In this document: in pieces, positions 1-64,000 of the stretch
How the letters are laid out: each line of letters starts with the position of its first letter
Numbering within the stretch: position 1 is the first letter of the stretch
From: Asterias rubens
Lineage: Eukaryota
Assembly (NCBI RefSeq): GCF_902459465.1
Contig: NC_047063.1
Coordinates: 7,254,001 to 7,318,000, forward strand
Length of the DNA stretch: 64,000 nucleotides
Reading direction: 5' to 3'
Made by a program: the position numbers and the translations under genes
Notes under the pieces: model-generated
Database searches by the model: none
Seen by the model: the letters and a program-made list of their open reading frames with translations, nothing else
Told to the model about the DNA's origin: nothing

Positions 1-119
1 ATTATATTACATCACTTCTTAAAACATTTTGGTAAAATTGCTTTTACATTGTGCACGTACAAAACAAAACTTGAAACAATTATTATGTTAAAGTTATCCT
101 GTGTGAACAAATCATTTTA

Positions 120-692
120 AAGTGTAGCAACGAGCAATGGGGAGCGGAAAATATTGTGAGAAACAGCTCCATCTGAAGTAACGAATAGTTTTTGAGAAAG
201 CGGTAGTTTCTCACTCAAATGAAGAAACAAAAATCTTCAGGCCTGGGGCCCTTTTAAGCATCTTAAAACACACAAAGTTGTCCAACAAGTGTAGTTTGTT
301 TTTTCTTCTCAATATTCTCTTGCAACTCCGATGACCAACTAAAGTCAAAATTGTCACAGGTTTATTATTTCATGCATTATCTTGGGACACACCAGGGCCC
401 AATTTCATGGCTCTGCTTACCGTAAGCACAGAATCGGCGCTTACGAAGCAGGGAATTCTGTGCTTACGGCAAGCGTATTTCATGAGATAGCGGCGAATTT
501 TGGCTTCTGAGCGTGCGTACTTCACATTACTAGGTATTCTACGCTTACAAGGCTAGCGCAGAAAGTCGGCGCTTGCACGTAAGCGGGGAATTGTGTTCGT
601 AAGCGCAGAATTCGGTGGTAAGCAGCGCCATGAAAATGGGCCCAGGTGGTGAGAATACTGGTCTTTGACAATTTCTAAGAACGCCAGTGCCT
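120..692. mobile_element. Kolobok-like non-autonomous element (family K1), 5'-degraded, interrupted by a Harbinger MITE
   Basis: Internal K1 motifs (gagcaatggggagc, attgtgagaaac, gagaatactggtctttgac) and right end gccagtgcct|TTAA at 692. Kolobok assignment rests on AG..CT termini plus TTAA flanks seen across the family. Confidence 0.7.
396..642. mobile_element. PIF/Harbinger-like MITE (family H1)
   Basis: TIRs GGCCCAATTTCATGGCTCTGCTTACC / GGTAAGCAGCGCCATGAAAATGGGCC flanked by CAG duplication (393-395, 643-645). Confidence 0.85.
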
Positions 693-977
693 TTAAACCA
701 TTATTAGCTACTGACTACATCAAAACGAAGAACTGCTATCAACAAAATGTGTTCACGGTGGATTGTCCCAATGGACAAGAGTTGCAGTCTGGAACATATC
801 CAAGAGATTATAAATTGTTTACCAATTGTGGTTACCAATTTTATTGATTACCAATTGTTTCTGAAATAGTAACTTTGATTGGCTGTTATTTTCCCGCTTC
901 TTTCTGGATCCCTCCTTAATCCCTTTCCCCTCTCTTTTTTTATAAAATGGATATGTATTTGTTTGTACTTGTTTTAT

Positions 978-1016
978 GCCTCTGAAGAAGGTCCGGTTTG
1001 AATCGAAAGCTAAGGC
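978..1016 (+). ncRNA. Minimal type I hammerhead ribozyme motif (Penelope-type)
   Basis: gcct-CTGAAGA-a-GGTCC ggttt GAATC-GAAA-GC-TA-aggc: stem I gcct/aggc, catalytic boxes, stem II with one mismatch, palindromic stem III (AGCT). Confidence 0.7.
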
Positions 1017-1364
1017 CAACTACCCTATTCATAATATAATACAAGTATTGTATTGTGTTGGCGTATTGATTGAAATAAGATCCTCTATAAGAGCATCATT
1101 TCTATTCAATTTGACAGAATGTATTTACCTAAAAGCTATAAGCAGGAAACTGAAATCGCATTTCATTCCTCATGTCTTACAGGATTACCCATCGCACGAA
1201 GTGGTTTTAAATATCAGACTGACACTCAAGACACATATTATAAGTCTGTTTGAGCAGTCCTGAGATCTTATCCACATGGGTGGCGTTCAATCTCTCTCTC
1301 AGGACAGGGCTTTTATTTATTTGTTTGATATGTAATTTTTATTTATTTTGCTGTTTTAACTTAA

Positions 1365-1742
1365 AGGCACTAGACACTACTGGTATTTCCTTAAAATTAC
1401 TTGGTAACGAGTAATGGAGAGCTGTTTATAGTATAAAAACAAAATAAGAAACAGCTCCCTCGAGTAACGCAGTTTTTAAAAAAGAAGTAAACTTCCACTA
1501 AAATTATTGAATTTGATGGGGAGACCTCACAGTTAGATTTTGAGGTCTTGAAATCAGCCGTCTGAAAACACACAACTTGTGCAATAATCGCGTTTTTTTT
1601 TTTACTTCGGTCCATTATTCTCTCTCAACTTCGACCTCCAATTGAGCTCAAATTTTCACAGGTTTGTTTTTTATGCATATATGTTGAGATACACCTAGTC
1701 AGAAGACTGGTCTTTGTCAATAACCAATAGTGTCCACTGCTT
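1365..1742. mobile_element. Kolobok-like MITE K1, full length
   Basis: TTAA|AGGCACTAGACAC ... GTGTCCACTGCTT|TTAA. Confidence 0.85.
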
Positions 1743-1779
1743 TTAAAGGGACCGTAGGGGCATAGTTGTCGAATAATTT

Positions 1780-4217
1780 GTAAGACATACCATTGTCATA
1801 ACTCGTGAAATCTCCCCACCAATTGTCTCTAACTTTGTTATTCTACCTGGATTATCAGACCATTATGCAGTCATGTGTAACTTGAGTCTGTGCAAGCCCA
1901 AAGTCCCAACCGTTACTATAAAGAGCCGACAATGGAAACATGTGAATCCTACCGAAGTGTTCCGTGACATAGGCTCCCATTTAGCAAATCTAGAAGTTGA
2001 TCACGACTGCTTGGATTTCTATGTCAGCCAATATGAGAGTACAGTCAGTGACATCTTGGATAAATACGCACCTTGGAAAACGAGATCAGTCAAGGTCCGA
2101 ACTGAAGTCTCCTGGTTCAATGATGATATTCGTACAGCGAGAAAGATCTGTCGTCAACTGGAGCGGAAGTGGCGGAAAAATGGCAAATTGGCGATTCAAC
2201 GACAAGAATATCGCAACCAATGTAACGTAGTTAGGAATTTGATCAACCAGGCAAAGATCATCCATTATTCATCTCAAGTACAAGAATCTTCAGGAGATCA
2301 AAAGAAGCTTTTCAAGATAATTGGTAAGTTGTTGCTCAAACCCAAAACCCCTGTCCTTCCATCCACTTACAATGACCAGGACTTAGCAAATGAGTTCCAG
2401 AAATTCTTTGTCACCAAGATTTCAGACATCCGCTCATCATTTTCATCAGTCCCTTACAACGTGTCGCAGACATTGCCACAACTTCAACCAGAGTGTAGAC
2501 TATCTGTGTTTGAGCCTGCGACTGTTGCTGAGATTCAAAGGGTTATTATGAAATCTCCTTCAAAATCCTGTGAGCTGGATCCAGTGTCAACATCCATGAT
2601 AAAGCAAAACATCGATATTTTTGTACCCTACATCACTAAGCTTGTAAACGAATCCCTCAGTTCCGGTTGTTTCCCCGATAGCCTCAAAGTTTCCTACATC
2701 AGGCCGCTCATCAAGAAACCAAACCTGGACAAGGAGATATTCAAAAACTACAGACCGGTTGCAAACTTAAAATATCTTGGAAAAGTCATCGAACGAGTAG
2801 TTTCATCACGTATTTCTGATCACATTCATACTTTCAACCTGTCCGACGTGTTCCAGTCAGCATACAAGCCTTTCCATGGGACCGAGGCTGCACTAGTCCG
2901 TGTGAGCAACGATATTCTCTCTGCAATGGACAATGGTAACCTTACAGCACTAGTCCTGCTAGACTTGAGTGCTGCTTTTGACACTGTCGATCACAACATC
3001 CTTCTCTCTCGGCTCCAGAATCACCTTGGCATAGAGGACACAGCCCTAGCATGGTGCAAATCGTATCTCTACAATAGAACTCAGCATGTATGTATTGGCA
3101 CCGCGATATCCGACCCTGTTGTTTTGAACTACTCTGTGCCACAGGGGTCGGTACTCGGCCCGCAGTGGTTTACGCTATACACTTTACCGATTCGTGACAT
3201 CATCCTGAAATTTAATCTGAATTACCATGTGTACGCAGACGACACTCAGCTATACATCACGTTTAAATCTTCTCAAGAAAACGCCAATGCATCTATTGCA
3301 AGACTTGAGAAATGGATCCAAGAGATTCGACGTTGGACACAACAAAACTTCCTGAAGTTAAATGATGATAAGACAGAGTTCCTTCTATTTGGGTCACGTC
3401 AACAGTTAACTAAGGTTTCAGTGCCATACATCTCCATCGGTGATGCTCGGATAGCTCCCTCGCTGAAAGCTCGGAACTTAGGGGTTATTTTTGATTCATC
3501 AATGACACTTCAGCCACACATCAACAACATTGTTCGTTTATCATCATATCACATCAGGAATATAGGTAAGATTCGCAAGTACTTGGACAAAAGTGCCACT
3601 GAAAAGGTCATTCACGCATTTGTTACTTCTCGTCTTGACAACGGCAATGCTCTTCTCTACAGTCTTCCTAACAACCAGATTTCCAGACTTCAACGGCTCC
3701 AAAATACTACTGCCCGCATTGTGACACTGTCTAGAAAATCGTGTTCTATCACCCCCATTCTGAAACAACTACACTGGCTCCCTATCTCTCAACGAATCAT
3801 CTTCAAGCTGATGCTCATTGTCCACAAAGCTCTTAATGGCAAGGCTCCCCATTATATTTCTGAACTGCTTCAAGTTTACACTCCATCAAGGAATCTTCGA
3901 TCAAGTTCTATGCTTCTCCTCATTAAACCCAAGTCTCGACACTCATGGGGTGACAGGTCTTTTTCTTCAGCCGCGCCACGCATCTGGAACTCTCTACCAC
4001 TTAATCTTCGATCTTGTCTTTGTACTGCAAAATTCAAGTCTCTTCTCAAAACTTATCTTATGTCACAGGTTTTCAATGACTAATTTTGTTGTGTCTGTTT
4101 TTCTTTGTGTTGTGTTTTGTTTTTGTTTTGTTTTTGGTTTTACTGCGCCTTGAACACCCAGCAGGGTGGATATGTGCGCATTACAAGTCTTATTATTATT
4201 ATTATTATTATTATTAT
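1780..4217 (+). mobile_element. L2/CR1-group LINE, 5'-truncated, young
   Basis: Open frame from 1777 includes the APE endonuclease C-terminus (VITRE...SDHYAVM), then the RT and the LHWLP C-terminus. 3' UTR has a GCGC-closed stem-loop and ends in a (TAT)n tail at about 4191-4217. Confidence 0.93.
1873..4083 (+). CDS. LINE ORF2 (reverse transcriptase portion), uninterrupted 736 aa
   Basis: RT motifs KNYRPVANL, QSAY, LLDLSAAFDTVDH, VPQGSVLGP, YADD. The annotated ATG is internal to the truncated ORF2. Confidence 0.9.
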   Translation: MCNLSLCKPKVPTVTIKSRQWKHVNPTEVFRDIGSHLANLEVDHDCLDFYVSQYESTVSDILDKYAPWKTRSVKVRTEVSWFNDDIRTARKICRQLERKWRKNGKLAIQRQEYRNQCNVVRNLINQAKIIHYSSQVQESSGDQKKLFKIIGKLLLKPKTPVLPSTYNDQDLANEFQKFFVTKISDIRSSFSSVPYNVSQTLPQLQPECRLSVFEPATVAEIQRVIMKSPSKSCELDPVSTSMIKQNIDIFVPYITKLVNESLSSGCFPDSLKVSYIRPLIKKPNLDKEIFKNYRPVANLKYLGKVIERVVSSRISDHIHTFNLSDVFQSAYKPFHGTEAALVRVSNDILSAMDNGNLTALVLLDLSAAFDTVDHNILLSRLQNHLGIEDTALAWCKSYLYNRTQHVCIGTAISDPVVLNYSVPQGSVLGPQWFTLYTLPIRDIILKFNLNYHVYADDTQLYITFKSSQENANASIARLEKWIQEIRRWTQQNFLKLNDDKTEFLLFGSRQQLTKVSVPYISIGDARIAPSLKARNLGVIFDSSMTLQPHINNIVRLSSYHIRNIGKIRKYLDKSATEKVIHAFVTSRLDNGNALLYSLPNNQISRLQRLQNTTARIVTLSRKSCSITPILKQLHWLPISQRIIFKLMLIVHKALNGKAPHYISELLQVYTPSRNLRSSSMLLLIKPKSRHSWGDRSFSSAAPRIWNSLPLNLRSCLCTAKFKSLLKTYLMSQVFND

Positions 4218-4389
4218 AAAGTAAACGATGACGTAGACTTTTCTTGTTACGGGCGATGCGGGCGCTGTCGGTGAGTTGGCGGCGCTGTGTGTGAAATAAT
4301 TCGGAAAACGAGAACGTGTTGCGCCAAGACTATACGCGCACGGACGGAACCGGAATCAGTTTGGAAATAGGCGTCTCAGTCTTAACAAT

Positions 4390-4593
4390 AGGGACTTTTC
4401 GTTTTCGACGACGGATGGTTCTGCGACGGTAAAGATGACATTTGGCGTCATCTGCGCATGCGTCGGCTTTGAGGACGGTCGTCCCTCAATTTCTACGACA
4501 GTACTTGGGATGAATCTTCGTTGTGCTGAAAACGACAACGTTTAGCTGAACAACCGTCGCAGAACCATCCGTCATCGAAAAAGAAAAGTCCCT
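4390..4593. mobile_element. Harbinger-like MITE, 204 bp
   Basis: TIRs AGGGACTTTTCGTTTTCGACGACGGATGGTTCTGCGACGGT / ACCGTCGCAGAACCATCCGTCATCGAAAAAGAAAAGTCCCT with a 3-bp AAT duplication (4387-89, 4594-96). Confidence 0.8.
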
Positions 4594-4734
4594 AATGCAA
4601 CACACTGACGTCGTACATCATACAGAGCTCAAGCACGTCGGAAACGGATAAGTTTTACAGAATGTCTTACTTTATTACGCCTTCTAACCAAAAAGGCATT
4701 TATAAATGGGAATAAAAGAGGAGTGACTCGTTCT

Positions 4735-4850
4735 TTAACAGCCGTTTAAAACCTTGCAGGGTCGTTGCCGTGTGATGAAGGCCCTCACCTTCGGCTCGGG
4801 CCTGTATGACACGGCAACGACCCTGTCTGTTTTAAACAGCCGTGAAATAA
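4735..4850. repeat. Palindromic (hairpin) interspersed element
   Basis: Arms cagggtcgttgccgtgt / acacggcaacgaccctg around ggccctcaccttcggctcgggcc. A similar architecture occurs at about 39380-39540. Confidence 0.55.
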
Positions 4851-4958
4851 CTCGTCGCTAACCTTCCATTCCCGTATTAAACCGTAGGAAAGTATTGGAA
4901 ACAGTTTGCTGAGCGATTAATGGATGACACACGAAAAGGGTGCAGGCAAAAACACCAG

Positions 4959-5762
4959 GGCCCAATTTCATGGCTCTGCTTACCGCCGAATTCTGCACTT
5001 AAGATCACCATTCTCCGCTTACGTGCAAGCACCGAATTCCTGCGCTACCTATGTAAGACCAAAAAATCTCCGACTAGGCTCTGTCAAGTTTAGGGTCCGG
5101 TATCATCCAAAATCACGTGACCAAAAAGGAGGAATTCCTCCTTTTTCGAAGTTATCCGAAATGTTCCGAACGTGTTGTCGTCAACATTCGGACAGTATCG
5201 TTGATGGTCGGTATGGAATCATAATGTCAGTCCTGTCGGCCGTAGACCCAGGAGTTGTTATTTAAATTGCCAATTCCGGCGTTGTGCTTATATAAAGCGT
5301 TTGCAAAGCGATGCGACAAGTTCAAAATATAATTATTTTTAGAGTGGTAAAAATGGGGCATATCTGGTGACTAGCTGTCGAAATTATACGTGTTTAACCA
5401 GTTTGTCATCAAAAGACTCTCGTAACCCTCCGGCCTGGCGGCCGTCGGGAGGAGGGTTACATTATCGCAACTAGTGCAGACATGGTTTCCCTGGAGATGA
5501 CCCCCGACCCTGACAAATTGCGTCATGCTCTAGTTTTAACCGTGGGTGATACCTGACCTAAGACTTTTAACGAGAGACGTCAAGGAATCTTTGGTCAGGG
5601 GACCAGACTAAGCGTAGGATGCCTAGCAACGTCGAGTACGCAAGCGCAGAAGCCCAGATCCCCCGCTAACCCTTGAAATACGTTTGACGTAAAGCACATA
5701 ATTTCCCACTTCTAAAAGTGCCGATTCTGTGCTTACGGTAAGCAGAGCCATGAAACTGGGCC
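4959..5762. mobile_element. Harbinger-like MITE H1 with nested insertions
   Basis: Same TIRs as 396-642 in opposite orientation, CAG duplication at 4956-58 and 5763-65. About 550 bp of unrelated sequence lies inside. Confidence 0.8.
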
Positions 5763-5947
5763 CAGGTTGTGATGTGTTTTTAAAATGTCATTGTTTAAAG
5801 GTTAACGACGTCCATAAATTTACAAACATTGAAACTCCTAATAGTTCCTACCACACCATCTAATATTTAACAGTATTCTCTGTGCATTTACCAACAAGTT
5901 TTACATCCAGGCCAAAGAGACTTCTTTACAAGCCTCTTGAGTCCTTA

Positions 5948-6775
5948 TGCTACTTTCACACTAGGGAGAATATGCTAGCAAATGGGCTTACGAACGGAAA
6001 CATTGAACAGTCGCTCAAACTTCGCCACATTCGCCACAAATTCACTACGTTCACAAGTCATTCTCCACCTCTTTACGAAGATCGGTCACTTTATGCTGCT
6101 CTCACACGGCGAGTATGTTAGCGAATATGCTATCGGAAGGAAATATTTGACAATCGCTCAAGCTTCGCAACATTCGCCGTGTCTTCGTTAGCGTTGGTAA
6201 CAAATTCGGAAACTGCACAAATTATTCCCCACCTCCTTACGAAGATCGCTCAATTTACAAACCGGTTTGTAAACTTCAGCGAATGTTGCGAAGACGGTCA
6301 TTCGGCGTGATTTTCGTAAGCATTGGTAACGTTGGTAAAGCGTGCGTAGGGGTTTGCAACGTTCGTAAAGGCATTGGCAAGCGTTGGTAAGCATTCGTAA
6401 TATATTCGATAGATATTGGTAAGGAGAGGGCCGACCGAGGACGATCGAGGGGTGAGACCGAGATGAAAATATTCACTATCCAACCGCCATTTTGGAATTC
6501 AACGCGAAATTCAAATATTCATGTTCGCAGTACGAAGCACTTCCGTACATTCAGCGAATGTTGAAAAGACGGTAATTCGCCATCGATTTGCGTAAGCAAT
6601 TGGTAAGCCATTGGTAATGTTGGTAAAGCGTGCGTATTATGCGAATATATTGGTAGGGAGGGGTTTAGGGACGACCGAGAACATATTCACTATCAAATCG
6701 CAACATTTGGGCGAATTCATCGCGAATTTCAAACATTCATATTCGCAAGATATTCGCCCAAGTGTGAGAGTAGCA
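5948..6775. mobile_element. MITE with GCTAC-TCACACT termini (Harbinger-like), internally repetitive
   Basis: TIRs TGCTACTTTCACACTAGGGAGAATAT / ATATTCGCCCAAGTGTGAGAGTAGCA. Flanks are TTA/TAA, so the TSD is ambiguous. Confidence 0.7.
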
Positions 6776-7643
6776 TAAAGTTGCCCAACAGCTGAATTTT
6801 TTTTCTAATAAGCTAAGATCTTAGGGGCGAAAGGGCCAATATGCCAGGCCGGATACCACACCATCCGATGTTTAAATAGTATGTGCGTTTCCCAATAAAT
6901 TGTACATCTATTGTTGTGACTCCTTTACTTGCCCAACTATTTTCTAGGATTAGCTACTCAGTAATTGACTCGAATCATCTAAGCTCAAGGGCTTGTCAAT
7001 ACCAAGACTTCATCAAAAAGTGCGAAAAGGTGAATATTTACATACCACACCATCCAAGATATATAGTGAAAAATACCAAAACAAACTTCTGGGATCTGCA
7101 TCCCCCGTCTTATAGACTGGCCTTAGTGGAATAATCCATTCTAGGATACCAAGAAATATGATTCTCCATACAATGCACTTTAGAGAAATTACTTAAATGG
7201 TGATTATGTGATATGAAAACAAAACTCTGCGATCTACCCCAGCTTCCTAGATGGAATGTTCCATTCGAAGACAGGGAATATGTCTCCCCATTCATTACAC
7301 ATAGAGAATGTGACTTAATTGGTGATTATGTCGTCTGCCCCCACCTTCGTATGAGGAACGTTCCATTCTAGGATATCAGGACACATGACTCCCCTGGTCA
7401 TTACACATTGGACAAATTGCTTATAAGTGATAATTTGGTATGAATTATTAGCCCTTTGGCTGAGTGTATAGGTAAATATTACTTCATGGCTGTCTATTTT
7501 CAAGTCTACAGTTCACAATGGTTGATATAACACATGGGCCTACAACTCCCGGTGTTCGATTTACGTAAAATGATCGTTATCATTTAAGTTATTACCCCCA
7601 CATTTGTGTAAATAAATCATCAGTAGTTGAACCATACCGGATG

Positions 7644-7763
7644 AAAATATCTGACGTAATCCATTACGAAATTACCGTCGAATATATTATAGACCGGTCA
7701 CTTCTTGGAAGTTTAAGTTGACGTGTGTAAGATGTGCTCCCCACTTCATCTCCACACCGATGC
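7644..7763 (-). pseudogene. Collapsed GPCR relic (two short coding fragments)
   Basis: 7644-7671 is identical to the helix-8 sequence aaaatatctgacgtaatccattacgaaa of GPCR-1/-3. 7735-7763 matches the ICL3 sequence of GPCR-2/-4 at 27/29. Confidence 0.6.
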
Positions 7764-7800
7764 AACTTGTGTATTTACCCCTTTAAGAGTAATCAATGTA

Positions 7801-8793
7801 TTACCCAGTACCGGACGTTATAGCGCTGATATCATTGGCGTCATTCCGTTTCCTGCAAAATATCTGACGTAATCCATTACGAAACTGACGGTAATTGAAA
7901 GCGTAAATCATCGGGTTGACGCAAGAGTTTGTGGCAACCATCGCGACGGAGAGATAATAAAACCATTCCTTAAGTGTTATGTCCAGACCAAGATTAAACA
8001 TGAGAAAGATGACCTGGTTGGGTGTCCAGCAGATCAAGAACGTGATGAAAACGATCAGAAGCATCTTGAAGGTGTTACGTCTTGCCCGGAGGAGGGACTC
8101 GGCCATGTCCGGTGCGTTTACTCCACCTGGGAGATGCTGCGCTGGTGCCGGGCCGACACGGGCTGCTCCCCGCTTCATCTCTACACTGATTTGAATATAA
8201 GCAAAGAGCATCACCGCTACAGGCAAGATGTACTGCACTGTGGCCACAATTACTCCTATTATCTTCGCTCCTGGTATAGCAACCGTAACACACACCCCAT
8301 TTTGCTCCTCAAATATTATAAGATTATAGTACTTGACGATGAGAGCAAAAATCCAACACATGGCCATGGCCACACCGACTTTGAGCTTGGGCCTAGTGGC
8401 GAATAATGCCTGGTACTTGAAGGGGTAAACGATGGCGTAATACCGCTCCATGGTTAACACCAACAGGTTGAAAGTCGACATCACGGAGAAGAAGAAGAAG
8501 ATGAAAATAACCCAGACATGACAGATGAATCGCCCCAGAGCATTGCTTGGGATGGGCTCTGGAAGTGGAGCTTCACTTTTCAGAAGAATCACCGTAGAGC
8601 CCAAGAAATCAATGACGGCTTGATGAAAGATGAAGGCGTTTGTACGATTCTGCATTGATCGTACTTTGAAGATGACGAAGCAAACTAAACCATTGCCAAG
8701 GATTCCAATAATGCCAACTATGTCTTGGTAGATACGCAAAAGTAGAATGTCTTCCATGGTTTTTGTCAAATAACTGCAACTAAGGTAGCGCAA
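7801..8793 (-). CDS. Intronless class A GPCR (GPCR-1), galanin/allatostatin-receptor-like orphan, putative chemoreceptor
   Basis: Seven hydrophobic segments, TM1 GILGN, TM3 MERY, TM6 CWTP, TM7 NPMIY, TM3/ECL2 cysteines. By comparison with the paralogs the true start may be the second Met (MEDILLL, 8757). Confidence 0.93.
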   Translation of the reverse strand: MRYLSCSYLTKTMEDILLLRIYQDIVGIIGILGNGLVCFVIFKVRSMQNRTNAFIFHQAVIDFLGSTVILLKSEAPLPEPIPSNALGRFICHVWVIFIFFFFSVMSTFNLLVLTMERYYAIVYPFKYQALFATRPKLKVGVAMAMCWIFALIVKYYNLIIFEEQNGVCVTVAIPGAKIIGVIVATVQYILPVAVMLFAYIQISVEMKRGAARVGPAPAQHLPGGVNAPDMAESLLRARRNTFKMLLIVFITFLICWTPNQVIFLMFNLGLDITLKEWFYYLSVAMVATNSCVNPMIYAFNYRQFRNGLRQIFCRKRNDANDISAITSGTG

Positions 8794-10867
8794 AGTATAT
8801 AGCAGATGTTTGTAGCTTCACTTCTTAGCCATTATTTAAAAAGGAATGATCGACAGGTGCAGTTCCTTATAAACATCGCGGCGAGGTCACCGATTCACAC
8901 ACACAATTAATCTGTCAAGAATCAAAAACTAAATTAAATGAACGTTGAGGTCGCCCTTTTAATATGGAAACTTGAAAATCTGAGCCATTGTGCATGGTTT
9001 CCAAATCAGATTACTCAACTTGACTAACGTTGCAGCCGTCCCTGCTTGAGTTAATGCAACGACTGACAAAGAAGGGTTTGCTGTCTTTCAAGCCTTTAGA
9101 TGAAATATGGCTCTTAAAAGTGATATCATCTCGAAGAAGCCTTTATATTCCCACGACTGTGTATGTTTTGAAAAGAAACCTCAGTTCCTGCTTCAAGGTA
9201 ACTACAAACTGGCATATGCGATATTACAATCAAAACAATTGCGTCGTGCCTTTTATGTAATTCATCCATACTGTTGTGCGTGTTTACCTTGAACATGGTT
9301 TACCTTGAAGTAAAATTAGGGTCGAGCTTTGGTTTTTGAAACAGGAAGTTAAAGACACACTGCGGCGTTCATGTCAGTCTTCAACTTTCAAGGACTTGTA
9401 AGCGAAAAATAGACTAATACTCTTCTACTTGATTGGATAAGAGTTACTACGCGAAAGTTTCCCTTGAATTACAAGCGCTGTTTTTTAAACAGGATGTTAA
9501 ATATGCACACTACAGCGTTTACTATACCATATGACCATAAATGTTGAAGCAATAAATGTAACTAGACTTTAGGTGTTTGTGAACAAACACAAAGCTGTTC
9601 CGTGTTCTTTTGCTTGGATTATGAGCTAAAATGACCAAGGAGTCTATCATTGAAAAAAAGAAGAAAATGCTGAATGAGTTATAGTGCCACTTCCGGTTGA
9701 CCCGGAAGTAAAGGTCGACATGGGGTCATGGTAACCTAAGGCTAATCTCCAATACCCAAGGAGTCTCTAACTGAGAACAGTTTGAAAATCGATATTGCCA
9801 CACTTTGGGTTGACCTGGAAGTAGAGGTCAACTTGAGGTCACGGTGTTTCAAAATTAATCTCCAATCCCCAAGGAGTCTTTAACTACAGTCTAAAAAACG
9901 GCAGTTTACTTCTTGAGATATGGTGCTACAAAGATTTCCCAATTAAATATGCAAATATGGGTCACGTGGTTAATTAAGTACGATTTTTAACATTTTTTGG
10001 GGTCGGTGGTTTGATGTTTGATCTAGTACTATTTGATTTCACAGAACTCTTAACCACCAAACTCTGCGCTTATGATCACCATTTTCCGCTTACTGTGTTT
10101 TTCAAACATCATCGTGTCATGCATGCACACATGTTATGTTGGGCTAACAATTGAGAAAAAGAAAAGGCAACACTATCAATATAAAGATAAGAATCTAACT
10201 TAAATATTACAAAAAGAAATATTTTTTTAGTTTTGGGGGATAACAAAAATATTGTTCCCGTGCGTAGATACGAACTCGCTTGTATCAGTGAAGTTAGCGC
10301 GACTGATGACCACTAGGCTATGAGGGCCAATGCATTACTCGTGGGCTTACATGTATGTATATCAACAGAGGGGATTATGATCCGGTGAAATAATTCTCGT
10401 GTCATGATTTTGCGAACATTGTCACTAAATATGAACTGCTAACGCCTTCAACTATTAAGTAGGGTTGAAATGTAGTATTAGATGCCTTTAGGGGTTTTTG
10501 ACGAGGACGTCAGAATGAGATATTAGAAACTTTATCTTTTAGTTCATCCGAACTATTGTGTTGAAGAATTCCATCAATACACGCCAGTTTGACAAAACAG
10601 CAATAACAACCAACCACGTTAACCTCGCAGGCGAAAAAAAGCGTAGATTCGGAGAAAGGTAACTCAATCGACCTATAGAACAACGGACGTTAATAACTAC
10701 ATCCGACGAGGTTTCTCACACGAATGCATCATGGAGGAAAGCTTGTGCATCTTTGACACAATGTGATAAAAATAAACTACTCTGGACAAACCTAGCTACT
10801 TCTGATTATCTCTTGACACTGGAGTTCCGTAGCGCGGAAACACGCATCCAAAAGTAATGCGACTTAA

Positions 10868-12699
10868 AGGCACTGGACACGTTTTGTAATTGGCAAAGAC
10901 CAGCTCACTTGGAGTATCTCAACATTATGCATAAAATAACAAACCTGTGAATATTTGGAGACAATTAATAATAATAATAATAATAAGACTTGTAATGCGC
11001 ACATATCCACCCTGCTGGGTGTTCAAGGCGCAGTAAAACCAAACACAAAACAAAAACAAAACACAACACAAAAGAAAAACAGACACAACAAAATCAGTCA
11101 TTGAAAACCTGTGACATAAGATAAGTTTTGAGAAGAGACTTGAATTTTGCAGTACAAAGACAAGATCGAAGATTAAGTGGTAGAGAGTTCCAGATGCGTG
11201 GCGCGGCTGAAGAAAAAGACCTGTCACCCCATGAGTGTCGAGACTTGGGTTCAATGAGGAGAAGCATAGAACTTGATCGAAGATTCCTTGATGGAGTGTA
11301 AACTTGAAGCAGTTCAGAAATATAGTGGGGAGCCTTGCCATTAAGAGCTTTGTGGACAATGAGCATCAGCTTTAAGATGATTCGTTGAGAGATAGGGAGC
11401 CAGTGTAGTTGTTTCAGAATGGGGGTGATAGAACACGATTTTCTAGACAGTGTCACAATGCGGGCAGCAGTATTTTGGAGCCGTTGAAGTCTGGAAATCT
11501 GGTTGTTAGGAAGACTGTAGAGAAGAGCATTTCCGTTGTCAAGGCGAGAAGTAACAAATGCGTGAATGACCTTTTCAGTGGCACTTTTGTCCAAGTACTT
11601 GCGAATCTTACCTATATTCCTGATGTGATATGATGATAAACGAACAATGTTGTTGATGTGTGGCTGAAGTGTCATTGATGAATCAAAAATAACCCCTAAA
11701 TTCCGAGCTTTCAGCGAGGGAGCTATCCGAGCATCACCGATGGAGATGTATGGCACTGAAACCTTAGTTAACTGTTGACGTGACCCAAATAGAAGGAACT
11801 CTGTCTTATCATCATTTAACTTCAGGAAGTTTTGTTGTGTCCAACGTCGAATCTCTTGGATGCATTTCTCAAGTTTTGCAATAGATGCATTGGCGTTTTC
11901 TTGAGAAGATTTAAACGTGATGTATAGTTGAGTGTCGTCTGCGTACACATGGTAATTCAGATTAAATTTCAGGATGATGTCACGAATCGGTAAAGTGTAT
12001 AGCGTAAACCACTGCGGGCCGAGTACCGACCCCTGTGGCACAGAGTAGTTCAAAACAACAGGGTCGGATATCGCGGTGCCAATACATACATGCTGAGTTC
12101 TATTGTAGAGATACGATTTGCACCATGCTAGGGCTGTGTCCTCTATGCCAAGGTGATTCTGGAGCCGAGAGAGAAGGATGTTGTGATCGACAGTGTCAAA
12201 AGCAGCACTCAAGTCTAGCAGGACTAGTGCTGTAAGGTTACCATTGTCCATTGCAGAGAGAATATCGTTGCTCACACGGACTAGTGCAGCCTCGGTCCCA
12301 TGGAAAGGCTTGTATGCTGACTGGAACACGTCGGACAGGTTGAAAGTATGAATGTGATCAGAAATACGTGATGAAACTACTCGTTCGATGACTTTTCCAA
12401 GATATTTTAAGTTTGCAAATTTTTTAAATTGGTCGTTAAAATCAAGAGAGAACATTTGGAAGAAAAAACAGCCTTGTCGCACAGGTTTTGTGCTTTCAGA
12501 TGCCATAAATTCGATACCTCAGCTGAGGTCTGTTATTAAATTTAAATATTTTAGTGAGAAATCACTTATTTCTCAAAAACTACGTTGCTTCAGAGGGAGC
12601 CGTTTATCACAATTTTGTGTACTATCAACAGCTCTCCAAGTAAGTTTTTATGCTAACATTCCTACTATTTCCAGTAATTCACAATAGTGTCTGGTGCCT
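10868..12699. mobile_element. Kolobok-like MITE K1 split by a LINE (parts 10868-10966 and about 12427-12699)
   Basis: TTAA|AGGCACTGGACAC at 10868 and GTGTCTGGTGCCT|TTAA at 12699. The K1 consensus ctcaattggtcg is broken at aatt. Confidence 0.8.
10967..12418 (-). mobile_element. L2/CR1-group LINE, heavily 5'-truncated copy of the 1780-4217 element
   Basis: Near-identical RT C-half (only a few aa differences such as ARLEKW/AKLEKC), same 3' UTR and (TAT)n tail. The first ~30 aa of ORF 11094-12506 come from the flanking MITE read antisense. Confidence 0.93.
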
Positions 12700-13179
12700 T
12701 TAACGTCCGGTTTGACGTCAAAGTGACGCCACATGTGACAAACAGCATGTTCCGATTCAATTCATTTCAATAAATCATTTATTTCATGATGGCAGTTTTA
12801 AGACAAATGTACAAGTTATTTAAAAGTAAATTATTATTTAGGTGTGAATAAATAATGTCAAAAAATCAAACAGCGCAACAAAATGGCGTCACAAAACAAC
12901 GTGTCCCGATTCAATTTATTTCAACAAACATTAATTTCATGAGTGCAGTTACAAAGACAAGTACAGTCTCTGGAATGCGCTACCGCTTCACATACGTAGC
13001 GAACAGAAACTCATCTCTTTTAAATGTAATATAAAAACCTATCTTTTTAATACCGCTTTTTAGCTTTTTATGTCTTCTTCTATGGTCACCTTGCCAGTTA
13101 GTTTAGAATTTTAGCATAGTTAGGGTTAGAGGCGTCTGTCTCCTGAAAAGGTCAAAACATTACCGATGCCAGCAGAGAT

Positions 13180-13377
13180 AGGCCTATGTAATAAGTAATT
13201 AATTAGTTCTCTGTTGGCGGGACAGACGTATCCCCATACTTTTGTAACCAGTCTTTTTTCTTTGTCTTTTTCTTCCACTCTGTGCTTTTTAACAAGTGTT
13301 CTGTGCCTCTGATCATTTTGTATGTAAGGGGCGCAATATAAATTTTAATTATTATTATTATTATTAATGTCTATACT
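13180..13377 (+). mobile_element. LINE 3'-end remnant
   Basis: T-rich UTR, then gcctctg...aggggcgc stem, aatataaat and a (ATT)n tail. Confidence 0.45.
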
Positions 13378-14454
13378 ATGTATTGTACGTGTGAATAAAC
13401 AAAAATCTTCAAAAATTTCAAGAACCTTTAAATCATACAGCAATATACAATCACAGCCAACATGTAGGAAAACGTGAAGCAAATGTGATTTTATGCTTTT
13501 CTCTATGACCGACAATGACTTGGGCAGGACAAGGACAAAAACGAAACAGAGAGAGAGACCAAGTAAATGATGTAAGATGACTGCCATGACTGATTGATTT
13601 CGTCATCCACTCCGAATTTTGGAATTGAGAAGTTGGCACAGACATTCGCCCCTGATTTTCTGCTATAAAAAAAACCCGAGAATTTCGGCTTTGTCCAAAA
13701 GGTTGCATCAAATTGTTTATATCCAGTAGAAATTTTGAAATTTGGTTTGGTGTGTAAAATTCATTCAAATGTTCTGCTTGAAAGTTTTTTGAAATTTGGT
13801 TGCTCATAAACGTTAGTTCAAATTCTCTGCTAGTAGGAATTTGAAAATTTGGTTTCGTGTGAAACGTCATTAAAATTTGCTGCAAGTAGAATTGAAATTA
13901 TTTGTTTAGCTGTACTCTTTCGGACGAGGTAAACAATCCAACTTTCTGATAGCACAATTTGTTTTTTTAGAAAAGAGAATTTTTGGGGGAAATGGATTGA
14001 CCACTTTTGGTCCTCCACACCATGGTTTATCACAACAAAAGAATACCACGATATTGCTCTCTGGCGCTACTTTTGGCAGCTCTAGAAAACCTTTACTAAT
14101 ATTATAAAAACCTTAACTTTTATCAAGCATCAGATAATCTCTGCGCACAATTAAAGGGAAAATTGAAAAAAAAAATAAGATAGATTACTGTGTGTTTTCT
14201 TAATATAGGGATATTGACAAAGACACTGTATGCTGACACGGCCATCATTTATAGTTATTGGGGCTATTGGTTGTGCTAGCATTTTAGCTGCAGGTTGCAT
14301 AGCCTGACCATCTGACGTCACACTTCGAGGCTCGTGAATTATGCCAGAGAGTGGCTCGAGCCTGCGTCAATAATTGTACCACGGTCACGCGTGGTACGGA
14401 TGTACCGTTGATCTCACATTCATTTCGCAGTCAAATTCTACGTACACGTTTATG

Positions 14455-14679
14455 GTACTGGAAACTATGGGCAATAACTGTTAGCACAAAAAAAATACTT
14501 GGCAACAAGCAATGGAGAGCTGTTAATAGTAAAAAACCTTGTGAGAAATGGTGTTTCTTTCACAATTCTCTTTGCAACTTCGATGACCATTTGAGCAACA
14601 ATTTTCACATTGTTATTGTATGTTGGGATACACCAAGTGAGAATACTGGTCTTTGACAGTTACCAAGTGTCCAGTGCCT
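14455..14679. mobile_element. Kolobok-like MITE K1, internally deleted
   Basis: K1 left motifs joined to the right end GTGTCCAGTGCCT|TTAA. Confidence 0.7.
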
Positions 14680-15666
14680 TTAAACCATTAATTTGAAATA
14701 ACTTCTGTAAGTCATGAACCAGAAAGCGTGGAGTTAAATAATTAGGCTACATTATACAATTGTCCTACGAGGAAAGTAAAACCTTGATCTTAATTTGATG
14801 AAATCTTAATTCCTTCTTGTCAAATAATGTTAAATGAAACCTTAATTGATGCCAATCTTTTACGCAGAGTGCTTTTATTTCAACAGAAATGCAGCTATTG
14901 ATGCTTGGTTACACATTACTCAATGGGGCGGCCGGTAATAATGAGGTTAATGGGGGTTAAGGCCTGGATAAAAATCTTATTTCAAATCTAATAGATCAGA
15001 AAAGAAAAACAATTCAGTCGGCAAAAAGTTTTCTTTTAGAAGTTGCCGGCTTAATGTAGATAGCTCATAACAATGATATGGGGCGAACGACTCTAAGTGG
15101 TTTTGCAATTCTGAAAACGGCTCAATGTTTTGAAGTGCTCAGCTCATGTGTATTAAGTTGGGGGGGGGGCAGATGCTAGCAAGTTTATATATTTGTCATT
15201 GTGAGAAGACTCTTTCGATAATCAAGCTGAATATCTATTCAGTTAAAATAGTCTATTTTTTCGGGTTGGTGGTAAGTTATAAATTGCAACCACATCCGTA
15301 ATGATAAAAATGTCAATTTAGAGAAAAATGTGTATACATTTGGCAAACAAATAATCAAAATAACGAACGTTGACAAAGCATTACTGCATTTACGCTTCAC
15401 ATTATTTTGTATTCATATCAGCAATGGTTTTTAAAGCATGGACACATTTTGCTCTGGATCTATAAAACACGACCATCTTTTGAAACGAAATTGTCCACAG
15501 ATTAGTTTTATGGTAAATATTCACAACTCCCCAAGATTGAAAGAAACGAGCGTACACAGTCCCTTGAACGATGAACATTGTCTCGTCCCTACAAGTATGT
15601 CATACGAAAACAAAATCTTGAAAGTTGTATACCCATTACATGGTTACTTTAAAGACGATACCCTGG

Positions 15667-16605
15667 TTATTCCAAAGCATTAGTTTGCTCAAATCTCTTG
15701 CAAAATATCTGACGCAATCCATTACGAAACTGACGGTACTTGAAAGCGTAAATCATCGGGTTGACGCAAGAGTTTGTGGCAACCATTGCGACAGAGAGAT
15801 AATAAAACCATTCATTCAGCTTAATGTTAATGCCAAGATTAAACATGAAGAAGATTACTTGGTTCGGCGTCCAGCAGATCAAGAACGTGATGAAAACGAT
15901 CAGGAGCATCTTGAAGGTGTTACGTCTTGCCCGGAGGAGGGACTCGGCCATGTCCGGTGCGTTTGCTCCACCGGGAAGATGCTGGGCTGGTGCCGGGCCG
16001 ACACGGGCTGCTCCCCGCTTCATCTCCACACTGATGCGAATGTAAGCGAAGAGCATCACAGCAACTGGGACGACGTATTGAAGGATAACAACAAGAGTGC
16101 CAATAATGTTGGCTCCTGGAATGGAATTCCGAACACAGATGCCATCTTCAACTTTTGCGTAGAAAAGAAGATAAAACTTAGTAGCCAAATCAAGAATCCA
16201 GCACATCACAACTGTTAAAGCAACTTTCAGCCTAGGCCAAGTGATGAACGCCGCCTGGTACTTGAAGGGGTGAACTATAGCAAAATACCTCTCCATAGTC
16301 AACACCAACAGGTTAAACGTCGACAACGCAAAGAAAAAGAAGAGTGTTAAGTTAGTAAACCATAATCGGCAAATGAACCATCCCAATGGTCCATTTTGAA
16401 TAGGATACGGTAGCAAGAGCTCACTCTTAAGCAAAATAACCACAGAGCTCAAGAAGTCAATGACTGCTTGATGAAAGATAAAGGCGTTTGTACGCGTCTG
16501 CATTGATCGTACTTTGAAGATGACGAAGCAAACTAAACCATTACCCAGGATCCCAATAATGCCAACGATGTCTTGGTAGATACGCAGAGCAAGCAGGCCG
16601 TCCAT
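15667..16605 (-). CDS. Intronless class A GPCR (GPCR-2)
   Basis: 312 aa, 7TM, MERY, CWTP, NPMIY. Paralog of GPCR-1 with a distinct short C-tail (KRFEQTNALE). Confidence 0.93.
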   Translation of the reverse strand: MDGLLALRIYQDIVGIIGILGNGLVCFVIFKVRSMQTRTNAFIFHQAVIDFLSSVVILLKSELLLPYPIQNGPLGWFICRLWFTNLTLFFFFALSTFNLLVLTMERYFAIVHPFKYQAAFITWPRLKVALTVVMCWILDLATKFYLLFYAKVEDGICVRNSIPGANIIGTLVVILQYVVPVAVMLFAYIRISVEMKRGAARVGPAPAQHLPGGANAPDMAESLLRARRNTFKMLLIVFITFLICWTPNQVIFFMFNLGINIKLNEWFYYLSVAMVATNSCVNPMIYAFKYRQFRNGLRQIFCKRFEQTNALE

Positions 16606-18205
16606 CGTGCGTTTTAGTTTTCCAGACTCAATCTTCTCATGGTGTCATCGTTTCAGGATTTAGTTTTATTTACCCGTCCATAGTCATTTCATCATCATCG
16701 GCTCATATTATGAAGCGACCAGTGATTGACAAAATAACTCACTCTGTGGAAGTGAAGTTAATACAATCCACTAAGAAAGCAAATAGTCCCGGCCAATTTT
16801 CTAGCTTCCGCCTTTAGGTAGCAGTCAAAAAGTAGAACATTTCTTTTCAGAACTGACGATGACAAGAGCAAGCTAGTCGAAATGGTGAAACCAATTAAGA
16901 ACTCACTCCGCGATATAGTGAAGCTAATAAAGATCCACTTTAGCTGTTAGTACTCCCAGCCGATTTCCACCTTCCGCCCAGGTTGTAGTTAAAAAGTAAG
17001 GCGGTTATTTTCATAACTGATAAGTCTCCAGTATTCCCAAAATCTACTCCGGGTAGTAGCAAGACAGTTCTCTAAAGATCAGACCCTACATGGCAAGTAG
17101 ATACACACATGGTGTTATCGAAAACCAAATATAATATGCTGATACCTCACTATGCGATGCCTCAAATCTCAGATATAAGAAAAACACTTCAAGGCTACAT
17201 ACGCCATTTGTGACCATCTTATAAATTTACCCAACTACCAGAACCCGTGACTGTATCTATAAAATGCATTATTAAATCAGCAAACGAAGGGGCGGTTCAT
17301 TGATAATAATCCACGAGTACTCGTATTGATTATTCTGGGTTGAGGCCAAGTTTAATGGAATAAAGAATGGCTTTTCCATTTTTCGTGTTTTGTTTTCGGG
17401 GTTTTCCTTTGTGGTTTTTATTTTATTTTTAATATGCTATATCTAGTCTTCCACACGGCCATGCTCCGGCCTCGTTCGGGATAACAAGCGTGCTTTACGT
17501 TCATTATGTCTTGATTATATAAGTATTATAATTATATATAAGATTATATATGTATAGAGTACAATTAAGCCAATCAACAAGGTGAAGTTTGGACTGTTCC
17601 ATTCCACGAGGCCGGAGCCGAACGAAATGGAACCGCCCAGATTTTAATTAATGAATATGTATGAATCAAATCCATTCTTTATAGGTTCATACGCCTCTCT
17701 TTGTATTTATGCATGAGGTACGTCACAAGCCTCATTTTGGGTTAGAATTATGACGTCATGCATAAATATTAAGAGAGGTGTATACAGATCCTGGTTATTT
17801 CAACAACAGGTTACATTTTTGAAAGAAACATTTATAATTTAAAATGTCCGTTTGGCTATAAGGTGCATTCGGTGTTAATATAATATCCATTGTGTTGGCG
17901 TGCAAATTCACGAGGGTGCTCATAACGGGCAACGCAATCATTACTACTACGTACGGCCCTCAATGTAAAATCTACAGTACTAGAGTGTGTGCCAAGATAT
18001 ACGAAGCGTCACACGAGTCATATATTGATCAATATAGGATCGTACTGATATTGACCAATATAGGACTCTTTAACGCGTCATATAGACAGTGATCATACAC
18101 TAATTGCCATAAGGTATATAAAGAGTCCCGACACAACCAACATTTAATATTATACAACTTTGAAGTGTCGGAACACAGTGAATAGGGTCTATCATGGCAA
18201 ATAGT

Positions 18206-18552
18206 GTACGACACGTCACGCGTCAATCAAACGAAAGGAATCTATACGTAAATGTTACAAAATGTATGACACGTGACGCATGTTTAAACAATCAAACGAA
18301 AAGTACATGACACAAAACTTATGACACGTGGCACGTGCTCACCCAATCAAACGAAAGTAATTTATAAGTAGTACTTATTTTGGCACAAAGCGTATGACAC
18401 GTGACGCATGTTCACCCAATCAAACGCAAAGGACACAAGTAAATGTCACAAAGTGTATGACACGTGACGCATATTCAACCAATCAAACGAAAAGTAAAGT
18501 ACATGGCACAAAACATAAGACACTGGACTCGTGTTCACAAATCAAACGCAAG
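18206..18552. repeat. Degenerate tandem array, 6 units of about 55-75 bp
   Basis: Recurring ATGACACGTGACGC...(C)CAATCAAACG at about 18210, 18266, 18321, 18394, 18457, 18517. Confidence 0.8.
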
Positions 18553-18996
18553 TGCAGTAAAGCAAAACAATGGAATCCTGCCAAAGTTCCCAGATTTACG
18601 GTAATTAACGATCATAACAAAAGTACATACGAATTGGCGCCAGGATTCTCAGCATGGACGCACTTTCCGCTCTTTTCCTCAATTAGGTTTTGGTATTATC
18701 ATTGTAACTGTATTTTACGGGGTTCTGTCTTGGAGCTCTTATCAATGTTTAGACATGTATATTTCTATTTTTATCTTTTAACGGACAATAAAAAATAATT
18801 GAAATTAAGGATACAATCAATTATCTTAAGTAGAGAATGCTCTAGGAGTCACTAGATTCATAAAATAAGCAATTATCAAAATGGTAACTTAAATGGTTTG
18901 TACACATTTGTTAATGACAAAAAATGGCAATAAAAGCTCACTTTGGTAATACAAAAAGTACGGCAGCTTTGGATGGAGCATTTTGAGAAACTTTTA

Positions 18997-19553
18997 ATGG
19001 AGGTTATTTTCTCACAGAGAGTAACTCAATGGAGGTTATTTTCTCACAGAGAGTAACTCAATGGAGGTTATTTTCTCACAGAGAGTAACTCAATGGAGGT
19101 TATTTTCTCACAGAGAGTAACTCAATGGAGGTTATTTTCTCACAGACATTCACTCACTGGATGTTATTTTCTCAAATACAGTCACTCAGTTGAGGTTATG
19201 TTCTCACACGCCGTCTCTCAGTTGAGGTTATTTTCTCACACGCAGTAACTCAATGGAGGTTATTTTCTCACAGAGAGTAACTCAATGGAGGTTATTTTCT
19301 CACAGAGAGTAACTCAATGGAGGTTATTTTCTCACAGAGAGTAACTCAATGGAGGTTATTTTCTCACACGCAGTCACTCACTGGATGTTATTTTCTCACA
19401 GACAGTCACTCACTGGATGTTATTTTCTCACACACAGTCACTCAGTGGAGCTGAGTTATTTTTTCACACGCAGTCACTCAATGAAGGTTATTTTCTCACA
19501 GACAGTGTCTCCATGGAAGTTATTTTCTCACAGACAGTCTCTCTATGGAGGTT
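18997..19553. repeat. 32-bp minisatellite, about 17 units
   Basis: Unit ATGGAGGTTATTTTCTCACAGAGAGTAACTCA, starting at 18997, 19029 and onward. Confidence 0.95.
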
Positions 19554-19812
19554 AACTAATCTCAAAGTGCACTGAAAACTACACTATCGCTCTAACAACA
19601 CGATATTTTGTGCTAGATGTATCTCACAAATTGTTTTTTTTTTATAGTGTGAACCAACAAATAGAATTGAACTTGGAGTCACTTTACATATTAGAAAATA
19701 GGATTTTAAAAAACTGTGCATGGTGGAAGTATAACTAAGATGGGTTTTCGGAAACACATTGTGAATATCTCTTTTGAGTAGTGTTGGTCCTAAAAAAGAA
19801 CCAGTTTTTAGC

Positions 19813-19854
19813 GACTCAACGTTTCGACCGATATGTTCTGATCATCTTCAGGAG
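19813..19854 (-). ncRNA. Minimal hammerhead ribozyme motif in a Penelope-like terminal repeat fragment
   Basis: Minus strand ctc-CTGAAGA-t-GATC agaacatatc GGTC-GAAA-CG-TT-gag. Stem I is only 3 bp. Confidence 0.55.
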
Positions 19855-20029
19855 AATGCTAGATTCTGTTGCTGGATGCTGCTTAGGTACTTTAGGCTTG
19901 GTGATGCACGAATGCGGGAAACGTGTAAGCTGGGCTTAGATCAGTGAAGCACGCGCGGGCATGAGTGGGGCGTAAACCTCAAAAGAGATGTTATCCGTGA
20001 ACTTCTCTTAGTTAAACCATCATTTCAAA

Positions 20030-20520
20030 CAATTATATATTAATAATAATATTTATTATAACGACGAAGTATTATAAAGAACAGATATATCCACTAAATT
20101 GCTCAGGGCGCTATTGCAATGCCAACTAAAACAAACATTTTAACCAAAGTTCAAATACAAAAAAAATGATCTTTCGACATGAGATGTGTTTGAGAGATGT
20201 TTTGAAAGAGTGAATAAGAAGTGGATGTTTGATATAAAGAGGTAGTTGATTCCATAGACGAGATGCTGCAACAGAAGAAAACAATTCTGCCCCCCCCTCC
20301 CCGAGAGGTGTGCTGAGATCTGACTTCTTGAAGAAGATATTTATTTCCAGATCGAAGGTTGCGAGATGGTTTGTATAGGTTTAGAGCATGTCCAGAATGT
20401 AAGCAGGTGTTTGCCCATTAAATACTTTGAGATGAGTCTGTAGATGCTCCTAGATGATAATGGGAGCCAGTGAAGATCCAAAAGGACAAGTTTAAACGAT
20501 AGTATTTTGCGTTAAAGTGA
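20030..20520 (-). mobile_element. Old L2-type LINE 3' fragment (frameshifted)
   Basis: Minus-strand translation gives LDLHWLP, LKVFNGQTPAYIL and FSSVAASRLWNQLP, followed by a TAT-rich tail. Confidence 0.75.
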
Positions 20521-20994
20521 GTACACGTGCAGCAGTGAAACATCTTATCCTCTATAGGAGGGCACCTCCTCCCTTGATGGGATCCCAACTGTGGATATGT
20601 TCCGTGTACACCGATCCCTTCTTGGTAATTTAAGATGAAATGTTCAAGATTTTAACGTTGAGGCCAATAAGAACTCACTCCGTGGTAGTGCAGTTAATAA
20701 AAATCCTAGTAGTCCAAGTCGATTTTCTACCTCCCGCCCATGAAGCAGTGGAAACAGGACAGGTCTTTTCAGAACCGAGAAGTATCCCGAAAAAATCTGA
20801 AAATTCTACTATAGTAGTAGAATACAATAGCAAGACAGTTCTGTAAAGAACGAACTCCATCTGGAAAGTAGACACACACACGCAAAGCAAATACATGATA
20901 TTGATACCTCACCACGCATGGCCTCAAATCCAATTATAAAGAGTGTTTTGATACTAAGAGGTTATTTGTATACTTCTTCAAGAGTACCAATGCG

Positions 20995-21954
20995 TTACCC
21001 GGTACCGGTTGATATTGTGCTCATATCATTTGCTTGATTTCGTTGGCGGCAAAATATCTGACGTAATCCATTACGAAACTGACGGTACTTGAAAGCGTAA
21101 ATCATCGGGTTGACGCAAGAGTTTGAGGCAACCATTGCGACAGAGAGATAATAAAACCAGCCACTGAGCGGTATATCGAAACCGAGATTAAACAACAGAA
21201 AGATAATCTGGTTGGGTGTCCAGCAGATCGAGAAAGTGATGAAGACGATCAGAAGCATCTTAAAGGTGTTGCGTCTTGCACGGAGGAGGGACTCGGCCAT
21301 GTCCGGTGCGTTTGCTCCACCGGGAAGATGCTGGGCTGGTGCCGGGCCGACACGGGCTGCTCCCCGTTTCATCTCCACACTGATGCGAATGTAAGCGAAG
21401 AGCATCACAGCAACTGGGATGACGTATTGCATGACTACCACAAGAGTTCCGATAATGGTAGAACCTCGAATCGCAACCGGAACGCACTTTCCGTTCTTTG
21501 CCTCAAAATTGAAGAGGCAGTATACTATCGGGATAAAGGCCAGAACCCAAGACACCGCCATGCACACACCGACTTTGAGCTTGGGCCGAGTAGCGAACGC
21601 TGCCTGGTACTTGAAGGGGTGAACGATGGCGTAGTACCGCTCCATGGTTAACACCAACAGGCTACTCGTCGACTCCAGAAAAATGTAGAACTGGAGGCAG
21701 TTAATATGCCAGACGTGACAGAGGAACCAGCCTAGGCCATCGCTTGGGATTATCTCAGGCACTGGGATTTCACTTCTCAAGACGATCAAGATGGAGCCCA
21801 ATAGATCAATGACTGCCTGATGAAATATGAAGGCGTTTGTACGCGTCTGCATTGATCGTACTTTGAAGATGACGAAGCAAACTAAAACATTGCCAAGGAT
21901 CCCAATAATGCCAACGATGTCTTGGTAGATACGCAAAACAAGAGTTTCCTCCAT
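20995..21954 (-). CDS. Intronless class A GPCR (GPCR-3)
   Basis: 319 aa, 7TM, MERY, CWTP, NPMIY. C-tail is homologous to GPCR-1 (QANDMSTISTGTG vs DANDISAITSGTG). Confidence 0.93.
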   Translation of the reverse strand: MEETLVLRIYQDIVGIIGILGNVLVCFVIFKVRSMQTRTNAFIFHQAVIDLLGSILIVLRSEIPVPEIIPSDGLGWFLCHVWHINCLQFYIFLESTSSLLVLTMERYYAIVHPFKYQAAFATRPKLKVGVCMAVSWVLAFIPIVYCLFNFEAKNGKCVPVAIRGSTIIGTLVVVMQYVIPVAVMLFAYIRISVEMKRGAARVGPAPAQHLPGGANAPDMAESLLRARRNTFKMLLIVFITFSICWTPNQIIFLLFNLGFDIPLSGWFYYLSVAMVASNSCVNPMIYAFKYRQFRNGLRQIFCRQRNQANDMSTISTGTG

Positions 21955-21974
21955 GTTTTTTGGGTTGTCTCGGA

Positions 21975-22770
21975 ATTGAATTGCAGCAATTGAGTACGAA
22001 GCAATAAAGGCCCTAGCTCTCTAATTGTCACTACGTCCAGATACTTCATAAACAGAAATCAACTTATGAGCTTGAATACGGTGTACGGTAGTTCTTTGTT
22101 GGTGAAATCACTTTTAATAAAATCTCGATAGAAAAAGTAATCCACGCGCACAAAACCTTAGGATTGAATTGCAGCAATATAAGTACAAGGAGCGATAGTA
22201 ACTGCTAGTAAAGTTCAAACACTTTATAAACAGAAATCAACGTATAATCTTGATTTTATCATAGAAAGAGTAATCCATGCGCACAAAACCTTGACATTCG
22301 AGTCTGAAAATTAACAGCCGAAACAACGGTGTCCTGATATAGATACAGGGCGAGTATATCTCTCAATCGTCCTCTAGATGGCAAATTGATATGTTAAGTG
22401 AAGTAGGCACAGTTAATAACACGGTGTACGGAAGTTATTTCTTGGCGAATTCACTAATCAATCCTTATAAGAAGAGTAATCCATGAGCACAAAATGTTAA
22501 AATTTGAATCTTGTGTCCCAATAGATGACAGTGCAAGTAGTTCCCTCAATATCGTTTTCTCGATGGCAAATAGATGTTGGTGAAGTAATAGGCACAGTTA
22601 ATAACGTATTCTTGGCGAATCCACTAATCAATCCTTGTTAGAAAGAGTAATCCATGAGCACAAAATGTTGAAATTTGAATTATTGTCCTGATGCCAGGGC
22701 GAGTAGTTCGTTCTATATCGTATTCCCGGTGATAGATAGATTTGTTGAGTGAAGCAGTCACAATTAATAT
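21975..22770. repeat. Degenerate tandem duplications in the GPCR-3 5' flank
   Basis: AGTAATCCA(C/T)G(C/A)GCACAAAA recurs with TAATCC at 22138, 22271, 22477 and 22648, along with shared flanking blocks. Confidence 0.75.
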
Positions 22771-22831
22771 ACCAATTGATCGGTAAGTCTGTTAGTCACT
22801 TACCATGTCTCGCCAGAAACCATATTTAATA

Positions 22832-22833
<2 letters not shown>

Positions 22834-22869
<36 letters not shown>
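22834..22869. repeat. (TA)n microsatellite
   Basis: Directly visible; abuts the hammerhead-bearing fragment. Confidence 0.95.
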
Positions 22870-22871
<2 letters not shown>

Positions 22872-22872
22872 T

Positions 22873-22911
22873 GCCTCTGAAGAAGGTCCGGATTGGATCG
22901 AAAGCTAAGGC
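22873..22911 (+). ncRNA. Minimal type I hammerhead ribozyme motif (Penelope-type)
   Basis: gcct-CTGAAGA-a-GGTCC ggatt GGATC-GAAA-GC-TA-aggc. Stem II is fully paired (one G-U). Same family as 978-1016. Confidence 0.75.
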
Positions 22912-24220
22912 CATCTACCCTATTCATTATATATATACATTAACATATGATTCCAATTGGTGCTTTGCGCAGTTTGGCCCTCATTCGACAAAATAATGAA
23001 ATCCATGTAATGTACCGTAAGTGATTTGCCCTTCTGCACCATCGTGGTTATTGTGAACATAGTATATAAGTTCTTAGATGTTAGATGTAAATATGTTAAA
23101 GAAATACCACGGTAGGGTAAAAAGAAAACTCAGTTTCAAAAGAGTATGTTATTTTAAACTAGACTTATTGTTCTCATTAGGCTTTTAAATTTAAAGTTTA
23201 GCAATTCAGTTTTACTTTACTAAAATGTCCTTGATGAAGGTTCCAAAGATCAAGCATTAATGTCCTTCATTTAGGTCCCTATTTATTTGAGATTTCTTTC
23301 CGTAATATCACGGCATCATGGCGTAATGGGTTTTCGATCACATCGCAGGGGAAATGTTCCACGAAACTAATTAAGTTAACAACCTTCTAACCCACATTTA
23401 ACAAGACACTTTCAGTCCATTAAAAAAAAGCAATTAAAATCCTGGACTCGTGTCAACCCTTCATTCCGAAAGATTGTTCTCGCCAGTGGTTCACTCCCGA
23501 GTCAGAGTTGACTCGGATCAGGATACGTCCCTCAGTGGACCTGACCAAGTTTAACAGAGAGTTCAAGATAGTGGGTTTTGAGGCATTGCACGGTGATGTA
23601 TCAATCTATACTACCCACAAAGGTAGTAGACACATGGTGTTACCGTAAACCAAACAATCGTATATTGATCTGGAATATTTGTGCCCAAATTACAAAGAAA
23701 TTTGTCAAACTGACGCATAATCCAGGTCAAAACCACATTTGTTACCAACTTCCTATGGTCAGTCTGACCCACAAATAAGTGAGGACCCTCTATGATCCGC
23801 TATTCGGGTCAATTGTGACCCGGAAGTTTTTACTGCAATTGTGACCTTGAAGTATATTGCAAGCCGGCACCATCGAGTTTTTTTACGAACAAGAAGGACA
23901 AACTGTCCCCATTTGAAAAGCACTACGATAGTGGCATTTTCGTATAGCGAAAGAAACAAGTTGCAACGGTCGACACAGTATATGACGTGCAAAATGATAC
24001 AATGCTCTCTTTTATGATTAAATGATGGGAAATTACTCAAGACCCACACTTACTTGAGACACACCACTAACCCTTTTTGCCACCCTTCTACCTGTAAAAA
24101 CAGCCATTAGGATTTACGATCGAAAATTGGTATCGATTGAAATAACATACTGGCCCGACTGCAAACATTATTTGGGATGAAATAGTTCCTGCAAATTTAT
24201 TTAGCCATAAAAGCTTTTAA

Positions 24221-24552
24221 AGGCACCGGGCATGTTTGTTGCCAAAAGACCAGTATTCTCACTACTTGGTGAATCCCAACATTATGGCATCAAATAACAA
24301 ATCTGTAAAAATGTTGGCTCAATTCGTCAGCGAGGTTGCAAGAGAATAATGAAAGAAAGAAAAACCCTTGCACAAATTAATGTGTGTGCTTTCAGATGCC
24401 TACAAAGTCTTTCAATAATTGAGTGAGAAATTACCCCTGTCTCAAAAACTACGTTACTTCAGGGGGAGCCGTTTCTCTCCATTGCTCGTTACCAAGTAAG
24501 TTGTTATGCTAGTCGATATTTTGAGTTCTTATATCAATAGCGTCCAGTGCCT
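24221..24552. mobile_element. Kolobok-like MITE K1
   Basis: TTAA|AGGCACCGGGCA ... GCGTCCAGTGCCT|TTAA. Confidence 0.85.
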
Positions 24553-25896
24553 TTAAACAAAATCCGAATTTTCTGTTCAAATGACCACACACGGTGGCTG
24601 AAAACGAGGCAGTAAAAAAGATGGGTCATTTCAGACTGATGAAGCTTTCATTCATTTTCAACCATGCGTTTATCAATATTTTTCCCCTTATGCACAAACA
24701 CTCAAGTTCAGACCTTCGTTTGTCTCATTTCATTTTCTAAGAAACGACCACTCCAGTTTCTATATTATAGAATCGAGGGGGTTAGCAAATATACTTTGGT
24801 CTCATATGGGAAGATGTTCAAGTTGGTTGATAATTAACTTATTTATTGGTTTTCAGGAGGTTTGCAAAAAACATCACAGTTTTTTCGTCTTCAACGAATT
24901 GCATTCCGATAAAAATAAAACTGAAGTTGAACATGTTTGAAAATGTCAACATTTTATATTTTTAGTAATATTGTTATTTTGCTTTAAAGGGATGTCGCTT
25001 TTTCTGGTAGTTTTTCGCACAACGTATTAAGCCTACCACGAAAGCGTGCTTAGATCCAGAAAGAGCACCGGAGGCCTGTTGATATTATAAAACATTGTGA
25101 GAAACGGCTACTTTGAAGTAATAGTTTAGAGAGAAAGAGGTAATTTTTACCCCAAATTTGGATGTGAGAAAGACTCCGGGCATGAAACCTTTCTCAGCCA
25201 TCTGAAAGCACACAACTCTCATGCAACACGGGTGTTTTTCTGTCATTATTTTTCTTGCAACTTCGATGACCAATTGAAGCCCACTTTTTTACAGGTTTGC
25301 AATATTTATAAATTATGTTGGGATGCATCAAGTGAGGGTACTCGTCTTTGACAAGTATTCTTGAAGCATGCCCTAAATGTAAAATACTCAAAGCGCAGCC
25401 GCGAATCGTTCCGAACATCCTATATTAATCAATACAGGACTCCTATATGCTACATTTTGGAGTAACGGAACAGTATGGCATAATGGCATAATGAAGTAAG
25501 ACACGTGACGCGTGTCGACCAATCCAATGGCAAAAGGATCCACAAGTGCCGGTTCAAAATAATATTAATGACTTGTTATCTTACATAAAGTGTGGCTGAT
25601 TGTCATACACATTCTATAATAGTAGAACAAAAAGAGAGTTTGATTTATCATACAGATTACTTAATAATTTACAATTTTAAAATGAGTGATAGAATTTTAT
25701 CTCATAAATGTGTGCATGATCAGAACAACGTTAACAGTATAGGCCGTTTCCAAAATACCCATTACGCAAGCGCTAACTGTTGTTGTGTCTTGATCGTTAG
25801 CTAGACCAGCATGCACCTCATTCCAAGCCTAAGTCTGCTGCCACCTAGCGTTTATTGACTGTGACATACAGGTTGATATGCACTGCCTATATATAT

Positions 25897-26470
25897 AGGG
25901 AAGACACACGTTTGGTTTACTCATAAACAGATATTAACTTAAAACCTTACTTGGTAACGAGCATTTGAGAGCTTTTGATAGTATAAAATATTGTGAGAAA
26001 CGGCTCACTCTGAAGCAGCGTAGATTTTTAGAAAAAGGTAATTTCCACTGAAATAATTATGAGAAGACTGGTCTTTAAAGATTCTATGTCAGATTTTTGG
26101 CCCAAACCATTAAAAAATAGGTTGTTTTGAGTGAATGGTATTTCAAAGAGTATCACCCGCCCTAACGAAAAAAGGGTTTAACTTTTACTTTTAATGGTCA
26201 GGAACCATGACAAAAATTTAGAACGTTTCTTATTAAACACATAAGAATTGGTCACGTGATATATTGTCAGGATCCCGATCCCTAATTTTGAGCACTTTAT
26301 TTCACTGCTACTTTAATTTGCGGACTTTTTCGAGCAATGGCTCAAATGAAAGCTTGTAACTTTCTCGACCCCCATCAAAATACCTATTGAATTTTAAATC
26401 AAAATCTTTGGGTCAAATCGGCCAAAAATCTGACATGGCATCTTTAACATACCAAACGTGTGCAGTGCCT
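25897..26470. mobile_element. Kolobok-like MITE K1 carrying a nested TTAA element
   Basis: K1 left end (agggaagacacacgtttgg) and right end (gtgtgcagtgcct|ttaa) surround the 26079-26443 insert. Confidence 0.75.
26079..26443. mobile_element. Second Kolobok-like family (AGAT..ATCT termini)
   Basis: TTAA|AGATTCTATGTCAGATTTTTGGCC ... GGCCAAAAATCTGACATGGCATCT|TTAA. Confidence 0.8.
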
Positions 26471-27341
26471 TTAATAATTCCATGCGTTTGATGTGAATGT
26501 TTACATCCCCTACTATTCAGTCCTTTACAATGTCAAATACTTAACCTATTATACCTTCCTCCAATTATTTATATGTCCTTCTTTCATCAAGGAAATCTCG
26601 TTTCTAAGAACATTGTTTATATGCGGTTGGACATCTGAAGTGCTTTTAGTTTTGTCCATCTTTGACTTAATCCCAAGTAACTTAACTCCCGTAATATCAA
26701 AGGAGATGATAATTCAACCTAAGGTTAACAATGTATGGTGAAAAGAAAAGGATTATTTTTTTTTATTAAGAAAGCTTCTGACTCATGGATAAGGCTATTA
26801 CAAAGGCTTCAAAGCCAGACAGAGAGATTGCCCGGAAATGCACATCTCTTTGCTTGAGCAAGAGTGACCAAGTGCTTTTTATTTTTCCTGCGGCCTCCCA
26901 GACCAGCAAAGACAGCGGTTTCTTCCTTTTCTATGATAACACTCATAATAGAATAATATAAAAATAGATAATCCATAGGATAGAGACGATGTAACCTATG
27001 AAATCATATTGTTTACAAGCAAAGAGCCACAGAGCTTGGGCTTCCAAGCAAGCAAAACAAAATACAATGGTTGGAAACTTACACTTTTATAGAAAATGCA
27101 TTGACTGATTGCGAGCAATTCTCAAAACTTGTTCAGATATGGCTTCTTATAAAGCACTCATATACACATCACTCGGTGACGCTCAGATACTTCAAAGTTC
27201 AAAATTTTCCTGCAAGGCATTGGGAAGCTACTTGTTTTGTATTGATGAAGTACACTGTATATGAAACTAATTAACTAATATCACCAAGTCCACAATGTAA
27301 TGGTTTACAATAGGTGCTGCGGCGCAAATTATATGGAGGTA

Positions 27342-27507
27342 ATCAAACCAGGAACAACGGGATGAACCATTCCCTCTACGATAAGAGTACCGTGTTCTTT
27401 GTTAAACAACACGGGACCAACGGTTCCACATAGTGACCGATCGGGACTCGAACCCACACCAACACCATCAGAGCTTGAGCTGGGTTGTTATCGGCCCGGC
27501 CACGACA
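27342..27507 (-). mobile_element. tRNA-derived SINE (family S1), degenerate
   Basis: Minus-strand head gtcgtggccgg...gtgggttcgagtccc (A/B boxes), shared with the copies at 50245-50950 and 58948-59152. Confidence 0.65.
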
Positions 27508-27659
27508 TGTCAGAAATGTTATTGAAATTTGTGTAAATGTTTCCCATAGGAAATAAGGTCATTGTTGTGGTGCTAAAGAAGGACTATAGGATGTCATAAC
27601 AGAGTATCCGCAAGAACATTATCATTGCACACAAAACTTGAACCAACAGTGCTTACAAT

Positions 27660-27831
27660 GGGTGCGTTCATTTAGCTTCCCTGGGTCGACCTTACAGTGC
27701 TCACTCGGGTGTGCCCCTGACGCACTCCACAAGCAGGGTACTGGGGGCTGACCCGGGTGAGCCCCGTCAAAGCTATTCGAACGTTCCGGGGCAGACCGGG
27801 GTCGACCCAGGGAAGCTAAACGAACGCACCC
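27660..27831. mobile_element. MITE with GGGTGCGTTC termini
   Basis: TIRs GGGTGCGTTCATTTAGCTTCCCTGGGTCGACC / GGTCGACCCAGGGAAGCTAAACGAACGCACCC. A longer relative lies at 43053-43403. Confidence 0.8.
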
Positions 27832-28093
27832 TCTACAGAAACTGGGGTGTTTAAACTAACATTATCCGTTGTCACATTGCTGGTACAGAGAGCGAGTTAT
27901 AGCACCTTTTAGTATTGTTTACGTAGTTCTGATGGACATGCGCACATTACCGAAAACAATAGATTTGACCTGGCGAGTCTTCTACCTACAAGCGTCCCAA
28001 AAATCCCCTATTAATTTTGCAAAAACTCGACGTGTTATTTTCACAAACTTGGGTTCTAACTGGCACCAAAACATGATATTGAATAGGGAGACG

Positions 28094-28200
28094 ACCAACC
28101 AGGGCTCATTGGTAGAGTGCGGGCACAACAATCGGGAGGTTGTTGGTTCAAATCCTACTCTAGGTGTCTTTGTTCATCCCCAATTCGTTTAAATTGCCCA
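28094..28200 (+). mobile_element. tRNA-derived SINE (family S2)
   Basis: gctcattggtagag...ggttcaaatcc A/B boxes. Relatives at about 44110-44270 (-) and 51755-51830 (+); another tRNA-like head at 10257-10322 (-). Confidence 0.6.
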
Positions 28201-28667
28201 AAATCTTTTAAAACTGTCACATGTTAACTTAGAGTAATTATGTGTTATGGTAATCACAATTTAACACGGCCGGTCGAATGTCTGACTTGCACCAGCTGGC
28301 ATTCTCAAGTGATTATCTTTTACATATCTTTCCCCAGCACAGCAAGGCCATTTCTCCAAGAATCCTGTTTAAAAATGTCACCGATTCACATGAAAATAAA
28401 CAGCCGTCTTCCACTTGTCAATTTGCTTTGATTTCACCAAGAACACACGAAAACAGTTCGCCCGTGCCTGAATCCACATCAGCAACATTACTTAGCCACA
28501 AGACCCACTTTCTGGGTTATTTTTTCCTTGAGAAACAAACGTGCCTTCAGGACCAAACCAGTCATTAAAATTTACAGTGATTTTAACTGATAACCTTGTG
28601 TGGTTGTAGCTAGGTCTGACATTCTATGGGAAAACAGCGTTACTCGAAAAATTACACTACCCTTTAA

Positions 28668-29028
28668 AGTAAATGTACGCGTTTGGTAGTTACTCAAAAC
28701 AATGAACTTAATTACTTGGTAACGAGCATTGGAGAGCTTTTGATAGTATAAAACATTGTGGGAAACAACTCCCTCTGAAGTAACGTAGTTTTTGAGAAAG
28801 AGGTAATTTCTCAATAAAATAATACAAGACTTCTAGCTAGAAATCTTTTATTCCTATCTGAAAGCACACAAATTCGTCCAACAAGAGTTTTTTTTCTTTC
28901 ATCATTTTCTCGCAACTTCGATGACCGATTGAGCCCAAATTTTCACAGGCTTGTTATTGTATGCTTATGATGGGATACACCAAGTGAGAAGACTGGTCTT
29001 TGACAATTCCCAAACATGTACCTTCCCT
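28668..29028. mobile_element. Kolobok-like MITE K1 variant (AGGGAAGGTACA-type end)
   Basis: TTAA flanks, K1 body, right end TGTACCTTCCCT|TTAA. Confidence 0.8.
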
Positions 29029-29458
29029 TTAAGTACATAGATCATAATTTGACAAAGAGATGTGACATGTTATTCACATCCATACATAACATGCGTTTAA
29101 ATTTTGAAACTGAAAAACGTTCTCAATTACCAATAAATAAATACTTAGAGTAAGGCTGTTTTGTACGGAAGCGTATTGCCGCCACATGAATAATTAAAAT
29201 CTCTCTTATTGTGTACGTACACAATACATGTATATCAAAACCAAAGTCCAAAACTTATAGTGTACGTACACACTATCTTATTATGTACGTATATGATAGG
29301 TTTATACGTACGCGAAAAGTTATTGCGTAAATGTACGAGATAAATTTGGATTTATTGTGTACGACGTACACAACAAGGACTCATTGTGTACGTACACAAA
29401 GGACTCATGTATTCAATACATTCAGCGGCAACACGCTTCAGCTTTGCAATGGAAAGGC

Positions 29459-30181
29459 CCTGGTGGCCGGTGTGGCGGTCTCGGAGCTCCGGGGGTCTCA
29501 GAGCTTCAGATTACCAAATAAGGTAGTATGAGGTCATGCCGTGCCTGCGCACACCAAGCGAAAGCATTTTAGCGCCGTGCCGAGTACACTGTCGTAGTAG
29601 ACTTAGGGACTAGTCGTTTATTGTCCCACGCGGTGAGATAGTCGAGTTGCAGCGGTGCTCTCCGCGCGCGAACTGCTGGTTGCGCAACTACTGCGCTGCC
29701 CGACTCCAGGCAGCTCGTGGTAGTCGCGCAACCAGCAGTTCGCTGCAACTCGACTATCTCACCGCGTGGGACAATAAACGACTTGTCCACAAGTCTACTC
29801 TCGTAGCTGTCATGGCGGCGCCCAATGTGTGGTTAACGAGTGAAGCGTATGCGACAGTATTGTGAAAAAGTAATCACGTTTATAATAAGTATTTTAGGAG
29901 TGGGAATTACAAAGAAGGTTCTTCTGAAAGCCAGAAAAGGGTTTTGGGCTGCCCCTCGGAAAAGCACTCGTACGATAAAAACAACAGGTCTCGAAGATTT
30001 ATTCGTGGCGATAGGGGGGCGGGGACTCACGCCCGCAACGACAGCATGCTACGTCATCCCGGAGAACTTGGCACGCCAGAGATCTGAGACCGTGATTACT
30101 GCGTGCCGAAATCTCCGGTGACGTCACCCGGAGCTCTGAGACCGCCGGAGCGCTGAGGCCGCCACACCGGCCAACAACAGG
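29459..30181. mobile_element. GC-rich TIR element containing a nested long palindrome (29571-29820)
   Basis: TGGCCGGTGTGGCGGTCTC near 29464 and GAGGCCGCCACACCGGCCA near 30155-30173. No clear TSD. Confidence 0.65.
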
Positions 30182-30431
30182 TAATACATGCTCCTCAAAA
30201 TGTTTAAAGGTCAATCCCCGCATAACGTGGTGAATTATAGTCTTCGATAAGTGGTACAATTCATGTTGGAAAGGCAGAATACATTTTGAATAATCTATTA
30301 GCAAATAATCATGACGAAAAAGGTATTGATATAATTAGCTACAGACAGGCAACATAACAGTTAATGCAGACACCACATCACACTTGGACTACATTCATTC
30401 TTGAAAAGTCGTCCAACGTATGAACTCGCAC

Positions 30432-31478
30432 AAAAAAACAGTGATGTGAACCATATTATTTAGGGAGTATATATGTCTTCTTGAAGATGTGTTGGAGACC
30501 CAGCAGTAGCGATGAGACGACGCCTCTAACAATAGTTTAACCAGAACATTGAAGCCAAAGCGAAACTGGCGATATTATTTTGAACTCAAACTTAAAGCAG
30601 TGATGGTGGACCATATTTAGGTAGCTTGTATGTCTTCTTGAAGCTGTGTTGGAGACCCACGTAAACGATAAATATGAGATGTCAAGAATTGGGCAACGTC
30701 TTATACAAAGAAAGCACAGTTCCTTTAAACCAGAGCGAAACAGGCGGTATTAGAACTCACACAAAGGCACTGGACACTATTGGTAATTACTCAAAATTAT
30801 TATTGCAATAAAACCTTACTTGGTAATGAGTAATGGGGAGAGATGATAAAAACATTGTGAGAAACGGCTCCCTCCTAATGAAAGTTTTCGAGAAAGAACT
30901 AAACACATTAATTTAGATTTCGAAACCTCAGATTTAGAATATGTGAGGTATCGAAATCAAGCATCTGAAAGTACACAACTTCGTGTGACAAGGGTGTTTT
31001 TTCTTTCATTATTATATCGCAACTTCGACGACCGAATGAGCTCAAATTTGCACAGGTTGGTTATTTTATGTTGAGATACACCAAGTGAGAAGACTAGTCT
31101 TTGGCAAATTACCAATACTGTCCAGTGTCTTTAAAGCAGTGATGGTGAGCCATACTATTTAGGTAGTTTGTATGTCTTCGCTTGCAGCTGTGTTGGATAC
31201 CCACAGTATCGTTATTGAGCTGTCAAGGTTGGGGCGACTTCTTCTACAAAGACAAAACAGTTCCTTTAAACAAGAGCGAAACTGGCGGCACTTCAACTCA
31301 CACTTAAAGCAGTGGATGGTGAACTATTAGGTAGTTTACGTCTTCTTGCAGCTGTGTTGAATACCCACGTACATATAGTGATAGATGAGCTACCAAGAAT
31401 TGGGCATGGCAACGTCTTCTACAAAGAAAGCACAGTTTCTTTAAATCAGAGCGAAACTGGCGGTATTTGAACTCACAC
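30432..31478 (-). repeat. Four tandem ~170-bp copies of the GPCR-4 3' end (helix 8, C-tail, stop and start of 3' UTR)
   Basis: Units at about 30432-30591, 30592-30762, 31131-31303 and 31304-31478 align to 31479-31647 (gtatttgaac...gcgaaact...ttcctttaaa...gctgtgttgg...taggtag...gtgatggtg). Confidence 0.85.
30765..31130. mobile_element. Kolobok-like MITE K1 inserted at the TTAA between two C-tail repeat units
   Basis: AGGCACTGGACAC ... TGTCCAGTGTCT|TTAA; the left TTAA is decayed to ACAA. Confidence 0.85.
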
Positions 31479-31508
31479 TTAAATATTAGTGATGGTGAAC
31501 CTTATTAT

Positions 31509-32483
31509 TTAGGTAGTTTGTATGTCTTCTTGAAGCTGTGTTGGGTACCCACCAGTAGCGATATATGAGCTGTCAAGGTTGGGACGACTTTTTCTACAAA
31601 GACAGAACAGTTCCTTTAAACCGGAGCGAAACTGACGGTATTTGAACGCGTAGATCACTGGATTGGCGCAGCAGTTGGTTGCTACCATTGCAACAGACAG
31701 CAAGTAATACCACTCGTTGAACTCCAAATCCAGCCAGCCAACATTAAACATGAAGAAGATCAGTTCGTTTGGCGTCCAGCAGATCAAGAATGTGACGAAG
31801 ACGATCAGAAGCATCTTAAAGGTGCTACGTCTTGCACGGAGGAGTGACTCGGCCATGTCCGGTGCGTTTGCTCCACCGGGGAGATGCTGGGCTGCTCCCC
31901 GCTTCATCTCCACACTGATGCGAATGTAAGCGAAGAGCATCACAACAACTGGGATGACATACTCGAAGAAGGCAGTAAGGATCCCTACAGCCCTTGATCC
32001 TGGAACGGAAAGGCATTCGCCATCTTGTAAGATGAAGATAAGCATTAGATAGGACTTCATAGCGGCAGCGATGACCCAACAAATCGCCATGATGACCCCA
32101 ACTTTCAGGCAAGGATACTTCATGAATACCGCCAGATACTTGAAAGGGTACACGATTGCAAAGTACCGCTCCATGGTCAACACCAACAGGTTAAAAGTTG
32201 AAATGACGAAGAAGTAAAACAAGACGAGGTTAGAGAACCAGACATGGCATAGAAACCAGCCTAGGGCGTCATCGGGAAGCGGACTGGGCAAAGGAACTTC
32301 GCTCTTCAAGAGAACCATTGTAGAGCCCAATAAATCAATCACTGCTTGGTGAAAGATGAAGGCGTTCGTACGAGTTTTCATTGATCGTACTTTGAAGATG
32401 ACAAGACAAACAAGGCTATTCCCCAAAATGCCTAGAATCCCTACAAAAGTCTTGTATATACGCAGAGCTAATATATCCTCCAT
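31509..32483 (-). CDS. Intronless class A GPCR (GPCR-4), more divergent paralog with shortened ICL3
   Basis: 324 aa, 7TM, MERY, CWTP, NPVIY. Lacks RVGPAPA in ICL3. Confidence 0.93.
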   Translation of the reverse strand: MEDILALRIYKTFVGILGILGNSLVCLVIFKVRSMKTRTNAFIFHQAVIDLLGSTMVLLKSEVPLPSPLPDDALGWFLCHVWFSNLVLFYFFVISTFNLLVLTMERYFAIVYPFKYLAVFMKYPCLKVGVIMAICWVIAAAMKSYLMLIFILQDGECLSVPGSRAVGILTAFFEYVIPVVVMLFAYIRISVEMKRGAAQHLPGGANAPDMAESLLRARRSTFKMLLIVFVTFLICWTPNELIFFMFNVGWLDLEFNEWYYLLSVAMVATNCCANPVIYAFKYRQFRSGLKELFCLCRKSRPNLDSSYIATGGYPTQLQEDIQTT

Positions 32484-35400
32484 GTCTTCGCTGGAAATCT
32501 TTCAAGTGCTCAGAACTATACACGTTATTCTATAGGTTAGAGTATGTCGTGTCGTCTCGAAAAGATTGGCCATACTGACTTGTCTATACACACTGTAAAT
32601 CAGTGATTACGTTATACCACAAGTGGGTTACTTCTTTGTACACATCGCACAAGTCACAAGTCAATATTGTAAAAGTAGCACATACAATGGACTTATAGTA
32701 ATGTAATAAGTGAATACAAAACATCAAAGAGCATATTGTGCACCAACTTCAATAATAATTTATACAGTCAACTTTTAACTCTGGAATGTAATTCAACCTT
32801 TGTGAAGGCAACGATAAAGACACTATTGTGCACATGTACTCAATTGTGGGAAGGGGGCTGCAAAACCAAGAAATGGAAGTTCGAACCCCGTCTTTTAGAT
32901 GACGCCGTAGTGCAGCTTGAGTCACTCTGATTTTTCAGTCTCATCACTTATGTTAATTAAGATGTACAGAACCCCCCCCCCCTTCATTCGCAGTTTATAC
33001 AATTGTGACGTCCCTGAACATTATAATTGAGACCCGAGGGCTCACCTACAGGGTACAAGCTTTTATATATAGCTTTTCATACTTTTTAACCAAGATTGTA
33101 CACATTTTCTCGCAGGTAAACCAGTTTATGAACTCGAAGAACATGTAAATTAATAAGAAATAACACTCATACGATGGAACACAGTATTGATTTTGATTTT
33201 ACCCTTAAAAAAAATAACGGGCTTATTCCTCGGGTGTAATTCGTTCCCAAGAACTTTGGCACACCTTGGACATGTTGATCCATGTGTTGATCCACACGTT
33301 CTATGCATGGAAAAGCCAATAACACCGGTGTATTCTTCGGGTTAGGGCCCAGTAAAAAATGTGGCTTTCGTTTCCAAAACACATTAACCAGAAACATTTA
33401 ATTGCTTCCCTACATAAATAACAATACAGTGGATCCTGGAGTTTGTAAGCGAGGGCACACCTTAACTTAAAAGTTTTCCTAAGATCTCCTATTTAATCTG
33501 GGACGCAGGATACACATTTTGTGAAGCATTATGATACACTTCTCAGATTCAATCTTTGGGGCATTAAAACTGATATTTTTTACATAAAAAGGTCACTTCG
33601 AAGTGAAATGTTTCCATACTGCTTTTATATAATTTCGAAAGCTGTTGTAATAGGCTTTAATAACCCAAAGTTGTCGTTGCCATTACTTTGATGGGATACA
33701 AAACTGTATTCCCTTTAATAGGGCCCAGGAAAAACATTTAAATTGCATAGTACATTTGTATGTGCTCTATAGTGGAACTGTTCACCTATAACAATTTCCA
33801 GAGACGTTTTATATTACTTTTACCCAGTTTAACATTTTACATTGTAATTGCATTAACAAATTCTCTTTTAGTTATTTATGGGGCTGGTTTGGGTCGGCCA
33901 ATGGGAGGTGGGGGGGGGGCACACTTGCCGTTTATGTAGCAAAACAATCGTATTAAGTATGGGAGTATATCATGGTACAATGTACAGTGGATGTACATGT
34001 AGTCCTATATCGTAGTACGAACAAAAAAATGAGCGAACTCGAGCCTTTCAAGGCGTGGGAAACCTCCCCACGATGGGCAGCGCGCCCTGTCGCCCGGCAG
34101 CTCTGCGTCTCTTACGATCGAGCAATTACACAAAATGGCTCGTAAACCGGAGATATTTCGTTGACGCTCTACACATTACCTTGTTCCCAGTTTTAAATTG
34201 ATTTATGAAGTTGGTTAATGTCTGATTTGCCCATTATTTAGTCATTTATTCGGAGCCAAACATGGGGGGGGGGGGACACGCACCAACCGACCCCCTTCCA
34301 TTAGATATGCAATTTATCAGCAAAGTTTCTTATGTGTCCGTTAAGACTGAACGGGGGGCTATTATTAACTGCTCGTCAAAACCAAATAGTTATTTCCAAT
34401 CAGAGAAATACACAATTTTGCACAATTTTGAATACCGCCCGGTTTCAAACAATAATCATTCCATACGTAGGCCTTTATTTCATTATTTTGTTCCGACCTC
34501 TTTCATCCTACAAGGTGCTTTATTAATTGCTTTTGATGTAGACTCATGATTTTTTTTTTCATATTTCATTATCGGACGCATTGATAGACTGAGCGCCATT
34601 TGTCGTTGTCGGAAATCAGTAATTTCATATAACCTTTAAAGATTTTCCGGAGGGAAATAATAGTATCATTCAAAGGTGACTTAATCTTCAATGTTTATTA
34701 AAAACCATATGAAACCACAATTTTGTTTTGAGTCTTAACAAGTACTGACTGACATCAATAGCATCTTAGCTTGACTTAGTAAAGACCAACAATACATTCA
34801 TATTCCTTTGTTGACAATGATTAATGAACCGAGACTGCAGTGACTCGGTTTTTTGAAATAACTATTAAAGAGGGTATTTCTAATCCAATAAGCCTCTTTC
34901 TTTTTGGCCTTACTCTCAAACCTAATCCCATAATGAACTCAAAAGGCACGATCTTCCTTTACAAATAAAAAAGGCAGGAGGAATTATTGTGCAAATGTCA
35001 TGGATAAATAAAAGTGTTTTTAAGTAAGCCAGCAAGGTCCTTTGTACAATACTGGACTTTTGATCAGAGCAAGAAAGTAATACTACCACATAAGTCATGA
35101 AGCACTAAGTTTGAGTTCTAAACTTTAGTAAAATTGTCAGTTAAATCACTGATGTTTGGTCTGTGTTTCACTACATGGAATCTCGATGATGCAGTAAACA
35201 TATTGCAATGGGAGACTTTGGAACGCTAGGTGGCAGCAGACTTTCCATGTAAACTCACATTGTTTACTTATTGTTTACTTACATGTAACAATGAAGTGAA
35301 AACTCAGTTTAGCTACATGCTTGTCAATAACTAATAGTTATGCATGAAGCACATTGAAGCTCTTTTCACACCACAGCATTTTAACAAGGGTCCATTGCTT

Positions 35401-35834
35401 AATGTTAGCATGGTTGAGAAATTTTACCAAATTCACCTCATATGAAAGGAAAATAATGTTTATAGGTCCATAAAGGATGTCAAATTTGAGATTTCTCTAG
35501 GGACCTTGGACAATCCAAACAGTTTAAAACTGGACCATCCGGCGCAAATACGCACAACTACCTTCACTCTGCTTAGAAACCTCAACTCAATGTCTACAAA
35601 AACAAAAACTTCTATTTCCTAACTCAGTTTACAAAACAAAATTTTCTTTAAAGGGGTCAATTAATATTTACACAAGCTTGCAATAATGTTCTTCTGCAAG
35701 TTGTCACATAAGGAATGTCAGTTTCAGCAGGCAAAAGTTTTGTCAGCACCACCAACATAGACTGGATGAAAACTGTGCTTGGTTCAGGTGGTTATCCGAA
35801 AGGTCCAAACCATCTGCCTCTGATCAAGAAGCCA

Positions 35835-41755
<5,921 letters not shown>

Positions 41756-42521
41756 TTTGAATAAAGATACAGTTGACCTTTTGAAACAAATTATCTTCGA
41801 CTAAGTCGAGAAAATAGCAACACACATGCACACACTTTTTCACGGACAACAAAAGCGCCACCGTCGGCTAAAAACGACACAACCACGTTTCTCTCGTAGG
41901 CTGGTCCCCTGCTTTATCACAAGCGCAAGTAAAGACAGGTACTTGTTTTTTAGAACCAGCTATTTCATTGGATACAATCATTTCATTGGATAAACGCTCA
42001 GTGACGTAAGATTTTTATATCTGTGTTTTGATTGGTCCGGGGTGACGTTTGGTCGTATGGGGCGCTTGCACGGTCGATAATAGCTAGGTAGGTGAAAGGT
42101 GAAGATGGACGTACTGTGGATGGACCGTTTTACGCACGAAATGTGACGTCTGATGTTCAGACTACGTCCCTTTTCGAAACCACGGCTTCAGCTCCAGATT
42201 CGGCTCAGGCTAGCTTGGCACCGCGGCTGTTTTGACAATTTTTACGCGTGCTTTGCGTACATTCTCAGCCAGAGAGCTTCAGACTAGAGGACGGAGCCTG
42301 AAGCCGAATCCAAAGCTGAAGCCGTGTATTCGAAAAGGGCTTACGTTTCTCATCGATCCTTAAAAATCGCAAGAGGGCGCTCTAGTGTGCTTCTAAAATA
42401 ACACAACAAACCACATGCACTGAAAAGGAAGTTGACACAAATCGAATAGTCCAATTCAGTTATAATAACGGGAATTGATACCTAACTAAAGAGAACTGAA
42501 CGAACCATCAAGATATACATC
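41756..42521. promoter_or_regulatory. Putative bidirectional promoter between SNRPF and MED20
   Basis: Start codons diverge 766 bp apart. Inverted CCAAT boxes at 41967, 41985 and 42031; CRE-like TGACGT at 42002, 42043 and 42144; locally CpG-rich. Confidence 0.7.
42168..42339. mobile_element. Palindromic MITE upstream of the MED20 start
   Basis: CCCTTTTCGAAACCACGGCTTCAGCT / AGCTGAAGCCGTGTATTCGAAAAGGG inverted ends. Confidence 0.75.
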
Positions 42522-45500
42522 ATGGGGGTTACCTGGTAGGGATATTATTTGTCCTTGTCTGTTGACTGTTGTAATGATAGAGATCAATAATTAATTATTA
42601 ATTAGGTATATTCTAAATAATAAGTCTATTTGGCTATTATATTATTATTGCCATTGAATTGATGGTGAGAATGGGAAATATGGGTTCTCTTGTTGTCATG
42701 CCTGTTTCTGCCATTGTTTTTTTTACTCTGCTGAGTGATCATTGTTTTAATAATTATATTTCGTTCAACATCATCATTTAAATTAGTTAAATGGTTAAGG
42801 CTTAAGCTAGTATAGTAAATTAGTGCTACTGGGTGTTACTGCTAGAGCTATGCTAGCACGATCTAAATAAATCTGAAATTTTTAATTCACAAAGTTATTA
42901 TTTATTGATTCACGTTTAATACATCAATTATAATAATACAATATATAATTAACAACTAACGAGTTAGTACAGCAAGACTAGGGCTCTTCTTTACTTATTT
43001 TTGAAATTTTGCATTCTCCTATCGTATCGGACTAATCTACTAGTACTATACTAGGGTATGTTCGATTATCCTCCCCGGGTCGACTCCGATCTTCCCCCGC
43101 TATGTTTGAAATTGAATAGCTTTGGCGTCATTCCAAGAGCTCTCCTGGGTCAGCCTCAAGTGCCCTGCTTGTGGAATGAGTTACTTGGGTTGGGGCTGAC
43201 CCGAGGTGCATGACTTCACCACGAGATGGCGAGTGATCATTCGATTAGCTCTTGTCAGGGGCTCACCCGAATGAGCACCGTGGGTTTTAGTTGTGATAAA
43301 GTAACCCTCCTCCTGACGGCGGCCCGTCGTCGGGAGAACTGTTACGTTATCACAACTATGTGGGTTTGACACAGGGATGCTAATCAAACGCACCCATAGC
43401 TAACTAGCCTACTTACTACTAACAACTAAAGCTTGTATTAAAGCTTGTTCATACTTTCTACAAAAGCTTCGAATGAAGCAAATTTCCTTGCATGACAATT
43501 GGAAAGAGAGCGCATACCGATTCTTGTGTTACCAAACTTCGCTTCGAAGTATGAACCGGGCTTTACTCTAGTGCAAAATTCAAAATGTGAAACAGAATTA
43601 AACGAGTACAGAGCCCCAGTAACTGGGTCTAGGAAGAACAGAAAAAAAGCTACGTGTCATGTACTTAACCAAATTACCATAAAATAAAGAGCCCTCTTGT
43701 GACACTCTGCTTTACCTTGAATAAAGGCCATAGGTTTTTGTTTTTTTAATTTTGAAGTTTATTGAAAAAGAACTGTTCACTTTTTACTTATTTTAAGTGT
43801 TTGCCAGTGGTCTGTGACTGAAAATAAGACAGTTCAGCAAATGGTGGAAATGCTAACCCGGCGCATTGAGGTCCTTGGTGCTGTCAAGACGGGCAACTTC
43901 TGTGTAGATTGCGAGACTTATCAGTCGGCACCAACAATGAGTAAGAAATCTATCAAGTTTAACATTTGGAAGTTGCATTTTACTAACAACTGATTTGTAG
44001 GAACTTCAAATAAACATGATTGGAATGAATGTATAATATTATATTGTTGTTTGATAACTCACAAGTTAAACTGACTAGTTTATGTTTAAATGATTTTGAG
44101 GTTGAACAAAGGAAAATTTTACTATAGCGAGATTTGGACCAATGACCTCCAGATTACTGTTCCAGTGCTCTACCAACTGAGCTATCTAGCCCTATGTTGG
44201 CAGTCTCCCTATTTTGTCAGTACAATACCTTTGCTCAGAGAGGCCAGTCAAAAGCTAGGCAACATTGCTGTGTAGCCATTAAACACCATGGAGGAATCAC
44301 ACCTAGAAGCTTACATCACGCCAAGTTTACGATACAACCTTGGAAGCTGAAGCCTAGGGAGCAATCAAAGGGGATGTGACCTTTTATTTCAGTCATCAAA
44401 TAATAAACCACAAGGGAAACTGACTGGGTAAATTTTTAATGATTTGGACTTGAACCAAAACTTTATGGAAAAACACTTAGAAGTGTTTATTCTCTTGGGT
44501 TGCTTTGCAATGGTTCACACTCGAGTCAAAAGTCCTTTTCACAGAAACTCTGTATTTTCTGACAATTTTGTTTCCAAATTTAGCAAAATTTGTTTTCTGT
44601 AAATTTCCAAATAGATGCTTCTAAGTTGGTTCATCTGATGCATAACAGTGAGCAGCCAGTGACGTGTTATGGAATCACAGATACTGGTGCTCATATTATC
44701 ACCGATAATCATTTTGATGGCATCATGCAGAAACTTAAAGGTATGTGAATTAAGACGATTTAAAGTCACTGGACACTATTGGTATACTCAAATTAATTGT
44801 TAGCATACAAAATTACTTGGTAACAAGCAATGGAGAGCTGTTGATAGTTTAAAACATTGTGAGAAAACGGCTCCCACTGAAGTAACATAGTTTTCGAGAA
44901 GGGGGTAATTTCTCACTCAAATAATAAAAGACTTCAGGACTGGAGCCGTTTTTAGCCATCTGATGAAAGCACACAAATTTGTGCATCAATGGTGTTTTTT
45001 CTTTCATTATTCTCTCTCAACTTTGATAACCACTTCAGTCCAAATTTCCACAGATTTATTTTTGTATGCATGTTGTATGGGATGCACCAAGTGAGAATAC
45101 TGGTCTTTGACAATGACCAAATGTGTCCAGTGCCTTTATAGGTCCCTCTTCTGGTCACTCAAATTCCCTCGGGGGAATAGACGTATACTAGTTACCTCAT
45201 TGCCAGTCAATATGTGTATAATATTTTACTTGTTTTCAAACACTAGTCAGTAAGAACCCTTGTTATTGGGTCTAGGCTCTAGTCTTGGTACAACAGAATA
45301 ACTTCTAGCTCTTAGTCAGTAAGAACCCTTGTTGATAACTTTCTCCTGTCATGTTTGCATCTAGGATTTTACACGCCAAGGAAATCAGCTCGAATGGAAT
45401 CCAAAGGGCAGCGCTTTGACCTCGGAGACTTTGTCATCAAGGTTGGGATTGTGTCCACCGGACCACACACCAGAGGAATACTTATGGAGGTAAGGTGTCT

Positions 45501-46408
45501 GGGTCCCCAAACTTACCAAAAGTACTCTCTGGTCTAAACATCACCTGGCCATCGAGGTTGCAAGACAATAATTAAAGAAAAAACACCCTTGTTGCACAAA
45601 TGTGTATGCATTTAGATGCCTTTAAAAGGCTTCAGGCCTGAAATCTTTTTAAAATAATAATTTGAGTGAGAAAAAACGCTTTCTCAAAAACTACGTTACT
45701 TCAGAGGGAGTCAATTCTCACAATATTTTATACTATCAACAGGTCTCAATTGCTTGTTACCAAGTAAATTTTTATGCCAACAATTATTATGAGTAATTAC
45801 CAATTTAGTGTCCAGGGCCTTAAAGCCATTGGACCCTTTCGGTAAACAGTTTTGTCCAAGGCCCACACTTCGTGTATCACAACTTATATATAAAATAACA
45901 AACCTGTGAAAATTTAGGCTCAATTGGTCATCGGAGTCGGGTGAAAATAACGGGAAAACCCACCCATGTTTCTGCACGTTTCGCCGTGTCATGACATGTG
46001 TTTAAAATAAATCTGTAATTCTCGATATCGAGAATTATATTGATTTAATGTTTTCTCAAAAAGTAAAGCATTTCGTGGAATAATATTTCAACATTACCTT
46101 CTGTAAACCCTTTAAAATAATTTGTAAATATGTGAACTTTTAATTTGTTATCTGTACCGAAAGTGTCCAATGGCTTTAAATACTATTTGTTATTCTGTTT
46201 TAACCAGGTGGAATACTCACCGTGCATTGTGGTGACTGACTGCTGGCATCTTCTTAATGAGTTCATGCAGAGTTTTATGGGCAGCCAAGCTCCGAGTCTC
46301 CCCAACTCCCTGATGGCCAAACAGGACACACCCGTTACACCGATTGATACCATGGTGCAGTACCTTGAACACTTTAACAACTTCAGGAAAGGACCTGCAA
46401 ACAGATGA
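42522..46408 (+). CDS. MED20: Mediator of RNA polymerase II transcription subunit 20, 202 aa, 5 exons
   Basis: Exons 42522-42535, 43798-43940, 44615-44740, 45365-45489, 46208-46408, GT-AG and in phase. Motifs [40 protein letters not shown] match MED20. Confidence 0.95.
43053..43403. mobile_element. GGGTGCGTTC-family MITE (long form) in MED20 intron 1
   Basis: Ends gggtatgttcgatta / taatcaaacgcaccc; internal blocks shared with 27660-27831; nested 71-bp hairpin at 43288-43358. Confidence 0.65.
44764..45135. mobile_element. Kolobok-like MITE K1 in MED20 intron 3
   Basis: TTAA|AGTCACTGGACAC ... GTGTCCAGTGCCT. Confidence 0.85.
45545..46175. mobile_element. Two abutting Kolobok-like elements in MED20 intron 4 sharing one TTAA (45820-23)
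   Basis: Partial K1 ending gtgtccagggcc|TTAA, then AGCCATTGGACCCTTTCGG ... CCGAAAGTGTCCAATGGCT|TTAA (45824-46175). Confidence 0.8.
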
Positions 46409-46584
46409 TGTGTTTATAATGCGAACATTACTGCGGCGGCGCTTTGTTTGTCTCCCTGTTATGAGCGGGGCATGTTGTGGCCGAGTGGATATAATAGGCC
46501 TATTCGGAGTTCCAGCTGCGCATGTCTGTAACTGCTGATAACGCAATTTGTTGCTCTCCCTTGACCTTTGGACAATACCCGGAT

Positions 46585-46765
46585 GCTTGGAATTACACCC
46601 AGGCCACAGAGGCCATGCCCTTCATTGCCCCTGGTCTTGGCCTTGGTGCCCCTTCAAAAGTTTCCCATTGACTTAAAGATTTTCCAATGGAAGTGCCCTT
46701 TGCAAAATGAAATGGCCTTGCCTTTTCCAACATGTACACAATTGAAATTCCATGGCCTGAGGACC
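46585..46765. mobile_element. hAT-like MITE fragment (CAGGCC/GGCCACAGAGGCC family)
   Basis: Shared blocks ggccacagaggcc and ggtgccccttcaaaa with inverted copies at about 40540-40700 and 51300-51440. Confidence 0.55.
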
Positions 46766-46861
46766 GAACTCAAGCTCTGTCGGTTCTGATCAGCAGAGTA
46801 TGGTGTCAAGTCCCAGTTGTGTCACTTGTGTCCCGGTTCGCCCGGGTGTTACTGGCTTGAT

Positions 46862-47502
46862 ATAGACTGTGCAAGTCTCGCGCAGATTTGAACTTCCGGG
46901 ACCATTGTGGTCCCAACCTTATGGAGTTTTATGTTGGGGAGACTTTGTTTTGTCCATTACTTTAGTTTAATATAGTTTATGACCATAAAAATGACATATG
47001 TTGTTAAAAATGTAATACTAATTAACAACATATATAAAAGTAAAAAAAAAGTCAACATAATAACGAAGAAAAACCGATATTTAAACTTGACCTCAGGTCA
47101 GGGTACTTGTAAAAAATTAAGAATTTGTGCCCATCTCCGATTACAAAACTTACGCAGACGCTTGTTTTGGTCGCGCGGGGTGGAAAGCCTTTTCATTGGT
47201 CGCTTAGGTGTCGGCTTCCTCTTTAAAATGCGTCACGCGTTTATCTAACGCCCTTGCGTCCATCGTGCGTCCGCGTATAAACCAGCTTTCAGTAGTTTCA
47301 CATTCGGGCGTAGATTTACAAAAGGGGTTTCAAAACATTTAAGATTGTGTATTTGTTTAAAAAGCTAAAACTAATTTAAACAAGCTCTAATGGTTATTTT
47401 TGTTGTTCAGATTCGGCATTAAAGATTTAATTCATAAAAAAGTTAAGTTCTTCAGTTGTCGTGTTTTCTCGCTCCGGTGCGCGCGAGACTTGCACAGTCT
47501 AT
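46862..47502. mobile_element. TIR element with TAGACT..AGTCTA ends
   Basis: ATAGACTGTGCAAGTCTCGCGC / GCGCGAGACTTGCACAGTCTAT perfect 22-bp inverted ends. Confidence 0.75.
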
Positions 47503-48521
47503 TGGCATCATATTGCGCCAGCAGCACCTTTTAAGTCATTACATAGTGCTCTAAAGAATAGGTCTCATACTTCAAAAAGCTCAACATACCTTGCAAGACA
47601 AAATACTGAGCGCTTAGTGATACACACCTAGGGGTGTGATAAAGCGTTAAATAAGAACGGTTTTATATTTTAGTGTCACCATTCAAAATGAGAAAACAAG
47701 TTATTTATTTTCCACAGGTTTGGAAAACTAACCATGATGGTTTTGTCAAGAAATTCATTGTCGAGTAAAAACCTTTATACCAACCACGCCTTGTTAACTG
47801 TCAGCAGAACAAAACCATGGGTGAAGAGAAGCGATTGTGAACTACCTCCATGGGAATACTTAAATTTTGAGTGGTTTCATGTACTTAACCAATAATGTTG
47901 CAATTGATCAGAACTTTTAAAAAGTGACGAATGCAAAGCGATCCAGTTTACTGTGTTTCCGTGTCTTATGCTTGTTGTATTAGCTAACATTATTTGAACA
48001 TTAAATATGGATCAACAATAAATCAATTTTGACCTAAAACTAATCATCAGACTTTGTGTTGGTGTATCTTACGATTAGAACTCAAAAGGAAAAGGCTACC
48101 GTCGTTCCTTTAATAATAGGCCTACTAAGTACTTAATTTGATAGTAAGACTAGTAACGAGTCTGGGTTACTCAGATATAGCGAGCTAGCGGTCTCGGGAA
48201 ATAGCGCCATCGTGTGATATAAATTTTCAATAAATGGTGTGTTTGTTTTTGTGTGACGGTAAAGGACAAGACATTAAGCTTTATAATTTTAAGCAGTGAT
48301 ATCCAACTTGTTTATCGTTTTGTTTTCGTGAATTATTTGCGAAAGGCTAGTGAAAGGTAATTTAAATAAAATCTTTAACAAATATCTTTTTAATAAAAGA
48401 TATTTCAAATGAACACTAGCATAGCTGTACAGCTATGAACACCAGCCAACTGACGCTATCGTCATATATTAAAATAAAAAAATAAAAAAAGATTATTCAA
48501 CACATTGAGTCGGCAAGCAAA

Positions 48522-50160
48522 ATGAAGGACGTAAAAACGACAGAGACAACATCATTGGTTGGAAAGTGTGTTTGGTTCACCAAGGATTTGTACAAAAATC
48601 CTTTTAAGAGGTGAGAATTTGAGTATTGTTTCACTGATGTTTTTTAAATTGATAAACTTTTACAGCGTTTAGGAAAAAAAGAAGACACAAGTTGTGCTTG
48701 CAAATAAGTAAAATAAATAGTCGGGTCCCTAGCCGCAAGCGTGCAATTTTTGTGTACAAGCAGTGGATAGTTGCATGATGTAACGCTTGGGGACTTTGCA
48801 CCTTTGGGTCACCACTAAAGATTTTTATTTTTCCCCTCCCTCTCCTTGATTTCTATTTAACTTTCTGTTTTTGACCAGTATCTTATTTCGCCCAAATTAT
48901 ACATTTCGTTTAAGATGGTCGTCAAGATTTTGCGATTCTTTCTAAACTGCTTGACTTGATAAACAAGTAAGTTTTTTAAAAACTGAAGTCTGAAGACGAA
49001 GTGAAATAAAAACTAAATGTAAAGAAAGAAAACACTTTTGTTGGTTTGTCATTTGAAAAACAGAATTCCCAGAAAAGAAACAAAATACCCTCTCCTCTGC
49101 AACCCGGACCGGCCTAGAAGTTGGATAACTTTCCGTATGGCGCCACCACTTTTTCACTCATTTTTACAAAAAGGGATATCTCATTGAGGTAAATAAGATA
49201 CTATATTATTTCATATTGAATGAAAAAGTGGTGGCGCCATACGGAAACTTTTCCTAGAAGTTAATTCAGGGCAATTGTTATTTTAATAATTATGCAAGAA
49301 AAGCATACGCAGCTTGCAAGTAAGGGCTCTTCATTATAAAACCTTAGACCCAGTAACTGGGGCGCTGTACTCCTTTTTTCGAAATATTGACATTCTCTGA
49401 ACATAGTTAATTCCTAGTTATTAATTTATTATCTGTATAATTTAATGCGCCTTATATTTGTTACTTTTCTATGTATTGTTTAATTCTCACAATTGTTCTT
49501 TTTTCCAACAAGAGTATGGAATAAACGTATTATTGAATTGAATAAGCCTTTTTGAGGTATGGCGGTTGGATACGCGCGCGTCACACGCAGCGACTGATGC
49601 CACGCTCACCATGTTTGTGGTCATTAGGTTTACGTGTAAACGCGCGTCGCCTAAAATGCGCACTTCACAGAATAACACACATTCTATTTCTAGTGGTCAA
49701 TACACACAAATTTACCCAAACCTTTTAGTGTTGTAGCATTGTGTCCGCCATACCTCAAAAAGGCTTATTGAATTGAATTGCTCTGTTAACAGAGAATGTC
49801 AAAATTTTGAAAAAAGGAGTACAGCGCCCCAGTTACTGGGTCAATAAAGCCTATGCTGTGAAATCTTGTAAACAGTCGGTCAGTTCTTGTAATTCCAGGC
49901 CCCCCCCCCCCACATCCCAAAGAAATTTCAGATACATTGTACCATGGTTTTTCCTTCCTTCATGATTGTATTTTGCAGATACATGTAAATCTTTCAGATT
50001 GATTTAACCATGGAGGTAGGAACTGACCATGTTTTCCATTAAACTTTTTTGTTTTAGGTCGTTCATCAAAAATGCATTTCTCTTCGCCTTTGGAGTATGG
50101 TTTGCGAGAGAGTTCGCTGAAATGGACATAACGACACCAGCTGCTCCACCTATAGCGTAA
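48522..50160 (+). CDS. TOMM6: Mitochondrial import receptor subunit TOM6 homologue, 63 aa, 2 coding exons
   Basis: Exons 48522-48610 (AG|gtgaga) and 50058-50160 (ttttag|G), phase 2. Protein MKDVKTTETTSLVGKCVWFTKDLYKNPFKRSFIKNAFLFAFGVWFAREFAEMDITTPAAPPIA. The TM segment aligns with human TOMM6 NLGLFAAGVWLARNLSDIDLMAPQP. Exon 2 is better supported than exon 1. Confidence 0.82.
49123..49254. mobile_element. 132-bp MITE with 8-bp TSD (GG termini, possibly Merlin-type)
   Basis: TIR GGATAACTTTCCGTATGGCGCCACCACTTTTTCA / TGAAAAAGTGGTGGCGCCATACGGAAACTTTTCC; TSD TAGAAGTT (49115-22, 49255-62). Left-half copy at 53444-53524. Confidence 0.8.
49345..49844. mobile_element. TIR element with internal inverted block, TOMM6 intron
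   Basis: GACCCAGTAACTGGGGCGCTGTACTCCTTTTTTC / GAAAAAAGGAGTACAGCGCCCCAGTTACTGGGTC; inner pair aataagcctttttgaggtatggcgg / ccgccatacctcaaaaaggcttatt. Confidence 0.8.
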
Positions 50161-50244
50161 TTAAACTCTAACAGGATACAGTGTACAGTGGTGATGCAAT
50201 ATTCAGGTAAAAATGTGTTATCTAACTAACATTATTTTTTTTGT

Positions 50245-50538
50245 AAATGCAAGTCGCCAGACACACAAGGCTTGAAGGCCACCTTAAGGTGTGGGCTACA
50301 ATTATTTTTTTCCAGAGGCCGTTGCCACCTACTCCTATGGCTGAAACAGGGTTACCCCTTTTACAGTCCATACGAATGTAGGCTTTGGGTATCATCAATC
50401 CAAAGCCTAGCCGGTAGAGTAGAAAGCACTACCTCCCCAATTGTGTGTAGCAAGTGTCACGACCGGGATTCGAACCCACACTCTGCTAATCAAACACCAG
50501 AGCTTGAATCGGTGCTCTTAACCGCTTGGCCACGACAC
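50245..50538 (-). mobile_element. tRNA-derived SINE S1 (body type c)
   Basis: Head gtcgtggccaagcggttaagagcaccg...gtgggttcgaatcccggtcgtgacacttg. Confidence 0.75.
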
Positions 50539-50711
50539 GCCACAAATATGTGGCTTATTGTCAACTCCGTCACTCAGTGACGCTCAAGGCACTTTAACAT
50601 ATAGTATTTTCGTGCAAGGTGTGTGGGATTATGTTTGAATTGTGAGGCCTACTCTTTTTTTGAAGCACCATGATGTAAAGTTCGACAATGTGATGTGGCT
50701 AACTATGCAGC

Positions 50712-50950
50712 CAATCAAACAAGGAACACGAGGGCGAACCCCTTCTCATTACGATAAGTGACTGGGTTCTTTTACGTGCATTTCACAACACACAGGACCA
50801 ATGGCTTTACATCCCATTCGAGGGACAAAGCATCATGGTTTAGTTTCTTGCTTTAAGGACACAGGTATCACCACTGGGACTCGAACCCACCCTGCTGATC
50901 AGAAACATCAGAGCTCGAGTCCAGTGCTCTTAACCGCTCGGCCACAACGC
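50712..50950 (-). mobile_element. tRNA-derived SINE S1 (body type a, Deu-domain-like)
   Basis: Same head; body contains gtaaaagaacccagt...aggggttcgccc, also present at 40082-40232 (+). Confidence 0.75.
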
Positions 50951-52673
50951 GCCATGAGCCTTCTTTACATCCTAAAATTGTTTCTTGAACTCTTGCTACT
51001 CCATTTGCAAATCTTTTCATTTTTCTCATTTTGTTCTTCTTTCCCATTGTTTTCCAGACTAAAGACCATCAATACTTGGATCCATCAAGATACTCTTGCT
51101 CACTCCAACAGCTACTTTATTACAAAAGCTCAGCTCCATCCAGAAATTTCCAGCAGTCTCTCAACAAGTATTGCACAGCCCACACAGTCATGGAAGATTC
51201 CAGGCTGGAAGATTCAACCTGCAACATTGTTATCAATTGTTATCAATTGCAGAGACTACAACTACCCATAGCTAATTCAGTACCAACATCATTTGTTGCA
51301 GACCTGGAATTTCATCTTTGAAAGGGGCATGGCCAATTTCGCAAGGCAAATTTAATTTCCAAAGGGGCATCAAGGCTAAGCAAGACCATGAGCAAATGGA
51401 GGCCATGGCTTCTGCAGGCCTTTGTGTAAATCCAGGCCTGTTATTGTCCTCCGAAATAATAAACCATGACTCTATTACACCTCAATCTGACTTTGCCTAA
51501 TATCAGAGCTCATTCAATAGAACCCAACCTAGGTTTTATCAAGTAAAGAAACTATTCAGAAATTTACCCAGTCAGTTTCCTTTGTGGTTTTTTACTTGAT
51601 ATTTGAAATACAAAAGTCACATCCCCCTCTTCAGGTGATCCCTTTGCTGTCGCTTCTTAGGTTGTATTGTAAAATAGGGTGTGATCCCTGGCTATACAGC
51701 ACTTACAGCCATCTGACTGGCACCCCAAAAACAAAGATATTGACAAAATAGGGTGACTGCCATAGATGTATCAATTGAAAAGTGCCAGCATGTTAATCTG
51801 AAGGTCGCAAGTTCAAGTCCCGCTCTAGTTTATATTTTGCTATGTTCAAAATGAGAAGGAGGTCAAGTTCAATAGTTACAAAAATTGTATGTAATTCATT
51901 TTTTAAGTGACATAAAAAGGGAGATATGCCTTTGTTGTATGTAAAGACAATGTAATAAAGTTTATGAATAAAATTCCTTAAAGAACAGGTGCTGGCAATT
52001 GTGTTTTTTATCACTTTGTGTGATTGCCATGTCTTTAGTTTTATTTTCTTTGTTTCTGAGAGGAAATGTCTCTCGGGATTTTTAAACGGTTCACTATCAA
52101 ATTTAACATGATTTTAGTTAAAACTAGTTAAGCACTCCCCCCCCCCCCCCCCCCCCACCCCCACACACACCTCCAGGGTGAATGACTGGGCGATCAACAC
52201 TAAAGGCAAACGGTTAATAACCATGTAAACCATGGAACAAGAAGTGTGCAAACGAGAAAATTTGTGTTGTCTTGGTTTGGAGGGAGTTGGTTTATTCTCA
52301 ACGACGGACCTGCCAAAAACTTGCAGACTCCTGTGAAATTTAGGGATTTTAAAACTCAAAGAAGTGAGCCGGGCACTGCACCTTGCAGCACGCAACTTAA
52401 TTAATTGAACAGCGCCCTCTGTTGAGTTAATAAAGTACGGACATTCGAGAGAAAACAAACTGCCATTATCTTAGATTTGGTGATGCATTATACGTCCTGT
52501 AATCTATTGTTTAAAAGCATTTTGAAAAGTATTCTATCGATTTTTAAATGGCCCTTAGCTCAATTTTATACAGAAATATATTTCTTTTTTATTTATAAGC
52601 CAAACTTTGAGATAACAACTGTTTCCATACTAACACCATCTACTCGTTTAAAAGTGTAAATTTATATTGAGCA

Positions 52674-52686
52674 GTTGCATGGCAAC
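52674..52686. promoter_or_regulatory. RFX X-box-like palindrome
   Basis: GTTGCATGGCAAC fits GTNRCN-N-RGYAAC, about 1.5 kb upstream of the first large exon of the FAM194-domain gene. Confidence 0.45.
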
Positions 52687-54166
52687 TTTATGCCAGCAGG
52701 ATCTAGGACGTGTATTGCGCTGCTAATCCGTAAGCACAACACTAATTTATTTTAATTATGTCTAATTGATAGAGTTTGTTGTTAGCACGAAATGTACGGC
52801 GGGATAGTGAACGTCAACTCATGAAACTGGATAGTCTTTATTTAAATTAGTTACCAGAATTCAACGAACAAGGCAAGGCATAACGTTTCAACACACAGGA
52901 TCAGTTTACTACATTCGTCGTGTGTGGCACTCTGTGTGTGTTGTGGCTCTGATCTGAAAAAAAACGAACAATCCACAACACACAAAACACAACTTCATCC
53001 AGTCCAGTGGCACACCACCAAGGCCAAGGCAAATGTGTAGGATAACGGTGTAGAGTGTGGAGGACTCGCTCAGCTCAGAACGTTACCTTTAAGTATACGA
53101 CACTTGCCACAACAAAATGAATTATGGATAATTCCAACAGAGCACCAACGTCTCCAGAAGTTCAGTTGTCAAACTAAAAATAGTTTTTAGTAAAGTAAGT
53201 ATTCTCTCATCCCGTCTCTCAATCAGGACTACAGTCCTACACTGACACTGAAGTGAAACTGGGGTGCTGTTTATCTGGACTCTGCTGTTTTCCAAACAGT
53301 GATATGGCACTCTTACAAAGTCAACATTTCAAAAAGAGAAGTACAACCCACAGGACCTGTGTCTATACCTCAACCATGTCAACATATATAACTGAAAGAC
53401 AACCAAGCATGGAGGGAAAATATTCTTCCTCAATGAACCAAGCGGATAACTTTCCGTATGGCGCCGCCACTTTTTCACTAATTTTTACAAAAAGGGATAT
53501 CTCATTGAGGTAAATTAGATACTAAATGTATATAATTTTATGGCCGGAAGTTCTGAACAAAAATGTTTTTTTGGTAACTGTTTGTTTTTATGCAGTTAAT
53601 AGATGGTTTTCTCGCTGACTATTTTACATCAAAGAATGTTATTTTAAAGACAACCGAACTCGAACTTACTTAACTGACACAGTGTACTTTTCAAGTATTT
53701 CATTTCGGTGTTAACCGTGTAATTGAATTCAAGGGCAGTGCACTCTTGGTTCTTCTGCTAAGTCCCTTTTAAACTATTCCTAGAACTTCCTTATCGTAAA
53801 GCGATCGTGCCTTTCCCGCTTGTGCTCCTAAACTTTGGAACGCTTTACCTAATGTAATACATCAGATGCTGTAGTTCTCTTCCATTGTTAAAAAAAAATT
53901 GCTGAAAACTCATTTATTTAAATCCTCATACACATAGCTCGTTACTTGTCTTGACTTAGATTATTGTATTCTATATTTCTTTTTTTGTTGTTTACAAAAA
54001 GTTGTTTCTTGTACACTAGATACATGTAGATGGTGCATCATTAATTGCATTATTTTTATTATTACATGGACTACCCTCAAAAAAATTCTAATACATATGT
54101 TTTGTTATTTATATTTTCTATTTTTCAGGATGGCAGAAGCAGAGAGCTCTTAAATGTTGTTGCACA

Positions 54167-57100
54167 ATGACATCGTATTCTGCGCAAGTATTTTTCTTCG
54201 ATCAGAAGATCATTCTCAAACGAAAAAAGCGACGCAGGAAGCACCCAAATGAGCTTCCAAGAAGTCTCCGTTTTGCCAATCTCAATCCTCGCCTTGCCGC
54301 TTTCCTGTCGAGTCAGGAGAGACAAAAAAACAAGAAAGCTCAGGATGGGGAGTGCGGAGAGGAAGGGCAAGATGGGGAGGACGGTGCAGATGGATTCGCT
54401 AAGCATCTCCGAAGACGGGGCAGTTTGGACAGCTTGGAAGACGGGGATTACTCCCAGAGGCAAATGTACCACGAGGCGGTCGTTGCAGCTCCAACACTCC
54501 TAGTCCAACTTTCAAAAATTATCTACCTCTTTGAGAAGGAACACTTGGATCTTGCCAGGGAGTTGGTGAACGATTTGCAAAGCTCTTACAAAGGGCTTAC
54601 CGCCGAGGTCCAGTACACAAAGTACGAGTGGCAGTGTCCAGAAAATGCCTCGCGGGAAGACCAGAAGGAGACGGAGGGCGGGGTTAAGAAACGAGACGGT
54701 GACCAAGAAGAGAATGGAGAAGGAGATAAAGGGGAGAAGAAGAAACGCAAAAAGAAGAAAGCGGGGGATGGTGACGAGGATACAAAGGGTTCCCAGTCGG
54801 CAATGGATAGTACCGTAGGGAGTGCTATGTCCAGCTATAGAGACATGCAGGGTACCAGTAGCTCAATGATGCAGTCATCGCAAAGAGCAAGACCTAAGAC
54901 TGAGAAGAGTAAAGTACAGCTCAAAGCTGAATCTGGTGGTAAGAAGATTGTATTGGAAGAAAAATATCGTGAACATGTTGTGCATAATGTACATCTTACA
55001 CTAAGTGCAATGTCACATGAGGCAATTTACAGGCAGCCAGTTCTAGGCAGACTCCAATAAAGAAAATCCATTCACATTTGAATGTTCACATAATTTTTTC
55101 TAGGGAATTGTATTAGACATTGTTTTACAAGTTACTCATGTGCTACCAAACTGGTCCTGCAGCATGGACTGCTGTTGGTTGCCTCTCAAAGTTGCCTCGT
55201 GTGATGTGCAGTTTGCCTGAACCTTTTTAAACCCCCATAGCAGTAGGATTTGAAACTTTGCATGGTGGAAATAAGATATAGAAGAGTTTGCGGTAACACC
55301 ATGTAATAATAATCTCTAAATGAGTTGGGGTGGTTCTGAAAAGAACCGTTGGGTAACACCATGTAATACCAATCTCTAAATGAGTTGGGGTGGTTCTGAA
55401 AAGAACCGTTGGGATCCAACGGTTCTTTTCAGAACCACCCCAACTCATTTAGAGATTATTATTACATGGTGTTACCGCAAACTCTTCTATTACCCCATAC
55501 CATTCCAATGACTGTCTAGCATTGACTTATAGAAATTTTAAAGTTGTTCTTAGAGTTAATGACATACTAAGTGAGAGACTGTTCCTTCATTTTAAAGTAC
55601 TCTGTTAGAAGAAATCCTGTCTACATTACATCTTTGTGTTTTACATAACATTGGTTTTAATTACTCTAGACTGTGTCCTTATGTGTCTGTGGATGCCAAC
55701 TTGAAAAGTCTTTCTTGGTCTGTTCTCTCTAGCTCGTTTATCTAACAAATATATTGGGTACATGAAATTACATTCACACACACTATACATACAAGTACAT
55801 GTAGATCATTTTTAAACACTTAACAAATTTGAGCAATATAGAAAAGATTGGTTGCACAGTTTTTAGTAACCCACAGGTCAAGTTGAGAAGTGGTGTTTAA
55901 AACTAGTCCGTAGCAGTTTTTACTGCGACAATGTATGCCAATTGCCAGGCCCTGCTCATTCAAACAGAACACTAATTCTATCAAACAGTTTGTCTGACCC
56001 CACCATGCACAGTGAAGTACGTACTTTTCAATACTTTGACTGTTTGATTATTTATTTGTTGACAGTAAATGTATCTGATAGGAGAGCTTCTACTGCGAGT
56101 CATAGGACGTCTGTTCCACTGCTGGGAGAAGCACAATCTGAAGGTAATGTCTGTATGATGTCTGTTTTATAAACTGCATCACTAAGAAGCAATAAAATTG
56201 ACTTACTTGGGATTGATGGGTGAAATTTAAAGGGAAGGTACACGTTTGGTAATTACTCAAAACAAATATTAACTTAAAAACTGACTTGGTAATGAGCATT
56301 GGAGAGCTGTTGATAGTATAAAACATTGTGAGAAACGGCTCCCTCTGAAGTAGCATAGATTTTGAGAAAGAGGTAAGTTCTCACTGTACCTTACAAGCCT
56401 GCTGCCATTGAATGACTCGGGTTTAATAACTACTGGACTTGATAAAAAGTACTCAACCATAATGTTCATGATTATTGTCGTAGTTGTCCACCAGCCCAAC
56501 TTTCTCCAAGTCATCAGCTTCTCAATGTCTTCCAAGATCTGCGAGGAAAAAGGATGGATCGTGGAGAAAGAGGAGACAGAGAAAGAGTTTGAGCAGCAGA
56601 CAGTGTTAGAATGGGCCAGAGAAAGACTCCAGCAAGCTATGGCATTAGCGTAAGTTAAACAATTTCTGTGGCGTCAATCTATTGATGAAAGTGTAGATTA
56701 TTTCTACGAATCTATAGACGATGTGACCTGTGACATCACATGTTTACAAAAGATCCACCAAGCCTGGACTTCCTGCAGGCACGATTTGTACACAGCCTAA
56801 TGGAAGAAAACATAAAATCTTATATTTTATTGAGATTGCACTGTCCAATTCCTATCAACTTTTGATATGATGAAAGGGGGCACATCTTAAACTTGTCCAG
56901 CTTTTACTTTCATAACTCTTGGATTTATGTGGAAATTATGACACAAAGTGTCAACTTTCCCATAGGACCAGTGCAGTATCTTGCCTGCTAGACTAGCTAA
57001 AGAATGTACAAGATCAAACGTATTGAAACTAAAGGTCACATGGTCTATACTTAACTGTAGATTCATTATGAATCTGCACTTGTCTGTAGATTCGTGGCAT

Positions 57101-60100
57101 TTCACGTGCTTGAATTCAATCAAATAAGCTTGAATTCTGGCTTCTGCTAGATTGAAATCTGAGCTTATTTATTTTATGCGATTCTATTTTTCTACCAGTG
57201 TGCCAAGTATTACACAAAGACTTATCAACATGCAAACTAGGCTTCCAATGTTTACCGAGTGCTACGTGTTACGTTCTCTTATAATATGAAACTTTAAAAT
57301 GTAAAGCAATTCAACCTGTTTGACAATGTACACGTATGATCAATTTTATGCTAACGATCAGTGTACTTTGCTTCACTGTTGTCAGTTGCTTAGTTACATG
57401 ACTCTGTTGCTATGTTACAATATTGTATTCGAGACATATCTCTCTTTATGGCATCACGTACACAGCTGTTAAGTGCCCTAGTTTCTAAGTGTTGAGTGTT
57501 CTTATGTTTAGCTAATAAAACATGTAATAACTGAAAGACCATTGTGGATAAATCATGTTTACATTTCATAAAACATGTTAGATTACTGGTATGATCTCTT
57601 AACAAACAGATGTTCTTTTTCTCTTGGGTCATAACTCTGTTTTTGTTATTGGATAATGATGAAGTTTTTAAAGGCCATGATATTCTTCCTACTTTGGTCT
57701 GTTTTCCGATTGTTGTTTGCCCTCGGCAAAAATAATTTTGTTTTTTAATAAGGCCTGAACAATCTGTATCAGCGTACACCATTTGTTTACACGTACATAG
57801 GTCAGCCCTTTTACAGGACAAATTTTGTCCTACTTTTTTCCTTGTGACTAACATGCCTGTTTTAAAAAAAGCCTCTTGTCACGTCAGCAGTGCTGTAATA
57901 TTTGTATAATTCCAATCTTTTGTCTGAATTATTAAAATGTTATGATAAATTTTCTATACTTTTAACCGCAGTGAGAATTAGGCAATTAACCCCAATACAA
58001 GTACAATACAAGTTAAATTATCAAAGCTAATATTGTAGAGAAAACGGCATGTATTGAAGAAAATAAATAGAGAGGCCTACCTATGTCTCGTGTAAACTAA
58101 TCCAGATATCTTACACAGTGATCAAAAAGTATTTCGAAGTTATTATTTCATCATACCAACAGAGGATTACCACCAATTACAGGCATGGTAATTAAAGTAC
58201 AGAGTTTAAAAGAAGTACTCATTAAATTACTCAATTAAAAATACACAAAATACTATAAAAAAGGCAAGAAACACACCCACCACATACACGCATTCCTGAT
58301 AATGCATCCCCGTAGAGACAACTTTTGTTCTTTCTTTTGTCCCTGTACTTAAGATTTTCCCATAGACTTTGTACACAAATCTCTTGTGGAGCACCCGGTC
58401 TTTTAGAATTTCCCTGTGGAGTCCTTTTGTTTTCCCTTTTTTGTTTTGCCTTTGGTCTCCATAAGGTATTGAATATAAGAGCAAGGACACACAAAGCCAC
58501 AAAACTGATATTAAACAATACAAATTTATCCCGCTCCTCCCAACAGCCAAGAACAGCTCCAACGCGAGAAGGATCTCGGTCGAGATCGCCCGTTGTATCT
58601 TCGTTACTATGGTGACGCTAAGCGAGAAGCCATTCTGAAGTACACTGGGAAGCGAGGGAACAGTAAATCACAGAGCCACAGCGCTGGAAGGATCATCGCT
58701 CCAAAGTTACCCCAGGTGTCTGGTGTAACAGGCCAGCATAAAGTCATCACTGGTCTACCTGATGGCACCATGAACATCTTGTATCCTTTAAAAAAAATAA
58801 AATTCAAATCTACTGCAGTGATGTTTGAAGCTTTGTACGGTGTAAACAATAAGAAAAAGCTATAAAAAGTTGTAAACTTGCGGGTACAACCACATACTCC
58901 TGATGTGCCTGGAATACAAGCAGAGTATAAGGTTTGAATCGTTGAGACCAAACCAAAACTACTCGGCTAAATCAATCACAAGAACCATCTCTGCCCTCAC
59001 AGGTACCCATGTACCCATGGGTGGAGAGAAGCAATTATAGTTAAGTGTCTTGCTTAGAGACACAAGTGTCACGACCGGGATCCGAACCCACAATCTGCTG
59101 AACAGAAGCACCAGAGCTTGAGTTCGGTGCTCTTATCCGCTCGGCCACGACATCAACAATAGAGAGGTCAATTGTTTGTTTATGGGGTGCATCTATTGTA
59201 GCTTACTCAGGAATTATATTACTTAATTTATTGTAAGCCATTTGACCATGTATATTATAGTCCTTGACCTGTTATATTCACAGCTATCCATCAGGCAATT
59301 TAGCCATTATTCTAAGTAAAGCTGGCTTTGGTCGTCCCGGTTATTACACCATTGTATATAATGACAATGATAGCCATGATATGCTGGCTGAGTTTACTCC
59401 TACTGGACGAGGATGTTGCCATCATCCCAATGGCATTATTAGGTAAGTTGAACCATTTGTCTTCAGATGGACTGTAATCTCAAGTGTTGATGACTCGAGT
59501 CGGTGACTTGATCAGGGATGAGATTGTTCAGCCTTTTGGCTGAATTCAGACTTGTTGTGTGGGCCTGGTGAATAAAATCAGACAATATTTTTTTCCACAA
59601 ATAAAGAAATCCTGCTCTTTGGTCAACTTCTCTATTGCTTTGGATACTGTTTCCAAATGCTCCTTGAAATCTATAACCCCAGGGGAATACCAACCAGTAG
59701 AAATGACATCATTGCAACATGTGCCTTTGAATTTGTATCCAAGTTTCAGACTTTTCGTTAGTAGTGACTCTCACCCCTGCTTGATGGACTCGAGTCAGAC
59801 TCTATCTGTGGCATGGGGATTTGTTAATGTAGTATAACATACATAATTGTAGAAATTGGGTTTGAATATGATGAGTTAATTGTACATGATACTGCACACA
59901 TTTAATATAATACACACGGTAATTATGTGTGCATTCATATCTGCAGGAAGCTTTGGGCTCGCTAATTTAATTGACTTGCCACTTGACTTGACTTGGGGAA
60001 AAATTACTAATGACTTGACTTGACTTGCACAAAAATTACTTGAGTGTTGAGAATTGACTTGAATAAAGTTGATTTTTATGACAATGCTGTTGTTGTTTTA

Positions 60101-63100
60101 AGTGATGACAAAACCCCATAGGATACAGTATGTTAATCTCAAAACAGCTTGAATTTGTTTTCATTTAAATTTCCTTTTGGTTTATTCCATGAAAGGGTAT
60201 TAAAAAGTCTGAAATTGTTTTAAGGTAGGGACCCTGATAATTTTGGGTACATTGAAGGGTCTTTATAATTAGTAGGTTCATCAAAAAGCCTTTGATTCAT
60301 TGACTACAAAGTTCATGCTCATTTAATAAATGAATTTTCTATGAAACACAGCCAAATACTCATGTAATTTTCGTTTACATTTCGACTACTACCACTAGTC
60401 ATCCTCAGAATGAGGCACCACCAGTTGGTTGGTGGCGCTGTTTCCTGCTACGGCTACTGGATGGTGGTTTGGCTGATGTGTCCTCCCCTGGGGTGGTGGA
60501 ACTTGGGGTATGATGGGGTCCCATATATGTGAAAGTTCGTACCCATCCTCGTCTCTGTTGAGCGTTGATTGTTGTCTCCTTATCAGAAGACTTGCCCGAA
60601 TCCACCGTCTAAATTTGTCACCCTCTCTATGTAAAATTACACTGTCCGCCCAATTCATCACATGGTTGCTGTCCCTAGCGTGTTCTGTTTTAGCCGATTT
60701 GGTTTCTTTTCCTACTGTTTATGTTTTTCTTGCCCTCATCATTGTGCCGGTTGTTTGTTTGTTGACTTCTGTTTTGTGTTCTTCGAACCGAGTACTGGAA
60801 ACAGCGCCACCAACCAACTGGTGGTGCCTCGTTCTGAGGATGACTAGTGAAACAAGTTGTCACGTAAATGAAAATTACGTGAGTATTTGGCCGTGTTTCA
60901 TAGAAAATTCATGTATTAAGTTGATATTTTACCAGCCTGATGAACTTCTTTCATGATGTTCATGCTTATGTTGGATAAAAACTAACAAACTTCACATTGA
61001 TGTTTCTCCCTAGATTCTTGAGCACCGAGAAAGGAGGCATGGTGATAGACACAGAGGGCGTGGTCACTCGCAAGTGGGGATGGCCCCTCCCTCATCTACG
61101 CATGGCCACGCCCATATTCTTCCATCTGAATCATAACATTAGCTTTAGGTGTCACAATAAGACACAGATGACCTTGACGTTCTTGTGTCACAAAGAGACG
61201 GCGAAGATTCAAGTGGGTCAGGTCATGATGGCAGTTGAGCCAGTTACTCAGGAAGATATGGTGAGATATGAGATCTAAAACTATTTAGCCTATAGACCCA
61301 TTTTATATGACATCACACTCTCAAAAAGGAGGCAGATCATTGGAAAATAGCTGTTCTCTGTGCGTAAAAACAGGCGCGTTAAAATGCAAGGGGAGCTATT
61401 GATTTCTTACACAATACTGAGCACCCTCAAACAATGCACGTAATTTTGGGTGTCAACTCTCTTTTGTGCATGTTTGTATACAATTTTGACACCCAAAATG
61501 ACACCAAGGATAGGCACATGTGAGTACGCTGCGATTATTGCAAGAAGTCTATAGCGCATTTTACAATATACTCTCCAGGGAGCTGAGAAAGATTACAGGA
61601 ATGCTATTGGCCTATTTACCATGGCAGTAATGTAAAGCCCATTGATATGTTACTATAAAAATTATGTTAAATATATTTTCTTTGCCAATGTATTGAACTT
61701 TCATCATTACAATTGAAACTTTAAATTCTTCACTGGAAATATCTTCAATCAATTTTTTTTTATCTTCATAATAGTGTCATTTACTCTGTTGTATATTTGA
61801 TGAATTTAACTGAAATATTTTCTTATCCAATTGTTTTTGTTACCCGTTTTCTGTGTGTTGGTCAATATACTTCCCAATCATCAAGTGTTAAAGGATTTTT
61901 TCATTTAAAATGTTTTAAATTGTGAATGATGGGGTGTGTATGTATATAAATGCATTTTTGTAACTTCTTTTAAATTAACTTAGTTTTTGTTACTCACTTG
62001 TTTTTTTATGCTTTAATCAAAGTATTTCATAAACCTCAAAGTTTAATAGTTTTTATTGTTAATGTTTTAATCAATCTTGAAAAATGTTTTGTGTGTATAT
62101 TAGGCCTAATGTAAACCAAATAATGTGACGTAGCAACCGTCCCAATAGTCTGAAGAATTCAAATTTAATCAGTAACTTATAACTAACGAAGCAAGTCATT
62201 GTACCAGATTTTTGTAAAAATTAACTCGCAAATGGCTTTATTATCAAGTCACTTTACCTTAAGCTTTTTATTTTACAGGGATATTTGGAAACAGAAGAGG
62301 CCTTCCAATCTAATGCAGCAAAGGAAAGTATCAGACCTCCGCCAGTTGTTAAGAAAGCGCCCAAGAAAGAAGCACAAAGATGGAAGGCTAAAGGAACCCC
62401 GTTTATTCATCCGAAGGTAGCTAAGATAAATACCTTCAAGGATCAAGTAGCGGAGATTGCTAAGAGTCTTGAGATGGAAGAGAAGACAGAGTATGGAATC
62501 CCTGCTGAGAAGGAACTTGCTGTGTTAAATAGAAAAGCTAGGTATGATAAGATTTTAAAGGGAAGGTCACATTTAGTAATCACTCTTACAGCCATTGGAC
62601 ACTATCGGCAATTACTCAAAATAATTATCGTCATAAAACCTTTCTTGATTACGAGTAATGGGGAGAGGTTGATAGTATAAAACATTGTGAGAAACGGCGC
62701 CCTCTTAAGTTATGTAGTTTTCGAGAAAGAAGTAATTTTTCACGAATTTGATTTCGAGACCTCAAGTTTAGAATTTGAGGTCTTGAAATCAAGCATCAGA
62801 CAGTGGACACTATTGGTTATTGTCAAAGACCAGTCTTCTCACTTGGTGTATCTCAACATATGCATAAAATAACAAACCTGTGAAAATTTGAGCTCGTTTG
62901 GTCGTCGGAGTTGCGAGATCACTATGAAAGACAAAAACACCTTTGTCACACAAAGTTGGGTGCTTTCAGATACTTGATTTCGAGACCTCAAATTCTAAAT
63001 CTGAGGTTTCGAAATCAAATTCGTTGAAATCTTTCTCGAAAACTACGTCACTTCAGAGGGAGCCGCTTCTCACAATGTTTTATACTATCAACCTCTCCCC

Positions 63101-63906
63101 ATTGGTCGTAATCAAGAAAGGTTTTATGATAATAATTATTTTGAGTAATTACCAATAATGTCCACTGCCTTTAAAGGTTATGGCAATAAAAGCTTACTCG
63201 GCTACAATTCCGGCCATATCATGTTGAGCCCCCACACCACAGCCCCCTTGCCCCCTTTCAATGTTGGCGGTCTACGCTCCCATCAACATTGAATGGGGGG
63301 ACACGGGAGAGAATGTTAATTGGCAGGGTGGAAGTGGACAGGGAATGTTTTTTGCAAACTCTTGTTCCCAAACTCTACTGATCAGAAACAGCAGAGCTTG
63401 TGTCCGGTGCTCTTACCTGCTCGGCCAAGACACGGCACTTTGTCAAATCTAAGAAAATAATCCCACCAGGGTTGGAAGGGAAGGAAAGAACTCTGGAATT
63501 AAATAATTCATTTTTCTGATTTCAGGCTTGCTTGTGAGGACTGGATGGATCATTATCGCATTGCTGTCGGCATCATGCATCTTATGAATGACTCAACCCT
63601 TCCCAAGCGAAGGAAACGGGGCGTCCAATCTGCAAAAGCAACTGTCACAAAACCTCTCATTGAAGACGTTACAGACGCAGACTCCCCGAACAAGACACGA
63701 TTCGCCAAAGCCAGGGTTCCGTCCGCACCTCTGATGTCCTCGTATAAGAAACGACCTTTCAGCACGGTGTCTTCATTATCAATGAGCAGAAGCAGCCGCT
63801 CAACGAGCACTCGAGCTCTTGATAAACAGGACCGAGTAAGAATTGATGTCGATGACCAAGGAGCCACGCCCAATCCTTGCACACCGGCAGCATTCTCAAT
63901 CAGCGG
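54167..63906 (+). CDS. FAM194-domain protein (C3orf20/ERICH6-like), at least 8 exons, 3' end beyond the window
   Basis: Phase-consistent GT-AG exons 54129-54938, 56066-56143, 56484-56649, 58547-58780, 59284-59442, 61014-61260, 62279-62541, 63526-63906. Motifs VISFSMSS..C.EKGW, PDGT..IFYPSGNLAI, GRGCCHHPNG, RKWGW, CEDWMDHYR. The start codon is uncertain because the frame is open back to the 54129 acceptor. Confidence 0.8.
55279..55489. repeat. Direct-plus-inverted repeat A-B-rc(A), probably Penelope-derived
   Basis: A = 55279-55352, B (60-bp partial copy) = 55353-55412, exact reverse complement of A = 55416-55489. Confidence 0.9.
56231..56382. mobile_element. Kolobok-like MITE K1, left half
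   Basis: TTAA|AGGGAAGGTACACGTTTGGTAATTAC followed by K1 body. Confidence 0.75.
58948..59152 (-). mobile_element. tRNA-derived SINE S1 (body type b)
   Basis: Same head; body ttctctccacccatgggtacatgggtacc. Confidence 0.75.
60323..60919 (-). mobile_element. Penelope-like element fragment: GIY-YIG C-terminus bracketed by inverted terminal repeats
   Basis: Minus strand EEHK...KSAKTEHARDSNHVMNWADSVILHREGDKFRRWIR..LIRR...LNRDEDGYELSHIWD (one stop). About 123-bp inverted arms at 60323-60445 and 60797-60919. Confidence 0.85.
60372..60412 (-). ncRNA. Minimal hammerhead ribozyme motif within the Penelope terminal repeat (CpG-decayed)
   Basis: catt-CTGAGGA-t-GACTA gtggtag TAGTC-GAAA-TG-TA-aacg; perfect 5-bp stem II. 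Confidence 0.65.
62590..63170. mobile_element. Composite of two opposite-orientation Kolobok-like K1 copies
   Basis: Left end agccattggacac at 62590, a second terminus cagtggacactattgg at about 62801, right end gtccactgcct|TTAA at 63170. Confidence 0.75.
63190..63433 (-). mobile_element. tRNA-derived SINE S1, rearranged
   Basis: Head gtcttggccgagcaggtaagagcaccgg...ctgatcagtagagt, plus tactcggc tail motif shared with the 58948 copy. Confidence 0.55.
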
Positions 63907-64000
63907 GTGAGTTTATTATAAAATATTATTTATTATTATTTTGCATCTATGAAACAACTGATGTTTAAAATTACAAACCATACGCTGGAAGGGAGGGGTT

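What the first reader, a model, noticed from the sequence alone, without database searches (positions are those of the whole stretch)
7801..32483. GPCR cluster with homogenised cytoplasmic face and divergent extracellular face
Seen: GPCR-2 15932-16070 and GPCR-3 21281-21419 (ICL3/TM5 end) are identical at 138/139 nt, synonymous sites included. TM1-ICL1 differs at only about 3 of 106 nt. ECL1/top of TM3, TM4-ECL2 and ECL3 differ extensively even at the protein level (e.g. FEEQNGVCVTVA / YAKVEDGICVRNS / FEAKNGKCVPVA / ILQDGECLSV). The C-tails group differently (1 with 3) from ICL3 (2 with 3). Known: echinoderms have large lineage-specific expansions of intronless, short-N-terminus rhodopsin-type receptors proposed as chemoreceptors. 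Inference: patchy gene conversion keeps one G-protein interface while the ligand pocket diversifies, a modular receptor-diversification system.
Basis: partly seen in the sequence, partly recalled or inferred. Interest (0 to 1): 0.72.

Follow-up and report, generated by a model that had tools for sequence, protein, structure and literature searches.

The report
Patchy gene conversion in starfish receptors
Four neighbouring orphan receptor genes of the common starfish are old duplicates that keep copying short stretches of DNA into one another; this is a clear but ordinary case of gene conversion, not a newly found diversification machine.

Summary
The window is Asterias rubens chromosome DNA with four intronless class-A GPCR genes on the minus strand (G1 7801-8757, G2 15667-16605, G3 20995-21954, G4 31509-32483). 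G2 and G3 are identical at 138/139 nt in TM5-ICL3 and differ at 3/106 nt in TM1-ICL1. Elsewhere the copies differ by 30-40%, and their flanks do not align.

Synonymous divergence between paralogues runs from about 0 to saturation along the gene. On a structure-based partition fixed in advance, it is 0.24-0.53 on the cytoplasmic side and 0.60-0.83 on the extracellular side. Orthologues in A. amurensis show equal synonymous divergence in both partitions (0.066 vs 0.080), so synonymous constraint does not explain the pattern.

Two footprints date from after the species split:
- A 25-nt G1-type tract sits in the tail of the A. rubens orthologue of an outside paralogue.
- Three A. amurensis paralogues share derived synonymous states in TM1.

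Gene conversion in short tracts is therefore well supported.

The adaptive "modular system" reading is not supported. The same cytoplasmic motifs are conserved in other starfish orders. The extracellular face has the same dN/dS as the cytoplasmic face between species (about 0.17-0.18).

The scan noted other GPCR arrays elsewhere in this genome, but not this mosaic.

The parts
7801..8757 (-). G1: intronless class-A GPCR gene, 318 aa. A. amurensis orthologue is P0094 (L007:18863-19819), 2.6% nt divergence.
15667..16605 (-). G2: intronless class-A GPCR gene, 312 aa. Orthologue is P0095, 2.4% nt divergence.
20995..21954 (-). G3: intronless class-A GPCR gene, 319 aa. There are two A. amurensis co-orthologues, P0092 and P0093, each 3.6% divergent.
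   Evidence: structure model
31509..32483 (-). G4: intronless class-A GPCR gene, 324 aa. It is the most divergent copy. Orthologue is P0012, 2.4% nt divergence, and flanking synteny with A. amurensis is 89-95% identical.
15932..16070 (-). G2 arm of the TM5-inner/ICL3 tract; 138/139 nt identical to G3 21281-21419.
21281..21419 (-). G3 arm of the TM5-inner/ICL3 tract.
16481..16586 (-). G2 arm of the TM1-ICL1 tract; 103/106 nt identical to G3 21830-21935. G1 8649-8741 matches G3 21846-21938 at 90/93.
21830..21935 (-). G3 arm of the TM1-ICL1 tract.
15716..15810 (-). G2 arm of the TM7-helix 8 tract; 94/95 identical to G3 21065-21159. G1 7854-7941 matches G2 15699-15786 at 86/88.
21065..21159 (-). 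G3 arm of the TM7-helix 8 tract.
7854..7941 (-). G1 arm of the TM7-helix 8 tract.
8024..8119 (-). G1 arm of the ICL3-TM6 tract; 95/96 identical to G2 15869-15964.
31828..31944 (-). G4 arm of the TM5-ICL3 tract. It matches G2 15941-16060 at 98/99 and G3 21272-21409 at 114/117 aligned nt, although G4 is about 30% divergent elsewhere.

Best explanation
G1-G4 are old tandem duplicates of an Asterias-expanded orphan class-A GPCR family. Short-tract non-allelic (interlocus) gene conversion repeatedly overwrites parts of one copy with another.

Tracts of about 25-140 nt start and end inside segments that purifying selection already keeps similar. These are TM1-ICL1, the inner half of TM5 through ICL3 to the inner half of TM6, and TM7-helix 8, with ICL2 involved only in some pairs. 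The extracellular-side segments (outer TM2-ECL1-outer TM3, TM4-ECL2-outer TM5, ECL3) are too diverged to support heteroduplex, or conversions there are removed by selection. They therefore keep the true, old age of the duplicates. The result is a mosaic gene with near-zero synonymous divergence in the cytoplasmic-side blocks and saturated divergence elsewhere.

Shown here: the mosaic, its independence from synonymous-rate variation, and conversion events both before and after the A. rubens / A. amurensis split.

Inferred: the reason tracts are confined (a homology requirement and/or selection against pocket homogenisation), and a shared transducer interface as the source of the protein-level constraint.
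For: 1. Paralogue homology stops within about 10-100 nt of the CDS ends. Orthologous intergenic DNA, by contrast, is 89-95% identical between species. The duplicates are therefore old.
2. NG86 pS in 20-codon windows runs from 0.00 to about 1.0. On a Ballesteros-Weinstein partition fixed from the AlphaFold model, pS is 0.60-0.83 on the extracellular side and 0.24-0.53 on the cytoplasmic side, with Fisher P from 3e-10 to 3e-4.
3. Control: five orthologue pairs give pS 0.080 (extracellular) vs 0.066 (cytoplasmic). Four-fold-site divergence per segment (0.02-0.115, and 0/48 in the short IC4) shows no consistent cytoplasmic deficit. Synonymous sites in the tracts are free to change.
4. The pattern is pair-specific.
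- In TM5, G2, G3 and G4 share sequence while G1 is the outlier.
- In TM7-H8, G1-G3 share sequence and G4 is saturated (pS 0.83-0.93).
- In ICL2, only G1/G3 are similar.
5. Partition trees: extracellular internal branches are 0.19-0.36, whereas IC3 is a star with paralogue paths of 0.04-0.06. The edge-unlinked model beats the edge-proportional model (2dlnL = 64.4, df 18, P = 4e-7).
6. Post-speciation events.
- A. rubens P0077 carries 7 G1-type sites in CDS nt 921-945 where its orthologue P0003 is G3-type. Both sides of the tract are shared by the two orthologues. Scan-statistic P = 2e-4.
- A. amurensis P0093, P0094 and P0095 share derived synonymous T and C at alignment columns 42 and 78. G1-G3 and P0092 lack them.
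7. The same mosaic appears in the independent A. amurensis assembly.
Against: - With only four sequences, the Sawyer-type test is modest: the best pairs give P = 0.003 and 0.016 and the other pairs are not significant.
- BIC prefers the simpler edge-proportional model (8596 vs 8655).
- No GC-bias is seen at four-fold sites (0.46 vs 0.51, not significant).
- IC3 also has lowered pS (0.24-0.28) between paralogues 0.13-14.6 Mb apart. This needs either long-range conversion or some extra constraint on that block.
- IC4 shows 0/48 four-fold differences between orthologues. The count is small but compatible with some constraint there.
- The direction of most events cannot be polarised without a third species.
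Confidence: 0.86

Rival explanations
1. Adaptive modular system. Conversion is favoured by selection because it keeps one co-adapted G-protein/arrestin interface across the array while ligand pockets diversify.
For: - Conversion tracts coincide largely with cytoplasmic-side blocks.
- The lineage-specific ICL3 core AQHLPGGANAPD is shared by nearly all Asterias paralogues, including G4, which sits apart from the other Asterias genes in the extracellular-partition tree.
Against: - The flanking cytoplasmic motifs are conserved without any possibility of conversion in Patiria, Acanthaster and distant outgroup members.
- Orthologue pN/pS is equal in the two partitions (0.18 vs 0.17), so there is no ongoing pocket diversification.
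- ICL2 is not generally homogenised.
- Asterias monophyly is not rejected (AU 0.355), so a shared ICL3 core can be common descent.
- Confinement of tracts to similar sequence is the default expectation of homologous recombination.
Confidence: 0.1
2. Purifying selection only. The blocks are similar because amino acids and synonymous sites (codon usage, mRNA structure) are constrained, with no sequence exchange.
For: - The protein motifs in these blocks are conserved family-wide.
- IC4 has 0/48 four-fold differences between orthologues.
- IC3 pS is lowered even for distant paralogues.
Against: - Orthologue pS is equal in the two partitions (0.066 vs 0.080).
- The same IC4 sites are saturated against G4 (14/17 four-fold sites differ).
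- Similarity is pair-specific.
- Paralogue-matching clusters separate orthologues.
Confidence: 0.03
3. Recent duplication followed by very fast divergence (positive selection or hypermutation) of the extracellular-side segments.
For: pN is highest in the extracellular segments (0.21-0.31 against 0.06-0.12).
Against: - Flanks and UTRs of the paralogues are unalignable beyond about 100 nt.
- Extracellular pS is saturated as well as pN.
- Since speciation the extracellular segments have evolved at the ordinary rate (pS 0.080, pN 0.014).
- Every copy has its own orthologue in A. amurensis.
Confidence: 0.02
4. Assembly artefact: chimeric or collapsed assembly of a repeated gene array.
For: Tandem paralogues with shared 100-140-nt identical blocks are hard for short reads.
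Against: - Each gene is matched along its whole length at 96.4-97.6% identity by an orthologue in an independent assembly of another species, with the same mosaic.
- Contigs of another public run (X10) lie on G3 and its flanks with few differences.
Confidence: 0.01

Closest known systems
Gene conversion in mammalian vomeronasal V1R (and olfactory receptor) gene clusters
   Same: Both are intronless chemoreceptor-type GPCR genes in tandem clusters. In both, orthologue/paralogue relations between sister species are blurred by lineage-specific conversion (PMC2644715).
   Different: Here the tracts are short (25-140 nt) and recurrent at the same three or four blocks, and they leave the extracellular-side segments at saturated divergence. 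The animals are echinoderms, and the family is unrelated to V1R beyond the class-A fold.
Acanthaster planci putative olfactory receptors (ApORs) and sea-urchin surreal-GPCRs
   Same: Both are lineage-specific expansions of rhodopsin-type GPCRs in tandem arrays in echinoderms. Conservation is higher in TM and intracellular parts, and extracellular loops are divergent (PMC5442662).
   Different: That paper does not mention gene conversion (0 occurrences). It reports an ICL3 with almost no similarity in its example cluster, whereas here ICL3 and its flanks are the most homogeneous part. Whether G1-G4 homologues are among the ApORs was not tested, and no expression data were obtained here.
Partial gene conversion with divergent segments preserved between duplicates (e.g. 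RHD/RHCE, primate red/green opsins; theory of Innan and Teshima)
   Same: Both show mosaic duplicates in which conversion homogenises most or some blocks, while function-defining blocks stay distinct. This comparison is from my own knowledge and was not checked in the library.
   Different: Here there are four to five old copies rather than a pair. The homogenised blocks are the minority of the gene. The preserved blocks have no shown functional difference.
Siglec-5/Siglec-14 paired receptors
   Same: Gene conversion acts on one functional module of a receptor pair only. PMC4042635 was listed; the details are from my own knowledge.
   Different: The arrangement is the inverse: there the ligand-binding domain is homogenised and the signalling parts differ.

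Membership tests
Class A (rhodopsin-type) GPCR | Seven-transmembrane fold with helix 8 | tested here: met
   The AlphaFold2 model of G3 has mean pLDDT 81.9 and pTM 0.79. Its helices are 3-31, 38-62, 73-111, 124-147, 165-201, 215-256, 266-289 and 291-310. The best PDB sequence hits are adenosine A2A and beta-1 adrenergic receptors, E about 1e-21.
Class A (rhodopsin-type) GPCR | Signature residues: N1.50, D2.50, E/DRY, W4.50, P5.50, CWxP, NPxxY, and the Cys3.25-ECL2 cysteine pair | tested here: met
   N22, D50, C79, E105, W136, C157, P180, C244, W245, N282, P283 and Y286 are invariant, and R106 and Y107 nearly invariant, in a 57-sequence family alignment. Precomputed Pfam hits are PF00001 and PF10320.
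Interlocus gene conversion / concerted evolution | Synonymous divergence between paralogues is heterogeneous along the gene | tested here: met
Interlocus gene conversion / concerted evolution | The heterogeneity is not explained by local synonymous rate or constraint (orthologue control) | tested here: met
   Orthologue pS is 0.080 (extracellular) vs 0.066 (cytoplasmic). The edge-unlinked model beats the edge-proportional model, P = 4e-7, though BIC prefers the simpler model.
Interlocus gene conversion / concerted evolution | Different segments support different relationships among copies | tested here: met
   In TM5, G2, G3 and G4 group against G1. In TM7-H8, G1-G3 group against G4. In the tail, P0003 groups with G3 (91/99) while its orthologue P0077 carries a G1-type tract.
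Interlocus gene conversion / concerted evolution | Orthologues differ by clustered changes that match a paralogue of the same genome, or paralogues share species-specific derived states | tested here: met
   7 sites in 25 nt, P = 2e-4; columns 42 and 78
Interlocus gene conversion / concerted evolution | GC-biased outcome (frequent but not required) | tested here: not met
   GC at four-fold sites is 0.51 (cytoplasmic) vs 0.46 (extracellular), P = 0.26.
Echinoderm candidate chemoreceptors (ApOR / surreal-GPCR type) | Lineage-specific expansion in tandem arrays | tested here: met
   G1-G3 fall in an Asterias-only clade of 16-17 genes (96/91-93). Arrays lie at about 4.0, 6.1 and 20.6-20.8 Mb of the A. 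amurensis chromosome.
Echinoderm candidate chemoreceptors (ApOR / surreal-GPCR type) | Expression in sensory organs (tube feet, sensory tentacles) | tested here: inconclusive
   The RNA runs found hold only 4-12% of the sampled words. One 151-nt contig at depth 2 lies on the shared TM1 tract. The two well-covering runs look like DNA.
Named peptide/amine receptors (somatostatin-5-like, galanin-2b-like, etc.) | Orthology to the vertebrate receptor whose name the automatic annotation gives | tested here: not met
   Near-identical orthologues and close paralogues carry different names, including somatostatin, allatostatin-A, galanin, opioid, neuromedin-U and histamine. The best solved-structure matches are A2A and beta-1 at E about 1e-21 with no specific affinity. 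The genes are best treated as orphans.

The most novel reading that the evidence does not exclude
Conversion is not just tolerated. It is maintained by selection as a way to keep a single, co-evolving transducer interface, including the Asterias-specific ICL3 core, synchronised across an array of receptors with fixed, distinct pockets. A change in the G-protein or arrestin partner could then be tracked by all receptors at once.
Probability: 0.1. Interest if true: 0.65.

Novelty: new member of a known kind. Interest (0 to 1): 0.4.

Why it matters
- It gives a clean, quantified example of short-tract non-allelic conversion in an echinoderm receptor array. No paper in the searched library links echinoderm GPCRs to gene conversion in this way.
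- It has a practical consequence. Whole-gene trees, dS-based dating and dN/dS scans of starfish (and probably other echinoderm) receptor expansions will be misled unless conversion tracts are masked.
- It also shows that these receptors keep stable, distinct extracellular faces between sister species. This argues for fixed ligand specificities rather than ongoing diversification.

Tried and rejected
- Sawyer-type test: with only the four window genes it had low power. I therefore moved to an a-priori structural partition and an orthologue control.
- GC-biased conversion: looked for and not found.
- Deep concerted evolution of the ICL3 core across starfish orders: the protein trees show G1-G3 in an Asterias-specific clade, and the AU test does not reject Asterias monophyly including G4 (p = 0.355). 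Common descent can therefore explain most of the lineage-specific core.
- P0003 as orthologue of G1-G3: I first took A. amurensis P0003 to be the only relative of G1-G3. Cluster look-up then showed true orthologues hidden inside 90% clusters.
- Expression: the runs found were DNA-like or held only conserved fragments.
- Literature: the olfactory-receptor review mentions only biased gene conversion as a confounder of selection scans.
- ApOR membership: I did not test whether the Acanthaster homologues are among the published ApORs.
Full report
**What is there.**
The window carries four uninterrupted ORFs of 312-324 aa on the minus strand: G1 7801-8757, G2 15667-16605, G3 20995-21954 and G4 31509-32483. 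They have the class-A GPCR signatures GN, D2.50, ERY, W4.50, P5.50, CWTP and NPxxY, plus the Cys pair C79/C157. They carry Pfam 7tm_1. The AlphaFold2 model is a seven-helix bundle with helix 8 (pLDDT 81.9).

The genome is Asterias rubens (record LR699093.1, 25.66 Mb). Automatic names of relatives are inconsistent (somatostatin-, galanin-, opioid-, allatostatin-like). The nearest solved structures are A2A and beta-1 receptors at E about 1e-21. I therefore treat the genes as orphans.

**The observation.**
- G2 15932-16070 and G3 21281-21419 are identical at 138/139 nt.
- G2 16481-16586 and G3 21830-21935 differ at 3/106 nt.
- Further tracts join G1, G2 and G3 in TM7-helix 8, join G1 and G2 in ICL3-TM6, and join G4 with G2/G3 in TM5-ICL3.
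- Overall nucleotide identity is only 68-81%.
- Similarity between copies ends within about 10-100 nt of the CDS.
- Intergenic DNA aligns at 89-95% identity with the sister species.

So the copies are old, and the identical blocks are younger than the genes.

**Is it synonymous?**
NG86 pS in 20-codon windows runs from 0.00 to about 1.0. I fixed a partition before looking at divergence. It uses the model's helices and Ballesteros-Weinstein mid-membrane positions. The extracellular side is residues 1-16, 53-93, 138-178 and 243-276 of G3. The cytoplasmic side is residues 17-52, 94-137, 179-242 and 277-303.

| Comparison | Extracellular pS | Cytoplasmic pS | Test |
|---|---|---|---|
| Six paralogue pairs | 0.60-0.83 | 0.24-0.53 | Fisher P 3e-10 to 3e-4 |
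| Five orthologue pairs (pooled) | 0.080 | 0.066 | see control below |

A runs test on identical-amino-acid codons gives P = 7.5e-5 for G2/G3. A Sawyer-type permutation on silent sites gives P = 0.003 for G2/G3 and 0.016 for G2/G4.

**The control that separates conversion from constraint.**
Cluster look-up showed that every gene has an orthologue in A. amurensis:
- G1 = P0094
- G2 = P0095
- G3 = P0092 + P0093
- G4 = P0012

A fifth paralogue, P0003, has an A. rubens orthologue, P0077, just outside the window. I fetched all the loci.

Orthologues differ by 2.4-3.6%. Their pooled pN is 0.014 (extracellular) and 0.011 (cytoplasmic). Four-fold sites show no consistent cytoplasmic deficit. So synonymous sites in the blocks change at the ordinary rate, and the low paralogue divergence there must reflect recent common ancestry of those blocks. 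A model with free branch lengths per partition beats one with proportional branch lengths (2dlnL = 64.4, df 18, P = 4e-7). AIC agrees; BIC prefers the simpler model.

In partition trees the extracellular data give internal branches of 0.19-0.36 between orthogroups. IC3 collapses to a star with paralogue paths of 0.04-0.06.

**Pair-specific patterns.**
- In TM5, G2, G3 and G4 are alike and G1 is the outlier.
- In TM7-helix 8, G1-G3 are alike (pS 0.06-0.09) and G4 is saturated (0.83-0.93).
- In ICL2, only G1/G3 are alike.
- In the C-tail, G1 pairs with G3.

A site-wise constraint would affect all pairs alike, so this argues for exchange.

**Events after speciation.**
P0077 (A. rubens) and P0003 (A. 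amurensis) are orthologues with shared 3' UTR. Seven of their 24 differences fall in CDS nt 921-945. There P0077 has the G1/P0094 states and P0003 the G3/P0092/P0093 states, and both sides of the tract are shared by the two orthologues (scan-statistic P = 2e-4). This is a micro-conversion from a G1-type donor about 20 kb away.

In A. amurensis, the three adjacent genes P0093, P0095 and P0094 share derived synonymous T and C at alignment columns 42 and 78. Pairs of them also share states at columns 52 and 92. G1-G3 and the second G3 copy, P0092, lack these states.

A cluster of six or seven differences between G3 and P0092/P0093 in ICL2 may be a third event, but its direction is unclear.

**Why the adaptive reading is not shown.**
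- The motifs flanking ICL3 (KRGAARVGPAP ... SLLRARRNTFK), ERY-ICL2 and NPxxY-helix 8 are conserved in Patiria, Acanthaster and in 40-47% identical outgroup members. Conversion with these genes is impossible there, so purifying selection suffices for the protein conservation.
- Between the two Asterias species, pN/pS is 0.18 (extracellular) and 0.17 (cytoplasmic). The pocket is conserved, not diversifying.
- G1-G3 sit in an Asterias-specific clade. G4 sits apart, but Asterias monophyly is not rejected (AU 0.355). The Asterias-type ICL3 core can therefore be largely inherited.
- The simplest mechanism is passive. Recombination needs near-identical sequence, which only the constrained blocks offer, and each conversion renews that identity. 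Selection against homogenising the pocket may add to this. Both steps are inference.

**Caveats.**
- IC3 has lowered pS (0.24-0.28) even between paralogues 0.13-14.6 Mb apart.
- IC4 shows 0/48 four-fold differences between orthologues.
- Some extra constraint on these two blocks, or rare long-range conversion, is not excluded.
- No GC bias was found.
- No expression evidence was obtained.

**Comparison with what is known.**
Gene conversion in chemoreceptor GPCR clusters is documented for rodent V1Rs (PMC2644715). Tandem arrays of lineage-specific rhodopsin-type receptors with conserved intracellular and divergent extracellular parts are described for Acanthaster, without any mention of conversion (PMC5442662). 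No paper in the library combines echinoderm GPCRs with gene conversion on this topic. The scan's earlier notes describe other GPCR arrays in this genome as ordinary.

**Verdict.**
The mechanism, short-tract gene conversion, is confirmed. The "modular diversification system" remains unproven. It is a new, clean member of a known kind.

Noticed in passing
window 30420-31647; L001:11184-11321: Downstream of G4 lie three or four degenerate tandem copies (about 170-nt period, 73-88% identity) of the 3' end of its own CDS (helix 8 plus tail, aa 280-324). At least one copy is also present in A. amurensis. This is the subject of another note (s1-150855). It looks like a relic of local tandem duplication rather than a used 'library'.
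   Followed up: partly
window 7644-7671 (copy of 7857-7884): A perfect 28-nt copy of the helix-8 coding segment (NGLRQIF region) sits about 130-160 nt downstream of the G1 stop codon. It is also present behind the A. amurensis orthologue. It is possibly a footprint of an old abortive recombination.
   Followed up: partly
window 31892/31893 (G4, after CDS nt 591): A. rubens G4 lacks 21 nt (ARVGPAP/RVGPAPA) of the otherwise family-invariant ICL3 N-flank that its A. amurensis orthologue retains. The deletion is bounded by a CAGCCC direct repeat, which suggests slippage. The functional consequence is unknown.
   Followed up: partly
window 7801-8757 (G1): G1 differs from its A. amurensis orthologue by 8 amino acids, almost all in the conserved cytoplasmic-side blocks (pN 0.020 there vs 0.003 on the extracellular side). 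In several cases G1 has a unique state at positions otherwise invariant. This may be relaxed constraint on G1 in A. rubens.
   Followed up: partly
window 1873-4083 (+) and 11094-12506 (-): Two copies of a reverse-transcriptase ORF of a non-LTR retrotransposon are 98.7% identical over 792 nt. One is inserted between G1 and G2, so the element was active recently.
   Followed up: no
window 18996-19554: A tandem repeat array with roughly 32/64-nt periodicity and 82-90% identity between copies lies between G2 and G3.
   Followed up: no
window 22841-23007 (also 977-1043): A short element has enormous contig word depth in all four runs laid (up to about 150,000). It matches the element noted elsewhere in the window as a hammerhead-like repeat (s1-151005), so it is a very high-copy dispersed repeat.
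   Followed up: no
L008:6001-6960 and L007:3137-4096 (A. amurensis): A. amurensis has two copies of the G3 gene (P0092 and P0093), 2.7% apart and 10 kb apart, where A. rubens has one. Only P0093 took part in the TM1 homogenisation with its neighbours.
   Followed up: partly
L004/L005 (A. amurensis, about 6.08-6.10 Mb): A second, younger three-gene array of the same family (P0011, an unnamed 320-aa gene, P0008) shows the same mosaic. pS is 0.00-0.10 in IC3, IC4 and the tail, against 0.23-0.57 in EC2/EC3.
   Followed up: partly
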